DNA from: an uncultured Lentisphaerales bacterium
GTDB lineage: Bacteria > Verrucomicrobiota > Lentisphaeria > JABSQK01 > UBA12247
Length of the DNA stretch: 64,000 bases
NCBI GenBank assembly: GCA_943788985.1
Contig: CALSSJ010000022.1
Location: 11,020-75,019, forward strand
Direction: 5' to 3'
Shown here: piece after piece, positions 1 through 64,000 of the stretch
Layout: each line of letters starts with the position of its first letter
Numbering within the stretch: position 1 is the stretch's first letter
Notes under the pieces: generated by a model
What the model saw: the letters and a program-made list of their open reading frames with translations, nothing else
The model's database searches: none
What the model was told of the DNA's origin: nothing
Position numbers and translations under genes: made by a program

Positions 1-931
1 TCAGCGTACTGCCAATAATGACCCAATCACGATTCTCACAGTTGGCGGTGTCAGGATCGATGGGACGCTTGAGGTATCTGGCAGCGACGGCGTCGTGGGT
101 TCGGCTGCGGGCGGCGAGGCAGCGCCTGGCACCGGGGGCTATCAGGGTGGGCGTGCTGCTGGCGCAAGCCCAGCAACCGGCGGCGACGGTCCTGGCGGTG
201 GTGCGCCGGGCAGCGCCCAATTTCCAACTGGCGGGCAGGCTGGCCACTCCACACCGGGTTCCGGCGTCGGTGCCGGACGGTCCTATGGCACCTTTCTTGC
301 GACAGCTGCCAGCGGCGGCTCAGGCGGCGGTGGCGGGTTCGGCACCGTTGAGGCACCGGGCGGCGGCGGAGGTGGTGGCGGTGGTGCCATCACCATTATT
401 GCTAGCAGCACGATTTCCCTGTCCGGCGAGATTCTCGCACAAGGCGGACTGGGGGCCACCAACGGTGGCAATGGCTCTGGCGGCATGGTCCGTCTCGTCG
501 CAGGTCAGATCGCCGGAGACGGCCTAATCGACACGCACCGCGACGGTACGCAACCGGGCTGGGTTCGTCTGGAGGCAGAGACATCCACCTTTAGTGGTGT
601 CTCTCTTCCTGCCGCGACCGTGGCCAGGCCTACCCCCCCCCCGGTCGTGGGCGACGAAGTGCAAATTAGAGTCCTCAGTATCAACGATCAGGCAGCTACG
701 GCATCCACCGGAAACACGGACGCTGTGGACATCTCGTTCACCGGTTCCACGACTACGATCTTACTCTCGGCAACCGGAGTTCCCGACGGCGAGCGCATTC
801 AGCTGCGCATTGTCCTTGAAAATGGCCAGGTGTTGAACGTCCAGAGCGATCCTCTCGCGGGTGGCCAGGCGACCGCCACTGCATCCGTTCCAGTGGGCTC
901 TGGCACGATCACGCCCTACGTCGAGTACTAG
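1..931 (+). CDS. Glycine-rich putative surface/secreted protein, 5'-truncated by the window edge
   Basis: The frame of ORF 95..931 is open back to position 2 (QRTANNDPITILTVGGVRIDGTLEVSG). It has GPGG/GGSGGGGG/GGGGGGAITI motifs and a beta-rich C-terminal domain. Confidence 0.7.
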   Translation, partial: QRTANNDPITILTVGGVRIDGTLEVSGSDGVVGSAAGGEAAPGTGGYQGGRAAGASPATGGDGPGGGAPGSAQFPTGGQAGHSTPGSGVGAGRSYGTFLATAASGGSGGGGGFGTVEAPGGGGGGGGGAITIIASSTISLSGEILAQGGLGATNGGNGSGGMVRLVAGQIAGDGLIDTHRDGTQPGWVRLEAETSTFSGVSLPAATVARPTPPPVVGDEVQIRVLSINDQAATASTGNTDAVDISFTGSTTTILLSATGVPDGERIQLRIVLENGQVLNVQSDPLAGGQATATASVPVGSGTITPYVEY

Positions 932-1149
932 TGTGGTGAATCATAAGTTCGTCAGAAAATGCGAGGGCCTTTCGGCGCTCCACCGTACTGGCGACACCTC
1001 GCCGATGGCCTAGCAGTCATACGCCACCTGCAGTGAGCCTGCCGAATGCTCCGCAGCGAGATGTAGGCACGGCAGCACTGGGAATTTGCAGTCCAGCTCT
1101 TATTTCATTGGGCGCACTATGAAAACACTGTGAGAGGACCGGAAAAGCC

Positions 1150-1788
1150 ATGGAAGATCAGCTCAGAGCTGGCGTGTTAGCCAGAGGCACAGATTGGTTT
1201 GCGATCAACAAGCCGGCAGGGGTGTCCGTTCATAACGAAAAGGGCAATGACGTCGTCAGCGCCTTTCCAGAATACGAGAAACTGTTCTTGTTGAACCGGT
1301 TAGACGTTCCAGTCAGCGGTATCGTGTTACTGGCGAGTGACAAATTAGTTGCCGCGGCCATACAGGGCCAATTCGCGGATCGCAGTGTAAAGAAGCGCTA
1401 CCGTGCCATCGCCACCATGCCTGAGGGGTTTTGCGCCGACGTTCCGGGCGAGGGGGTCTGGAAAAAGCCCTTGACGAAGAAGGCAGAGAATCGTGCTAAA
1501 CCGGCAGGGTGGGGCGGAAGACGCGTCCCCTGCCAAACCACGTGGACAATCGAAAAGGTCGAAGAGGCGAGGATTTATCTGACGTTGATCCCACATACGG
1601 GCCGTAAGCACCAATTACGGCGGCACGCAGCCATTGCTGGCTGGCCCCTTGTGGGCGACCGGCGTTATGGCCAGCCCGACGCCCCGGCAGGCTTTGCCGA
1701 GCGCATTGCCCTGCACGCCGAGTGGCTGGAGTTTCGCGCCCCGAACAGCGAGGAAACCGTGGAGATCACCTGCCCGGCACCCTGGTGA
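1150..1788 (+). CDS. RluA-family RNA pseudouridine synthase
   Basis: INKPAG, NRLDxxxSG with the catalytic Asp, TGRKHQLRRH, GDRRYG, LHAxxLxF. Confidence 0.92.
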   Translation: MEDQLRAGVLARGTDWFAINKPAGVSVHNEKGNDVVSAFPEYEKLFLLNRLDVPVSGIVLLASDKLVAAAIQGQFADRSVKKRYRAIATMPEGFCADVPGEGVWKKPLTKKAENRAKPAGWGGRRVPCQTTWTIEKVEEARIYLTLIPHTGRKHQLRRHAAIAGWPLVGDRRYGQPDAPAGFAERIALHAEWLEFRAPNSEETVEITCPAPW

Positions 1789-2402
1789 CCAGAAGCCAGA
1801 TAGCCCCACACCTTAAGCTCCTACTGATACCATAGCCGGCCTGTCAGGGAATGAGCGAAGTGAATGCCAACTCTCAAGTGGTGTCTTACCTGCCTCGACC
1901 TGGACAGCGACGCCAACTGGCAGGCTTCCGAGCACACATCAGGCTTCCGTACACGCGGCCTCCGCCGCCCATTCTTCCTGCGCTGGTGAATTGCCAGCGA
2001 ATAATGTCTCTCCAAAGAAGTGAAGTAGGCTATTCTGGAATCTGATCTTGAGTTAGGTTCTGCCACGCGAATTGTGCTGGTCTTTGACCTTCTGCACCCG
2101 GCCCCGCCAATCAGTTCTCTGCTTTGGTGGCAATCTTCCAGAGCTGGTGCCCTCGACCACGCAGGGATCTGCATGCCACCCGAACGAGGAACTCGCCGAA
2201 GCTGCGGTGGTGTTGCTCAAGGCACAGGCGAAGAGAGAGGCGAGAAAATGAAACCGCCAAGAGGCGTTGTGCAGGGTTAACTCTACAGGAAGAAGGGAAC
2301 TTAGGGAAGGCGTGATGCATGACCAATCCTGTCTTCTTACCTTCCCTTCCCTTCCCTTCTTTCCTTCCTGTAAAAATGGGAGCGGCGCAATGCAGCGAAG
2401 GT

Positions 2403-2640
2403 CTATTTGCCGTTCGACTTCAAATAGATCAGAGCGCGGCGCCAGCGCTCCTCGAACTCGGCAGCGGTCCAGCGTTGGCGCCCCCCCAAGGGATCGCCGA
2501 TTATTAGGCAGCCCTCTCCCACTTCCAGGACGACCACGTAGTGATCGACAAAGCATGTTAGTTTGACGACGACGATCGCGGGCAAGCAGCCTGCGGGCAA
2601 CTCTGAAACGGCTTCGTAAGTCCCAACCTTGCCACCCTCA
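2403..2640 (-). pseudogene. Fragment resembling the C-terminal half of a C39-like cysteine peptidase
   Basis: LPAIVVV...DHYVVV...IIGDPLGGRQRWTAAEFEERW. The N-terminal catalytic Cys part is absent and there is an in-frame stop just upstream. Confidence 0.55.
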
Positions 2641-2768
2641 CGGCGTCCAATTGTAGTTCAAGCATAATTATCCTCCTTTTCTACGGAGCCTGACAAGTGG
2701 ATTGGAAGCTGGGCGGGAAGGCCCTACCGTAGGTGGAATTGATCTCATGCATACGCCAAAGGTATCCC

Positions 2769-4460
2769 ATGCGCACGGTCCTCGCTCTTTCCCTGTGTTG
2801 TTTGTTCTCGTTTGCGGACACCGCAATTATCAGCCCCCATGACATTGTGCGGCCAGAAATAGCACATTCTGCGATGATCGCCGCCAGCGAGCCAATCGCG
2901 GCAGAAGCGGGCCGCGCCATTCTGGCCGAGGGCGGTAATGCCGTGGATGCAGCGGTGACGATGGCATTCACGATGGCGGCGACTCTGCCCCGCGCCGGGA
3001 ATCTTGGCGGTGGCGGCTTCATGGTTTTGCGAACTCCGCAAGGAGTGGTCGAAGTGATCGATTTTCGCGAGATGGCACCCGCAGCAGCCACCCGGGATAT
3101 GTTTCTGAATGAGGCCGGTGATGCAGATTCAGAGAAGAGTCGGTTTTCGCATCTTGCAGTGGGGGTGCCCGGTACAGTGGCCGGTCTGGCACTGGCCTTG
3201 GAACACCATGGCACCAAGGATCTGAAGCGGGTGCTGGCACCGGCGATTGAGGCCGCGAACGGCTTCGACGCGCCACAATCGCTGACTGAGGCAATCACCG
3301 CGCGCACTGATCGCCTGGGAGCCAACGCAGCAGCAGCAGCGGTCTTTCTACCGCAGGGCAAAGCACCCCAGCCCGGCAGCCACTTTGCGCAGCCGGACCT
3401 CGCGCGCACCTTGCAGCAGATCGCCGATGGCGGCGCTGAGGCGTTCTACAACGGTCCGTTTGCTGATGCGATCAGCAAGGAGATGGCGGCCAACGGCGGA
3501 CTAGTGACGAAGGCCGACATGGCGACCTACCAGGCCATCGTGCGCGAGCCGATTCGCGGGACCTACCGCGGCTATGACGTGTACTCGATGCCGCCACCGA
3601 GTTCGGGCGGTGTGCATATCGTGCAGCTGCTGAACATTCTTTCTGGCTATGATCTGACAGCGGCTGGGCACAATTCGGCGCAGTCGATTCACTGGCTCGC
3701 GGAGTCAATGAAGTACGCGTACGCAGATCGCTCGAAATACCTGGGAGACACCGATTTTGTCGACGTGCCGATTGAGCAACTGACCAGCGATTCCTATGCG
3801 ACGGCTGTGCGCAGCGGGATCGCAGAGCAGGCTCGGCCAAGTGAGGAGATTCGCCCTGGCCAACTGCTTCCGCCAGAGAGCAACGAGACCACGCACTTCT
3901 CGATCATTGACCATCACGGCTTCGCGGTGGCAGTGACGTACACGCTGAATTTCTCGTTTGGTTCCGGCATCATGGTCCCCGGCACGGGCGTGCTGCTGAA
4001 CAACGAGATGGACGACTTCAGTGCGAAAGCCGGGGTGCCGAACGCGTATGGTCTGCTAGGCGGAGAGGCCAACGCAGTGGAACCAGGCAAGCGGATGCTG
4101 AGTTCGATGAGCCCCACACTGCTGGTGAAGGACGGTCAGGTCTTCCTGGCGACGGGAAGCCCTGGCGGCTCCCGCATCATCACGACAGTGCTGCAGGTCA
4201 TTCTCAATCTGGTGGACCATGGCATGAACTTGCAGGAAGCTGTGAACGCGCCGCGCGTGCATCATCAGTGGCTACCAGATGAGTTGCGCGTCGAGAGTGG
4301 GATCAGCGCGGATACGATCCGGTTGCTGGAGGCGCGCGGTCATCGGGTCGTGGAGAAGACGACGATGGGGGCAGCAGCAAGCGTGTTGCGGAGTTCGCAA
4401 ACCGGCCAACTGCAGGGCGCTGCAGACCCGCGCCGCGATGGGGTGGCTGTGGGGCTGTGA
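2769..4460 (+). CDS. ggt: Gamma-glutamyltransferase
   Basis: Signal peptide, GGNAVDAA, GGGGF, DFRE, ETTHFS autocleavage Thr, LLNNEMDDF, LSSMSPT, GSPGGSRI, ADPRRDG. Confidence 0.97.
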   Translation: MRTVLALSLCCLFSFADTAIISPHDIVRPEIAHSAMIAASEPIAAEAGRAILAEGGNAVDAAVTMAFTMAATLPRAGNLGGGGFMVLRTPQGVVEVIDFREMAPAAATRDMFLNEAGDADSEKSRFSHLAVGVPGTVAGLALALEHHGTKDLKRVLAPAIEAANGFDAPQSLTEAITARTDRLGANAAAAAVFLPQGKAPQPGSHFAQPDLARTLQQIADGGAEAFYNGPFADAISKEMAANGGLVTKADMATYQAIVREPIRGTYRGYDVYSMPPPSSGGVHIVQLLNILSGYDLTAAGHNSAQSIHWLAESMKYAYADRSKYLGDTDFVDVPIEQLTSDSYATAVRSGIAEQARPSEEIRPGQLLPPESNETTHFSIIDHHGFAVAVTYTLNFSFGSGIMVPGTGVLLNNEMDDFSAKAGVPNAYGLLGGEANAVEPGKRMLSSMSPTLLVKDGQVFLATGSPGGSRIITTVLQVILNLVDHGMNLQEAVNAPRVHHQWLPDELRVESGISADTIRLLEARGHRVVEKTTMGAAASVLRSSQTGQLQGAADPRRDGVAVGL

Positions 4461-5473
4461 GGCCGCTGCTGGTCGATCTAGGACTAGTCTCGGGCGGGGC
4501 CGAGCGCAGCTTTGCGGACTTCGCAACTCTGAAGAAGGTGGAGGCGGCGGGCGTGATTTGTGGGCCGGGTGCAGCTGATTTGTTCGAGAGTGAGGGGCCG
4601 CTCGGCGGGCGGCCGTGGTCACGCAGCGTCTCGGGTATCACAAATCTGATGCTGGACTGCGCAAGGCTGCGGCGGCAGGTGGCTACTGCGATTCAGGCGA
4701 CGGGGTGCTCGCTGGTGTATGCGAACGGGATTCGTGCCGGGCTGATCTGTTCGTTGGCGGTGCCGTCGGGGATTCCGCTGGTGTACCATCACCGCGATCT
4801 GGGCGGGCCGACTCTGCTGCTGCGGAGAATTTCTGAGGCGAGTGCCCGTTGGATTGTGGCAAGCGAATTTGTCCGGAAGTCGGTTTGCGGAGTTCACAAA
4901 GCTGTGGCTGTGGTCCCGAACGGGTTTTCGTTCGCCAGCATGAGTGCTGTGCCTGCGGAAGTGCCGGGCGCTGGCCCGTTGGTGGTCATGGTGGCGGATC
5001 TGGTCCCTTGGAAGCGGCATGACTTGTTTGCTGCCTCGGTGGCGCTGGCACGGGAAAAGATACCCCAGTTGCGGGCACTTGTGGTGGGGCGCGAGCGCGA
5101 TGCGGAGCAAGCGCGGGTGGTGCGCCAAGGGTTGGGAGAGATCGAGGTGATCGCCACTGCTGGCGCGCTGCCGTATATCGCCGCGGCGGATGTGCTGATG
5201 TCGCCGACGGACGTGGAGCCGTTCGGCCGGACGGTGATCGAAGCGCTGCATTGCGGGACGCGCGTGGTGGCGAGTGACGTGGGGGGGGCGGCTGAGTTAG
5301 GAGAGCGGTTTGCGGCCATCGAGACGGCGGCTTCGGAGCCGGTTGCGATGTCCGCAGCGTTGCTCGCGCAGCTGGCCAGACCGCGAGTGGTTTCGGACCT
5401 TGCGGAGTTCGCAATCGAGCGTACCGCGGGCAAGGTCTGGGACATTTTTTCAGATTCAACGAGAGGGTCTTGA
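4457..5473 (+). CDS. Glycosyltransferase family 4 (GT-B)
   Basis: GGAERS, VVPNG, PWKRHD, EPFGRTVIEAL, VASDVGG. The GTG start overlaps the ggt stop. Confidence 0.9.
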   Translation: MRPLLVDLGLVSGGAERSFADFATLKKVEAAGVICGPGAADLFESEGPLGGRPWSRSVSGITNLMLDCARLRRQVATAIQATGCSLVYANGIRAGLICSLAVPSGIPLVYHHRDLGGPTLLLRRISEASARWIVASEFVRKSVCGVHKAVAVVPNGFSFASMSAVPAEVPGAGPLVVMVADLVPWKRHDLFAASVALAREKIPQLRALVVGRERDAEQARVVRQGLGEIEVIATAGALPYIAAADVLMSPTDVEPFGRTVIEALHCGTRVVASDVGGAAELGERFAAIETAASEPVAMSAALLAQLARPRVVSDLAEFAIERTAGKVWDIFSDSTRGS

Positions 5474-5477
5474 GATC

Positions 5478-6314
5478 ATGGAGCGCAATCTAGAGAATGA
5501 AGTGGCTGTGGTCACAGGCGGGGGCGGTGTGCTGTGCTCGGTGATGGCACGCGAGTTGGCAGCACGCGGGGCAAAAGTCGTGGTGATGAGTCGCAAGCAG
5601 GAGAATGCGGACGCGGCCGCGGACGCGATTCGTGAGGTGAGTGATGATGTGCTGGCGATTGCCGCCGATGTGCTGGATCGCGATAGCTTGCTGGATGCGA
5701 ACGAAAAGACACGCGAGGCGTTTGGCCCGTGCACGCTGTTGGTCAATGGCGCTGGCGGGAATCACCCGGATGGCAATACGGCGATGGAGTTTCTGCAGCA
5801 GGAAGATCTGACAAACGGCACACGGACGTTTTTCGATCTGGGCTGCGAAGGGTTTTCTTTTGTGTTCGACACAAACATGATCGGTGTAGTCCAGGCGACC
5901 CAGGTGTTTGCGCGTGACATGGCCGCGACCGGGCACGGGAGTGTGATCAATGTTTCCTCAATGAGCGCGTTCTCACCGCTGACGAAAGTGGCGGCCTATA
6001 GTGCAGCCAAGGCGGCGGTGAACAACTTTACGCAATGGCTGGCAGTGCACCTGTCCGGGACGGGAGTACGGGTGAACGCGATCGCGCCGGGATTCTTCCT
6101 TACGCGGCAGAATAAAGATCTGCTGACCAATCCGGATGGATCATACACGGCACGTGGTGGCAAGGTGATTTCCCAGACGCCGATGGGACGCTACGGCAAG
6201 CCTGAAGAGCTGCTCGGGACGCTGGTCTGGCTTGCAGATCGGACCCAGTCTGGTTTTGTTACTGGTGTGGTCGTGCCCGTTGACGGCGGATTCAATGCGT
6301 ATAGCGGGGTCTAG
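5478..6314 (+). CDS. uxuB: SDR oxidoreductase, D-mannonate oxidoreductase (UxuB)-like
   Basis: TGGGGVLC, NGAGGNHP, YSAAK, VNAIAPGFF, PVDGGFNAYSGV, typical of the UxuB SDR subgroup. Confidence 0.8.
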   Translation: MERNLENEVAVVTGGGGVLCSVMARELAARGAKVVVMSRKQENADAAADAIREVSDDVLAIAADVLDRDSLLDANEKTREAFGPCTLLVNGAGGNHPDGNTAMEFLQQEDLTNGTRTFFDLGCEGFSFVFDTNMIGVVQATQVFARDMAATGHGSVINVSSMSAFSPLTKVAAYSAAKAAVNNFTQWLAVHLSGTGVRVNAIAPGFFLTRQNKDLLTNPDGSYTARGGKVISQTPMGRYGKPEELLGTLVWLADRTQSGFVTGVVVPVDGGFNAYSGV

Positions 6315-6424
6315 CAGCTGGTTCTATCCCACCTTGCTCCGCTGGCATTGGCCAGAATGCACGATAGATTCTTGAGCGCAAGGTGTTCGTTTATAGGGTT
6401 TCGTGGCTCGTAAAGAAGGGAAGC

Positions 6425-9280
6425 ATGGCAAGCACCCCGTTACCAGAAGACATCCGTGGGGAATGGGTTTGGAATCAAGAATCCCTTACCTCCATAGACA
6501 GTTACGTCTTTCTCCGGCGCGATTTCACGCTATTTGAGACACCACAGGTCGCAGAGCTGTGGGTTACGTCCAGCCACGCGTTCCACCTGTACATCAACGG
6601 CCGCCATTTCACTTGTGGCTCAATGGGCGGGGTCGGGGTGCGCCACTACGTGCTGTATTTCGACGTCGGCTATACGCTAGAAGTCGGCAATAACTCGCTG
6701 GCCGTGGTGGCCCATCACATCGATATCGCCACCTATGCCCAGCAGCAGGGCGAGCGCGGGTTTTGGTGCCAGCTAAATTTGGACGGCGAGCCGTATGTCT
6801 GGACGAACGACGAATGGCTGACCTATCCTTACGAGGTCTATACGGGCCGCCAACCGCGCATTTCACGGGCCTCTACGTTCGTGGAAACGGTGGACCTAAA
6901 ACGCTACCCAGTGGGCTGGCAAGAGAGCGACTTTAAGACAGACGATTGGGTCGAGGCCGGCTACACGCGGGAGGTCATCCACGCGGAACTGGATCCCTAT
7001 CCGGCATTCGAGCCGACCTCTGAGCTGGTGCCGGTGCGAAATGTGCTGGTGGCTGGGCGAGCGACCTGTCTGCATTTGACCACGCATGTTTGCATTGCGC
7101 AGGCGGTAAAGGACGCACAGGGCCTGTTCATGGCCGAGACGTTCGTGCAGGTCCCCGATAACGATGATGAGACGATGCTTTACGTGTTCTGTGATGATCC
7201 GTACTATTTCTTCGTCAACGAAGAGTTGGTGAAGTGCCAGGCTTGGCGCGAGCCGCGTGACTGGGCGGACCCGCGCTGGGATACGCCTCGCTGTTTTCAG
7301 CAGGAAGAGGTGATCGACGTGGTCGGCACCGTGATTTTGCAGCCAGGCTGGAACAAGATTACGTTCTTGCAGCAGGTGGAGCCGGATTCGGCAGGGATCA
7401 CGTTGGTCTTTCCGGCTTTGGCAGCGGGATCGCTCAAATTCCTGCGTGGGCCTGATGCGTTCGGACTTCCGGGCTGGAATGTGGCAGGGCCAATGCGCAC
7501 GCCGTTTTCCAAGATTCACGGGACAGTATTTGTGGATAATGTACCGCACACGTCCTACTACAAAATCACGCCGTGTGATGCAGCCGCGCACTTGCTAACC
7601 TATCAGTTTGACTCGGAAGAGGCGACTCTGCCGCCGAATGAGTTGGTGCTGAGCGAGGGGGATTTTGCGATCTTGGAGCTGCCGCAATACACGCGCGGCT
7701 ACGTAGATTGCACGTTCATCGGAAGTGCCGGTGATATCGTAGATGTGGTCTACGGGAACACTCTCCAAGGGTCCGTGCTGAGCCCGTATGACCGCGGGAC
7801 CCGGAAAGTGATCACCAACACTCTACGAGAAGGGGAATGCCAGTGGCACTCTGTCGAGGCGCATGGAATGGCCTGCATCATGGTCCTGGCCCGACAAGCA
7901 GCCACCCGAATCACTATTCGCGACCTGAGTGTGCGGCGGCTGGATCGCAGCTTCCATGAGCAGAATTTGTTTGCCTGTTCGGACGAGTTGATGAACCAGA
8001 TATGGGAGGTCGGCGAGAACACGCTGCAGGCCACCTACGACTACCGATTCCTGAATTCTGCCGGCTTCTTGGAAGGCCAGCTGCTGGGAGACGCGATGAT
8101 TCAGGCGTTGGCCAGTATCGCGCTGGTGGGAGATTTCCGGCTGTCAGAGAAAGCGCTCCGTGAGTTTGCCAACGCACAGCTGGAGACAGGTGAGATCCCG
8201 GCGCTGGCTCCAAGTGATTTTCATGTGAGCTTTTACGACTTTGCGCTGTTGTGGCCACACTGGCTGCAGGTGCACGTTGCCCAGTCCGGTGATTTGGAGT
8301 TGATGCAGGAGATGTTTCCGGTTCTGGAACGGTTGCTGGCCTTCTTTGAAGGAATAGCTGGGCCCGAGACCATGCTGATCGGGGATCTGGAAGAGCCGTT
8401 TCTAACGCCGTCTCTGATCGACTATGATGAGACGGTGGATCACGCTGGCATTGGCACCTGTATCAATTCGCTCTATTGCAATGCACTGTTGAAGTCCGAA
8501 TGGCTCTTCCGTCAGGCTGAACGCACCGAAGAAGCGGATATCTGTCATGAGCGGGCGGCACGCCTCGCGCACAGCCTACGCAAGCTGACTTGGAATGCCG
8601 AGAAGGGGCTGTTTGCAGACTGCTGGTGCGAAAACGAGCGCTCGATGAATTACTCGCTGCAGGCGAATGTACTGGCGATCTTTGGCGGCATCGCGCCGGA
8701 TTGCAACCGGGTGTTCGACAATCTGTTTTTCGAGTACGCGCCATTCCAGGAAGTGCTGGTAGACAAGGACAATGAGAATCCGTATTTCAAGTACTTTATC
8801 CTCGAAGCGGCATTCGCAATCGGTCGCCGTGACTGGGGCATCGAGTACATGCGCTACTACTGGGGCCGGATGATTCAGCAGGGGGCCCGTACTTGGTGGA
8901 ACAAGTTCAGCCCAGACGAGGAATTTGACCTGGACAACGTCCAGAGTGTCTGCCATGGCAACGGGATCTCACCGAACTACTTTCTAATGCGTGAGGTCGT
9001 CGGAATTCGGCCTGTTACAAACGGCTACAAACGCCTCTATTTCAATCCAGTCCTCACCTCGGCCGAATGGGTGCGTGCTCGGATTCACACGCCGGAAGGT
9101 AACTTCAAAATCGAGTGGTCGTACCTGGAGAGCGGCGAACTCCAGATCGTGATTGACTCAGAGTACCCGCTTGAGATCGTGCCGGTGTTGGACAAGGCTG
9201 TGGCAGAGAATGTCGTCGTGCACGTTTCAGATGGCGTCACGATCATTGACGTCGACGATGCGCGTGAACCAACGCGTTGA
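6425..9280 (+). CDS. GH78 alpha-L-rhamnosidase-like protein with degenerate catalytic motifs
   Basis: N-terminal LRRDF/LYING beta-sandwich, FACSDELMNQIW, LGD, GARTWW, SVCHG, TPEG C-terminal domain. Confidence 0.75.
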   Translation: MASTPLPEDIRGEWVWNQESLTSIDSYVFLRRDFTLFETPQVAELWVTSSHAFHLYINGRHFTCGSMGGVGVRHYVLYFDVGYTLEVGNNSLAVVAHHIDIATYAQQQGERGFWCQLNLDGEPYVWTNDEWLTYPYEVYTGRQPRISRASTFVETVDLKRYPVGWQESDFKTDDWVEAGYTREVIHAELDPYPAFEPTSELVPVRNVLVAGRATCLHLTTHVCIAQAVKDAQGLFMAETFVQVPDNDDETMLYVFCDDPYYFFVNEELVKCQAWREPRDWADPRWDTPRCFQQEEVIDVVGTVILQPGWNKITFLQQVEPDSAGITLVFPALAAGSLKFLRGPDAFGLPGWNVAGPMRTPFSKIHGTVFVDNVPHTSYYKITPCDAAAHLLTYQFDSEEATLPPNELVLSEGDFAILELPQYTRGYVDCTFIGSAGDIVDVVYGNTLQGSVLSPYDRGTRKVITNTLREGECQWHSVEAHGMACIMVLARQAATRITIRDLSVRRLDRSFHEQNLFACSDELMNQIWEVGENTLQATYDYRFLNSAGFLEGQLLGDAMIQALASIALVGDFRLSEKALREFANAQLETGEIPALAPSDFHVSFYDFALLWPHWLQVHVAQSGDLELMQEMFPVLERLLAFFEGIAGPETMLIGDLEEPFLTPSLIDYDETVDHAGIGTCINSLYCNALLKSEWLFRQAERTEEADICHERAARLAHSLRKLTWNAEKGLFADCWCENERSMNYSLQANVLAIFGGIAPDCNRVFDNLFFEYAPFQEVLVDKDNENPYFKYFILEAAFAIGRRDWGIEYMRYYWGRMIQQGARTWWNKFSPDEEFDLDNVQSVCHGNGISPNYFLMREVVGIRPVTNGYKRLYFNPVLTSAEWVRARIHTPEGNFKIEWSYLESGELQIVIDSEYPLEIVPVLDKAVAENVVVHVSDGVTIIDVDDAREPTR

Positions 9281-9332
9281 TCGCGCGGGTCCTATGGGCG
9301 GGTTCTATTGACCCTCAGCGATTGCGATAGCG

Positions 9333-10643
9333 ATGGCTACGACCTGCATTCTCGATACAAATGTGCTTTTGCACGATCCAGAGGCGCTGGCCTGTTTTGG
9401 CGATAGCACGGTCCTGATTCCAGTGGCAGTACTCGAAGAGTTGGACGCCTTTAAGCGCGATGCGACCGAGTTGGGCCGAAACGCCCGCCAAGTCACGCAG
9501 GCGCTGGATGAGTTGGCTCAAACCGGGAGGCTCGGAGAGGGCGTGGCGCTGCCGGACGGCGGCCTGCTACAGATTCGCCCTGGTGTCGATGAAGACTTGG
9601 TGGGCTGCCACGGCCTCAGCCTAACTCGAAAAGTCGGCCATCAGCTACTGAATCTGGCGCTATATCTCGCCACGCACCGCCCTGAAACCGCGGTGATCCT
9701 GGTGACCAAGAATGTGAACCTGCGGCTGAAAGCTGACGCTCTGGGCATCTTCGCCGAGGACTATGAAGTGGGGAGAAGAGCGGAGGCGCTGACCGAGCAA
9801 TACATGGGCTGGCACAGAGTAGACGTGTCTGCAGAATTTGTCGACGCGTTCTATGCCAACGGGAAAGCAAGCCTGGAAATTCCCGAGGCAGCGCCCGGCG
9901 AGTACGCGATTCTGATGGTGGACGGCAAACCGCAGGCCGCCGGAAAAGTGGGAAATGGAGGCATCTACACCACGCAAGCACCGGATGACGGGATCTGTGG
10001 GATTGAGGCGCGAAATTTTGAACAGCAATGCGCAATCGATGCCTTACTCGATGACTCGATCAAGCTGGTCACGCTGAGCGGTCGGGCGGGTACCGGAAAA
10101 ACTTTGGTGGCCGTCGCCGCTGGCCTTCATAAGGTCATTCATGAATCGGTGTACACGAAATTACTGATCTCTCGCCCGACGCTGCCGATGGGGCGCGACA
10201 TCGGTTTCATCCCTGGCGACGTCCATGAAAAGATGCGGCCGTGGATCCAACCGTTGTATGATGCGATCGAGTTGATTCGCGATCAGGATCGTCGCCGACA
10301 TCGGCGCACGCTGCCGCCGGACATCATGGAATCAGATGATATTGGCATCGAACCGTTGACCTACATTCGCGGGCGAAGCATCCCGAAGCAATTTTTTATC
10401 ATTGATGAGGCGCAGAATCTTACCCCACACGAGATGAAGACGGTGATCACGCGGGTGGGGCAGAACAGCAAGGTAATCGTTACCGGTGACCCAGAGCAGA
10501 TAGACAACCCGTATGTCGACCTGCATTCTAACGGTTTTTCATATCTGGTGAGTCGCTTTCGGACGCAGCCAATCTCTGCCCACATTGTGCTGGTCGCGGG
10601 TGAGCGTGGGGAACTTGCGGAGATCGCATCCAGAATCATGTAG
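9333..10643 (+). CDS. PIN-domain/PhoH-family ATPase (PhoH2-type)
   Basis: ILDTNVLLHDP PIN domain, GRAGTGKT Walker A, GFIPG, YIRGRS, IIDEAQN, GDPEQID. Confidence 0.95.
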   Translation: MATTCILDTNVLLHDPEALACFGDSTVLIPVAVLEELDAFKRDATELGRNARQVTQALDELAQTGRLGEGVALPDGGLLQIRPGVDEDLVGCHGLSLTRKVGHQLLNLALYLATHRPETAVILVTKNVNLRLKADALGIFAEDYEVGRRAEALTEQYMGWHRVDVSAEFVDAFYANGKASLEIPEAAPGEYAILMVDGKPQAAGKVGNGGIYTTQAPDDGICGIEARNFEQQCAIDALLDDSIKLVTLSGRAGTGKTLVAVAAGLHKVIHESVYTKLLISRPTLPMGRDIGFIPGDVHEKMRPWIQPLYDAIELIRDQDRRRHRRTLPPDIMESDDIGIEPLTYIRGRSIPKQFFIIDEAQNLTPHEMKTVITRVGQNSKVIVTGDPEQIDNPYVDLHSNGFSYLVSRFRTQPISAHIVLVAGERGELAEIASRIM

Positions 10644-10714
10644 CGTTTCAAGCTTGCGGAGTGCTGCCCGGTTCGTACAGTTACCTTTGGTGATTAGTGA
10701 ACGGAGGACGGATA

Positions 10715-11383
10715 ATGAGACTGCTATTGAGTTTGATGCTTGTGATTTGTGCAACCTTTGCATACGCGGACGACCCAGACATAAGTGACGGGATGAAGGA
10801 TAAGGGCACGCACGGCGTGGTGAATACGTTCTCCGGCTGGCTGGAATTTCCCCAGCAGATCCGTAAGGGTTATGCCCGTGGCATCGAGTTGGATCCGGAT
10901 CGCCCGGCCCTGGCCCGCAGCACAGGTACCTTTCTGGGCTTGTTTCGCGGGGCATCCCACGCGATTGGCCGGACCACGCTGGGCATCTACCAGCTCGTCG
11001 GGTTTTGGAGTGCAGGCCATCCCGACAACGACGAAGTGGGGGTTCCCCTCGACCATGAGTATGGCCATGAATGGGGCAAACCCGCCAAAATCGAACAGGA
11101 CGCGTTGCCGGGCTATTGGGGCCGCAAGGCAGAGCGCGGTGCGGTAAACCTGGCGAAATCACCGATTGAAGTGCCTTATCAGCTTAAGACCGAGTACCGC
11201 CGCACCAACCGGAAAGCCTTTGGCAAGAGCGCCTGGCTGTTCAGTAGCCGTGCGGTTACCGGCATCTACGAACTGGTTACCTTCCCATTTCCGAGCGCGA
11301 CCGAGACCGAAGGCTACGCGTTTCCAGAGCGAGAACCCGGCGTGCCATACGATGACTCCCGCGGTGAAGTGCTGGACAAATAG
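10715..11383 (+). CDS. Secreted protein with two tandem TIGR04073-like (exosortase-associated) repeats
   Basis: Signal peptide. Repeat 1 is KGTHGVVNTFSGWLEFPQQI...GIYQLVGF and repeat 2 is KAERGAVNLAKSPIEVPYQL...GIYELVTFP. Confidence 0.6.
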   Translation: MRLLLSLMLVICATFAYADDPDISDGMKDKGTHGVVNTFSGWLEFPQQIRKGYARGIELDPDRPALARSTGTFLGLFRGASHAIGRTTLGIYQLVGFWSAGHPDNDEVGVPLDHEYGHEWGKPAKIEQDALPGYWGRKAERGAVNLAKSPIEVPYQLKTEYRRTNRKAFGKSAWLFSSRAVTGIYELVTFPFPSATETEGYAFPEREPGVPYDDSRGEVLDK

Positions 11384-11408
11384 TCCGCCTCCCCGAGAAC
11401 CAGCACTC

Positions 11409-12392
11409 ATGTATGCCCTAAAGTTTGCGCCAATTTATAAGGCCAAGGTCTGGGGCGGACGACGCCTCGAGCTGCTCGGACGAGACCTTCCCTATGGCCC
11501 AATCGGCGAGTCATGGGAATTGGTGGACGTGGCCGAAACCACAGCTAGTGGCGGAGGCGGCGGTGCCGCCCATTCGGTCGTCAGCAACGGCCCGCTACGA
11601 GGTCGCACGCTGCGTGACCTGCTGTGTGTTCATCAAGAATCACTTCTTGGCCCTGCCAGGGCCTGGCGGGATGGTGGTTTTCCGCTGCTGGTCAAGTTGC
11701 TGGATGCGAACGAGCACCTGTCGGTACAAGTGCATCCCAGCCCAGCATACGCAGCGCAGCACCTGAATGCGCGCCTCAAAAGCGAAGCTTGGTACATCAT
11801 CGCAGCTAAACCCGGTGCAGTCCTCTACGTGGGAATGAAGCCCGGCGTCACAGCAGCTGACCTTCGTAGCGCCATCGCCGACAATACGGTACCAGAGTTA
11901 ATGCTGGTGGTTCCGGCGATCCCTGGAGAATGCCACTATCTGCCGAGTGGGACCTGCCACGCTCTAGGGGCGGGGATTTTGGTGGCAGAGGTTCAGACGC
12001 CCAGCGACACCACCTTTCGCGTCTACGACTGGGGGCGCACAGACCGAGAGTTGCACGTAGAACAGGCGTTAGCCTGCATTAACTTCTCGGACGAGCTACC
12101 CGCAGATGAACCAGTCGAACCGGTGAACCAATTGGGCGACGTCACTCCGCTGGTCAACTCTGAATACTTTTGCTGGGAACGCATTGTGCTAGCAGCTGGC
12201 TCGTACGAGCATCCTGAGATTGTTGCCCCGGCTGTCTGGATGATCCTAGACGGTGCAGGCGCGATTTCCTGCGGCGGGGTCAACACCGAGTTCTCGCTAG
12301 GCGACACGGTACTTATTCCGGCAACACAAATCGACGCTCTGGCCTGCGCCGCAGACGTAACGGTGCTTTCTGCGGCACTACCACTAGCCTAG
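11409..12392 (+). CDS. manA: Type I mannose-6-phosphate isomerase
   Basis: VWGG, IGESWE, FPLLVKLLDANEHLSVQVHP, KSEAWY, EVQTPSDTTFRVYDWGR. Confidence 0.92.
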   Translation: MYALKFAPIYKAKVWGGRRLELLGRDLPYGPIGESWELVDVAETTASGGGGGAAHSVVSNGPLRGRTLRDLLCVHQESLLGPARAWRDGGFPLLVKLLDANEHLSVQVHPSPAYAAQHLNARLKSEAWYIIAAKPGAVLYVGMKPGVTAADLRSAIADNTVPELMLVVPAIPGECHYLPSGTCHALGAGILVAEVQTPSDTTFRVYDWGRTDRELHVEQALACINFSDELPADEPVEPVNQLGDVTPLVNSEYFCWERIVLAAGSYEHPEIVAPAVWMILDGAGAISCGGVNTEFSLGDTVLIPATQIDALACAADVTVLSAALPLA

Positions 12393-12399
12393 GAGCCTG

Positions 12400-13746
12400 C
12401 TAGACGATTCCCTGCGCAAGCACGGCGTCTGCCACCTTGACGAAGCCGCCGATGTTTGCGCCAGTGAGATAGTCTACCTGATCGCCATCACCGCCGAATT
12501 CCACGCAGCGATCGTGGATCTTGTGCATGATATCGCGCAGCCGGTTGTCTACTTCTTCCGCGGGCCAGGACAGCCGCATGCTGTTTTGGGTCATTTCCAG
12601 CCCTGATACTGTGACGCCGCCAGCATTAGCAGCTTTTCCAGGGGCAAAGAGCACGCCCTTAGATCGGAACCGGGCAATGGCTTCAAGCGTACTGGGCATA
12701 TTCGCGCCTTCGCACACGAGCCGACAGCCTAACTTGATCATGGTGGATGCATCCTCGGCATTGACCTCGTTCTGCGTGGCGCAGGGAAAGGCGACGTCGC
12801 AAGGCACCGCCCATGGCCGCGCATGGGCATGGAAGGTCGATCCAGGGAACGCCTCCGCATAGGCGGCCATACGTCCTCGCTGCTCGTTCTTGTGCTCCTT
12901 GATCCAGGCGAGTTTCTCCACCGTGATCCCAGTGGGATCGAGAATAAAGCCTCCCGAGTCTGATGCGGTCAGCGGGATGCCGCCAAGATGGAGGATCTTC
13001 TCAATGGCGTGCTGTGCCACATTTCCGGAGCCGGAGACGACACAGCGCTTTCCTGCGAGCCCTTCACCCACGTGCTCCAGAACACTCTGGGCAAAGTAGA
13101 CACAGCCATAGCCCGTGGCTTCCGGGCGGATCAGGCTCCCACCCAACTCCAATCCTTTGCCAGTGAGTACGCCGACAAAGCGGTTTCGCATGCGTTTGTA
13201 TTGGCCGAACATGAAGTTCACCTCGCGTCGGCCCACACCGATGTCGCCAGCGGGCACGTCAGTCTCAGGGCCAATGTAGCGTTCAAGCTGAGTCATAAAG
13301 GCCTGGCAAAAGCGCATCACCTCGCGATCAGACTTGCCCTTGGGATTGAAGTTCGCGCCGCCCTTTCCGCCTCCCATCGGCAGGGTGGACAGGCTGTTTT
13401 TGAACGTCTGCTCAAACCCAAGGAACTTCAGAATACTCAGATTCACGCTGGGGTGAAAGCGGAGGCCCCCTTTGTAGGGGCCAATGGCGTTACAGAACTG
13501 CACGCGAAACCCGCGGTTGGCCCGAATGTTGCCCTTGTCGTCTTCCCAAGACACCCGAAACGACACGACTCGGTCCGGCTCGGTTAGCCGCTCAAGCACG
13601 TAGCCATCGATATATTTCCGATGATCCATCACGTAAGGCATGACGGTGTTCACGAATTCCCGCACTGCCTGGTGAAACTCCACCTCTCCGGGGTTCCTGC
13701 GAATCAGTCCCTTCATGAAGGAATCGGTACGTTCGGTGGCAGTCAT
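12400..13746 (-). CDS. gdhA: NADP-specific glutamate dehydrogenase
   Basis: GPYKGGLRFHP, LPMGGGKGG, DVPAGDIGVG, RPEATGYG, GSGNVA, KAANAGGV. Confidence 0.97.
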   Translation of the reverse strand: MTATERTDSFMKGLIRRNPGEVEFHQAVREFVNTVMPYVMDHRKYIDGYVLERLTEPDRVVSFRVSWEDDKGNIRANRGFRVQFCNAIGPYKGGLRFHPSVNLSILKFLGFEQTFKNSLSTLPMGGGKGGANFNPKGKSDREVMRFCQAFMTQLERYIGPETDVPAGDIGVGRREVNFMFGQYKRMRNRFVGVLTGKGLELGGSLIRPEATGYGCVYFAQSVLEHVGEGLAGKRCVVSGSGNVAQHAIEKILHLGGIPLTASDSGGFILDPTGITVEKLAWIKEHKNEQRGRMAAYAEAFPGSTFHAHARPWAVPCDVAFPCATQNEVNAEDASTMIKLGCRLVCEGANMPSTLEAIARFRSKGVLFAPGKAANAGGVTVSGLEMTQNSMRLSWPAEEVDNRLRDIMHKIHDRCVEFGGDGDQVDYLTGANIGGFVKVADAVLAQGIV

Positions 13747-13882
13747 GGCAATGCTCCAGTGCGGCTGTGAGGTTCAAAAAGCGGTCTGCTGTTAGTTAAT
13801 GGTCCGCCGGACTGGATCAATGTCAAGAATTCGCGCATTATTTCTTGGATATCCGGAAAGCGTGTACAGGTTGCCACTTTTC

Positions 13883-13900
13883 TGTTTGATATATCAAACA
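13883..13900. promoter_or_regulatory. Perfect 18-bp palindrome TGTTTGATATATCAAACA, candidate operator
   Basis: Exact inverted repeat in the AT-rich divergent spacer between gdhA and the Fe3+ ABC operon. Confidence 0.6.
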
Positions 13901-13950
13901 ACTGCAATACAATTCAATCCAACGAGTGAGACTATTGACAGATGTTCCCT

Positions 13951-14973
13951 ATGCGTAACCTACTCTTTATCTGTATTTCCCTAGTGCTTTTTGGGTGCTC
14001 CAAGCCATCGGCGACGCCTGCGGCAGAGATTACGGTCTACACCCACCGGCATTATCCCGCTGACCAGGCACTATTCGACGCGTTCTCCCGAGAGAGCGGT
14101 ATTACGGTAAACGTGCTCAAAGCCAAGGCCGATGAGTTGATCAAACGCCTCGAGATCGAGGGTGCGGAATCCGCAGCGGACGTCCTGATCACGGTAGACG
14201 CCGGCCGCTTGGTGCGCGCCAAAGAGAAGGGGCTTCTCCAGGCAGTCCAGTCGGATACCATCTCAGAGCGGATTCCGGCGGCGATGCAGGATCCAGACTC
14301 GCAGTGGTTTGCCCTCACAAAACGCGCACGCGTCTTGGTGTATGCCAAGGACCGCGTGGATGTAGCCACATTGAGCAGCTACGAGTCGCTCATGGATGAG
14401 CAATGGCGCGGGAGGATTCTCGTGCGTTCTTCGCAGAACATCTACAACCAATCTTTGCTTGCTTCGATCACCCACCATCACGGTGGGGAGGCCGCAGAAG
14501 CGTGGGCCAAGGCAGTTGTGGCCAACATGGCCCGTACGCCCAAGGGAAACGATCGCGACCAGATCCGGGCCGTTGCCGCTGGGAAAGGTGACCTGGCCAT
14601 CGTGAATACCTACTATCTCGGCCTGTTGCTCAATGCGGATGATCCAGCAGACCAGGCTCTTGCCGGACACATGGGCGTCTTTTTCCCCAATCAGGGCGAT
14701 CGCGGCACCCACATCAACGTCAGCGGGATCGGCGTCACGGCACACGCTCCCAATCGTGAAGGGGCGATCAAGCTGATCGAATTTCTGGCGCGCAAAGACT
14801 CCCAGGAAGTATTTGCCCAGTCCAACTACGAATACCCGGTAAACCCGCAGGCTCAGGCAGGCGAGTTGCTTCAATCTTGGGGCGAGTTCAAGAGCGACAC
14901 GGTCCCACTCACGCTTCTGGGCGAGTTGAACACCGAGGCCGCGCAAACCTTCGATCGCGCCGGCTGGCGGTGA
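13951..14973 (+). CDS. Fe(3+) ABC transporter substrate-binding lipoprotein (FutA/FbpA family)
   Basis: Lipobox LFGC, YTHRHY, TVDAGRL, RSSQNIYNQSL, GNDRDQ, NTYY, HINVSG, NYEYP. Confidence 0.95.
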   Translation: MRNLLFICISLVLFGCSKPSATPAAEITVYTHRHYPADQALFDAFSRESGITVNVLKAKADELIKRLEIEGAESAADVLITVDAGRLVRAKEKGLLQAVQSDTISERIPAAMQDPDSQWFALTKRARVLVYAKDRVDVATLSSYESLMDEQWRGRILVRSSQNIYNQSLLASITHHHGGEAAEAWAKAVVANMARTPKGNDRDQIRAVAAGKGDLAIVNTYYLGLLLNADDPADQALAGHMGVFFPNQGDRGTHINVSGIGVTAHAPNREGAIKLIEFLARKDSQEVFAQSNYEYPVNPQAQAGELLQSWGEFKSDTVPLTLLGELNTEAAQTFDRAGWR

Positions 14974-16583
14974 ACGTTGCGGTCGCGCCCGCCGCAGGCT
15001 ACCCACGGTGGCGGCAGCGGCTGTCCCCTTGGTCTGTGGGGGCTGCCGCTATGATAAGCGTCCTGCTGGTGCCCATTGCGGTGGTGGCGCTCAGCATGTT
15101 GGGCCGCTCCTCTCCGACCTGGCAGCACATCTGCGACACTGTCCTGACCACCTATCTGTGGAACACAGCGCTGCTAGTTGCAGGCGTAGGGGCTTGCACG
15201 CTGGTGATCGGCGTTTCCTGTGCCTGGTTGGTTACGTTCTACCGCTTTCCAGGTCGCGCCGTTCTGTCCTGGGCGCTGGTTTTGCCGTTTGCGATCCCCA
15301 CCTACATCGCCGCCTACTGCTATGCCGACCTGCAGGATTTGGTGGGGGTGGATATGATGAATCTTCCGGGCGCAATCTTGGTGGTGAGCTTGGTGCTCTA
15401 TCCCTATGTCTATCTGATCACATGCAGCACGCTCCAGGGGCAGTCCGGGCGCATCTTGGAATCTTCCCAGAGCCTGGGCCGGGGCGCCGCCTACTCGTTC
15501 TGGCGATTAGGATTCCCCATAGCACGCCCGGCAATCGTGGGCGGCATGACCCTAGTGACGATGGAGGTCCTGAACGAATACGGAGCGGTTCACTACTACG
15601 GTGTGGACACCTTTACCACCGGGATTTTTAAGGTCTGGTACGGCATGGACGACACCCAGGGCGCGATGCGCCTGGCGGCCACATTGATGATGCTGGTGCT
15701 GGCGCTACTGTTGCTGGAACGGCTGCAGCGAGGGCGCAAACAATTCACCACCTGCGGCAGCGACTATCGCCCCTGCATGCCAGGTCAATTACGCGGTTCG
15801 GTGAGCTGGCTGGCGGCAGGCTGGTGCACCTTACCAGTCTTGCTCGGCTTTCTGTTTCCCGTAGGCCAACTGCTGATCTGGCTGAAACAAAGCGGAGCTT
15901 CGTCGTTTGGCGCTGGCTTTGCGAAGATCGCAGGGCAGAGCTTTGTCTTAGCCAGCTGCGCAGCGCTCACAACGGTGATCGTGGCTGTGATCCTGGCCTA
16001 CACCGTCCGTCTCCACCGCAGCCGCCTAATCACTGCGTTATCCAAGGCATCTGCCCTCGGCTACTCGATGCCCGGCGCGGTTATCGCGATCGGCGTGATG
16101 GTGACAGTCGTCGCTGCCGACCGAGGTGTGTTGCGACATGTGGCGGGGTTCTTCGGCGCCAAGCCAGGGTTGATTCTCACCAGCTCCATCGTCGTGCTGC
16201 TGTTCGCCTACGTACTCCGCTATCTGACGGTTGCCGTAAACCCGATAGAGGCGGGCTTCGAACGCCTCTGCGGCTCTATGGACGAAGCCTCCAGAGCGCT
16301 CGGGCACTCCCCGCTCAAGACCCTGCTGCAGGTGAACTTGCCACTGGCAAAGAGCACTCTCATTGCTGCTGCGCTGCTGGTGTTTGTGGACGTGCTCAAA
16401 GAGCTGCCACTTACCTTGATCCTGCGCCCGACCAATTTCGAAACCCTAGCGACTAAGACCTTCGAACTCGCAGGTGAAGAGATGATTGCGCAGTCCGCAA
16501 TTGGTGCTCTGCTAATCGTAGCGACTGGCATTGTCCCGATCCTGATCCTCGACCGGCTGCTCTGCAGCAAGCGCCCGACGTGA
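14970..16583 (+). CDS. Fe(3+) ABC transporter permease (FbpB family)
   Basis: Duplicated transmembrane permease with FPGR, LYPYVYL, ARPAIV and DVLKELP. The GTG start overlaps the SBP stop. Confidence 0.93.
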   Translation: MNVAVAPAAGYPRWRQRLSPWSVGAAAMISVLLVPIAVVALSMLGRSSPTWQHICDTVLTTYLWNTALLVAGVGACTLVIGVSCAWLVTFYRFPGRAVLSWALVLPFAIPTYIAAYCYADLQDLVGVDMMNLPGAILVVSLVLYPYVYLITCSTLQGQSGRILESSQSLGRGAAYSFWRLGFPIARPAIVGGMTLVTMEVLNEYGAVHYYGVDTFTTGIFKVWYGMDDTQGAMRLAATLMMLVLALLLLERLQRGRKQFTTCGSDYRPCMPGQLRGSVSWLAAGWCTLPVLLGFLFPVGQLLIWLKQSGASSFGAGFAKIAGQSFVLASCAALTTVIVAVILAYTVRLHRSRLITALSKASALGYSMPGAVIAIGVMVTVVAADRGVLRHVAGFFGAKPGLILTSSIVVLLFAYVLRYLTVAVNPIEAGFERLCGSMDEASRALGHSPLKTLLQVNLPLAKSTLIAAALLVFVDVLKELPLTLILRPTNFETLATKTFELAGEEMIAQSAIGALLIVATGIVPILILDRLLCSKRPT

Positions 16584-17617
16584 GCGCGGCCCTCGTCCTC
16601 CGCGACGTCACCAAGCAATTTCGCAACGCCGAACACGCAGCCGTCGCGAATGTCTCGCTAGAGGTCTCCGTAGGCGAAGTGATCACGATTCTGGGCGAGA
16701 GCGGTGGCGGGAAGTCCACACTCTTGCGTTTGATCGGTGGTTTTGAGCTGCCGGATTTAGGTGAGATCCTGCTGAACGGAGAGACTCTGAACAGTCCGCA
16801 GATGTTCTGCGCGCCAGAGTCGCGGGGGATCAGCATGGTGTTTCAAGGGCATTCGCTCTTTCCCCACATGACGGTGCGGGACAACATCGCCTACGGACTC
16901 CATCGGATGAAATCCAGCGCGCGGGATCAGGAGATCGAGCGAATGCTCACGCTGACCGAGTTGTCCGGCTTGCAGCAGCGCTACCCACATGAGCTATCCG
17001 GCGGCCAACAGCAACGCGTCGCGATCGCCCGCTCTCTAGCCCCAAAACCAAGCGTGATGCTCTTGGACGAGCCGTTCAGTAGTTTGGATCGCACACTGGC
17101 AACCCAGATTCGCAACGACCTAGCAGATCTGATGCGGCGCAGCGGTGCGACCACGTTGTGGGTTACGCACACGACCGAGGACGCCATGGCGATCAGTGAT
17201 CGCATCGCGGTGATGCATCAGGGGCGATTGGTCCAACTTGGCACTCCGGAGTCAGTTTTCTGCCGTCCGCAGACCCGGTACGTCGCCGAGTTATTGGGTC
17301 CGGCCAATCTGCTGCGCGTGCAGCAGCAGGATGGCCAGCGATTCTGCCCGGCGTTGGCCGCGATGGTGGAGACCGAGTTGCCCACGCCCACACATGCTGT
17401 GGTACGACCAGATGACATCGTTTGCGAACTCCGCAAAGACGGGCCAGCCACCGTGCGGCGGACCGCTTTCCAAGGCACGTTTATGGAGCTAACAGTCGAC
17501 AGCGCCAGCGAGCAGGTGCGGGTCCACTACCGCGGGCCGGAACGTTTCGCGGTTGGCGATTCTGTGGCGCTGTCTGCCCCAGCCCAGCGGGTCTGGGTAA
17601 TTTCGGATCCGGGCTAG
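16580..17617 (+). CDS. Fe(3+) ABC transporter ATPase (FbpC family)
   Basis: GESGGGKS, LSGGQQQR, LLDEPFS, TOBE-like C-terminus. Confidence 0.93.
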   Translation: MSAALVLRDVTKQFRNAEHAAVANVSLEVSVGEVITILGESGGGKSTLLRLIGGFELPDLGEILLNGETLNSPQMFCAPESRGISMVFQGHSLFPHMTVRDNIAYGLHRMKSSARDQEIERMLTLTELSGLQQRYPHELSGGQQQRVAIARSLAPKPSVMLLDEPFSSLDRTLATQIRNDLADLMRRSGATTLWVTHTTEDAMAISDRIAVMHQGRLVQLGTPESVFCRPQTRYVAELLGPANLLRVQQQDGQRFCPALAAMVETELPTPTHAVVRPDDIVCELRKDGPATVRRTAFQGTFMELTVDSASEQVRVHYRGPERFAVGDSVALSAPAQRVWVISDPG

Positions 17618-17626
17618 CCGAGCGGC

Positions 17627-18979
17627 TTATTCCGGGCCGGTACTGCCAAACCAATAAGGCTTAGGCTTGACGCCCTTGGCGTCCAGTTCGTCCAGCAACG
17701 GCGTCACCAGGTCCCAGGCTACCGCCAGCTCATCATCGCGAATAAAAAGGCTACGATCGCCGCGTACCACCTCAAGCAGCAGACGCTCGTAGGCCTCGGG
17801 GACTACTTCGTCGAATTCCTCACGGTATAGCAGGTCCAGCTTGACCTCTGCTAGGCTCCGGGCGTGGCCTGGGCGCTTGTTCGTAATGTATAGCTCGATC
17901 GCTTCATCAGGCTGCACCCGAATCACGAGGCGGTTCGCCGTGGAGCCGTGCTTGCTGTAGATAGAATACGGGACATCACGAAACTGAATCACGATCTCGG
18001 TCCGGGAGCCGGACAACGCCTTGCCAGCTTCCAGGTGAAATGGCACGCCGTGCCAACGAGGATTGGTCCCATGCAACGTGGTGCGCGCGTAGGTCTCGGT
18101 CCGAGACTTGGCTGGCACGCCATCTTCTTCGGCATAGCCAACGTACTGCCCCACCAAGGTGTCCTCCAAAGCCGCCGGGGCCAAGCCGCACAGCATCTTC
18201 ACCTTTTCATCGCAGATGTGCTCGGCGTCGAGCCGCAATGGCTGCTCCATGCCCACCAGGGCCACGATTTGCAGCAGATGATTCTGCAGCACGTCGCGGA
18301 TGATCCCGTAGTTATCGAAATACCCGGCGCGGCCTTCGCAGCCAATCTCCTCGCTCCATGAGATGGAGATCGACTCGATGTGCTCGCGGTTCCAAATTGG
18401 CTCGAAAATACGATTCGCAAAGCGAATGACCATTAAGTTTTGGATAACTTCCTTGCCAAGATAGTGATCGATTCGGTAGATCTGTTCCTCGTCAAAGATG
18501 CTAGCCATTGCTTCGTTCAGCTCGGCAGACGAGCGGCTATCGCGCCCGAATGGCTTCTCCAGCACCACGCGTAACCAGGCGTTGTCGTTGTCGTCCCAGT
18601 GTGCCCCGATGGCCTTCGCAGTCTGGACAAATATCGACGGCGGAATCGCCATGTAGAAGAGCGTGTTTGCACCAGGCATGGCCTCGTGCACGATCTCCCG
18701 CAGCCGCTCAAAATCTTCGCAGCTGTCGTAGTGTCCCTGGACGTACCGGCACAGTGTTGCGAACTCCGCAACGCGCGGCTCGTCGCCGACCTTCTCCCGA
18801 ACGAGCGCCTGAAATTCCTGATCCGACATCTCGCTGCGTGCAAAACCGAAAATGGCGCACTCTGTGGGCAGTTGATCATGCACAAAGAGTGAGTACAGGG
18901 CAGGCAGCAGCTTGCGTTTGGAAAGGTCGCCTGATGCGCCAACGATGATGATGGAGCAAGGTGCGTCTCGGTAGCTCAT
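17627..18979 (-). CDS. zwf: Glucose-6-phosphate 1-dehydrogenase
   Basis: GASGDL, EKPFG, YRIDHYLGKE, RDVLQNHL, EAYERL. Confidence 0.97.
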   Translation of the reverse strand: MSYRDAPCSIIIVGASGDLSKRKLLPALYSLFVHDQLPTECAIFGFARSEMSDQEFQALVREKVGDEPRVAEFATLCRYVQGHYDSCEDFERLREIVHEAMPGANTLFYMAIPPSIFVQTAKAIGAHWDDNDNAWLRVVLEKPFGRDSRSSAELNEAMASIFDEEQIYRIDHYLGKEVIQNLMVIRFANRIFEPIWNREHIESISISWSEEIGCEGRAGYFDNYGIIRDVLQNHLLQIVALVGMEQPLRLDAEHICDEKVKMLCGLAPAALEDTLVGQYVGYAEEDGVPAKSRTETYARTTLHGTNPRWHGVPFHLEAGKALSGSRTEIVIQFRDVPYSIYSKHGSTANRLVIRVQPDEAIELYITNKRPGHARSLAEVKLDLLYREEFDEVVPEAYERLLLEVVRGDRSLFIRDDELAVAWDLVTPLLDELDAKGVKPKPYWFGSTGPE

Positions 18980-18999
18980 TTGGGGCTCAACAGTCGCGG

Positions 19000-19158
19000 T
19001 TATTGCTTGGAGAAGAGGTCTGTCTCCGCATCACATTCCGGGCAGACCCAGCTGTCCGGTAGATCAGAGAATGCTGTACCGGCGGCCACGCCGCCGCCTG
19101 GATCGCCCACTTCGGGGTCGTAAAGGTAGCCACAAACGTCGCAGATGTAAATGTCCAT
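19000..19158 (-). CDS. Rubredoxin (52 aa, below the ORF-track cutoff)
   Basis: Hand translation [52 protein letters not shown], with two CxxC motifs and an AGGAG RBS. Confidence 0.95.
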
Positions 19159-19384
19159 TGATTCTTCTCCTAGTGATTGATCGGTATTAGCAGCCTGGCC
19201 GGCCTGGGGGCGTTCCGCGATACTCTACAGCCCGTGGAGAGAGAGGGAAGTCGAATACTTGGCGATCAGCGTTCAATCGGGGGAGACTTCCAGAAATTCC
19301 TGACAGAAAGCCTATGTTGCATTTCTAAGGCTGTGGTCTATAATTTTTATATAAAGTCCGCTTCACCGTTTGCCTAGGATTGAC

Positions 19385-20111
19385 ATGTTCGCACGCATCA
19401 GCTTTACGCTCTCCCTTCTCACCTGCCTTGCTGTTAGCTGCAAGAAAACGGTTGAATGGGAGGCCAAAAACTGGGGCCGCACAGTCGCTGAGGCGCAGCG
19501 AACTTTGGCACTTCACCCAGGATTTTCCGCGGTCTTGAACGCGGAGATCGAAACCGCGCTGGCGGCCTACGGTGCGAACGCGTCCATCGCCGAGGAGGAG
19601 TCGCGCGCGGAGGCGAGGGCGAGCGCGCGGCAGACCTTGCAGGGGGGCATTTTCAAGCTGTTGACGCAGGTCACGCAGCATCGGGACAAGCTTACGCAGG
19701 ACGCGATGCGCGTGCTAGGGAGCACTAGGTCACTGGGCGATGCGCTCGGCAAGGGCGCGTTGGTGGCGCAGGCGAATCAAGCGGTCGCTGACGCGGAGAA
19801 GGTCCTAAAAACAGGCGCGCCAGATTCGGTCGCGGCACACGCAGTGTTGGCAAAGGCCAGCTGGGATCTTGGCCTGGTCCAATCAGTGATCACGGAGGCG
19901 CTGGCAGAAATTCAAGCGAAAAGGGTGGGCAGCGGCCAAGGCGCGAGCCGCTCAGGATACCCCGGCAGTAGAGCCGCTGCCGCCGACCAAGACAGCACCA
20001 GCCGTGAAGAAGCCAGCGGCAAAGAAACCATCACCGCTAATCAAGTGCACCTATTGTGGTCGGAAGAATCCGGCCAATGTGACCAAGTGCCCCGGTTGCG
20101 GCGCCAACTAA
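19385..20111 (+). CDS. Lipoprotein with Pro/Lys linker and C-terminal zinc ribbon; one frameshift near 19925
   Basis: Lipobox LAVSC. An alternate frame after about 19925 reads AAAKARAAQDTPAVEPLPPTKTAPAVKKPAAKKPSPLIKCTYCGRKNPANVTKCPGCGAN*. Confidence 0.7.
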
Positions 20112-20138
20112 CAATCAGCTAAGCAGAGGAAAACGACC

Positions 20139-21279
20139 ATGGGACTCTTTGACGCCTTCAAGAATGAACTGATCGACATTATCGAGTGGCTGGACAACTC
20201 AAACGATACGCTTGTCTATCGGTTCCAACGGCACGACAACGAAATCAAGAACGGTGCCCAGCTGATCGTACGAGAAGGCCAGGTCGCGGTGTTTATCCGC
20301 GAATGGCCAACTGGCCGATGTGTTTAAGCCTGGCACGCATGCCTTGACCACCACAGAACCTGCCGGTTCTGAGCACGCTCGCGGGCTGGGAAATATTGGG
20401 TTTGACAGCCCGTTTAAGGCCGAGGTGTACTTCGTCAGCACCCGCCAATTCACCGACCAAGGCTGGGGGCCACGCGCAACCCAGTGATGATGCGTGATGC
20501 CGAATTCGGCGCGGTCCGCATTCGGGCCTTTGGCACGTATGCCTTTCGTGTCTCAGAGGCGAGTGAGTTCATGCGTGAGATCGTGGGCACAGACGGGCAG
20601 TTCACCACCGACGAGATTACCGACCAGTTACGCAGTATTCTGGTTTCACAGGCGACCGATGCGATCGCTGAAAGCAAAATTGCCATCCTCGACCTTGCGG
20701 CCAATTACAACGAGCTGGGCGAGGCGATTGCCGAGAAGGGTCACTGCGGAGTTCGCAGGATTCGGCCTGGCGGTCTCCAAGCTAGTGGTCGAGAACGTGT
20801 CGCTTCCGGAGGAAGTCGAGCAGGCGCTGGACAAGCGCAGCAGCATGAATGTCTTGGGCAACATGCAGCAGTATCAGCAGTTTCAGGCGGCAAATGCAAT
20901 GGAGGCCGCAGCGGAGAATCCGGGTGGTGCCGGTGGCATGATGGGCGCGGGGCTCGGTGCCGGAATGGGGATCGGCATGGGGCAGGCAATGGCTGGCACC
21001 ATGGGACAAGCCGCCGCTCCTCCCCCCCAAGCAGCGCCACCACCGCTGCCGCAGACCGCGTCTGGTTTGCCGCGATCAACGGTGCGCAGGTCGGCCCTCT
21101 CGACGCCGCTGGCATCCAGCAGCAGCTCGCTGCCGGCCAGATTAGCCCAGCGACATTGCTGTGGAAGAACGGGATGGCTGCCTGGACACCTGGCCAGCAG
21201 ATCCCCGAGCTGGCCGCACTGTTCGCGGCACCACCTCCGATCCCGGGAGCACCGCCTCCGATTCCCACCAAGCGCTTAG
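20139..21279 (+). pseudogene. SPFH (Band_7_1/YdjI-like) protein with C-terminal GYF_2 domain; multiple frameshifts, probably sequence errors
   Basis: Stitched frames: IDIIEW...IKNGAQLIVREGQ / GQLADVFKPG / NLPVLSTL / FDSPFKAEVYF / RDAEFGAVRIRAFG / ENVSLPEEVEQALDKR / WFAAINGAQVGP...LLWKNGMAAW. Confidence 0.8.
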
Positions 21280-21387
21280 CTTACGGCCTAGCGACTGCCG
21301 GACTTAGGCTGAATCTGTTGCGGGATATCGACCGCGCTGATACATTCAGGTCCTGTGATCACAGCGTGAGAATCATCTGGGCTGCCC

Positions 21388-22368
21388 ATGGCGATTAAGA
21401 CATCTTGCCCGCATTGCGAGCAGCCGCTTTCCGCGGTCGACGAGGACGTCGGCAAGGAGCGCATCTGCCCAGTATGCGAGAATGAGTGGGTAGTGCCGAG
21501 TAAGAAGATCGAGCCATATGCGGTCTTCGGTGACTACTCCACGACCCGCCCCGCTCGGCGTCGGCGGCGGGAACTGTGAGGTCCATCTGGCGCTGCATAA
21601 AGGCACGGGCCAGCAGGTCGCGCTCAAGATCTTCTTCGTGGACGATGTCGACCAGAAGGACTGCATGCGGTTCGAGAAGGAAATCCGCCATATCACCACG
21701 ATTGAGCATCCGGGAATCATCCGCGCGTTCGACGGCGGCTTTGAGAAGCGGCTTGTGATCGAGCGAGACGGGCGCGAGCGCGAGGAGGCCTACTACTTTC
21801 TGGCCATGGAATACGTGCAGGGCGAAACGCTGGACCGACATTCTGGATAGTAACGGGCCGATGGATGAGTACGAGGCTGTCCGCATTGCGACCCGGCTCG
21901 CGGTGGTCATGGAGTTTCTCTGGGAAAACTACCAGATCATGCACCGTGACCTGAAGGCCTGGGAATGTCATGCACAGCTATAGCGGCGAGGTCAAACTCA
22001 TGGACTTTGGCATCGCGAAGTCGGCATATGACGCCCAGCTCACCGGTGCTCGGACCATCGTCGGGACGCCGTACTATATGAGTCCGGAGCAATGCACCCC
22101 CTCGCGTACGATTGACCTGCGCTCGGACATCTACGGCCTGGGCGCCACCCTCTACCACATGGTTACGGGCGAGTTTCCTTTTGACGGTGACGATCCGATG
22201 GAGATTGTCCGGCGGCAGATTTTTGACCCGATGCCATCCCCCAAGATCTACAATCCGGATCTCTCCGACCACTTGGTCGCGGTGATCGACAAGATGATGC
22301 AGAAGTCACCTGCCAAACGCCACCAGTGCTGGTCAGAAGTAGTCGTCGAACTCAGAGCGATGCTCTGA
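21388..22368 (+). pseudogene. Hanks-type Ser/Thr kinase with N-terminal CPHC/CPVC zinc finger; multiple frameshifts
   Basis: Stitched frames: VALK, HPGII, AMEYV, HRDLK/PGN, DFGIAK, GTPYYMSPEQ, SDIYGLG. Confidence 0.8.
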
Positions 22369-22409
22369 TGACCTCGTCGACGAGACACAAGTAATCTTGG
22401 CTTCGTAGC

Positions 22410-23153
22410 ATGATGAGACTTATTAGCCGCTTCACGTTGATCGAATTACTTGTCGTCATTGTGATTATCGCGATTTTGGTTGCGATGTTGCTTCCGGCCT
22501 TGGCCCGCGCCAAAGGATCGGCGCGGCGTACGCTATGCGTGGCAAACCTGTCCGAAATAGGTCTGGCACTCACACAATACGGGGATGGCCAGAATGGCTG
22601 GCTACCGCCTGGCCATGCGACTCTGCATCGGGGTGCCGGTGTGGAGGCCGCCTATTTGCGATCGTCAGGCCTCTATTTAGGGCACGGCGCACTGGTCGAT
22701 CAAGGCTATCTTTCAGTGCCTGCCGCCAAGATATTCTACTGTCCAAATTCCCAGCATCCGTACACGCAGTACGATGTAGTGTCCGACGGGGGTGAGTATG
22801 ATATCCGAGCACCGAGGGTGCAAGGCGGGTGGCCTGCTGAAGGCAATACGGGCCCCACTGGCTGGTGGAATACCTCGTACCAGTATCGCAGCTCGTTCGG
22901 CCCAGCCGAAGACCTACCGCTCGCCCTCAACGAATCTGTCGCCCCGATCATGGCAGACATGTGGGCTCAGAAGAGCAGCGATACCATCGGCATTGGTTCG
23001 GGCTTCTGGATGCACAGAGTGGGCTACAACTCGCTGTGGTCAGACGGGAGTGTCGTCTGGGAGCCTGATTCCAACTTGACGATCATGTCGGCTGCTTATT
23101 CCCACACGAGGCATTCGCAGCTGGAGCAAGTCTGGGAAGACTATTTCGAGTAG
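22410..23153 (+). CDS. Prepilin-type N-terminal cleavage protein with H-X9-DG motif (PVC pilin-like family)
   Basis: [25 protein letters not shown]...CxxNL, and [12 protein letters not shown] (H-X9-DG). Confidence 0.9.
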
Positions 23154-23181
23154 TCCCTGTTCCGCGACAAGCGCCGGCGAT

Positions 23182-23928
23182 TCAAACTGGCGGATCGTTT
23201 CCATCGGGTGCGTCCGGCCGCCGATACCAAAGCTCGCAATCACCCCGCGACCTCATGGCGGATGGCTTCAAGCCAAGGCGAAGCGCCTGTCGCAGAAGCT
23301 GCCAAGTGCCGAACCACTCGAACTTTCGCCCCGATGAGACAATCGGGATGTCCAAGATACGAACGCGCTGCTGGTGTGTCCTGCCCCAGTCATTCAAGGC
23401 GATCGAAAAGTGGATTTCTTCTGAGACGTAGACCGACTGCTCAAAACCCCCGATGTCGGTAAAGGCCTCGCGCCGACAGAAGACGAAGGAGCCAGCGGCC
23501 CAACGGCGCAGCTTGGAGATAAGCCCCCACAGTCGCAGGCCGATCGCCGGAGCAAGGCCGGCACAGTCGAGACGCAGGATGGTCCCGCCGCCACAGCATT
23601 GGTCGCCCTGTAGTGCCTCCAAGGCGGCACGGAGCAGCGGGCCGTTGAGTAGCGTATCCGCGTCGAGAAAGATGAAGTAACGACCGCGTGCGATCTGCGC
23701 ACCAGCATTTCTGGCGCGGGCGATCTGCTGGTGCTCCTCGTAGACCACGCGCGCACCGGCGGCTGTGGCGATGTCCGCAGTACGGTCGCTGCTGTTATTA
23801 TCGGTGACGATGGTCTCACCGACGAGCTCAGGAATCGCGAGCATAGACTCACGCACACTGGCGAGCGTGGCCGGAAGCAGTACTTCCTCGTTATAGGCGG
23901 GAATGATGACTGAATAGTCGATGCTCAC
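23182..23928 (-). CDS. Glycosyltransferase family 2
   Basis: [27 protein letters not shown]. Confidence 0.9.
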
Positions 23929-24968
23929 GGGGCATCGAAGAGATCCATCTGGCTATCACGAACCGCTGGTGGGACTTCGATTCCAAGCCGGCGGGCGGCC
24001 TTTGGCGTTGCCACGCGCCCCTGCGGGGTGCGGATAAGAAAGCCTTCCTGAATAAGAAATGGCTCAAAGACTTCCTCGATCGTCCCCTTCTCCTCGCCGA
24101 TCGAAACGGCGAGGTTAGTGAGGCCAACGGGGCGCCCCCCGAAGGTAACGAGAAGAGTCTCGAGGATACGATTGTCCATCTCATCCAGACCGTCCTGATC
24201 AATGTCCAGTAGCGAGAGGGCTTCACTGGCCACTTCGGGCGTGATGATGCCGTCTGCCTTGACCTGCGCATAATCACGGACGCGACGCAGAAGATTGTTG
24301 GCAATACGTGGCGTTCCACGGCTGCGACGGGCGATCTCCAGCGCACCGTCAGGCTCGGTCTCGATCTTGAGAATCTCCGCTGAACGCGCGATGATCGTGG
24401 CCAGGGTTTCTGCCGAGTAGTAGTCGAGGCGCACGAGAAGCCCGAATCGCGAGCGCAGAGGCGCAGACAGCAGGCCCTGACGGGTGGTGGCTCCGATCAG
24501 CGTGAACCGCGGAATGTTCAGGGTTATCGATCGCGATCCGGCGCCTTGATCGAGGATAATGTCGATGTAGAAATCCTCCATGGCCGAATAGAGGTATTCT
24601 TCGACCGTGGTACTGAGCCGGTGGATCTCGTCGATAAACAGGATGTCCCCTTCTTCAAGGGCGTAAAACAGCCCAGCGAGGTCGCCCGGCTTCTCGATGA
24701 CCGGTCCGCTCGTGGTTTTGATATTCTTGCCGCGGGAATTGGCAAGAATGTGCGCGAGGGTGGTTTTTCCCAGCCCTGGCGGGCCAGCAAGCAGGACGTG
24801 ATCCAGCGCTTCGTCGCGCATAGTTGCGGCCTGCACAAAGACTTCGAGCTGCGCCTTCTTGCGTTCTTGCCCGGGAAAATCCGCAAACGACTGGGGGCGC
24901 AGCGTGCACTCAAACTTCTCGTCTTTGTCGTTTAGCGTCGAGGAGATAAACCGTTCTTCTTCTGACAT
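23925..24968 (-). CDS. ruvB: Holliday junction branch migration helicase RuvB
   Basis: [43 protein letters not shown]. Confidence 0.98.
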
Positions 24969-24971
24969 CTT

Positions 24972-25565
24972 CTACCGATTGAGCTGCTTGAGTGCGTCTT
25001 TAATCAATTGCTGCGTATCTCGCTCGGTCTCGTCCTGCGCGAGTTCACTAACGACTTTGCGAGCGATTTCAGCCTTGAAGCCCAGGGTCTGCAGGGCATT
25101 CGCTGCGTCTTCGGCAATGGCAGAGAAAGTGCTGCCCGCAGATTCCATGGTGGGGCGAATCGCCTGCACGCGGTTGCGTAGTTCTACGATGATCCGCTCG
25201 GCGGAGCGCTTCCCGATCCCGCTGATGCGACCGAGCGTGCGCATGTCCCCGTCTACCACTGCCTGGCAGAACGTTCCCACACTCATCGTGCTTAGCACGT
25301 TTAGCGCCAACTTCGGACCAACACCGCTAACAACCTGGATCAGCAAGCTAAACAGGCCGCGCTCTTCGCTGCTCATGAAACCAAAGAGTTGCATGCCATC
25401 GTCTCGCACATTCAGGTACGTGTGGAGTTGAACTGGAGAACCAGCCGTAGGCAGGCGATCGTACGTACTCATTGGGATGTCGATCCCGAACCCGATACCG
25501 TTCACATCGATCACAACATGAGTGGGCTCCTTGAGCGCTAGCTTCCCGTGCAGGTAGTCAATCAT
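24972..25565 (-). CDS. ruvA: Holliday junction protein RuvA
   Basis: MIDYLHG, LFGF, VSGVGPKLAL, GIGKRSAERI, ALQTLGF. Adjacent to ruvB. Confidence 0.96.
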   Translation of the reverse strand: MIDYLHGKLALKEPTHVVIDVNGIGFGIDIPMSTYDRLPTAGSPVQLHTYLNVRDDGMQLFGFMSSEERGLFSLLIQVVSGVGPKLALNVLSTMSVGTFCQAVVDGDMRTLGRISGIGKRSAERIIVELRNRVQAIRPTMESAGSTFSAIAEDAANALQTLGFKAEIARKVVSELAQDETERDTQQLIKDALKQLNR

Positions 25566-25698
25566 GCTGTTGGACCTAAATGGTGATTGAAGAATACGCT
25601 TGAGGCCGTAAAATACGAGGTGAAACTTGGGATGCAAGGCTATGGCGTGTACCCATTTCTGATGGATACACGGTAGACAATTAAGCGAAGGAGGCGTC

Positions 25699-26988
25699 AT
25701 GAGTGACGTAGCAACGATTTCACTGGAAGGGAAAACCTACGAGTTTCCGATTATCGAGGGTACTGAAGGCGAGAAAGCCATCGATATCCGGACTCTGCGC
25801 AGCACGACCGGCTACATCACGATGGATCCTGGATTTGGCAGCAGCGGCTGCTGCGAAAGCCAGATCACGTTCATTGACGGCGAAAAGGGCATTCTCCGTT
25901 TCCGCGGGATTCCGATCGAGGAGCTAGCGGAAAACTCTTCTTTTATCGAGACCAGCTACCTGCTGCTTCACGGCGAGCTTCCCACCCAGGCGCAGCTTTC
26001 CCACTTCGAGGACCTGATCAGTCAGCACTCCATGGTCCACGAAGACATGGCAGACTTTCTCAGGCACTTTCCGCTGAACGCCCATCCGATGTGTGTGCTA
26101 GGTTCTTCCATCAATGCTCTCGCCAGCTTTCACCCTGGCGTAAACGCGCGCTCACTGAACGAAGACGTAGACCAGACCGCCGCTCAGTTGATCGCCAAGG
26201 TCTGCACACTCGCTGCTTACAGCTACAAGAAGTCGGTCGGCGAGCCATTCGTCCAGCCGCAGCGCGGCCAGAGCTACTGCGAGAATTTCCTGAACATGAT
26301 GTTCACAAACAGTGTCAATGGCTACGAAGCAGACGCCGAGGCAGTGAAGGCCATGAACATGCTGTTGCTGATGCACGCCGACCATGAGCAGAACTGCTCA
26401 GCGACAGCAGTGCGCGTGGTCGGCAGCTCCCATGCCGACCTGTACGCGTCCATCTCCGCCGGTGTCTCCGCTTTGTGGGGGCCGTTGCATGGCGGGGCCA
26501 ACCAAGCTGTGATGGAAATGCTGGCCGAGATTCATGAGTCCGGCAAAGACCTGCAGCACTTTATCGACAAGGCCAAGGACAAGTCCAACGACTTTCGCCT
26601 GTCCGGCTTTGGCCATCGCGTCTACAAGAACTACGATCCGCGTGCTCGTGTCATCAAGAAGGCATGCTTGAGCATTCTTCAGAGCGGCGCAGCGAATGAT
26701 CCGCTGCTGGACATTGCCATGCGGCTTGAGCAGCGGGTTTTGGAGGACGACTACTTCATCCAGCGCAAGCTGTATCCAAATGTCGACTTCTACAGCGGCC
26801 TTCTGTATCAAGCAATGGGCTTTCCCGTCGATATGTTCACGGTGTTGTTCGCCATTGGCCGTCTCCCGGGCTGGATTGCCCAGTGGAAGGAACTCATTAA
26901 CGATCCGGATGGGAAGATCGTACGGCCCCGCCAGATCTATCAAGGCAACAATGCGTCCGCCTACGTGCCGATGGACCAGCGCGGCTAA
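25699..26988 (+). CDS. gltA: Citrate synthase
   Basis: HADHEQNCS, GPLHGGAN, GFGHRVYK, YPNVDFYSG. Confidence 0.97.
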   Translation: MSDVATISLEGKTYEFPIIEGTEGEKAIDIRTLRSTTGYITMDPGFGSSGCCESQITFIDGEKGILRFRGIPIEELAENSSFIETSYLLLHGELPTQAQLSHFEDLISQHSMVHEDMADFLRHFPLNAHPMCVLGSSINALASFHPGVNARSLNEDVDQTAAQLIAKVCTLAAYSYKKSVGEPFVQPQRGQSYCENFLNMMFTNSVNGYEADAEAVKAMNMLLLMHADHEQNCSATAVRVVGSSHADLYASISAGVSALWGPLHGGANQAVMEMLAEIHESGKDLQHFIDKAKDKSNDFRLSGFGHRVYKNYDPRARVIKKACLSILQSGAANDPLLDIAMRLEQRVLEDDYFIQRKLYPNVDFYSGLLYQAMGFPVDMFTVLFAIGRLPGWIAQWKELINDPDGKIVRPRQIYQGNNASAYVPMDQRG

Positions 26989-26997
26989 TCTGCGTAA

Positions 26998-27028
26998 GTA
27001 GTCTGTCGGGCGTAGCCTGACAGACTGC
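26998..27028 (+). terminator. Strong hairpin just after gltA (terminator- or REP-like)
   Basis: GTAGTCTGTCGGGC-GTA-GCCTGACAGACTGC, a 14-bp stem with G-U pairs. No U-tract follows. Confidence 0.45.
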
Positions 27029-27432
27029 TACGCCTGAATGACTCAGCCCTAGTCCCCCGCTAGTCCCAAAACTCCTCCCAAAACTGCATCGGTAGATCGC
27101 GTTGCCTAACCCCCGATGCTCTGCGATTTTGCCTAGGCGCTTAAGCTCACGGACGGTGTCGGCATCGCCTACCACCCTCCCTTGCGCTGAAGTTGTCCCC
27201 AGAGGATTGCGCCGGTGTTCTCCAGCCCGTCTCTCAAAGGGCCGCTAAAATGTAACGTTATTTCCGAGCGGGCTCTATGGCTGGTTCGCGGGCTCTTCAT
27301 TTTCGTGGCTACCCCACACACTGCACCTGCATAATGCAATTTTCGATATCTGATATCGGACATCGAATGAATCACCTATTCTCCCTCATGCGATGTTGAA
27401 CGTTCGGGTTCATTCTTTCCCATTTCTCCTCA

Positions 27433-28830
27433 TCACGCGAAATAGTTCGCAGCATTGGCGTAACAGATATTCTTGACCATGCCGCCCACCACTTTGGGAT
27501 TGTTAGGCAGCGTGCCGTTCTCCATCTCGGCCCCAAGGAGCTGACACAGCAACCGCCGAAAGTACTCGTGGCGTGGATAACTCATCATGCTGCGAGAATC
27601 GGTAAGCATGCCGACAAAGTTGGAAAGCAGACCGAGATTAGACAAAGCATTGAGCTGCCAGGTCATCCCCTCCGCCTGGTCGAGAAACCACCACCCGCTG
27701 CCGAGTTGCACCTTGCCCTTGATCCCGCCCTCAAAGAAATTTCCGCACATGGTCGCGAAGGCGTAGTTGTTCACCGGGTTTAGGTTATAGAGGATGGTCT
27801 TAGGCAGAGCGCCGCGCAAGGAAAGCTCACCCAGCAGCAGTGCCAGCGATGGGATCTGCTGGGCATCGTTTATGGAGTCACAGCCAATGTCGGCACCGAG
27901 CCTGCGGTGAAAGTCCCCGTTGACGTTGCGGACCGCCCCGAGGTGCAATTGCATCACCCAGCCTTTTTCCGCGTAGCGCTCACCGAGGAAGGTGAGAACA
28001 TGACCGGCAAACCCTTCGATCTCGTCCGGGGTCAGCGCCTTGCCGCCGCGGGCTTTCTGAAACGTGTTACCGGCTTCTGATTCCGTGGCAATCCGCAGCG
28101 GACAGCGGGCCGGGCCATGGTCGGATGAGCGGCATCCCAGGCTGTCGAAAAAATCAACCCGCGAAACCAGCGCGGACTTGAATCCAGCCAGCCGGTCCAG
28201 CTCATTCCCGGTGACGGCGGCGAGCTTGTCTGTCCAGGCATTCCAGTCCTCCAGACTCGTCAGGCTGAAGGCCTTGTCCGGGCGGAAGCTGGGAGCGACT
28301 TTGGCTGGGCAGGCAGACGCCTTTAGCGTGAGATGATGCTCCAGGCTGTCAATGGGATCATCCGTGGTGCCGATAAACCTGACCTTCATTTTCTTCAGGA
28401 TCCCCCAGCTACTCAGGTCATCCGTCGCAAGCATACCGTTCGCCTGTTCCCAGATGGCGGGTGCGGTGGTTTCGTCAAGGAGCTCGTGAATGCCGAAATA
28501 GCGTGCCAGTTCAAGGTGACTCCAGTGGTAAATTGGATTACGCAGGGTGGCGGGCACCGTGGCCGCAAAGGCCATGAATCTTTCCCGCGGATCCGCGTCG
28601 CCAGTGCAATAGCGTTCAGCCACACCGTCGAGACGCATGGCACGCCATTTGTAGTGATCGCCCTCGAGCCAGATCTCAAACAGATTTTTAAACTGCCGGT
28701 TCTCTGCCAGATCCTTGGGGGAAAGATGACAGTGGTAGTCGAAGATGGGTTCTTCCGAGGCGTACTCGTGATAAAGATCAGCCGCTGACTGGTTCTGCAG
28801 GAGAAAGTTGTCGTGGATGTAGGGTTTCAT
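27433..28830 (-). CDS. uxaC: Glucuronate (uronate) isomerase
   Basis: DYHCHL, GDHYKWRAMR, TTDDP, FRPDK, GSGWWF, GMLTDSRS, RHEYFRR. Confidence 0.97.
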   Translation of the reverse strand: MKPYIHDNFLLQNQSAADLYHEYASEEPIFDYHCHLSPKDLAENRQFKNLFEIWLEGDHYKWRAMRLDGVAERYCTGDADPRERFMAFAATVPATLRNPIYHWSHLELARYFGIHELLDETTAPAIWEQANGMLATDDLSSWGILKKMKVRFIGTTDDPIDSLEHHLTLKASACPAKVAPSFRPDKAFSLTSLEDWNAWTDKLAAVTGNELDRLAGFKSALVSRVDFFDSLGCRSSDHGPARCPLRIATESEAGNTFQKARGGKALTPDEIEGFAGHVLTFLGERYAEKGWVMQLHLGAVRNVNGDFHRRLGADIGCDSINDAQQIPSLALLLGELSLRGALPKTILYNLNPVNNYAFATMCGNFFEGGIKGKVQLGSGWWFLDQAEGMTWQLNALSNLGLLSNFVGMLTDSRSMMSYPRHEYFRRLLCQLLGAEMENGTLPNNPKVVGGMVKNICYANAANYFA

Positions 28831-29222
28831 AGTTTGGCCTTACAAGCTGTGGATTTAGTCTGATTGTTGCGAGGGCCAGTGATCTCGAGTTGAACTCTAG
28901 CGGGTAGTAGCAGTAGATTTAGAGGTTAGCTACGGGCCGTCAACAGTCATATGAATTAGGTCCGATCGTCGCGAGAGCCAGTGATTTAGAGCTGAAATTT
29001 GTGATGCCCTGCGCGACTCCCATCACATGGCAATTGGTGAGGTGCTTGCGAGAATGTACCTTCCCTTGTGGTAGGAGTCGCCTGACCAGTAATCGGCTTC
29101 AGGTCGCGGTAGCCGCCCGCGGGGGCCGCAGGCGTCAACTTGAAGAGCATATTCGCAGTCTAGTCGTGCTGTTGCTGCGTGGTCGGTGATATCTCACGGC
29201 GAGCCGTCTGTCGCCATGCGCC

Positions 29223-30098
29223 TTACCTGATTCTGATAACCGCGCCTGCCCAGACCTGAGAAAAGACGACGTCGTCCCAGCCTGCGAGTGCGGTGCTGGT
29301 GGCTCGGCAGCTCTCCAAGTTCACAGAGAGGGGTTCCCTGCATCGGCGGAGGTGGTCGGCGTTAACCCCGTCGCCGGCCACGCGGTACACGGCCGGCAGG
29401 TAAGAGTCATTGCAGATGATTGCGGCAGGGCGGTCGTTGCGCTGCCACATGCCATACAGGCGGGTGCAGGTCTCGCCGCCCCCGGTGCCCAGGCGCAGAC
29501 GTCCTGCCCGCTAATCGGCAGCGCCTACTCGAGCGCCAGCCGGTAAAACGCCTCCCGCCTGGCGAAAAAACTATGGTGGTAACTGTCCGGAAGGGCACCA
29601 GTAACACAACCGATGGGGCGATGGCCCGAACCGATAAGGTGGGCAAGCTGGGGCTTGACAATCCAGTCGCTCTCCACCAACACGGTGTTGTGCCTGGGCT
29701 GGGCCCTCCGGGTGCAAGGTCACGGTAAGCACAAGCTCCTCGTGCAACTTCGTGAGCGAATCCAGAGAGCGCAGGTTTGTGGCGATGCACGCCTCGGTGG
29801 TCGGGGCTTGGGCAATCTCCTGTACCTGGCGTAGGCCCGCGAGCCCCCCCGTCACCGCATGAAAGCGAACGACAAGGTCCAGGCGCCCTGGCTCTTCTGC
29901 CAAGGCGGCCATCAGTTCCTTGCGGTAGCTCGGACTGGGGGCGCTGGCAGCAGCGCCCGTGTATACAACTGATACGGTCTGGAGCTCAAAGGGCGCGCCG
30001 TTGCACTCGGTCAGGAAAATACCGTGGCACGGCCGCACTACCACCTGCTGCAGCGCCGCAAGTTCGCCTAGTACCGCACCGGCGGTAGCAGCAATCAC
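29223..30098 (-). pseudogene. Degraded LacI/GntR-type regulator (sugar-binding domain)
   Basis: Split over frames with an internal stop: ...SYRKELMAAL..., AHLIGSGHRPIG, RREAFYRLALE*, PAAIICND. Confidence 0.55.
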
Positions 30099-30329
30099 TC
30101 GACAGGCGTGGGTCCTAAGCTGCCTGCATTTCTTGCTACTGTTTTGATACTTGAAATCAGCTAGACCTTGCTACCGGCCGTTCCCTTTAAGGCGCTGACC
30201 CTATCACCCTCAGCATGCTGTGGTCGTCTATACGGTGAGCGCGGTCCAGCACTCCTGTCGCCGACCGTTAAGATCATTCTGGTTTCCCCTTTGGATCGCT
30301 CCGGTCACTCGTCGCCAAGTCTGCCAAAC

Positions 30330-30635
30330 CAGCTGCGACTGAAAGTCGTTCGGCAGGGCGCGGGTGAGTTCGTAGGTGGAAATACCGATGGGCTTGTCGA
30401 TGCCCGAGAAGCTATATTCGGCGAGAAGGCGGTCGTGATCCTCGCAGAGAATCAGGCCAATGGTCGGCTGGTCGCTGTCGTACTTGAGATCGATCACGGC
30501 ATAGGCGCGCAGGCGCAGGCTGGTGTAACAGCAGGTCGATGTAGAAATCGCTGCCGCTAACCTCGACCCGGTACTGGCGACCGACAAAGGCTAAGTCCTG
30601 GCCAAGTTCCAGCAGGAAGCGCTGGAGATAAGTGT
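30330..30635 (-). pseudogene. Fragment of YhcG/DUF1016 PD-(D/E)XK nuclease
   Basis: LQRFLLELGQDLAFVGRQYRVEVSGSDFYIDLL / LRAYAVIDLK / DQPTIGLILC...LAEYS...KPIGISTYEL. Frameshifted, internally deleted and lacking the N-terminus. Confidence 0.8.
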
Positions 30636-31187
30636 TCCCTATACTACGCACGCTCGAATGTCGCGGTCCTTGACCTTCTACAACAGGATCACATGGTGGG
30701 GCCAAGGCGGGCTCCAGGAGCGCTGCGAACTGCATTGAGCAATTGGCGTTTGTACAATTGCGCGTGTCTCCTGGTCGGGCTCTGCCAGTGCGGCATACTC
30801 ACGATAAAAGGAGAGCATCAACTAACCTAATGTTTCGCTCTGAAAACCCTTTGACTTCGGGCAGTTTATTACGAATGGCGCCGGACAGCGCGGCTCTGTC
30901 CTGTCTGGGTGTGGGCCTTGACCGCGACGTCGAGGGAGGGGGAGTCGCTGGGGATGGGCTCGTGTAACGTATGATTCAAAATATGGATTAGCAGCGATTT
31001 TATAAGCTGTTCACGCTTGCAGGCGCGCCAAAGATCGGAAGCCCGCAAAACACGCGAAAATGATAGCTGAGTATGCCTTATTGCTGATTTTCTAATGTTG
31101 CCGCAGATTGCGGCAGAATTACGGAAATGTCACAATAGGACCAATGACTAGCGATCGTCTTTGTGGGCGCGTGCTTTTCGGCCGATC

Positions 31188-33896
31188 TTAGTCGTCGAGC
31201 AGGCTGGCCATGTCGCTGAGGCTGAGTCCGGGAGGAAGTGCGGTCGCGCCATCGATTACTTCTGCGAAGAGGGCGCGTTTCTCTTGCTGGAGTTTGAGCA
31301 CGCGTTCTTCGACCGAGTCGGCGGTTGCGAGGCGATAGGCGACGACGGGCTTGTCCTGGCCAATCCGGTGCGCACGGTCGATGGCCTGTTGTTCGACCGC
31401 TGGGTTCCACCAGGGATCGTAGAGGAAGACGTAGTCTGCCTTGGTCAAGGTGAGCCCGGTGCCCGCTGCGCGGAGGCTGAGGAGGAAGACCATCGGGATG
31501 TCGGCCTTGGTGAAGGTCTCGATGCGCTTCTGGCGCACCGCAGCGGGCGTATCGCCGGTGATAATCTGGTAGGGAATATGGGCGGCCTTGAGCGCTGCTT
31601 CGATGATGTGCAGCATCTTGACAAACTGGCTGAAGACGAGCGAGGAATGACCAGCATCGCGAAGCTCCTCCAGGCGCTCCATGAGCACCCCGAGTTTTGC
31701 GGACTCCGCAGCAGCAAGTGATCCGCTGACGAGGGCGGGATGACAGCAAATCTGACGTAGCCGCGTGAGTTGGGCAAAGACCTGCATTGGGCCACCGCCT
31801 TCTTCGCGCGCTCGGCGGCGAGTTTCGTCGTAGAGCCGGCGCTGTTGATCGGTCATCGGTACGGTGAGGAGTTCCTCGGTTCGGGCGGGAAGATCCGGGG
31901 CGACCTCTTCCTTGGTGCGCCGCAGGATCAGCGGTGCGAGTTGCTTCTGTAGTCGCACGCGGTTGCGTGCGGAGAACGTATACTCATCCTCAAAATCTCG
32001 CTGCCTTCCTAGGTAGCCGGGGTTGAGCAGGTCGATCAGGCTCCAGAGATCGCGAAGGCGGTTCTCGAGCGGCGTGCCGGTGACCGCCACACGCCCTGCC
32101 GCTGGCAGCGCCCGGGCGGCGATACTTACCGCGGCATCTGGATTCTTGAGTTGCTGTGCTTCGTCGAAGATTGCCAGATCCCATTGCGAAGTTCGCAACG
32201 CTTGGATGTCGTTGCGCATGACGGCGTAGGTGCAAATCAGCAGCTGATTCGAGGAATCCGCTAGGGCTTGTTTCCGCTGTTCCGGGGACCCGACCAGCGA
32301 CTGGACCTTCAAGCTGGGCGTAAAGCGCTGGCTTTCTTGTTGCCAGACACCGACCACGGAGGCCGGGCAAACGACTAGCCCGCGCCAGCCTGCTCGGGCC
32401 ACGGCTTGGACGTAGGCCAGAATCTGCACAGTCTTGCCCAGGCCCATGTCATCGGCCAAGAGACAGGAGACGCTGGCGGCGAGTCTACTGCGGAGAAATT
32501 GACAGCCCGCCAGCTGATAGCTGCGCAGTTCGCCTGCGAACTCGGCAAGCGGTGCAAACTCCGTAATTTCTGGTTGGGCGGCTGCTTGCTTAAGGAGGGC
32601 CTTGGCGGTTTGCGAACTCCGCAACCTGGGGAGCTCGACGAGTGCTCGACTGACCGCACTAAGCTCGGTGCGGGCGACGCGCTGTTTGCCCATGCGCAGG
32701 CCGCTGGTGGCGATCTGCTTACGGAACAAGTGCACGGCTTCATTGGAAAGGCGCAACCAAGCGCCTTCAGCGCTGCGAAAGCAGGTCTGGCCGCGCTCGG
32801 TGGCTTGGCTGAGTTGCTCGGGGGTGAGTGAAATGCCAGCGGCCTCGGCGGTTATTTGCAGGTCGCACCAGGCTGCGCTCTCGACTGCCATCACACCGGC
32901 GGTAAGCGCGGCATCGCCTTGGGTAAAGGCAGTCAGCCCGGGCGTGCTGCGCACGGAGACGGAGTCGGGCAGGGCGTCGAGAGCTGTGCCGAAGCGGTGA
33001 AGGCGATCGACGTCACCGGCGATGCGAAACTTGTTTCGGTCGACGGTCGCTCCCGCGGAGTTAAGCGCCTCTGCTACGCTTGCGAGGTCCGCAGATTCGT
33101 AGCTCAAAACTTGGAAGCGCTCGCGGCCGTTCTTTAGGATGCGTACGTCTTGGAGGTCGGGGCGTACGGGCCGCGCCGCGCCGACATGAACCTCGGCGCA
33201 AATGTCCGCGCCATCTTCTTCGAGCACGAGGACGGTCTTGGCCTGGCGGCGATCGTGGACCACATCTCCTGCGACGAGATCGAGCCTGCCGTTGAGAATA
33301 CCCGGGAGATTGGTGACGAGCTTTTGGGTGTCTACGACCGGGTCCTGCTTAGCAAAGAGCTGATCGACCAGCTCTCGCGGGATGGGGAAGTCGATGGTGA
33401 GCGTCCGGCCATCGACAGCGTAGCGGGCCTGCTTGCCCTTTGGGACGAAGCGGAGGCTATGATAGGGATACCGCGATTTATCCGGAAGCACCGCCACGGC
33501 ATGCAGCTGGGTCTTGTTGCCGCGGTGGTCTAGCGGGAACAGCAGGGTTGCGGACTCCGCAGATTGCGCGGCGCTGGCCTTGGTGGCACGATCGATGAAG
33601 CGATCGGGAGTATCGGCGAAGCGTGTCAGCCAGCCCTCGAAGGTGGGGATTGGCACTTTCAGCGCTTTGAGATTGGCCTTCAATATATGCGGCTTGCTGA
33701 CGATCGTCCAGAGCAACTTGACCAGGGTCTCATCCTCTGGGCGCAAGCCTTGATCTTTTCCCCAGCGGGCGCGCTGGCCAAAATTATAGAGCTGTTGGAC
33801 TGAAAGATTCGTCCGTTCCGTGGTCTCTACGCGGAATATCCAGCATGTGATCATGCCTCGTGCATGCGTGTGATCAATCTCAACTTCGAGTCGCAT
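31188..33896 (-). CDS. SNF2-family helicase/ATPase
   Basis: LRSYQ, LADDMGLGKT, DEAQQLKN, TGTPLEN, LRRTKEEV, GTGLTLT, DPWWNPAVEQQAIDRAHRIGQ. Confidence 0.95.
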   Translation of the reverse strand: MRLEVEIDHTHARGMITCWIFRVETTERTNLSVQQLYNFGQRARWGKDQGLRPEDETLVKLLWTIVSKPHILKANLKALKVPIPTFEGWLTRFADTPDRFIDRATKASAAQSAESATLLFPLDHRGNKTQLHAVAVLPDKSRYPYHSLRFVPKGKQARYAVDGRTLTIDFPIPRELVDQLFAKQDPVVDTQKLVTNLPGILNGRLDLVAGDVVHDRRQAKTVLVLEEDGADICAEVHVGAARPVRPDLQDVRILKNGRERFQVLSYESADLASVAEALNSAGATVDRNKFRIAGDVDRLHRFGTALDALPDSVSVRSTPGLTAFTQGDAALTAGVMAVESAAWCDLQITAEAAGISLTPEQLSQATERGQTCFRSAEGAWLRLSNEAVHLFRKQIATSGLRMGKQRVARTELSAVSRALVELPRLRSSQTAKALLKQAAAQPEITEFAPLAEFAGELRSYQLAGCQFLRSRLAASVSCLLADDMGLGKTVQILAYVQAVARAGWRGLVVCPASVVGVWQQESQRFTPSLKVQSLVGSPEQRKQALADSSNQLLICTYAVMRNDIQALRTSQWDLAIFDEAQQLKNPDAAVSIAARALPAAGRVAVTGTPLENRLRDLWSLIDLLNPGYLGRQRDFEDEYTFSARNRVRLQKQLAPLILRRTKEEVAPDLPARTEELLTVPMTDQQRRLYDETRRRAREEGGGPMQVFAQLTRLRQICCHPALVSGSLAAAESAKLGVLMERLEELRDAGHSSLVFSQFVKMLHIIEAALKAAHIPYQIITGDTPAAVRQKRIETFTKADIPMVFLLSLRAAGTGLTLTKADYVFLYDPWWNPAVEQQAIDRAHRIGQDKPVVAYRLATADSVEERVLKLQQEKRALFAEVIDGATALPPGLSLSDMASLLDD

Positions 33897-33917
33897 CCAG
33901 TTCTAGTCTCTCATCTA

Positions 33918-33946
33918 TTGGCGCTCTCGCGACGCCGGATTATAGT
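33918..33946 (+). promoter_or_regulatory. Sigma70-like promoter for tRNA-Gln
   Basis: TTGGCG-N17-TATAGT ending 16 nt before the tRNA. Confidence 0.55.
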
Positions 33947-33962
33947 ACGCACTCGCCGGATT

Positions 33963-34036
33963 TACCCCATGGTGTAACGGTAGCACAACTGGTTTTGATC
34001 CAGTCAGCCTAGGTTCGAATCCTAGTGGGGTAGCCA
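33963..34036 (+). tRNA. tRNA-Gln (anticodon TTG)
   Basis: Acceptor stem TACCCCA/TGGGGTA, anticodon arm ACTGG-TTTTGAT-CCAGT, GGTTCGAATCC T-loop, encoded CCA. Confidence 0.97.
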
Positions 34037-34070
34037 TACATCCTATTCTGGCGTTCGCAACGCCCGCCGG

Positions 34071-34820
34071 ATGAATCCGCAGCAGCAGGAATATGAGCGT
34101 TCGATGCCCCATACCCGCATGACCTTGACTGAGGCAGCTGGCTATCTGCACCTGGCAGAATCCGAAGTGCTGGCGCTGTTCCGCAACAACGAAATTCCCG
34201 CTATTCCCGGGCCCTCTCCGGTTTTCATGAAGCAGGAGCTGCATGACTGGCTGGCGCGCAAGCTACTTGGGGCGGAACAGAAGCCGATCGTGGCTTATCA
34301 CACGAGTGCGGGCCGGATTTTTGAACCGCTGCCGCAGGTAGAGCGGCCCTTCGTTTCTACGTTTATTCTGCCGGAATGCATCGCTCTGAATGTCTCCGCA
34401 AAGTCGAAGACGCGCGTGCTGCGGGAGCTGGTGAAGCTGGCAGCACAGAGCAATCTTGTCTCGGATGATGAGGAGTTTATGGGCTTGGTAGAGGAGCGAG
34501 AGTCGCTTTGTTCGACCGCTTTAGGCCATGGCGTGGCGATGCCGCATTCGCGCGTTCATGATGAGTATCTTATTTTCGAAACCTTCATGGTGGTCATGAT
34601 TCTCGAGACTCCGATCCACTTCGGCGCGGATGATAATCAACCGACGGACGTGTTCCTGATGCCGTGTGCTCACGATGACCGGATTCACCTTTACATGATT
34701 GCACGTTTGGCGCGGCTGCTCCATGATACGGCCATCGCTACGGACCTGCGCGCGTGCGAGGATGCGGAAGATGTCATTGGCGTATTTCGTGCCCATGAAT
34801 GCGAGTTTGCAGGGGTGTAA
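34071..34820 (+). CDS. PTS IIA (Ntr/fructose-type) protein with N-terminal excisionase-like HTH
   Basis: MTLTEAAGYLHL...IPA HTH, ERESLCSTALGHGVAMPH with the phospho-His, FGADD. Confidence 0.88.
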   Translation: MNPQQQEYERSMPHTRMTLTEAAGYLHLAESEVLALFRNNEIPAIPGPSPVFMKQELHDWLARKLLGAEQKPIVAYHTSAGRIFEPLPQVERPFVSTFILPECIALNVSAKSKTRVLRELVKLAAQSNLVSDDEEFMGLVEERESLCSTALGHGVAMPHSRVHDEYLIFETFMVVMILETPIHFGADDNQPTDVFLMPCAHDDRIHLYMIARLARLLHDTAIATDLRACEDAEDVIGVFRAHECEFAGV

Positions 34821-34836
34821 CACTGGGGTTTCAGGC

Positions 34837-36537
34837 ATGGCAAAACAACAACTTGAGATCCGTAAGCAGGCAGCAGCCGCGTCGACTCCCGATGTGTCTG
34901 CAATAGAGTCGCGCCTGAGCGAGATCGAAGGGGCGCTGGACAGCCTTACGTGCAAAGCCAAACGGCTCGATCAGGAGCGGCAGACGTACCGTGACGCGGT
35001 GAGTGCCCTGAGGGACTCGGTGGTTCGTTCGCTAGCAGCGCTGGATGCGGTGAGCTTTCATGCCGAGCTTGGCGAAGAGATTTCGCAGCTGCGTGCTGCG
35101 CAACGGGCGCTGATGTCCGAGCTTCGGCCTTCGAGCGAAACGGACGAGTCGCCGACTGTGGGCGAGTTGACAATGGGCTCGATGATTCAGGTCGAGGCGC
35201 CGATTCCGGACGATGATCATCCGACCGTGGGGGATCTCGAAGAGGAACGGTTGGATTCGGACCAGGCGACAACGGTGGACGAGCTCCGCCTTTCCGAGGT
35301 GTATAAACGCCTCGGGAATTCAAGTGCGGCCGTGGCCAAGGGCCCGCCGCGCTCGAGCGCGGGCTCTGCCTGCAAGTCACAGCTTAAGGCGCTGTTGAAC
35401 GCCTCGGAAAAATTGCACCAGACGCGGAAGATGCCGCTGTCCGGAACGGTCATCGACCTGCAATTTATCGCCGAGTTGTACGATCGCTCCCTGTCGGTCT
35501 TGGAAGAATTTCTGATCGTGCACGACGAGAACAAACGGATGGCGCGGCGGATTTTTGATGACGAGCCGCGGTCTTGTCAGCAGGCCAAGGTAGCGGAGTT
35601 CTGGGCCGGACAGCCGACCGAGCAGTACCGGCATTACCGCTCACAGGCGGTGATCGACAAGGTGTTTGATTTTATCGAGGACCAGATTAACCACTTTCAT
35701 GCGTTCAGCTATTACGAACTCATTGACGTTCTGGCAGCGACGGTGAACGTGCAGCGCATCGCACCCCGTGCGGGCGACCTGTTCGACGAGAGTGTGCACA
35801 AGACCCAGGGCGTGAGCCCAGCGCCAGGTTGCGTGGTAAAGGAAATTACCAGTTCGGGGTATCTGGATCTACAAGACAGCATTCCAGCGCGGCGGGCGAC
35901 CGTGACTGTGGATGCCCCGCGCAAAGCGGCCGCGCTTGCCCCGAGCGCTTTCGTGGAGTCGGCTTCGCGAGAAGTGCCGCCGCATCCTGAGGTAGAGCGT
36001 TGCCATAAAAGAGTTATTGGCCTTAAGCTGGCGTTGTTGAAGATGCTGAACGCGAGCAATACGGAGCTCCTCGAGCCACTTCCCGCTGAAGTTAAGGCCA
36101 TGATTCACTTAAAATGTAACGAGTACCACAAGCGTTTCCGTGAGTTGCACGCGAAGCATCGCGAGCAAGCGCAGCAGCGGTATGAGCGGCTTGAAAAAGG
36201 CGGGCGCGCGGATCTAGGCATGTTCTGGGATGACGAGGTGGTCTCGGAGTATAGACGCTACGCGACGATGGGGTTCATGGAAGATGTGCTCGACCCCGTG
36301 GAAGATCAGATTCTCGCTGTGCGCAAGATTGACGCCCTACACATTCTGGATCTGCTGGCGTGGGAAATGGACTTGGTGCGGCTGCCGATCCAGTTTGGCA
36401 AGACAAAGTTCGATCCGATAGTTCATGACGGCCCGGCCGCGAACGACGCTGGTTGCGTAGTGCTCGGCCTGATTCGCTCCGGATACGACGCGGCGGACGG
36501 GGAGCGGCTCTACCGCAAGGCCACCGTTACCCTTTGA
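34837..36537 (+). CDS. Coiled-coil protein with two tandem modules each ending in a GrpE-like beta domain
   Basis: Internal duplication: FDESVH...GCVV...SGY...RRATVTV and FDPIVH...GCVV...SGY...RKATVTL. Confidence 0.65.
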   Translation: MAKQQLEIRKQAAAASTPDVSAIESRLSEIEGALDSLTCKAKRLDQERQTYRDAVSALRDSVVRSLAALDAVSFHAELGEEISQLRAAQRALMSELRPSSETDESPTVGELTMGSMIQVEAPIPDDDHPTVGDLEEERLDSDQATTVDELRLSEVYKRLGNSSAAVAKGPPRSSAGSACKSQLKALLNASEKLHQTRKMPLSGTVIDLQFIAELYDRSLSVLEEFLIVHDENKRMARRIFDDEPRSCQQAKVAEFWAGQPTEQYRHYRSQAVIDKVFDFIEDQINHFHAFSYYELIDVLAATVNVQRIAPRAGDLFDESVHKTQGVSPAPGCVVKEITSSGYLDLQDSIPARRATVTVDAPRKAAALAPSAFVESASREVPPHPEVERCHKRVIGLKLALLKMLNASNTELLEPLPAEVKAMIHLKCNEYHKRFRELHAKHREQAQQRYERLEKGGRADLGMFWDDEVVSEYRRYATMGFMEDVLDPVEDQILAVRKIDALHILDLLAWEMDLVRLPIQFGKTKFDPIVHDGPAANDAGCVVLGLIRSGYDAADGERLYRKATVTL

Positions 36538-36564
36538 GTCTCGGGCTATCGCACTGGCTAAGCT

Positions 36565-37401
36565 ATGACTGAGGACGACCCAGATCGTGACCCAGATCTT
36601 GATCTTGACCTGTCAGAGTTGCCCGTTGCAGTTGGGCAGCCAGAGGACGCTATGCTGGTGGACTTGGTCGAGGTCCCGCCGGGCTACTTTCAGCTCACCC
36701 GTTCGGCAACGTATTGCTTTCTGGCAGCCTTGCCGTTGCTGGTCGCGTATGAGCTATTGATCATCTTGGCCAATCGGACCCGGGTGCAGCAGGTGCGCGT
36801 GGGGGCCGACGTCTGGACCAAGCAAATCTTGGAGGCCGCCGGAGTGACGACCCACGCGACTCTGGCGACTACGGCTCTGGCCGTAGGGGTAATTGCAATT
36901 CTCTGTGACAGTCATCGCCGTGTAGAACTGCGGCCGTACTATTTCGCCGGGATGTTTCTGGAGAGCATTCTGTACGCCATCGGCATGGCCTATGTGGTCT
37001 TCAAGCTTGTCTATTCTGTTCTACCAGCAGTGCTGCCAAGTGTTGCCATCGGTGCGGGGGACGGCTTCATTCTCAGTCTGGCGCTGTCGCTGGGCGCGGG
37101 CCTGTATGAAGAGCTGTTTTTCCGGGTGTTGCTGTTTGGGGGGATCGCAGCGCTGCTGCGATTGTTCCTAAAGAAGCGTAGAGCGCTTGTGGTTGCCGCA
37201 ATTGTGAGCTCTCTTATCTTCAGTGGGATTCATTATATAGGGGAGTTTGCGTATGTCCTTGAGCTGCAATCATTTCTGTTTCGGTTCTTGTTGGGCATCG
37301 TGCTCACCGGGATTTACTACGCGCGTGGTTTTGCGGTCGCCGCCTGGTCGCATGCGTTGTATGACGTGCTGGTTATCTTTGTGAATCACAATGCAAACTG
37401 A
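36565..37401 (+). CDS. CPBP (Rce1/Abi) family intramembrane metalloprotease
   Basis: Multi-TM protein with EELFFR, FSGIHY and HALYD. Confidence 0.88.
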   Translation: MTEDDPDRDPDLDLDLSELPVAVGQPEDAMLVDLVEVPPGYFQLTRSATYCFLAALPLLVAYELLIILANRTRVQQVRVGADVWTKQILEAAGVTTHATLATTALAVGVIAILCDSHRRVELRPYYFAGMFLESILYAIGMAYVVFKLVYSVLPAVLPSVAIGAGDGFILSLALSLGAGLYEELFFRVLLFGGIAALLRLFLKKRRALVVAAIVSSLIFSGIHYIGEFAYVLELQSFLFRFLLGIVLTGIYYARGFAVAAWSHALYDVLVIFVNHNAN

Positions 37402-38884
37402 CTTCGCTCGCTTCTCCGAAGCGTTTAGCACACAGAATGCCGACATTGTGGATGGCCTGGAGGAGGCGCTCTACGCCTACACGGCCAGCCACCAGATCAC
37501 CTTTGCCGAAGCGGTCGAGTTTGGCGGGCAGGTCGTCCAGGCATTCCAAGAGTCGGCTATAGTGAAGGCCCGGACCCTGGTGCTGAATCAGTATCTGGCG
37601 CAAATTGAGCGGATTGCCCCCGCCCGGCTTACGGCCTCGACTTCGTCGACCGTAGCGCTGGTATCACGGCAGCTCTACAGCGCCGATGAGTGGGCCGCTC
37701 TCAATGTGCCCGGCGCGATTCCCGATGACATCGTGCACGCAGCGGAGGCGGCGCAGAATCGCAACGTTGCTGTGCGCACTGTGCTGGAGGCTCTATTTCG
37801 CTGGCTACAATCGATCGACCTGGAGGCGGCGCTTGCTTGGGAGCTGGAGTTGGTGAAGGATAAAGAGGTGGACCCGGACTTGGGACGGGACCTGCTGCAA
37901 GCCTGGGAGCTGCTGGATGGGCTGCCAGTTGGTTGCCTTAAATTTGCCGCAGATGCCGCCGGAGATCCGCAGGTGCAGCGCCAATGGCCTGCGGTCTGTG
38001 CCGCGGCGGACCGAGTTCTGCGGCGGCACGCGCTGCAGTGGATTGTTGAGAGCGAGACGCCTCGCGAACTCCGCAGTCTGGTTCGCGCGATTCCCCTGCA
38101 GGAGGAGCTGGAGCTGCGTGCGGCTCTGGCCGTGGCGATCGAAGGCTTGGGTGCGCGCGTGACGTATTTCTCGAGTCTGGCCACGCGCGATGAGGAGATG
38201 GTTGCGAAGTTCGCACCGGTTTTGGGCCGGGAGTTTCTTGGAATTATGGGGCTGTTTGTGCCGTTGATGGTCGCGGCAGATATCATCCTGACGTCTCCCG
38301 ATGGTGCGCACGGCTTTGCCCTGTCGGTCTTTGGCTTTAGCGATCGGGCCCGCAAGAACTGGAAGGCACGACTGGAGGAGCGCGCGGTGGAGGCGGTTCG
38401 CCGGGCGTTCATGTTTGACCTAAAAAATAAGCGCAAGCCGATCCAAACGATCGAGCGGCTCTCGTTCGGGGATGAGGCGCTGATGGCATCTGCGAAAGGT
38501 ATGCTCGACCTGCTGAGTGGGGACTTCGATAATATCAAGGATCGCGAGGGGGCGGTGGAGGTGTTGGCCCCTGCCTACGCAGATTCGCGTGAACCGGCGT
38601 TGCGTGCGACCGAGATTGGCCGCCGCTATCGCAGCTTGATGCGTGCGTTGCATCCGGATTCTTTGGCGCATATTCTCCCCGCAGACGTGCTGCAGACGGC
38701 CCAGGAAAAGCAGGAGACGATCCAGAATCTGACCACCATCGCAACGGAGTCCCGGCGGTTTCTGCAGCAGCGCCGTGCGGAGTACGCAACGACCGAAGCG
38801 ATGATCGCGAGCGAGACGGGCTATTGCGAGTCGATTCGGGCCATACGCCTCTCTTACATTCGCGGAGTTCTCGATGTGCCGTAG
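37391..38884 (+). CDS. Hypothetical alpha-helical protein
   Basis: 497-aa ORF overlapping the upstream stop, in a same-strand run. No motif recognised. Confidence 0.7.
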   Translation: MQTDFARFSEAFSTQNADIVDGLEEALYAYTASHQITFAEAVEFGGQVVQAFQESAIVKARTLVLNQYLAQIERIAPARLTASTSSTVALVSRQLYSADEWAALNVPGAIPDDIVHAAEAAQNRNVAVRTVLEALFRWLQSIDLEAALAWELELVKDKEVDPDLGRDLLQAWELLDGLPVGCLKFAADAAGDPQVQRQWPAVCAAADRVLRRHALQWIVESETPRELRSLVRAIPLQEELELRAALAVAIEGLGARVTYFSSLATRDEEMVAKFAPVLGREFLGIMGLFVPLMVAADIILTSPDGAHGFALSVFGFSDRARKNWKARLEERAVEAVRRAFMFDLKNKRKPIQTIERLSFGDEALMASAKGMLDLLSGDFDNIKDREGAVEVLAPAYADSREPALRATEIGRRYRSLMRALHPDSLAHILPADVLQTAQEKQETIQNLTTIATESRRFLQQRRAEYATTEAMIASETGYCESIRAIRLSYIRGVLDVP

Positions 38885-38968
38885 AATCCGCATGTACTTT
38901 TCGCGCGCGGGAGGCATCACCCGTGCTACTTTACTCAATTACAGGTGAATCAGGACGCGGGAACGACT

Positions 38969-40825
38969 ATGGAGATTCTGGCTGCTACCAATAACGCGCA
39001 CAAGCTTTTTGAACTCAAGCAACTGTTGGCTGCATTGGGGATATCTGTGCGCGGCGCCGAAGATGTGGGTGGGATTCCGGAGGTAGACGAGGATGCCCCC
39101 ACCTTCAAGGGGAATGCGCTGAAGAAGGCCATCTCGGCGGCCCAGCATGCCAATTGCGTGGCGCTGGCCGATGACTCGGGGCTGGAGGTATTCAGCCTGA
39201 ATCGTGATCCGGGCGTGATGAGCGCCCGCTACGCTGGCACGCACGGTGACGATGTTGCGAACATCGCAAAAGTTCTGGATGCGCTAGAGGATTGCGAGGA
39301 TCGCAGAGCACGCTTTGTCTGCGCGATCGCTGTCGCCCGGCCGAATGGCCAGGCGGATGTGGTGGAGGGAGACGTTTATGGCACGATTACGCACAAGCCG
39401 CGGGGAGACCGCGGCTTTGGCTACGACCCTATTTTTATCCCGGATGGCGACGACCGTACGTTTGGCGAATTTACGCCGGCTGAGAAGGATAAGATTAGCC
39501 ACCGATCGGCAGCACTGCGCGCCGCGACTGCCTGCAAGCTGTTTGAGTCTGTGCTCGGCCAGCCCTCGTCCGCGGACCTGTTTGAGCGGGCCATTGCGGT
39601 AATTCCGGGCGGGGTGAATAGTCCGGTGCGGGCATTTGGCTCTGTGGGTGGCGAGCCGTTGTACGTGAAGTCCGGAACTGGAGCGCGCTTCGAATCCGTG
39701 GAGGGCACGCAATTTCTGGATTTCTGCTGCTCATGGGGGCCGTTGATTTTGGGGCATGCGCATCCTGAAGTGGTGGACGCTGTGCAGCGAGCGAGCGAAG
39801 CTGGGCTGTCCTACGGTCTAAACACGCCAGGCGAAGTAGAGATCGCCGAGACTATTTCGCGGCTTGTGCCGGAGATGGAGATGGTGCGTCTGGTGAACTC
39901 GGGGACCGAGGCCACGATGACGGCGCTGCGCTTGGCCCGCGGGGTTACGGGGCGGCGGAAGATGATCAAGTTTGACGGTTGCTACCACGGACACTCGGAC
40001 CAACTGCTGGTTGCGGCGGGAAGTGGCTTGCTGACGGGGGGGATTTCCTCATCTGCGGGCGTGTCTGGTGACGATGTCTTTGTCGCGCCATACAACGATC
40101 TCCGCGCCGTGCGCGAGATCATTCACGCACACGGGCAGGAGCTGGCGGCGATTATCGTGGAGCCGGTCGCAGGCAACATGGGCTATGTTTGCCCGAATGA
40201 TGGTTTCCTCCAAGGGCTGCGCGCTCTGGCGGATGATTGCGGGGCGCTGCTGATTTTCGATGAGGTGATCACTGGCTTTCGCTTTGGCGCTACGACCTAC
40301 GGGCACCTGCGCGGGATTAGCCCAGATTTGACTTGTCTGGGCAAGGTGATTGGCGGTGGACTGCCGATTGGCGCAATCGGTGGCTCGGCGCAGCACATGA
40401 CGCGACTGGCTCCGCTGGGAGACGTCTACCAGGCTGGGACTCTGAGCGGGAACCCGGTGGCAGTGGCGGCCGGACTCACGACGCTGCGGATTCTCGAGCG
40501 CGATAACCCGTATCCGCGTCTGGCCGAGCTGGGAACTGCAGCCCGAGATGGGTTGAACGAGCTACTGCAGGCAGCGCCGTTTCCCGCGCACTGTGCCGGG
40601 CAGGGGAGTGTGTTTACCATCTTTTTCGGCGAGGGGCCTATCGGAGATCTTAGTGGTGCTAAGGCCTGCGATACGGAGCGTTATGCTTCCTGCTTTCGCA
40701 GCATGAGGCGTGGAGGCGTGTATTTGCCGCCATCACAATTCGAACTTTCCTTTCTTTCGGCAGCGCACCACGAGGCCGATGTGGAGATGTTGATGTCGCG
40801 AATGGCGGCATGGCTCCGAGAGTGA
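38969..40825 (+). CDS. rdgB-hemL: Fusion of RdgB/HAM1 non-canonical purine NTP pyrophosphatase and glutamate-1-semialdehyde 2,1-aminomutase
   Basis: N-terminal half has ATNNAHK, ADDSGL, SARYAG, GFGYDPIF, ISHR. C-terminal half has PGGVNSPVRAF, NSGTEA, FDEVITGFR, GKVIGGG, QAGTLSGNP. Single open frame. Confidence 0.93.
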   Translation: MEILAATNNAHKLFELKQLLAALGISVRGAEDVGGIPEVDEDAPTFKGNALKKAISAAQHANCVALADDSGLEVFSLNRDPGVMSARYAGTHGDDVANIAKVLDALEDCEDRRARFVCAIAVARPNGQADVVEGDVYGTITHKPRGDRGFGYDPIFIPDGDDRTFGEFTPAEKDKISHRSAALRAATACKLFESVLGQPSSADLFERAIAVIPGGVNSPVRAFGSVGGEPLYVKSGTGARFESVEGTQFLDFCCSWGPLILGHAHPEVVDAVQRASEAGLSYGLNTPGEVEIAETISRLVPEMEMVRLVNSGTEATMTALRLARGVTGRRKMIKFDGCYHGHSDQLLVAAGSGLLTGGISSSAGVSGDDVFVAPYNDLRAVREIIHAHGQELAAIIVEPVAGNMGYVCPNDGFLQGLRALADDCGALLIFDEVITGFRFGATTYGHLRGISPDLTCLGKVIGGGLPIGAIGGSAQHMTRLAPLGDVYQAGTLSGNPVAVAAGLTTLRILERDNPYPRLAELGTAARDGLNELLQAAPFPAHCAGQGSVFTIFFGEGPIGDLSGAKACDTERYASCFRSMRRGGVYLPPSQFELSFLSAAHHEADVEMLMSRMAAWLRE

Positions 40826-40831
40826 TAAACA

Positions 40832-41683
40832 ATGTACATCAGTGAGCATTCGTTCTCTGATTTCTTTTCTCCGGACCTGGTCAAGGCCATGGCCAGCGAG
40901 TGCAGTTCGATTATTCCGGAGCCGGATACGATTCTGTTCGAGGAGGAAGATGCACCGGACCTAATGTATCTGGTGCTTGAGGGCCGCGTGCTGTTGTCCA
41001 AGCAAACGATCCAGGGGCATCATGTCGCAATCGCGACTGTGGAGGGACACGACTATTTTGGGGAGTTTGGCGTGGTCGATGATCTGGTGCGGAGCGCGCG
41101 GGCCATTACGGATGGCTACTTGGAGATGGCGACGATTCCAGTGGATTTGGCGCGGCGCTACATCCAGCTGGCGCCCGGTAGCGCCTTGCTGGGGATGACC
41201 ACTGAATTGCAAGATTACGCGAAGGGGCAGAACACCTGTGTGCTGACCCCGATCGATCCGGCGGACGTGGTGGAATCTGTGTGGATTGCCAATCGCACCT
41301 ATCTGGAGAATCGGGATATCGGGCTGATTATCGACGCCGAGCCGTGCAAAATACGTGGTGATGCCACCGAGTTGGAACGTATGATCCAGAATTCACTGAA
41401 CAATTCGGCGGAGGCGTTGGCCAGTGGCGGGGAGATCGAAGTCTCATGCGGTGGCGATGACGCTGGGGGGACTGTGACCTTACGGGTGGCGGATAATGGC
41501 CCGAGGATTCCAGAGTCCATCGGGGAGGCGCTGTTTGAGCCATTTGTGACGGAAGGGAAGCGGCCGGGCACCGGGCTGGGAATGGCGATTGCGAAGTCCG
41601 CAGTCGAAGCCCACGGCGGATCCATCGTGCTGGAAGACACGTCAAGTGGGGCGTCGTTTCGGATCGAACTGGCTGCTCTTTAG
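40832..41683 (+). CDS. cNMP-binding domain plus HATPase_c domain, no HisKA
   Basis: LFEEED...MYLVLEG...FGEFG...RSA, then NSLNNSAEA, DNGP, FEPFVT, GTGLGMAI, HGG. Confidence 0.85.
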   Translation: MYISEHSFSDFFSPDLVKAMASECSSIIPEPDTILFEEEDAPDLMYLVLEGRVLLSKQTIQGHHVAIATVEGHDYFGEFGVVDDLVRSARAITDGYLEMATIPVDLARRYIQLAPGSALLGMTTELQDYAKGQNTCVLTPIDPADVVESVWIANRTYLENRDIGLIIDAEPCKIRGDATELERMIQNSLNNSAEALASGGEIEVSCGGDDAGGTVTLRVADNGPRIPESIGEALFEPFVTEGKRPGTGLGMAIAKSAVEAHGGSIVLEDTSSGASFRIELAAL

Positions 41684-41702
41684 GGACGGGGTCGTGGCGC
41701 AC

Positions 41703-42632
41703 ATGCATTCGGCAGATTTGCTGACCGTAAGTCCGAACTCCGGCTGGCAGGTTACGCTAGAGTTTCCCTCGTTGACGCTGGGCGGTGTGAATCGCGCTTG
41801 CGCCCGTACTGAGCGGCCCGGTGGCAAGGGTTCTCATTTTGCGATGGCGGCGAATACGCTAAAGCCAGGCTCAACTGCTGTGGCGCACTGCCTTGGGGGA
41901 GAGCCGGGACGCCGGGTGCGTGTGGCACTGGACGCGTTGCGGACTCCGCAAATTGTGGGGGCGATTGCGGAGCGAACGCGCATCTGCACCACCTTGGTAA
42001 ATGTGCAGAAGGGCGAGGCGACGGAGCTTCTCGAGCCTTCGCCAGTAGTGACCGTGGCGGAGGCTGAGCGGTTTGAGGCAGCAGTGCGCGAAGCGGCCGT
42101 AAGGATGCGCGGGCTTGCCTTCTGCGGCACATTGCCGGAGGGCCTTCCTCATGATTTTTATGCGCGAGTTGCGAATTTCGCAAAGCCTGATACCTGGGTT
42201 TTGCTTGATGGCTGTCGGAAGGTGGAGGATTTGCTGGAGACAGGGCAGGTGAGGATTCTGAAGGTCAATGAGGAAGAGTTGTCTGAACTCTGTGGGACAG
42301 CTGATTTGCGTAAGGCCGCGGACCTGTGCCTCGAGCGCTGGGGGATCGAGTGGGTAGGGGTGACGGCTGGGCCGGAACAGGCTTGGTTGATCGGCCAGAA
42401 CGATACGTTTTCATTCAAAATTCCGCCTGTCCAGGCTCGCAATCCGATTGGTGCAGGCGATACTGTGGCTGGGGTGATGATGCGCTTTCTACTGGATGGG
42501 GGTGCTCCTGAGCGGGCGTTTCGATATGGCTTGGCCGCGGCATCCGCATCGTGTGAATCGTTGACTGGCGCTGAGTTTTCTCCACTGCGGATGGAGGTGC
42601 TTGCAGCGAATGTGGAGGTAAAGAAGCAATGA
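41703..42632 (+). CDS. PfkB-family (1-phosphofructokinase-like) sugar kinase
   Basis: PGGKG, TRICTT, CGTLP, LKVNEEEL, NPIGAGD. Confidence 0.9.
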   Translation: MHSADLLTVSPNSGWQVTLEFPSLTLGGVNRACARTERPGGKGSHFAMAANTLKPGSTAVAHCLGGEPGRRVRVALDALRTPQIVGAIAERTRICTTLVNVQKGEATELLEPSPVVTVAEAERFEAAVREAAVRMRGLAFCGTLPEGLPHDFYARVANFAKPDTWVLLDGCRKVEDLLETGQVRILKVNEEELSELCGTADLRKAADLCLERWGIEWVGVTAGPEQAWLIGQNDTFSFKIPPVQARNPIGAGDTVAGVMMRFLLDGGAPERAFRYGLAAASASCESLTGAEFSPLRMEVLAANVEVKKQ

Positions 42633-43627
42633 GCGAAGATCTAGGCAAGGTGCGTTTGCACACAAACTTGCGTTTTATCCGGGAGATTGCCGCGGGGGCG
42701 ATGGGGACGGTTTTTGAGGCAGAGGACAGCGGTGCGGAGGGGTTTACCAAGCGCGTCGCGGTCAAGCGTCTGCATCCGGAACTCAGCAAGAAGCGGCCGT
42801 TTGTGGAGATGTTTATCCAGGAAGCCAAGCTGGTCGCGGACTTGGTGCATGAGAATATCGTCCAGATCTACCAGCTTATTTCCGCGGGTGGAAAGCACTA
42901 CATCCTAATGGAGTATGTGCATGGGATGCCGCTGTCGCACATGTGTCGGGTATTGAATGCGACCGGTCAGCGCGTGCCAAATAACCTGGCAATTTTTATT
43001 GCGGCTCGTATTGCCCGTGGGCTCTCGTATGCGCATTCGCGGCGAGACAACGAGGGCCGGCCGCTGCAGGTGGTGCACCGGGATATCTGTCCGCACAACG
43101 TGCTGATTAATACGGAAGGCCAGCCCAAGATCACAGACTTTGGGATTGCCCTAGCTGCAAATCGCGCGACGACGCTCGACGATGGTGCGGTCTGCGGCAA
43201 GGGGCCATACATGTCTCCAGAGCAGGCTGCCGTGCGGGAGGTGGACTTTCGCACTGATATCTTCGCGCTCGGGACAGTGTTGTTTCAGCTGCTCTCCGGC
43301 ACGCCCGTGCGCCAGGCGACGACGATGACGCAGGCGATTGCGATGGCCCGGGCTACGGTGATCGATTGGGATGCATTGCCGGCTGACCTGCCGGACGATC
43401 AGATGGCGATCCTGCGCAGAGCGCTGGCGGCAGACAGGAACGATCGGTTCGAGTCTGCGGATGTGTTTGGGAAAGCCCTCGAGTACGAGATTTACAAGGG
43501 AGGCTATGGGCCGACGATTCAGACCCTTGAGGAGTATCTGCGCGCGGAGTTCCCCTACCTATACACTAACGAACGGCCCATCTCCGAACGACTCGGTGAA
43601 ATCGAGCGGACGCTCATCACGACCTGA
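42629..43627 (+). CDS. Hanks-type Ser/Thr protein kinase
   Basis: AGAMGTV, VAVK, HRDICPHN, DFGIA, YMSPEQ, DIFALG. Confidence 0.93.
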   Translation: MSEDLGKVRLHTNLRFIREIAAGAMGTVFEAEDSGAEGFTKRVAVKRLHPELSKKRPFVEMFIQEAKLVADLVHENIVQIYQLISAGGKHYILMEYVHGMPLSHMCRVLNATGQRVPNNLAIFIAARIARGLSYAHSRRDNEGRPLQVVHRDICPHNVLINTEGQPKITDFGIALAANRATTLDDGAVCGKGPYMSPEQAAVREVDFRTDIFALGTVLFQLLSGTPVRQATTMTQAIAMARATVIDWDALPADLPDDQMAILRRALAADRNDRFESADVFGKALEYEIYKGGYGPTIQTLEEYLRAEFPYLYTNERPISERLGEIERTLITT

Positions 43628-43651
43628 TTCGTATGGCGCCCGCGCTGCGTG

Positions 43652-45295
43652 TCACTCGCCTGCGAACTGGCAGAGGCGGTCGATGTCTGCTTGCCCACGA
43701 TGCTTTTTCAGTTCTGGCCTCTCGGCGAGTGAGTGGGCTGCGGCTAGCGAGCTGGAGAGCTGCCAGCGGGTCCAGGCTGGCGCGCTCTTTGGGAGCTGCG
43801 CCAGATCTTGACTGATGATGGCGGCGATCCCGTGGCGAACGATTTCGGCTTGCGGGTCTCCTGCGGGGGCGTAATCCAGCAAACGAGCCAAGTGGGGAAT
43901 CGCAGCAGGGCTGAGGTTTTTGAGGCAAAGGGGGCGCAAGGCGCGTCGCCGTCGCTCGGCGTCCTCGGGATCGGAATCTGTAACTGCCAGTACGCGGCTG
44001 ACGTTGAACTGGGTGCATACGACATCCAGCGGCGTGATGGCCAGCAGGGTAAGCGCCACCAGAAAGGCGCGCAGATCCATGCGCACGAGCCAGAGAAACG
44101 AACGTCGCTGGGCTAACTTCCAGACCATGAGTCCTAGGCCGCTGATGACCAAAGCCACGCCGTATATGCCAGTCACACGCAGGTGGGTGAGCCCACTGAA
44201 GTCTACATACATCACAATGCGGACGAGTGCGCTGGCAGCGAGGATGACGTTCTGAGCAGCCCAGAGGAAGGCAAGCTTGCGGAGCAACCTGGCCCTAGGA
44301 TGGAAGTTCAGGCCACCTTGAAAGGCAATCCCGATCACGACGGCGCTGAGCAAGAGTGCGCCGGTTAGCCAAGCACAGCCGCTGTGGGTGTACTGTGTCC
44401 AGCTGATTCCTTCCGGGAGGCTGCCATCAAGATAAAGGTGGTGACCGTCCAAGATGTTGTAGAGCAGAAACAGAATGTTCACACTGATGAAGGTGGCGCG
44501 AGATACGGCGAACCCATCGCCAGCTTCCGCCTTCTCCTCAGCAACGGGGCGTAGGTTTTGGGACCAGCTTGCAAGCTGGTCTATGAGCTGGAGTTTCGCC
44601 AATGGGCGGACCAAAGCGGCCATGACTGCGGCCCAAAACAGCCAGTGAACAGGACGGGCGGGCTGGAATCCTTCGAGAAAGAGCTCGAAGACATCGCCGA
44701 TCCAGCCAGTGGCACTGTCGAAAATCGTGCCCACGACTGGGTTGGCTGCGCTGAAAATCCAGGCAAATACGCAGGTTACCACGACGGGGATAATAGCGAT
44801 GCGCAGCACGTTGGCGAGGGCCACGCCGCGGGAGATCGGCGCCAAACGAGCTGCCGAGATGACGTGGGCCAGCAGCCGGAACGGCGCGAGTGCGAGACAG
44901 GCAGGCAGCGCCGCTATGGCCTCGGTGATGCGCCAGTTTCGGGCCTCTAGCTTGCAGGCGTAGAAGCCGATGAAAACGAACGCGAGCGTTGCCTGTAGCC
45001 ACCAAAAGTTCCAGAGTGCCATCACGGCGATGGCGAGGCAGGCACCGCCGTACAGGATTGAGCCGGTAACCCAGCGCTGGCGGGCGATTGGCAGACAGAT
45101 CACGGTTCCAGCGATCAGTGCCGCGAATCCGGCACCACCGGGTGCCGTCCACAGACAAAAGTCGGCGAGCAGTGCCAGGAAGACAACAGCTAGGGTCTCA
45201 CGGGCTGGAATCTTTGCGCCAAGAATGGCGACCTGAATCCAACCACAGCCGCCCTGCTCGTTTTCTGGCTCTTTAATTTCTGGTGGAATGTCCAT
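43652..45295 (-). CDS. DUF4153/DUF4173-like integral membrane protein
   Basis: Multi-TM protein with FSAANPV and RIVMYVDFSGLTHLR. Confidence 0.7.
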   Translation of the reverse strand: MDIPPEIKEPENEQGGCGWIQVAILGAKIPARETLAVVFLALLADFCLWTAPGGAGFAALIAGTVICLPIARQRWVTGSILYGGACLAIAVMALWNFWWLQATLAFVFIGFYACKLEARNWRITEAIAALPACLALAPFRLLAHVISAARLAPISRGVALANVLRIAIIPVVVTCVFAWIFSAANPVVGTIFDSATGWIGDVFELFLEGFQPARPVHWLFWAAVMAALVRPLAKLQLIDQLASWSQNLRPVAEEKAEAGDGFAVSRATFISVNILFLLYNILDGHHLYLDGSLPEGISWTQYTHSGCAWLTGALLLSAVVIGIAFQGGLNFHPRARLLRKLAFLWAAQNVILAASALVRIVMYVDFSGLTHLRVTGIYGVALVISGLGLMVWKLAQRRSFLWLVRMDLRAFLVALTLLAITPLDVVCTQFNVSRVLAVTDSDPEDAERRRRALRPLCLKNLSPAAIPHLARLLDYAPAGDPQAEIVRHGIAAIISQDLAQLPKSAPAWTRWQLSSSLAAAHSLAERPELKKHRGQADIDRLCQFAGE

Positions 45296-45506
45296 GTCGT
45301 GCGCCCCCGTTTTGATTCAATACCAGACAATATGAACGGCAAACATGGCCAGACTGTGAATCGTAGGTGAATAAGAAATGAAACGTTTGTGAAATCGTGC
45401 CAGCCTGTGGTCAAAAACTTTGGGGAGGGATCGGTCGGTTTCTTTTGACTTGCTTGCGGGTTGCCCGAGAATGGACGGCCGTCTGCCCGCTCTGAACGAG
45501 GATCGC

Positions 45507-47012
45507 ATGTCTATCGTCCCAATGATCGTATTCGCTGTGTATTGCTTGGCTTCTATGGGCCTACTCTTCTATGCGATCAACTGCTATGTCATGCTGGTGC
45601 TGTTCGCCCGGCGCCGTGAGAGTGCGGAGGCAGCGGCAGCGGCCTGTCTTGATGCTTGCGCCGACCTGCCAGACGAGCAGTGGCCGCAGGTCACGACGCA
45701 GCTGCCGCTCTTTAATGAGCGAAATGTGGCTGAACGGGTGATTCGTGCGGCTGCAGCGATGAACTATCCGTCTGACCGACACGAGATTCAGGTGCTGGAC
45801 GATTCGGATGACCAAACGTGCGCGCTGGTGGACGCCGTCGTCGCGGAACTGGCGGCATCCGGGCACGATATCAAAGTCCTGCGGCGGGATAATCGGACCG
45901 GTTTTAAGGCAGGTGCGCTGGCGGCGGGGACGGCGGTGGCCAAGGGCGAGTATTTGGCAATTTTTGATGCAGATTTCATCCCGCATGTGGAGTTTCTGCG
46001 CCGAGCCATGCCAGAGTTTCTGGCAGATCATGAAGTGGGACTGGTTCAGGCGCGTTGGGGGCATATCAACCGTCAGAGCTCGCTGCTCACGCGTATTCAG
46101 GCCATTGGGATCGACGGGCACTTTATGGTCGAGCAGCCCGCGCGCGCTTGGAACGGCCTGTATATGAATTTCAACGGCACGGCGGGGGTCTGGCGCAAGC
46201 AGGCAATCGCGGACGCCGGAGGCTGGGAGTGGGACACGCTGACGGAAGATATGGACCTGAGCTATCGGATGCAGTTCGCTGGCTGGAAGACTCGCTACCA
46301 GTTGTTCAATGTGGCACCGGCTGAACTTCCTGAGAATATTCTGGCCTTTAAATCGCAGCAGTTCCGCTGGGCCAAAGGCTCGATCCAGACTGCGCGCAAG
46401 TTACTGCCGCGGGTTTTTCGCGCTCCTACGCCGCTGTTCACCAAGTTGCAGGCAGTGCTGCACTTGACGCACTACTGCATTCACCCGCTGATGTTGACCT
46501 TGGCCTTTCTGGCGCTGCCGGTGATGCTGACGACGCGGGTGGTGCTTTCGCCGACGGTATACGGGGTGGTAGGCGTTTTGCTGTTATTCTCGATGACGGC
46601 GCCCTCGACGCTGTATGTGGGAAGTCAGCGCGCCGCTTACGCTGACTGGCTGAGCCGGATCCGGCATTTACCGTTCTTGGTCTGCATGGGCGTGGGGCTG
46701 GCGGTGTCGAATACGCTGGCCGTGTTGGAGGCGCTGTGCGGCATGGAGAGCGGGTTTGTGCGGACCCCAAAACAGGGGGACTCGGACGAGGCGGCTTACC
46801 GGATCCCGCTGTCTCCTGTTGTGCTGATTGAACTGCTGATGGGGGTCTACTGCTCCGTTTCGTTCTCGACCTATATTCTGGTCGGGCAGTACTGGGTGGG
46901 GCCGTTTCTTGCAATCTACGCAGCGGGCTTTCTGGCGGTTGGCCTGCTGAGCCTTGCGCATTGTTTTGGCTTGGGAATGCGCCAGCCCAGGCTGCAGGTC
47001 TGCACTGACTGA
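45507..47012 (+). CDS. Processive GT2, cellulose-synthase-like glycan synthase
   Basis: QLPLFNE, QVLDDS, KAGAL, FDADF, FNGTAG, TEDMDL, QQFRW, with flanking TM helices. Confidence 0.92.
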   Translation: MSIVPMIVFAVYCLASMGLLFYAINCYVMLVLFARRRESAEAAAAACLDACADLPDEQWPQVTTQLPLFNERNVAERVIRAAAAMNYPSDRHEIQVLDDSDDQTCALVDAVVAELAASGHDIKVLRRDNRTGFKAGALAAGTAVAKGEYLAIFDADFIPHVEFLRRAMPEFLADHEVGLVQARWGHINRQSSLLTRIQAIGIDGHFMVEQPARAWNGLYMNFNGTAGVWRKQAIADAGGWEWDTLTEDMDLSYRMQFAGWKTRYQLFNVAPAELPENILAFKSQQFRWAKGSIQTARKLLPRVFRAPTPLFTKLQAVLHLTHYCIHPLMLTLAFLALPVMLTTRVVLSPTVYGVVGVLLLFSMTAPSTLYVGSQRAAYADWLSRIRHLPFLVCMGVGLAVSNTLAVLEALCGMESGFVRTPKQGDSDEAAYRIPLSPVVLIELLMGVYCSVSFSTYILVGQYWVGPFLAIYAAGFLAVGLLSLAHCFGLGMRQPRLQVCTD

Positions 47013-47150
47013 GCAGCAAGACGAATGGGCGCTTGACGCACACGGGTTATCGTCGACAGTATGCGCTTGACGAACTCGAAAGAGAATACCACTTCCAAAT
47101 GCTGGTAAGATCGGTGCGAAATTTATATCTGGGGCTAGCTGCGGGTACAC

Positions 47151-49040
47151 GTGCAGTATAGCGAGCGACCATGCCCTAGGCTGTGGGCGCTGTGGATCCT
47201 TGGGTTGGCGGTGCCTGTTCTGCTCTTGCTCAGCGGACAGCCCAGTGTATCCGAGCACGAAGCGAAGCTGGCGGTGCGGGCTGCGGTTCTGCTTGACCAT
47301 GGCATTTGGGGGAACGACGCGATTCTTGGCCAGGAATCAGCAGGGGTCTGGCTCCAAGACTGGTTGACGGCGGGCGTGGCTGCACGCTTTGGCTTTAGCG
47401 AATTCGGCGTGCGCTTGCCGCAGACGTTGCTGATTTTGCTTTTGGCTGCGATCTGCGCCTGGGGAAGTGGCAAGGTCGCAGGCATTCAGGCGGGGGCCGT
47501 GTCCGCGGCAGCAGCTGTCAGCAGCGGCTATTCATTTCTGTTGATCGATCGTGCTGGCAACGAACTGCTGGCGTGTGTCTTGCTGAGCTTTGCCTGGCTC
47601 TGTTGGTTTCGGTTCAGTCGAGAGAAGAAGCGCTGGAATTATGCCTGGCTGGTGGCGCATACATGCGTGTTATTTGCGATCTTCGCAATCGGTCCACTTG
47701 CCTTGGTGATGTTCTATGTCCCGCTGATTTTTCTGCGGCGCCCGCTGAAGATTCGCCGGCGGCTCGGGCAGGCGGATCACTTTGTCAGCCTGCTGGCTCT
47801 GATTGGCTTTGTCTTGCTCTGGATTTTCGGGCACACCTCGGCGGATACCACGCTGGACGCGATCGGAGATACCTTGGAGTGGCGATTCGGGTTCTGGCGG
47901 AGCCTGGCCCATCTGGCCGCAATGCCGCTGGTGGCGGCAATCGGATTTTTGCCGTGGAGCTTTCTGGTCTGGCCCGGCTTTTGCCATGCTTTTCGGCGCT
48001 TGGAGCAGGAGGCGGTCTTCGGTGCATTGCTTCGGACTCTCATTCTGGCAACGGCTGCGCTCGGCTGGCTGTTCCCCACGCGGGGCATGACCCTGGCCCC
48101 CGCGCTTGGGCCGCTCTGTATGTTGGTCGGGCTGAATTATGAGATGCTGGTGCGGCGCCATGGCAAGCAACTGCTGCTGATCCCACGGGTACTCGCCGTG
48201 GCTCAGGTCCCGCTTATTGGTGCGGTGCTGGTCGCGAGTTTGGTGCATGAGCCGCCCGTGGTGCCGCGGAGTGGGCTTGAGATGTTGACGAGCGCGACCG
48301 CTGTCATCGGCAGCCTGCTGCTGGCCGCTGCTATCCACCGGCGCAAGGTGGTCGGCCCGATCTGGCTGCATGTGTTGATCGGCGTGGTGGCGCTGAAGCT
48401 GGCGTGGTGCGGGAGTATGCAAATTTATCGCGGCCACACCGGAAGCGAGGCCCGAGCTCAAGGGCTAGTCTGGCGCAGTCACGTGCCAGAAGGCGAGCCG
48501 GTGCATTGGCTGCTGAAGCCGGGCCGGTTCCCGGTGGAGACATACTACCTGCGCCGTGAATGCCGATTCGTAGGGGCTGAGCGGGTGTTGCCGCGCACCG
48601 GCAACAAGGTCTTCGCGCTGGCGCGTGAGCAGCCGGTGACGCCAGGGCGCAACTGGCAGGTCGCGGTGGCCGGAGATGACCACCGGCCCACTCTCTGGCA
48701 GGGGCAGCTTGAACTCTTCAAGATCCGACCACCAATGCCACTAGTGGGGCGTGATGCAGGCGGAACTATGCAGGTGGCGACTCAGTTTGAGCTGGTCAAT
48801 CAACAGCAGCATACCTTGCACATCACAGCGCTGGAGCCTGAAGGCGCTGCGGTGTTCGCAACCGGCGTGCTACCAGCAACCATCGAGCCAGGTAAGGCCG
48901 TGCTATTTACCTTGAGAATGAACAAGGAGCGGACCGAGTCGCAGCCTGGCAGGCATGCGGTACGAGTCATGCTGTCCGTAGATGGCGAGGAAATGCAGCG
49001 CTTGATTCATGTCCAGTTGCACTCGCCAAACGTTGAGTAG
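47151..49040 (+). CDS. ArnT/PMT-like (GT-C) membrane glycosyltransferase
   Basis: Multi-TM protein with FGFSEFGVRLP and FLPWS, plus a soluble C-terminal domain. Confidence 0.7.
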   Translation: MQYSERPCPRLWALWILGLAVPVLLLLSGQPSVSEHEAKLAVRAAVLLDHGIWGNDAILGQESAGVWLQDWLTAGVAARFGFSEFGVRLPQTLLILLLAAICAWGSGKVAGIQAGAVSAAAAVSSGYSFLLIDRAGNELLACVLLSFAWLCWFRFSREKKRWNYAWLVAHTCVLFAIFAIGPLALVMFYVPLIFLRRPLKIRRRLGQADHFVSLLALIGFVLLWIFGHTSADTTLDAIGDTLEWRFGFWRSLAHLAAMPLVAAIGFLPWSFLVWPGFCHAFRRLEQEAVFGALLRTLILATAALGWLFPTRGMTLAPALGPLCMLVGLNYEMLVRRHGKQLLLIPRVLAVAQVPLIGAVLVASLVHEPPVVPRSGLEMLTSATAVIGSLLLAAAIHRRKVVGPIWLHVLIGVVALKLAWCGSMQIYRGHTGSEARAQGLVWRSHVPEGEPVHWLLKPGRFPVETYYLRRECRFVGAERVLPRTGNKVFALAREQPVTPGRNWQVAVAGDDHRPTLWQGQLELFKIRPPMPLVGRDAGGTMQVATQFELVNQQQHTLHITALEPEGAAVFATGVLPATIEPGKAVLFTLRMNKERTESQPGRHAVRVMLSVDGEEMQRLIHVQLHSPNVE

Positions 49041-49077
49041 TCAGCGCGCCCCGTAGTAGAGTGGCGGTTTTTGGGAT

Positions 49078-50142
49078 GTGACTATGGACGCACCGTTTCT
49101 ACTGGCCTGCCGAGGATTACCTGCGGCTCGCAAGCCCATCTGGTTGATGCGCCAGGCTGGCCGCTACATGGAGATCTATCGTGACCTTCGCAAGAAGCAC
49201 ACGATGCTGGAGTTGATTCATGCGCCAGAACTGGCCGCTGAAGTGACCATGCAGCCGATGGAGGCGTTCGACCTGGACGCGGCCATCATCTTCTCAGATA
49301 TTCTGCCGCCGTTGCAGGCGATGGGACTCCCGCTTGATTTCCGCGTGGGGGAAGGACCACGAATTGACCGCCCGATCCGCTCTCATGCCGACATTGAGGC
49401 ACTAGCAGAGCCGGATGCGGAAGAAATCGTGCCCGCGACGGTTGAGGCGATTCGTCTGGTGCGCCAGGTATTGCCCCGGGACCGCGCGCTGATTGGCTTT
49501 GCCGGTGCGCCATTTACACTCGCCAGCTATGCGATCGAAGGTCAGTCCACCCGGCGATTCTTGAAGGTAAAGGGCCTCCTCCAGGAAAACCCGAAGCAAT
49601 GGCACGAGTTGATGGGCAAGTTCTCGCGCGTGGTGTCTGGCTACTTGATCGCCCAGATTCGTGCGGGCGCCGATGCCGTGCAACTGTTTGATTCCTGGGT
49701 CGGCGAGCTATCACCCGGGGATTTTCGTGATCACGTGCTGCCACATATTCAGCGCATTATTCGGTCGGTAAAAGAGGCGGCGCCGCACACGCCGGTGATT
49801 TACTTCGGAACCAATACCAGCGGCCTGCTCGGCATCTTGCCCGAGACCGGTGCCGATGTAATCGGCGTAGACTGGCGGATCGAGTTGGACGAGGCCTGGC
49901 GACGAGTTGGCGAGCACGTCACGCTGCAGGGAAACCTCGACCCACATACTTTGCTGGCGGGGCCGCAGGCGTGGCAGACCGCCACCCGGCGCATTCTAGA
50001 TCTCACCCAGGACCGTCCCAATCACATTTTCAATTTGGGCCACGGGATCATGAAGGAAACCGACCCCGGCGCGGTACGAGACTTGGTAGACTTTGTTCAC
50101 GAGCATGGAACTCACGTGGAGACACACAATGGCACAGCTTAA
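49078..50142 (+). CDS. hemE: Uroporphyrinogen decarboxylase
   Basis: [41 protein letters not shown]. Confidence 0.97.
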
Positions 50143-51376
50143 TGACCACTATTTGAAACTTACAGCAGGCTACTTATTTCCCGAGATTGGCCGCCGCGTC
50201 AACGCGTTCGCAGAGGCCAACCCGGATGCCCCGATCATTAAATTGGGAATCGGCGACGTCACAGAGCCATTGCCGCCGGCGATCGTCGAGGCGATGCATA
50301 CTGCTGTCGACGAAATGGCCACACTCAATGGCTTTCATGGCTATGGCCCAGAACAGGGCTACGGCTTTCTCCGCGAACTCATTGCCGAACACGACTTCCG
50401 TGCGCGCGGCTGTGAGATTGAGCCAGATGAAATTTTCGTGTCCGACGGCAGTAAATGTGACACGGGAAATTTTCTGGACATTCTCGGGCCAGGCAACACA
50501 ATCGCGGTCGCCGACCCAGTTTATCCCGTCTATGTCGATACAAACGTGATGGTTGGCAACACAGGCTTTGCGAACTCCGCAGGCGAGTATGATGGATTGG
50601 TCTATTTGCGGTCCACCGTGGAAAACGCGTTCACGCCGGACTTGCCCGATCACCCCGTGGATATCATCTACCTATGCTATCCGAACAACCCGACAGGTGC
50701 CACTGCCAGTAAAGAGTACCTGCAGCGCTGGGTTGAGTTTGGGCACAAGCATGGTTCGCTCATTCTTTTTGATGCGGCCTATCAGGCATTCATTCAGGAT
50801 CCGGATATTCCCCGCTCCATCTACGAGATTGACGGCGCCCGCGATGTGGCTGTTGAGTTTCGCAGCTTTTCAAAGAATGCCGGATTTACCGGCACTCGTT
50901 GTGCCTTCACCGTCGTGCCAAAAACGGTCACTGGCCGGGCTAAGGATGGCAAGAAACATGCCTTGCATGGGCTGTGGAATCGCCGGCATTGCACAAAGTT
51001 TAACGGCGTCTCATACATCGTGCAGCGCGGTGCTGAAGCGGCGTACAGCGATGCTGGTAGGCAGCAGGTGCAGGCGCTGGTGGACTTCTACATGGTGAAC
51101 GCAGCGATCATTCGTAAAAACCTTACGGAGCTTGGCTTGGCCGTGTACGGTGGTGAAAACGCGCCGTATGTCTGGTTGCAGGCACCCAATGGGATGAGTA
51201 GCTGGGATCTGTTCGACAAGCTACTGGACGAAACCCACGTGGTGGGTACACCGGGTAGTGGATTTGGCACTGCTGGCGAGGGCTTCTTTCGCCTGAGTTC
51301 GTTCAATACGAGGGCCAATGTCGAGGAAGCCATGAGGCGACTTCGCGAGAACCTGAGCCTGACTGAGTTGGCCTGA
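50129..51376 (+). CDS. dapL: LL-diaminopimelate aminotransferase
   Basis: [45 protein letters not shown]. Confidence 0.96.
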
Positions 51377-51379
51377 TCC

Positions 51380-52342
51380 ATGGCGGTCCTGCTCCTCGCG
51401 CAAGATGCATACGACCGGACGCAGATTAAATCTGCCCTGAGCGACGCTCTGGCGCAGTGGGGCGGGATCGAGCAGCTTCTGGCTGGAAAACAGCGAATCG
51501 TTCTGAAGCCTAACTTTGTAGTTCCCGAAGTGGCCGAGCATGCCGCGACGACCCATCCTGAATTTTACCTGGCAGTTGCCGAGCTTTTACTCGACCACGG
51601 GAAGCAGGTGACGATCGGCGAATCGCCTGCTTTCGGCAGTGCCGAGCAGGCGGTGACCATGCACGGCGCTCGGGAAGAGTGCCAGCGCCTCGGAGTTCAG
51701 GTGATGACCTTTCGGCAGGCGGCTGAGATTACTGGTGTGGCTGGCAGCAGCAGCTATCGCTCGCTGACGATTGCAGCTGAGCTTGCTGATTTCGACGCCA
51801 TGATCAATCTTCCCAAGCTCAAAGTGCATCAGCAGTTCGTCTTTACCGCTGCGACCAAAAACTTGTATGGGTGTGTGACCGGAAAACGCAAGTTTGTGCG
51901 GCACAATCTCTGCCGTAACGATCCAACCATGTTTGCGCGGATGCTGCTACAGAACGCGGCAGCAGCGGCGCCAGTCCTGAATATAGGGGATGGCATCGTC
52001 GCGATGCATGTCAAGGGCCCGCGCGGCGGCAAACCATTCCCGTTGCAACGCATTGTGGTCAGTGACTGCTATCTCGAACACGACTGGGTTGCTGCGCGGT
52101 TGATTGGCCTGAAGGCAGCCGAAACTCCGCTGTTTGCCGCGCTGTCGGTTGCCGAGCGGAGGCAGCTGGCAGATAATTGTCAGGAAACTCTGGCTGATCC
52201 TCTTGCTGCGCCCGCCAAGGGCTTTCGTCAGAGCTACCGGGTGCCAATCAGCTTTGCGCCGCATCAATTTGCGCGCACTCTGTGGCGAAGCTGCCTCTTC
52301 CGGCTGCGGGAACTGCGGCGTCAGGCAGGCGAAACATCTTGA
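51380..52342 (+). CDS. DUF362 domain protein
   Basis: VLKPN, ATTHP, GESP, INLPKLKVH, KNLYG, DGIVAM..GP..G. Confidence 0.85.
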   Translation: MAVLLLAQDAYDRTQIKSALSDALAQWGGIEQLLAGKQRIVLKPNFVVPEVAEHAATTHPEFYLAVAELLLDHGKQVTIGESPAFGSAEQAVTMHGAREECQRLGVQVMTFRQAAEITGVAGSSSYRSLTIAAELADFDAMINLPKLKVHQQFVFTAATKNLYGCVTGKRKFVRHNLCRNDPTMFARMLLQNAAAAAPVLNIGDGIVAMHVKGPRGGKPFPLQRIVVSDCYLEHDWVAARLIGLKAAETPLFAALSVAERRQLADNCQETLADPLAAPAKGFRQSYRVPISFAPHQFARTLWRSCLFRLRELRRQAGETS

Positions 52343-52367
52343 CAGCGTAGGTGAAGGTCGGTACAGT
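52339..52367 (+). promoter_or_regulatory. Sigma70-like promoter
   Basis: TTGACA-N17-TACAGT, about 50 nt upstream of an AGGAG RBS/ATG at 52417. Confidence 0.6.
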
Positions 52368-52416
52368 ACTCATTCAAACTAATATAGAGCCATGATTCCA
52401 CCAGGAGAGTAGCCGG

Positions 52417-53610
52417 ATGGCCTTATTCAATCGCCTGCTAAGCGTATTTATTCTTATCGCCGCCGTTGTCGCGGTCGTATACAGCTACAAGCTAGACCAA
52501 AAGCGCGACGCTTTGGTTCAGCACAGCGAAGACCTGGCTGCAGCCCTTCGGGCTACGGCTGAGGAGCTGTCCGTAGGCAGTGGAACTACCGAGCAAACCG
52601 AATTGAGCGAGGCCAAGATTGGTTGGCGTGCGTACAGTGAAGGATTCAATGTTGGCACCGGTGACAATCCGACCTTCAAGACTACCGTTGGTAAGGCCGC
52701 AGACCAGGCCAAGAGGATTCGCGATCAGCGCGATGCACTGGGAGTAGCTTTGAAGGAAGTCGGCCAGATCTTCGACAAGGAAGTCGACCTAGCGCAGCTC
52801 ACGAATATTGCTGAGTTCGAGGCAGCAGCCGCTGAGATTCGCAATGAAGTGGAGGCGAGCCGTCGTCGTGAGAATGACATAGCTGGCCAGTTTGAGAAGC
52901 TCGCGTTGGACGTGGGCTTTGATCAACTCGACAAGGACGCACTGATGAGCCAGCAGCGCTACCAGGAAGCCGTCGGCGATTTCTCCGACCACGTGCGGAC
53001 GACCAATCAACGTGCAGATGGCTATGTCAGCGCCATCAAGGATATCACCACTAAAATCGACCAGTTCGACTTCCAAATGAACATCGATATGCTGGATAAT
53101 CCAGAGCAATACGAGCACGAGCTCACCGCATTGCGCGAGGACTACGCCAGTCTTAACGAGCAGCTTCAGGAGTTCGATCGTACGCAGACTGAGCTGGCAG
53201 AGAAAGAGCGCGAATTCAATGACCTGACTATCCGCAACAGCGAGTTATCCGACAACGTCGCCCAGCTAGAAACCCAAGTCTCTACCCTGACAGCAGTTAA
53301 CGGCGTGCTTGAGCAAAGGCTGCAAGAGTGTACGCAGGGCCCAGATCGCGACGAAAAAGAGAATCCCCTTGATGGTACGATGATTCTTGGCGGAAAAGTG
53401 ACGAGTGTGAATTACGAGTGGAACTACGTGATTATCGATATCGGTGCTCGTGATCTTCTGACCCCTTCCGTGGAATTCAAGGTGGCCCGTGGTACGGAGT
53501 TTATTTGCAATGTGAAGGTGAGCCGCGTCTACGAGGACTACGCGGTTGCCGAAGTTCTACCCGAGTTGATCAACGGAAAGATTCTGGAGGGTGATCGTGT
53601 TATCCTCTAG
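52417..53610 (+). CDS. Membrane-anchored coiled-coil protein with C-terminal beta domain
   Basis: N-terminal TM helix, long heptad region, GKVTSVNYEWNYVIIDIG...KVSRVYEDYAVAEV. Confidence 0.75.
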   Translation: MALFNRLLSVFILIAAVVAVVYSYKLDQKRDALVQHSEDLAAALRATAEELSVGSGTTEQTELSEAKIGWRAYSEGFNVGTGDNPTFKTTVGKAADQAKRIRDQRDALGVALKEVGQIFDKEVDLAQLTNIAEFEAAAAEIRNEVEASRRRENDIAGQFEKLALDVGFDQLDKDALMSQQRYQEAVGDFSDHVRTTNQRADGYVSAIKDITTKIDQFDFQMNIDMLDNPEQYEHELTALREDYASLNEQLQEFDRTQTELAEKEREFNDLTIRNSELSDNVAQLETQVSTLTAVNGVLEQRLQECTQGPDRDEKENPLDGTMILGGKVTSVNYEWNYVIIDIGARDLLTPSVEFKVARGTEFICNVKVSRVYEDYAVAEVLPELINGKILEGDRVIL

Positions 53611-53721
53611 CATCACCCTCGCGCTGAACGCGCTCTGCCTCATCGCACTGGGCGCGCTGTTGTACTTCCAATTTCGGGAAGGCGCCGTGATCGAAGTTTC
53701 GCCCATGGATATTCTCGGCAA

Positions 53722-53874
53722 GTGAAACGTCTCGCCCTGTTATTTATTTTCGCCCTAGTAGCAGTCGGTTGCAGCTTCGTAGACCATGAACGCGTGCATA
53801 GCGATTCCGATGATAACCTCCCGTGGAACTCGCGTGCGGGATGGGAAGGAAGCGGCATAGGCGTCCCCTACTAA
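53722..53874 (+). CDS. Small lipoprotein (50 aa, missed by the ORF track)
   Basis: Hand translation from GTG: MKRLALLFIFALVAVGCSFVDHERVHSDSDDNLPWNSRAGWEGSGIGVPY. Basic N-terminus, hydrophobic core and AVG-C lipobox. Confidence 0.75.
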   Translation: MKRLALLFIFALVAVGCSFVDHERVHSDSDDNLPWNSRAGWEGSGIGVPY

Positions 53875-54034
53875 CGCCCTTGTCGGGCCAGTTGGGCCCT
53901 TGACGTGTTCCCGTTTTAGGCCGATCACTGCGTGGTTCTCGACCCGTGAATTTCATGATTGCGGCATATGCGCCGACCGGTATCTTACCCGCTTCGCATT
54001 TTCATTCCCAAGTTGTCTCAGGAATATCCATAGA

Positions 54035-56683
54035 ATGATTATTAATCACCTGAACAGGTTTCTGGCCAAACACGGCAAGGTTACGTTCACGTTTATTGGC
54101 GTTGTGATGATCGTCCCCTTTGTTTTCGCTTTCGGGCCCGGTGGGTTCGGTAGCGGAGGGCAACGTCAGCGTGGAGCCGTGATCGGGGAGATCGACGGGG
54201 CCAAGGTACTTGACGTCGATTTCACCGAGCAGCGTACGGCGTACATCATGCGGGCTCGTATCGATGGGGCCGCGCCAGTGGACACTGTTGAGGCTGGCGC
54301 AATCAGTCGCCTACAGGCTCAAAAAATCATCAATAGGCAAAAGCTGGACCATATCCCGACCGACGAACTGCTGCAGCATGTTCACAACATGAGTCTGTTC
54401 CAGAAGCGTGAGGAAGGTCAGGCCACTGGTGCGTTTGACCAGGCCCAGTACGAAACGATCATGAAGTCCCTGCAAAAGCAAGGGATCAATCGTGGTGCCT
54501 TCCAGGAGTTGATGGAAGCCAATCTGGCGATTGCACGCTTGGAGCGTGGTGCGGCCGAGGCGGGAGTGATTTCCGACGCAGAAGCTCGTTTGCGCTTTCT
54601 GAATACCTTCACCAAGACAAAAGCGCACACCTTGACGCTCCGGGCAGCTGACTTCAGCGAAGATCTGGAGATCACCGATGAAGCGGCCGAGGCGTACTTT
54701 ACGGACAACGCGGATCAGTACATGGTCCCTGAGCAATTTCAGCTGAAAGTGATCCGCTTCTCGACCGATGTTGCTGACGTTAGTGATGACGAGATTGAGG
54801 CCCATTTCGCGGCGAATGAAGCAGATCGTGAGCACCTCGAACTGCGTCATCTGGCGGTTGGTAAGCTCGGTATTGAGTCTGCACCGGAAGGCGGGGAGCC
54901 TGAGACCGTGCGGAAGCAGCGCGCGATGCGAAACAGCCAGAACCAGACCCAGAACGATATCAACAAAAAGAAGCTTGAAGCTGCCCTGAAGGAGCTCGAA
55001 GCTGGCAAGACCTTCGAAGAAGTGGCTGGGGAGCTGAATGCTGACTACACGAAAAACAACGGTGGTTCGCTTGGCTGGGTCGATGTCGACGGTGACGGCG
55101 GCCTGCAAGAGCGGTTTGGCGTAGCTGCGGCGACTGCCGTTCTAGCCTTGGGCGAAATTGGCGCCCGCACAAATATCGTTGCTGGCGAGAGCTACTTCCA
55201 AGCCTTTGAACTAGTGAGCCCAAAAAAGAAGAAGGAACTGGACGACACTCTGAAGTCCCGGATTCGGGGCAAGCTGCTGAATGAGAAGCAGGAAGCCCAG
55301 GCCCGGGAACTCTATGGCGACGGCAGCAACTACCCGCAGGTTCGCCTCGCGCACATCCAACTCAACGTAGTAGATCCTGCCCAGGAGGCCAGTGTTCGCC
55401 AGCGTCTAGTCACGATGCGCGAAGATATTGTCAAGTTTGAGACACTGAACGCAGAGCTGCGCGCTCTGACGCCGCCGGTTGCTGATGCTAGCGAAGAAGA
55501 CAAAGCGGCGCACACTGCAGAGCGGGAGCGCATTGAGAGCCAGCGGAAGAACCACAAGAGCTTCTTTCAGTACGCCACGACCAGCGACGACGAAGCATCA
55601 AAGGCACGTGGCGGGCGCTTGCCCGGTGACTGGCAGAGCAAGTATGACAATCTTCCCCCTGGCGTCGCAACCGTCGGGCTGAGCATGAAGCGTGGCCAAC
55701 TCAGTGACGTTGTGCCCGGGCAGGGCGCCTTTCACCTTGTCATGTGCCTGGACGACCGCACGGCTCCGTTCGACGAGATGAAGTGGCGCATCGTCGGTGA
55801 CCTGCGCAAAGACAGCAAGAAAGCACAGGAACTCGCTGCCTACGATTTCTATGGTTTTCTCCAAGACAAGTTCGAGGGCAATGCGGCATCATTCGAGAAA
55901 ATTGCTGACGACTATAAGCCTGCGAAACTCAGCGTCAGCACCAGTGGCTACTTCGGCGATGGCGACAGCGAGATTCCGAATGTGGCAGGTCGCCCGTTCA
56001 TGCTGATCACCGAGGCACAGAAGCTGACCGCTACTGCCCCGCTGACTGGAATTGTGGACAACTACGACGCCTATTACATCGCCTGCTTTCTGGATAAGAA
56101 AGCCAGCACCGCCTCAAGCTTCTGGAAGACAGATGACAACGGTGAAAAGGTTCGCTCTCGTTTTGGCGACAAGGCCCATTCAGACCTCAAGAATGAGGAA
56201 GGCAGCAAGAAGGCCAAGGAGCGCGCGCAGGAGATTCAAGAGCAGGTCACCGAAGCTTTGACCCGCATGGAGTTTCAGGATGCACTGGCTGAGCTTGAAT
56301 TCCAGGATCGCGGCGAGTTCTTAGCTGTAATTGGCCCAACGACTGAATACCAAGGCCAGCCGCGCCCAGCATTCGATGCAGAGCCGGTGAAGACGTTGGC
56401 GGCCAAGCTGAAGGAAGGCGAGGTCGGGTTCGAGGAGACAGCATCCGGCGTATTGGTCGCCTTTATCGAGTCGCACACACTTCCAAATTTGTTTGAGCCA
56501 GTGGATTATGCTGGCGAGCAGATTGAGTTTGAAAGCTACAAGAAGTCACTGCAGACAAACTGGAAGGTCAATGGACTCAGCATGTTCTATGAGCTTCTGA
56601 ATGCGAAGTACCCGCTGGATGTAAGCAGCGATTGGGAGGATGTGTTCGAACCTTCCGAACCAGAAGTTCCCCCTTCCGAATAA
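54035..56683 (+). CDS. PpiD/SurA-like periplasmic foldase with parvulin domains
   Basis: N-terminal TM helix, SurA_N-like region, LRHL...FEEVA...GGSLGWV and VRLAHIQ...SDD..SKARGG..GQLSDVV...FHLV. Confidence 0.8.
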   Translation: MIINHLNRFLAKHGKVTFTFIGVVMIVPFVFAFGPGGFGSGGQRQRGAVIGEIDGAKVLDVDFTEQRTAYIMRARIDGAAPVDTVEAGAISRLQAQKIINRQKLDHIPTDELLQHVHNMSLFQKREEGQATGAFDQAQYETIMKSLQKQGINRGAFQELMEANLAIARLERGAAEAGVISDAEARLRFLNTFTKTKAHTLTLRAADFSEDLEITDEAAEAYFTDNADQYMVPEQFQLKVIRFSTDVADVSDDEIEAHFAANEADREHLELRHLAVGKLGIESAPEGGEPETVRKQRAMRNSQNQTQNDINKKKLEAALKELEAGKTFEEVAGELNADYTKNNGGSLGWVDVDGDGGLQERFGVAAATAVLALGEIGARTNIVAGESYFQAFELVSPKKKKELDDTLKSRIRGKLLNEKQEAQARELYGDGSNYPQVRLAHIQLNVVDPAQEASVRQRLVTMREDIVKFETLNAELRALTPPVADASEEDKAAHTAERERIESQRKNHKSFFQYATTSDDEASKARGGRLPGDWQSKYDNLPPGVATVGLSMKRGQLSDVVPGQGAFHLVMCLDDRTAPFDEMKWRIVGDLRKDSKKAQELAAYDFYGFLQDKFEGNAASFEKIADDYKPAKLSVSTSGYFGDGDSEIPNVAGRPFMLITEAQKLTATAPLTGIVDNYDAYYIACFLDKKASTASSFWKTDDNGEKVRSRFGDKAHSDLKNEEGSKKAKERAQEIQEQVTEALTRMEFQDALAELEFQDRGEFLAVIGPTTEYQGQPRPAFDAEPVKTLAAKLKEGEVGFEETASGVLVAFIESHTLPNLFEPVDYAGEQIEFESYKKSLQTNWKVNGLSMFYELLNAKYPLDVSSDWEDVFEPSEPEVPPSE

Positions 56684-56689
56684 GACGCC

Positions 56690-57994
56690 TCAACGGCCGC
56701 TGCAGGATTGGCAAGGCCGCACCGGCTGCTTGATGATGAAGAGGTTCTTTGCGGACTCCGCAAAGTTGGCATCCTGATCCACGGCGAAGGCGAAGGTTGT
56801 GGCGATGCTGCGCGTGAGCGGCGGCTCGGCCAGTTTCATGAACTGTTGCCGGTCGAGCTGCGCAGGGAGCTTGATCCAAGCTGAATCTCTAACGCCGCGG
56901 TAGAGCCCACTGGTGACCGTGCCGTCACCGCCGCGCATGAGACTGAGGTCGCCGCCGGAATTCATCCCGAATTGCAGGTCCCCCCAGAGGGAGGAAGCCG
57001 GCAGGTTCCCGTGGTCCGCTGCAAATACCCGCCGTGGATGCCCGGTTCTCGCTACCTGCTGCAGTGCGCGAAGTTCGTGCTCGGTGTACGAGAGGCGGTC
57101 GGCAAGAAGCCACCCTTGCACCAGCAGGCCGTAGCGCTGGCCCAGGTCCTCCAAAAGCTCCGTCGCGAATTCTGCACGCCGTGGCGCAACTGACGCACAC
57201 CACTGAGCATCAGCCGCTGGCATGATGTCAAGGTAGACGATGAGCTGAACTGCCTGGTCACGCAGGGCCAGGCCAAGCTCTAGGATGAAGTCCTGCTCGG
57301 AGGTTCTTCCCGGCAGTATGCCATCAATGGCTGTGCTCGGGCCGGGAAAGTACCACTCGCGGCTGCCGACGGGCCAGACTACCCAGCCAGCCCCGCTCGC
57401 ACCAGCCTGGCTTGCAAACTCCGCAACATCGAAATGCTCGAGCGACAGGTGGGCAACAGCAAATTGGGGGGAAATGCCATAGCGAAGCTCTTTTAGCCAC
57501 CCGCTCCGCTGCCGGGCGTCTGCGCCAGCGAGCCGTACAGGCTCCGAGCGTCCGTGTTGGATTAGCTCCAGCCCCAGAATTTTGGTTTCTGATTCGGGTA
57601 GGGCCTGTTCAAGCCGCAGCCGCCATGGCGCCGGTCCCTTCTTGAGGTGGCCAAGTACAACTGTCTGCCAGCCGCTGTCGGCAGTCTGGTAGCTGCGGGA
57701 GATGCCCTGGCTCTCTGCGATTTGGATCTTGACTCCGGCGGGCAGTTGGACGATGGCCACCGCGTGGTAGGTTCCCGGCTCGGGATTGAACTCAAGCCAC
57801 TGTCTTGGGTCGGTCCAGCCACTGACCCAGCGTTTGTTTTCAGACGGCGAGTGCACGGCGGTCAGGCCATCGCCGCCGCAATCCGCGGCGTCGGCATATA
57901 GGATGACGCGGTCCTGAGCGGCGGCCGCACTGGCCAGAATGAGGAGAAGGGCAGCTGTGTGGCTGGAAATCATAGGCTTTGTCAGCTGAATCAT
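56690..57994 (-). CDS. Secreted CBM-like plus GH29 (alpha-L-fucosidase)-like TIM-barrel protein, divergent
   Basis: Signal peptide, GWTDPRQWLEF beta-sandwich, FDVAEFA...GAGWVVW...YFPGP, LGQRYG. Confidence 0.5.
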   Translation of the reverse strand: MIQLTKPMISSHTAALLLILASAAAAQDRVILYADAADCGGDGLTAVHSPSENKRWVSGWTDPRQWLEFNPEPGTYHAVAIVQLPAGVKIQIAESQGISRSYQTADSGWQTVVLGHLKKGPAPWRLRLEQALPESETKILGLELIQHGRSEPVRLAGADARQRSGWLKELRYGISPQFAVAHLSLEHFDVAEFASQAGASGAGWVVWPVGSREWYFPGPSTAIDGILPGRTSEQDFILELGLALRDQAVQLIVYLDIMPAADAQWCASVAPRRAEFATELLEDLGQRYGLLVQGWLLADRLSYTEHELRALQQVARTGHPRRVFAADHGNLPASSLWGDLQFGMNSGGDLSLMRGGDGTVTSGLYRGVRDSAWIKLPAQLDRQQFMKLAEPPLTRSIATTFAFAVDQDANFAESAKNLFIIKQPVRPCQSCSGR

Positions 57995-58097
57995 GACGAT
58001 ATCTGAGCTAGTTTGCTTGAAGTGAACGTGGTGAGCAGTAAGCTACAGCCTTGATACACAATTGATGCACTAATCTGTTTGTTTCCCGAGGTCCTCC

Positions 58098-58580
58098 ATG
58101 GCTATGCTCCGCATGAAACTCAATAACGCGCTCTTTCCGGTCTCCGGAACCAGGACGGTTATTGGGCGCTCGATGGAGGCTGACGTGGTTGTGGATATCG
58201 TTCAGGATATCAGCCGGCAGCATTGCGCAATCTGCTTGAATGACGACGGCTCGTACTTGCTTGAGGATTTTGGTTCGCACAACGGCACCTTCATCAACGA
58301 CACTCAGATTTCGGGCGAGATCGATCTAAACAATGGAGATGTGCTCCGAGTTGGCAAGTACATTGAGTTCGTGTTTATGGCTTCTGTACCAAAGGCTGCG
58401 CCGCGGCGCGTCACGCCTACGGATTCTGATATTGCTGATTATCTGCGGAGCCGTGGGCCATCGCGTGGCCGCACACCGTCGATCGCCACGATTGATGCAT
58501 CGGACGATTCGCCGACAGCCCAGCAGGCAATGTCAGAATTTGCGTCCGCGGCACGAAAGTCGATGCGCAGGGACGGGTAG
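58098..58580 (+). CDS. FHA domain protein
   Basis: IGRS, ISRQH, DFGSHNGTFIN, GDVLRVG. Confidence 0.92.
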   Translation: MAMLRMKLNNALFPVSGTRTVIGRSMEADVVVDIVQDISRQHCAICLNDDGSYLLEDFGSHNGTFINDTQISGEIDLNNGDVLRVGKYIEFVFMASVPKAAPRRVTPTDSDIADYLRSRGPSRGRTPSIATIDASDDSPTAQQAMSEFASAARKSMRRDG

Positions 58581-58588
58581 GCCGCCGC

Positions 58589-59770
58589 TTACAGACCGTA
58601 GTAGTCGACGGCTCGTCCGGCCGCAAATGTGGTTTCCACGGCAGGCAACTGCACGAACCCGTCCGCAGCGCCAAATCCTGCCCAATCCCCACTGTTGCTG
58701 AGCCGCACTTGGACCGCGCCTTGCGGGCTAAGTCTAACGGGTAGAAAGCAGGTCAGGGCCGATACGAACTCCGCAGCCTCTGCCAAAGCGACTGGAAGCT
58801 GCCGTGGCTGTCGCTGAAACGCGGAATCCAGGAGCGGAATACCATAGCGGCGAAAGGCAGTGACAGCCGAGACTGGATTGCCGGGAAGGCCCAGGACTGC
58901 GGCGGAATTCTGGCTGTGCCAGCCTGCCCACATGGGCTTGCCAGGGCGTTGGAGGACGCCGTGAAACAGGCGCTCGACGCTAAGCTCGGCCAAAACCTCG
59001 GGCACGTAGTCGTACTTCCCCTTGGAAACACCACCGGAAAGCACCACCAAATCGGCTGTCTGCAAGGCGGTTTCAATGCATTGGCGCATGATGGTCTGGT
59101 CATCGGGGACGACCTCGACGGACACGTTCGGAAAGCCATGGCTCCAAGCCAGCGCTTGAATGGCGCTGCCATTTGACTGCCGCAATTGATGTAGGGCGGG
59201 GGTTGCCTCAAGGGCAACCAGTTCGTTGCCACTGGCTAGCACGGCAATGCGCGGTGCTGCGACGGAGACTTGGGTGACACCGGTAGAGGCGAGGACCGCG
59301 AATTGCGAACTCCGCAACTGTTGGCCGGGACTAAGGAGGCGGTCCCCAGCGCTGTAGTCGGCTCCTCCGGGGTGGATGCAGTCTCCCACAGCGCATGGCT
59401 CGGTTATCTGTACGGTGTCCCCTGCGCGGGAGATATTCTCGACCGGGACGACGCAATCGGCGCCACTCGGAAGTATGGCACCAGTCATGATCTCAAGGCA
59501 GACGTTTCCTTTCGGAAGGGCCGGGGGTACCTCGCCAGCGCCCACTGCTCCGACGATGGTCAATGCGTGTTCCGCGAACTCCGCGCGGAGCGCGATCCCA
59601 TCCATGCGCACGACCGATGCTGCGGGGAGCGCTCGATCCGCTGCGATCGGCTCGGCAAGAATTCGGCCGACAGCTTGCGCTGCGGCTACTTGTGCGACTC
59701 GCGCATTCATTGTGATCTGACCGAGAAGTCGGTCGGCTTCTGCTACCGATATCATCTGCGCATTCTCCAA
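58589..59770 (-). CDS. moeA: Molybdopterin molybdotransferase MoeA
   Basis: MDGIA, IMTGA..P.GAD.VV, SGNEL, SGGVSKG, RPGKP, LPGNPVS. Confidence 0.95.
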   Translation of the reverse strand: MENAQMISVAEADRLLGQITMNARVAQVAAAQAVGRILAEPIAADRALPAASVVRMDGIALRAEFAEHALTIVGAVGAGEVPPALPKGNVCLEIMTGAILPSGADCVVPVENISRAGDTVQITEPCAVGDCIHPGGADYSAGDRLLSPGQQLRSSQFAVLASTGVTQVSVAAPRIAVLASGNELVALEATPALHQLRQSNGSAIQALAWSHGFPNVSVEVVPDDQTIMRQCIETALQTADLVVLSGGVSKGKYDYVPEVLAELSVERLFHGVLQRPGKPMWAGWHSQNSAAVLGLPGNPVSAVTAFRRYGIPLLDSAFQRQPRQLPVALAEAAEFVSALTCFLPVRLSPQGAVQVRLSNSGDWAGFGAADGFVQLPAVETTFAAGRAVDYYGL

Positions 59771-59883
59771 GTTCGTCTCAACCCACGATAATAGGCCTGT
59801 TTCCGCAAGCCTTCAAGGGCTGTTGCACATCGTCGTTGGCCGTGCAGGTTACAGGCTCGACCAACCCGAGTTGAATTGGATGA

Positions 59884-61047
59884 TTGCCCGTGATTACGAC
59901 GGCTGAAGCCTTGGATGAGTTTGTCACACGCGCGCTTGAATGCGACGCGGTAGGCGTGGATACGGAGTTCTTCTGGGAGCGAACATTTGCGCCCATACTT
60001 GGCCTGATTCAGGTTTCGCTGGGCCCTGATGATTGCTACTTGATCGATCCGCTTGCGCTTAAGGATCTGACCCGTTTCGGAGACCTTTTGGCCGATAAAG
60101 GGACGGTGAAGATTCTGCACGATGCGCAGCAGGATCTGGCGATTCTGCAGCGATCGTGCGGGCAGGAGCCGCGCAATATTTTCGATACGCGGCTGGCGGC
60201 CGGCTTTGCGGGGCTGGCATCGACGCTTTCGTTGACCAATTTGTTGAATGAACTTCTGGGCGTGGACCTAGAGAAGGGCGAGCAGCGCTCGAACTGGCTG
60301 GCGCGGCCGTTGCGAGACAGCCAGTGCGTGTATGCGTCTGCCGACGTTGCCCACCTGCACCAGGCGCGCGAGATTCTGCTTGAGCGGATTGGAGACAACG
60401 CTGCGTGGCTTAACGAGGAACTGGCGACACTGGATACGCCAGGTTTGTATGCTGTGGAAACGCCAGAGGCGTATTTTAAGCGCATGCGTAAAGGGCGGTC
60501 AATTCCTGCGCGTGCTCGTGCGATTCTGCGCGAGTGTGTGCTTTGGCGCGAGACAGAGGCGGCGCATCGGGACCGGCCGCGCTCCCACGTGCTCAGCGAC
60601 GATATTCTGGTGGCGATCGCTCGCGCGGAGCCGAAGGAGTCGGCAGACCTGCGGGTTGTGAAGGGATTTTCCGAACGCGCAGTGCAACGCTACGGCAGAC
60701 ATTTGTTGGGATTGGTCGAGAGCGCAGTGGCAACTGATCCAGCCACGTGGCCGGTGCCAGACCCGCAGGCCAAGGATTATGACTTGTTGCAGGAACGGAC
60801 CAAGCTGGCGCTGGCGGCGATCAAGCCTCGTGCCGAGGAGGTGCGCGTAGACTCGGCTCTAATGGGCGCGCGCGCGGCGATCCAAAAGGTGATCCTGATG
60901 GGAGAGTCTGCGGATCCCGCAGATCATCGGATTCTGGCAGGCTGGCGCGCTGAATTCTTGACGCCAGCCATTCGCGAGTTGCTGGTGGGACAGCCAGCGA
61001 TGGCGTTGGCCGGGGCGGGGCGGAGACGCTCGCGCATGCGAAAATGA
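59884..61047 (+). CDS. rnd: Ribonuclease D
   Basis: DTEF, LIQV, FDTRLAA, SNWLARPL, YASADV, HRDC domain. Confidence 0.93.
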   Translation: MPVITTAEALDEFVTRALECDAVGVDTEFFWERTFAPILGLIQVSLGPDDCYLIDPLALKDLTRFGDLLADKGTVKILHDAQQDLAILQRSCGQEPRNIFDTRLAAGFAGLASTLSLTNLLNELLGVDLEKGEQRSNWLARPLRDSQCVYASADVAHLHQAREILLERIGDNAAWLNEELATLDTPGLYAVETPEAYFKRMRKGRSIPARARAILRECVLWRETEAAHRDRPRSHVLSDDILVAIARAEPKESADLRVVKGFSERAVQRYGRHLLGLVESAVATDPATWPVPDPQAKDYDLLQERTKLALAAIKPRAEEVRVDSALMGARAAIQKVILMGESADPADHRILAGWRAEFLTPAIRELLVGQPAMALAGAGRRRSRMRK

Positions 61048-61544
61048 GCACACGCTGTACGCTCGGATTAGCGGTCGTCCTAGCGGCGACGCTGTCAGGC
61101 TGCGCGCTCGAATGGGAGGCGGTGCAGGGGGAGATTAGGGAGCAGTTTCCGGACGTCCGGCAACTGACCATCGAGGAGCTGCGAGCGTTGCAGGCCGAAG
61201 ACGGGCGTGAGATCATGCTGCTGGACGTGCGCGCCATCGAGGAGTATGCGATCAGCCATCTTCCGGGTGCGCTGCATACACCGACTGAGGAGTCCGCACT
61301 TTGCGAACTCCGCAAATCCTCATCGGCAACCCTTGCGGTGCTGTACTGCTCGGTTGGTTGGCGCTCGTCGCAGATGGCATCGTCCCTGGAGGCGTCCTGC
61401 GAGCTTGCCAATCTTGAGGGGTCAATTTTCGCCTGGGCCAACGCGGGCTATCCGCTGGTTGGAGAGGATGGCCCGGCCCGGGCTGTACACCCGTATAATG
61501 AACGCTGGGGGGCTCTATTGAAGCGAGAGCTTCGCGCAGACTGA
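61044..61544 (+). CDS. Rhodanese-like lipoprotein
   Basis: LSGC lipobox, LLDVR..EY..SHLPGA, YCSVGWRS, NLEGSIFAW. Confidence 0.9.
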   Translation: MSTRCTLGLAVVLAATLSGCALEWEAVQGEIREQFPDVRQLTIEELRALQAEDGREIMLLDVRAIEEYAISHLPGALHTPTEESALCELRKSSSATLAVLYCSVGWRSSQMASSLEASCELANLEGSIFAWANAGYPLVGEDGPARAVHPYNERWGALLKRELRAD

Positions 61545-61623
61545 TCGGTCGAGGCTTATCTTTCGTAGGGCGCGGCTTCCAGCGCGCACTTCTGCGAGGA
61601 AAGGCGGGCTAGACGCGATGGCA

Positions 61624-62427
61624 CTACGGCCAGCGCGCGTTGAAGGCCCGATGGCTGGCTTTGTCCTGATGAGGATCGTCTTCGCTGTCTAGATCCGCGG
61701 GCAGATAGCCGGAACAGATGCGGGTGACCGAAATGGTGGTCGACTCGGCGTTGATGTCGTAGTGGACGCGCCATGTGCGAAAGGCGATGACGTAGTGGGG
61801 CGGAGTGGGAGATTCGGTGATGCGCTTGCGGCGGCGATCCGTGGGATCTTCGCTGAGCTGCACATGCAAGAAGTGGCGAAGGTCATGGCTGGTGTGTTGG
61901 TGGATCCATTCGAGCTGTTGGTCGGCGAGTTCGCCGTAGGTCAGGGCGTAGCGCGGGGCGATGCAGGTGTCTACCCAGCCTGCGGCTGCGTCGGGAAAGG
62001 CGTCGGCATACGGGAGGTAGGGCTTGAGGTCGAGCACGGGGGTGCGATCAAGCAGGTCGTGCTCGGAAATCTGCAGCTGGAGGCCGTCTACGGACTGCAG
62101 GCGAACGCAGCTCATTCCGATGCGGTTGGGCCGATGGGGGGAGCGGGTGGCAAAGTAGCCGACCTTGGCCATCTCCTGTCGAGGTGGCTGGACAAAGGGC
62201 TGCCAGGAGGCGTTCAGATGGAATTCATACACGACCCAGATGCGCTCAAACCCGTCCAGTCCAGTGAGTGCGTCGCGGACACCGGGGCCGTCAAAGAGCT
62301 CTATGGTGGCGGTGTTGCCAGCGGCTAGGATGGCCTGGCGGGGGGCTTCGTAGCGATACTGCGCGTTGCAACGAACCAGGCCGATCGCCGCCATCGGGCG
62401 AATCGTCCGGTCGGTGTCGTCTCTCAT
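61624..62427 (-). CDS. tsaA: tRNA (N6-threonylcarbamoyladenosine(37)-N6)-methyltransferase TrmO
   Basis: APRQ, FATRSPHRPNRIGMS, DLLDRTPVLDLKPY. Confidence 0.93.
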   Translation of the reverse strand: MRDDTDRTIRPMAAIGLVRCNAQYRYEAPRQAILAAGNTATIELFDGPGVRDALTGLDGFERIWVVYEFHLNASWQPFVQPPRQEMAKVGYFATRSPHRPNRIGMSCVRLQSVDGLQLQISEHDLLDRTPVLDLKPYLPYADAFPDAAAGWVDTCIAPRYALTYGELADQQLEWIHQHTSHDLRHFLHVQLSEDPTDRRRKRITESPTPPHYVIAFRTWRVHYDINAESTTISVTRICSGYLPADLDSEDDPHQDKASHRAFNARWP

Positions 62428-63005
62428 TGCAGAAGCAGGCGAAGGTCGTGGGCCACGTCCTCGGGTTTTGCGCCGAAGCCATGATGGACGCGATAGGCAC
62501 CGGTGCTGTCGAGCAGGAAGATGGACCCGGAGTGATTGTACTCGTAGCTCTCACCGTTTTGATCGACTTTCTCTACGCCGACGCCGAGTTGCTTCAGCAG
62601 TGCATCTCCTTCGGGCCCATAGCGCAAGCCGAGGATTTTGTTGGAGATCTGGTTCAGGCGGTCTGCGAGGGCTTCTGGCGTGTCGCGCTCCGGGTCAATG
62701 GTGATGAAGCCAAAGCGAACGCGCTCGACGTTCTCTCCGAGTTGGGCGTCGGTTCCGGTAAATGTGGCGAGCACAGATGGGCACATGGTGCTGCAGGTGG
62801 CATAGCCAAAGGCGAGCATGGTGGCTTTGCCTGGGGCCGCAATCGGGAAAGGATTGCCCGCATGATCGGTGAAGGATTGCGCAGGGAGCGGGTCCGGCGG
62901 GTCGATCGCGGTGCCCTTGAAGGTAGCCTGGCGAGGCGGCGTACAGCTGGCGAGGGCGAAGATCGCAGCCACGGCGAGGAGGCTGTTCAGCGCATTAGCT
63001 GTCAT
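62424..63005 (-). CDS. SCO1/SenC family copper chaperone lipoprotein
   Basis: LASC lipobox, FGYATCSTMCP, TIDPERDT, YNHS. Confidence 0.92.
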   Translation of the reverse strand: MTANALNSLLAVAAIFALASCTPPRQATFKGTAIDPPDPLPAQSFTDHAGNPFPIAAPGKATMLAFGYATCSTMCPSVLATFTGTDAQLGENVERVRFGFITIDPERDTPEALADRLNQISNKILGLRYGPEGDALLKQLGVGVEKVDQNGESYEYNHSGSIFLLDSTGAYRVHHGFGAKPEDVAHDLRLLLQ

Positions 63006-63966
63006 CGTTCTCTTGCCGTTGAATGTGGGCACGAAGCAGGCGCGATTCGGCCTGCGCCTTATAAATCTCCCGGCGCAAAGAGCCCATCTGCAGGGCGATG
63101 AAGCCAAAGGACAGGATCTGGATGCCGGAAACTGTTAGCAGCACGATGAGCGTCATCAACGGGCGGCCAGCTTCGAGCGTCGCGAAGAACTTGAGATAGG
63201 TGGCGTAGGCACCGCCCAGCATGCCCGCGAGTAGCAGCCCAAAACCGAGGGTGCCAAAGACGAGAATGGGGCGCTCGGTGAAGGAGTAGAGTAGGTGCGA
63301 GATGGCGGTACCCTTGAAGCGAAACTTGGATTTGCCCATCTTACGGGCGCGCAGGGTGCTGGGCACTTCCTTGAGGCGAAAGCCGGAACCGAGTGCACGG
63401 GAGAGGATCTCAAGGTGCAGCTCTTTGCCGTCGGATTCAAGGCACATGGCATCCAATACTTCGCGGCGATAGGCGCGGAAGACACAGGTGAAGGTGTGGA
63501 TTTCACTGTTGACCGTAGCTTGGAGCACGCGGTTGCCAAGCTTGCTGATGAATAGGCGGAACGGGTCCACGCCCTCTGTATTTCCACCGGGCATGTAGGG
63601 CGAGCCAAGGACGAAATCTACTTGGGGGTCTTCGTAGAGGGCGTCAAGCAGGTCCAGGATATACTCAGCCCGATAGCTAAGATCGGCGTCGGTCGAGACG
63701 ACAAACTTACCGCTGGCAGCTGCGAATCCCGTGCGCAGCGCGCGTCCGCGGCCCACATTGTTGGGATAGCCAGCCGGTGTAATGCGTGAGTCCTCTTTGG
63801 CGATCTGCTGCAACACTTCCCAAGTGTCATCGGTGCTGCCATCGTTGACAACGACTAGCTCCCAGCGCTCGCTACGGTCTTTGAAGGCTTCCTCGATCTT
63901 CTCGATCGTGTTGCGAATGTTCTCGGATTCGTTGTAGGCTGGGACAATGATGCTGACATCGATCAT
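62995..63966 (-). CDS. GT2 polyprenyl-phosphate glycosyltransferase (ArnC/DPM1-like)
   Basis: SIIVPAYNE, NDGSTD, GRGRAL, DADL, two C-terminal TM helices. Confidence 0.9.
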   Translation of the reverse strand: MIDVSIIVPAYNESENIRNTIEKIEEAFKDRSERWELVVVNDGSTDDTWEVLQQIAKEDSRITPAGYPNNVGRGRALRTGFAAASGKFVVSTDADLSYRAEYILDLLDALYEDPQVDFVLGSPYMPGGNTEGVDPFRLFISKLGNRVLQATVNSEIHTFTCVFRAYRREVLDAMCLESDGKELHLEILSRALGSGFRLKEVPSTLRARKMGKSKFRFKGTAISHLLYSFTERPILVFGTLGFGLLLAGMLGGAYATYLKFFATLEAGRPLMTLIVLLTVSGIQILSFGFIALQMGSLRREIYKAQAESRLLRAHIQRQENDDS

Positions 63967-64000
63967 GATCGGAATTACTCCGCGGGAGCTGCGGGCTTGT

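Follow-up and report, generated by a model that had tools for sequence, protein, structure and literature searches.

The genome of this Lentisphaeria bacterium contains a hyper-abundant bipartite palindrome of 15 bases (TTGCG, five bases, CGCAA). The observation is confirmed and turned out to be larger than first seen. The conserved unit is TTGCGR-N3-YCGCAA with the core TGCG-N5-CGCA; the motif ranks top among the k-mer anomalies of the host genome and is found on all of its contigs. A literature search found no description of it in print. Our preferred but tentative reading (probability about 0.4) is that the motif may mark DNA as self or kin, in the manner of USS/DUS/HIP1, and be read by a putative homodimer. 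The interpretation given in the original prediction is, as a whole, partly supported.

Within the window, i.e. the whole 64-kb stretch of DNA analysed, TGCG-N5-CGCA occurs 37 times (Table 1) as compared to 0-2 times with spacers of N3, N4, N6 and N7. Exactly 20 sites match TGCGRANTYCGCA, each where the original prediction had placed it, whereas 100 dinucleotide-preserving shuffles of the window averaged 0.05 matches and never exceeded 1. The tallies of the variants were also correct (TGCGAACTCCGCA or its reverse complement, 10; TGCGGACTCCGCA, 4; TGCGAAGTTCGCA, 2; TGCGGACTTCGCA or its reverse complement, 2; A/T centre, 2), as was the symmetry of the flanks, with T before 18 of the 20 copies and A/G after 19. 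Allowing at most one mismatch to TGCGRASTYCGCA, 36 matches were obtained versus 0.53 in shuffles. Sixteen of the 17 copies said to have one mismatch were recovered; the one at 60909 has two, though its TGCG-N5-CGCA core is intact. The 13-15 bp word with a RASTY centre is real but had been drawn too narrow: RASTY is the local dialect of one lineage and the bipartite TTGCGR-N3-YCGCAA is the wider unit.

Table 1 TGCG-N5-CGCA sites in the window. Basis: exact, exact-match scan; core, core scan; mismatch, mismatch scan.
Position	Centre	Gene or remark	Basis
2813..2825	GACAC		core + mismatch
3028..3040	AACTC	commonest form; gamma-glutamyltranspeptidase	exact
4387..4399	GAGTT	gamma-glutamyltranspeptidase	exact
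4513..4525	GACTT		exact
5344..5356	ATGTC		core + mismatch
5401..5413	GAGTT		exact
10616..10628	GAGAT		core + mismatch
14163..14175	GAATC		exact
14423..14435	TTCTT	atypical, may be chance	core
15920..15932	AAGAT		core + mismatch
16487..16499	CAGTC		core + mismatch
17423..17435	AACTC	frame 0 (Cys codon first)	exact
18758..18770	AACTC		exact
20745..20757	GAGTT		exact
23689..23701	ATCTG	atypical, may be chance	core
31698..31710	GACTC	perfect palindrome; SNF2 helicase	exact
32185..32197	AAGTT	SNF2 helicase	exact
32611..32623	AACTC	SNF2 helicase	exact
33081..33093	AGGTC	SNF2 helicase	core + mismatch
33549..33561	GACTC	SNF2 helicase	exact
35090..35102	TGCTG	atypical, may be chance	core
38203..38215	AAGTT		exact
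38776..38788	GAGTA		core + mismatch
39256..39268	AACAT	Ham1-aminotransferase fusion	core + mismatch
39293..39305	AGGAT		core
41590..41602	AAGTC		exact
41938..41950	GACTC		exact
42170..42182	AATTT		exact
47410..47422	CTTGC	atypical, may be chance	core
47675..47687	ATCTT		core + mismatch
48848..48860	GTGTT		core + mismatch
50569..50581	AACTC		exact
56750..56762	GACTC		exact
59304..59316	AACTC		exact
59693..59705	ACTCG	atypical, may be chance	core
60909..60921	GATCC	two mismatches	core + mismatch
61302..61314	AACTC	frame 0	exact

In the host genome, 1749 copies of TGCG-N5-CGCA stand against 144-183 at N3, N4, N6 and N7, and the strict form (TGCGRA and TYCGCA at a spacing of 1) has 898 copies versus 0-6 at spacings of 0 and 2-15. 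Lone half-sites are not enriched once full sites are masked (TTGCGA, 2556 versus 2415 expected; TTGCGG, 3702 versus 3423). This anatomy, with strict spacing, independent half-sites and no excess of lone halves, fits the proposed target of a dimer; the protein itself is putative.

The motif is a DNA-level word that arises by substitution in unrelated genes and in spacers. The 733 copies in called coding sequences remain enriched under a codon-preserving null, since 20 shuffles of synonymous codons within genes gave a mean of 14.7 (maximum 21) and 20 shuffles of codon order a mean of 1.4. The reading frames of strict copies in genes are distributed as 493/126/113, the preferred one being frame 2 (Ala-x-x-Ala). 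That all copies lie inside coding sequences holds for the window only in a wider sense, as 16 of the 20 are in crude gene calls and the other four (4513, 14163, 41938 and 42170) in ORFs 150 aa or longer; genome-wide, 166 of 898 copies are outside called genes. There is no strand bias relative to transcription (324 versus 370) and no bias relative to GC skew in the host genome, and a polarity like that of Chi or KOPS is not supported. Alignment of orthologues shows the sites as substitutions at weakly conserved residues, 26 of 32 being ungapped. The motif has altered the composition of the proteome: the tetrapeptides AEFA, ANSA and AESA are 5.8, 5.2 and 3.6 times above expectation and mostly motif-encoded.

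Site density in the host genome follows local GC (Spearman 0.55), with 1.07 sites per 10 kb where GC is <0.56 and 7.0 where it is 0.60-0.62. Few sites lie in a low-GC accessory island, a co-oriented sulfatase/glycosidase stretch with a DDE transposase on contig C12, whose first 86 kb have one site and whose first 62.7 kb (54.4% GC) have none. Short divergent (promoter) spacers are depleted as well, with 0.79 versus 2.03 sites per 10 kb of coding DNA. On a Mu-like phage contig the tag is about as dense as in the host, and a single early HTH gene has four perfect copies. Distances between sites range from random to clumped (CV 1.0-1.7), with no evident regularity. The earlier idea of a domain-restricted site like those of matS, Noc or ParB is not supported: sites are present on every host contig, and in a near-complete relative 95 strict sites are evenly spread over the three large contigs with no macrodomain pattern. 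Contig 2 of the host genome has one tandem-repeat gene with five copies at a 201-bp period.

Within the class Lentisphaeria, the motif is abundant (40 copies or more, and 5x the genome's own control or more) in 33 of 201 sampled genomes and at background in the remainder; in 101 genomes from other classes, strict copies number 0-2 per genome. Centre preferences vary by lineage: in a low-GC lineage the spacer of the bipartite palindrome is nearly free, and GC-rich lineages have an added specific centre. The tag is common to many families, with lineage-specific "dialects", and has decayed to background elsewhere; it is completely lost in many lineages, even inside families, and no replacement is visible. 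Among three congeners (75-81% identity), 50-75% of the sites are kept at orthologous positions (15/24, 15/20, 11/21, 11/18, 8/16 and 9/15), versus 1-16% in the matching phase-preserving-shift controls (19/126, 17/108, 7/113, 7/99, 5/87 and 1/72), and 12 of 23 triple-aligned sites vary. Between families the sites are turned over: 0 of 32 (host genome) and 0 of 11 (G032) are shared.

The reading as an uptake or recombination signal is drawn from the likeness to USS, DUS and HIP1. A homodimeric protein would read the tag on double-stranded DNA, each subunit contacting TTGCGR in the major groove with about 9 bp between contacts and the centre sensed only indirectly. Tag-bearing DNA would be favoured in uptake and/or recombination, and biased transmission together with selection may spread the tag and maintain it in long-resident, recombining core DNA. 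USS and DUS, the uptake sequences of Pasteurellaceae and Neisseriaceae, are alike in having hundreds to thousands of near-exact copies, equally on both strands and mainly in coding DNA, a reading-frame bias with inflated encoded peptides, a location at weakly conserved residues, scarcity in genes without homologues and lineage dialects (PMC2817400; PMC3630211). The dependence on local GC and the scarcity in such an island have reported counterparts in USS (PMC2817400). The cyanobacterial HIP1 (GCGATCGC) is also a hyper-abundant palindrome (15-300 fold over-represented), kept between genomes, within and between ORFs, spread at phylum or class level with some lineages lacking it, and debated as to nucleoid structure versus uptake (PMC5861425; PMC13756078); an uptake function is now argued for (PMC13756078). 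However, HIP1 is a different word, and the motif described here is 6-N3-6 bipartite, has no embedded methylase site and gives no hint of regular spacing. To our knowledge, all established uptake sequences, USS and DUS included, are asymmetric single words, and their sole known receptor is ComP, a monomeric pilin. A bipartite palindrome suggests a dimer of the cytoplasmic type, which counts against uptake, and the motif is class-wide rather than family-level. The class does have uptake hardware, with PilT in 59 of 59 genomes and ComEC in 53 of 57, but tag-bearing and tag-free genomes possess it alike, so that it shows no association with the tag; the host assembly, 83.6% complete, yielded no ComEC.

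The main rival, itself doubtful, is an abundant, sequence-specific nucleoid-associated dimer that binds the sites for compaction, tethering or segregation. It could be particularly useful in a class mostly without ParB, and the fact that ParB_N is missing in the host and in 41 of the 57 genomes examined favours it, although this absence fails to track the tag; the same result gives no support to a ParB-family reader. The operator-like anatomy with unenriched lone half-sites argues for such a protein, as do the positions kept by congeners, which fit selection for a binding function equally well, and the depletion in divergent spacers fits avoided interference with transcription. Phage Mu employs the host protein IHF within its early region, and a host DNA-binding factor accounts for the four perfect sites in the early region of the Mu-like phage no less well than an uptake tag does. 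matS/MatP, NBS/Noc, SBS/SlmA, parS/ParB and the KorB operator are likewise palindromes of 12-16 bp with a degenerate centre, read by dimers; yet such organiser sites come in tens of copies, far below the 1000-1700 near-exact sites per genome seen here. Irregular spacing, the lack of a macrodomain pattern and the complete loss of the tag in many lineages also speak against a nucleoid role, which has been proposed for HIP1 too (PMC5861425).

It is unlikely that the motif is a functionless by-product of sequence-biased repair or gene conversion. The correlation with local GC, the gain and loss of sites among congeners and the many lineages without the tag would agree with this. Biased repair, VSP repair for instance, shifts the frequencies of short words by no more than small factors, however, whereas here a 15-bp unit at one exact spacing is in 10-300 fold excess and its sites are conserved 4-10 times above control; moreover, a sequence-specific dimeric enzyme, as yet hypothetical, would still be required. 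Less likely still, an orphan DNA methyltransferase with HIP1-like or AhdI-like bipartite recognition would act on the motif, giving it an epigenetic or self-marking role. Such palindromes resemble the sites of Type I-like methylases whose specificity subunit is half-size and dimeric, and the nearly free spacer of the low-GC lineage is in agreement with that, but the specific centre of the GC-rich lineages is not read by such enzymes. Of 27 motif-rich genomes, 5 (G005, G013, G008, G089 and G188) gave no match to PF02384, and the host genome has only broken pieces of it; no PF01555 was detected in G000, G028 and G025, no PF00145 in the near-complete G028, and no PF02086 in any of the 5 genomes tested. 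A shared methyltransferase is not supported, as none of these four families was found in all carriers among these incomplete MAGs. Methylase sites occur within HIP1, whose effect on transformation depends on methylation (PMC13756078). Hardly tenable is the view that the copies derive from a longer mobile repeat or reflect a repeated peptide. The five copies in the tandem-repeat gene of contig 2 and the favoured Ala-x-x-Ala frame would suit it, but no flank is conserved past +-2 bp, all three frames and non-coding DNA are occupied, in orthologues ordinary residues stand opposite the sites, with no regular insertion, and the densest genes are unrelated metabolic genes. This bears out the predicted DNA-level signal and refutes a mobile repeat or peptide for all copies except a few in the tandem-repeat gene.

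The genome of the window organism (G000; assembly of 4.58 Mb in 48 contigs, 58.3% GC, 83.6% complete) carries a class-specific, hyper-abundant, bipartite palindrome, TTGCGR-N3-YCGCAA, which is written at the level of DNA and maintained by selection or biased transmission. The original prediction had listed 20 exact copies of TGCGRANTYCGCA in the window, and the same 20 were recovered, against a mean of 0.05 in 100 dinucleotide-preserving shuffles. The symmetry of the flanks was also seen again, with T preceding 18 and A or G following 19 of the 20 copies. Allowing up to one mismatch to TGCGRASTYCGCA, the window holds 36 matches (0.53 in the shuffles); 16 of the 17 one-mismatch copies claimed are among the genuine ones, and the copy at 60909 has two mismatches. 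That all copies lie in coding sequences is true of the window, where 16 of the 20 fall within crude gene calls and the other four inside ORFs of at least 150 amino acids, but not of the genome, where 166 copies lie outside called genes. The host genes are indeed unrelated (a gamma-glutamyltranspeptidase, an SNF2 helicase, a Ham1-aminotransferase fusion and others).

Genome-wide, the strict motif (TGCGRA, one base, TYCGCA; the RASTY-centred form noticed first) is present in 898 copies, of which 850 have C or G in the centre, and the strongest k-mer anomalies under a maximal-order Markov model are sub-words of the motif. As many as 733 copies are in called coding sequences (crude ORF/codon-score calls; 3013 genes, 78.5% coding). 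This enrichment withstands the codon-preserving null on which the prediction depended: shuffling synonymous codons within genes left a mean of 14.7 copies (maximum 21 in 20 runs), and shuffling the codon order left 1.4. The tenfold gap between the two nulls indicates that the amino-acid sequences themselves are bent by the motif. AEFA occurs 173 times (29.8 expected; 120 motif-encoded), ANSA 130 times (25.2; 85) and AESA 174 times (48.3; 102). Copies are even along the gene length and occupy frame 2 in 493, frame 1 in 126 and frame 0 in 113 cases, the last beginning with a Cys codon; since all frames and also non-coding DNA carry the motif, a peptide motif was rejected. There is no bias for the sense strand (324 vs 370) and no orientation skew of the asymmetric forms relative to the local GC skew (231/232 and 185/202), which argues against a polar signal of the Chi or KOPS type. 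Beyond positions -2 to +14 the base composition is that of the background, which shows that no longer repeat surrounds the motif, and a REP- or MITE-like mobile element, one of the outcomes that would have undone the prediction, can be dismissed, also because most copies are not intergenic. One gene on contig C2 looks like a tandem array of a 67-residue repeat with the motif in each unit, which slightly inflates the count.

The enrichment is limited to a pair of half-sites at one exact spacing. TGCGRA and TYCGCA are found one base apart 898 times, but only 0-6 times at spacings of 0 and 2-15, and everted and direct arrangements do not exceed background (1-21). Lone half-sites, counted after masking of full sites, are at expectation (TTGCGA 2556 vs 2415; TTGCGG 3702 vs 3423), and the four strict duplex forms (424, 239, 109 and 78 copies) are, by our own arithmetic, close to what independent half-sites predict (416, 247, 117 and 70). 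In the window, TGCG-N5-CGCA occurs 37 times and the N3, N4, N6 and N7 spacings 0-2 times; the same core stands out in G000 as a whole and in four of the five related Lentisphaeria genomes tabulated, not in G004 (see table), and in a 400-kb sample of G028 (41% GC) TTGCG-N5-CGCAA is the top inverted repeat. In symmetrised logos, the frequency of T at -1 is 0.42-0.72 and that of a purine at position 4 is 0.76-0.91. Position 5 clearly favours A in G000 (0.74) and G032 (0.86) but only weakly in the low-GC genus (0.43), and the C/G centre is specific only in GC-rich lineages. Taken together, the logos define a conserved half-site TTGCGR and the unit TTGCGR-N3-YCGCAA. The RASTY-centred motif of 13-15 bp that had been predicted is thus real as a signal, but as a unit it is a dialect. 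Because only the exactly spaced pair is enriched, the anatomy is that of a homodimer-type site, and from it we infer a homodimeric reader, a protein that would make two major-groove contacts about 9 bp apart.

Coordinates, counts and densities of the features discussed. G000 is the genome of the window organism, other G-numbers are related Lentisphaeria genomes, C-numbers are contigs of G000 and L305 is a viral contig.
Feature or sample	Coordinates (strand)	Value	Comparison
Window	G000:C22:11020-75019		
Ham1-family and class-III aminotransferase domains in one ORF	window 38945-40825 (+)	626 aa	
tRNA gene	window 33963-34033 (+)		
Longest site-free stretch	C12:1-62,719	54.4% GC	
Island, by its looks recently acquired	C12:1-86,000		
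Five motif copies, 201-202-bp period, at the edge of or inside the next gene	C2:110464-111281		
Large gene, apparent tandem 67-residue repeat	C2:111007-114295		
16S rRNA gene	C7:36031-37540	1560.8 bits (bacterial model)	
16S rRNA gene	C36:143064-144568	1478.6 bits (bacterial model)	
N6_Mtase pieces	C36:36244-38483		
Four perfect motif copies	L305:1231-1782		
Local GC <0.56 (10-kb bins, G000)		1.07 sites per 10 kb	
Local GC 0.56-0.58 (10-kb bins, G000)		2.41 sites per 10 kb	
Local GC 0.58-0.60 (10-kb bins, G000)		4.33 sites per 10 kb	
Local GC 0.60-0.62 (10-kb bins, G000)		7.0 sites per 10 kb	
Coding DNA		2.03 sites per 10 kb	
Short convergent spacers		2.37 sites per 10 kb	
Short tandem spacers		1.39 sites per 10 kb	
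Short divergent spacers		0.79 sites per 10 kb (5 sites in 63 kb)	
G000, whole genome		TGCG-N5-CGCA 1749	N3, N4, N6, N7: 144-183
G028 (400 kb)		TGCG-N5-CGCA 78	N3, N4, N6, N7: 1-3
G025 (400 kb)		TGCG-N5-CGCA 81	N3, N4, N6, N7: 0-3
G034 (346 kb)		TGCG-N5-CGCA 94	N3, N4, N6, N7: 2-4
G032 (392 kb, 66-69% GC)		TGCG-N5-CGCA 51	N3, N4, N6, N7: 2-12
G004 (same order as G000, 38% GC)		TGCG-N5-CGCA 2	N3, N4, N6, N7: 0-2
G000		TTGCG-N5-CGCAA 594	control 9
G034		TTGCG-N5-CGCAA 712	control 5
G028		TTGCG-N5-CGCAA 550	control 4
G199		TTGCG-N5-CGCAA 446	control 0
G124		TTGCG-N5-CGCAA 365	control 1
G028 to G034		15/24 sites kept	control 19/126
G034 to G028		15/20 sites kept	control 17/108
G028 to G025		11/21 sites kept	control 7/113
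G025 to G028		11/18 sites kept	control 7/99
G034 to G025		8/16 sites kept	control 5/87
G025 to G034		9/15 sites kept	control 1/72

The motif is found in many families of the class. Among 201 class genomes, sampled from their groups, the strict motif reaches at least 20 copies in 33 (up to 850), 7-18 in eight and at most six in the rest, with controls of 0-11; by our own count, TTGCG-N5-CGCAA is present in at least 40 copies and at least five times the control in 33 of the 201. In 101 genomes of the other classes of the phylum only 0-2 strict copies were found. Abundance changes even within families: in f9, the genera g15 and g18 have 216-712 copies and g21 has 3-6; in f24, the counts are 131 vs 7 and 1; in f29, they are 446 vs 14 and 6. 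Contrasts of this kind set g73 apart from g64 (f24), g97 from g91 and g95 (f29), g57 from g53 (f16) and g50 from g34 (f14). In the large families f6, f7, f11 and f15 the counts hardly exceed background, apart from a three- to fivefold excess in a few genomes of f7 and f11. Apparently, the motif is an old trait of the class that was lost many times. A 400-kb sample of the tag-less G004, of the same order, contained no other hyper-abundant palindrome, and a metagenome scan for close relatives gave hits of at most 51% protein identity (39% full-length), with the motif in none of 80 loci. In G009, again of the same order, a high control count had suggested a second motif; this is one exact 15-mer, AACGCCTTCAGCGTT, which makes up most of the 50 listed among 94 sites, often lies within a few hundred bases of contig ends and probably marks where a repeat element unrelated to the motif ends.

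Along the chromosome, sites are found on every G000 contig at 0.74-7.2 per 10 kb, with at least 1.7 per 10 kb on 45 of the 48 and 0.7-0.9 on C9, C35 and C37 (26-44 kb). Density increases with local GC (Spearman 0.55), far above the effect of base composition, which is about 1.3 fold by our own arithmetic. The longest site-free stretch is at the start of C12, where the following 23 kb have one site only. The first 80 kb of this contig contain 45 co-oriented genes, and in the ten of these that were scanned the matches were to sulfatases, GH95/GH78/GH20 glycosidases, esterases/lipases, phosphatases/phosphoesterases and a single DDE transposase, with sulfatases and glycosidases in the majority; the region looks like a recently acquired polysaccharide-degradation island. 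The rpoB region, too, is inside a site gap (22.9 kb). In the ten densest genes that were checked, the products belong to ordinary metabolism and have no common theme. Short divergent spacers are depleted in sites, which speaks against a promoter operator, and close pairs (15-52 bp) follow no rule beyond multiples of 3, so that terminator-like pairs or a preferred pair spacing were rejected as well. Inter-site gaps on the 48 contigs are random to clumped, with no sign of regularity, as judged from a CV of 1.0-1.7. In the near-complete G028, 95 strict sites are scattered over all three contigs with a mean spacing of about 56 kb and a largest gap of about 290 kb, as expected of a random spread. 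A restricted domain of the matS or Noc kind, which had been considered, is therefore not supported; neither confinement to nor exclusion from a macrodomain was seen on the three contigs of G028 or the 48 of G000. The two 16S rRNA genes of G000, on contigs of normal motif density, have unequal scores and may be divergent copies or reflect slight bin contamination.

Sites are maintained over short evolutionary spans and turned over across long ones, as follows from their conservation between congeners and its absence between families. Three syntenic species of one genus (75-81% nucleotide identity; 15-24 sites alignable per pair) were scored for the core being kept at the orthologous place, with eight positions shifted by +-30, 60 and 90 nt as control (see table). 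In the closest pair, G028-G034, conservation of the core exceeds that of all but one of the five spacer positions; at greater distance the values for single positions, from 15-21 sites, overlap between core and spacer. In the three-way alignment, which covers 23 sites, 11 are common to all species and 12 vary, eight of these being singletons, some of which are unlike both relatives at several core positions. Between families, G000 was compared with 392 kb of G032 (106 gene pairs, 43% amino-acid identity, 36,334 aligned columns), and not one of the sites, 32 in G000 and 11 in G032, was common to both at aligned positions. As 26 of the 32 G000 sites align without gap to ordinary, mostly different residues, an origin by insertion was rejected. 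Two G000 sites have the same peptide in the relative, written in other synonymous codons.

What is the motif for? We prefer, at a probability of roughly 0.4 and by analogy, a tag of self or kin DNA, by which motif-bearing DNA would be favoured in uptake and/or recombination. This preference comes from the match with reported uptake sequences and HIP1. Like USS and DUS, the motif has hundreds to thousands of copies in both orientations, in coding DNA and at poorly conserved residues, and is scarce in accessory genes; the traits reported for uptake sequences in PMC2817400 that it matches are copy number, poorly conserved residues, peptide inflation, scarcity in accessory DNA, dialects and repeated loss. 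Like HIP1, described as conserved and palindromic in PMC5861425, it is a hyper-abundant palindrome kept at orthologous positions between related genomes, and a recent paper on HIP1 (PMC13756078) makes the case for an uptake signal. It differs from HIP1-type words, which embed methylase sites, in that none of the four methyltransferase families searched is common to the carriers tested. The near-universal ComEC (53 of 57 genomes, not found in the 83.6%-complete assembly of G000) and PilT (59 of 59) occur in motif-bearing and motif-less genomes alike and do not discriminate.

Ranked next after the kin tag, and already somewhat doubtful, is a site for an abundant nucleoid protein, for which the dimer anatomy and a phage lead, the Mu-like contig L305, can be adduced. 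The motif lacks the macrodomain pattern of matS, Noc, SlmA and ParB sites, and a ParB-family reader is not supported, since ParB_N was found neither in G000 nor in 19 of the 25 motif-rich genomes tested. It is present in 16 of 57 genomes (6 of 25 motif-rich, 10 of 32 motif-poor), with canonical-looking scores in just two, and the class seems to be largely without ParABS. That the palindrome is the functionless product of a repair bias is improbable. Even less should be expected of a methylase target, because none of PF02384, PF01555, PF00145 and PF02086 is common to the carriers tested, which are incomplete MAGs: PF02384 is missing from five of 27 motif-rich genomes, PF01555 was not found in G000, G028 and G025, PF00145 not in the near-complete G028, and PF02086 in none of five genomes. 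The only N6_Mtase (Type I/IIG methylase, PF02384) matches of G000 are six short pieces, one with an in-frame stop, which look like a decayed gene or gene pair.

Perfect copies were also seen in viral contigs, one each in 36 (a raw count, without chance expectation) and two in one more. L305 encodes a MuA-like transposase, a MuB-like protein, Gam and a weak GemA-like match below Pfam's cut-off, and has TGCG-N5-CGCA at host-like density, eight in 13.4 kb vs 0-1 at other spacings. Two 18-bp-spaced pairs of perfect copies lie in an early gene that weakly matches an HTH domain, and each of the four copies encodes Ala-Asp-Ser-Ala. The HTH proteins of L305 have no homologue in G000 and were rejected as reader.

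To our knowledge, very few hyper-abundant words have been described in genomes (USS, DUS, HIP1, Chi, KOPS, REP), and each has led to a piece of DNA-handling machinery. The kind of thing is already known; new are this word, its bipartite dimer-type architecture, its host group and its occurrence without a shared methylase or tracking competence gene. Literature searches by taxon, palindrome, motif strings, uptake sequence or general terms found no description of the motif in the texts covered, the string matches being only primer-like strings in eukaryote papers. The motif is strong (10-300 fold excess, 3-6 fold proteome distortion), apparently old and class-wide, and its host belongs to the PVC group, about whose chromosome biology and gene exchange little is known and in which ParB is mostly missing. 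It is tempting, though rather bold, to speculate that TTGCGR-N3-YCGCAA is the site of an undiscovered Lentisphaeria homodimer family with more than 1000 sites per chromosome, which would serve either a palindromic bipartite kin-DNA uptake/recombination signal, the first of its kind, or a ParB-independent chromosome-organising code of PVC bacteria, with dialects co-evolving with the reader. Repeated loss, even within families, provides natural contrasts for finding the reader. In addition, the motif offers an easy means of binning Lentisphaeria contigs and of recognising DNA that they acquired recently.

Two minor features of the window may be added. The Ham1-family (non-canonical NTP pyrophosphatase) domain and the class-III aminotransferase domain in one ORF are an unusual fusion, and nothing in the window other than the tRNA gene matches Rfam at gathering score.
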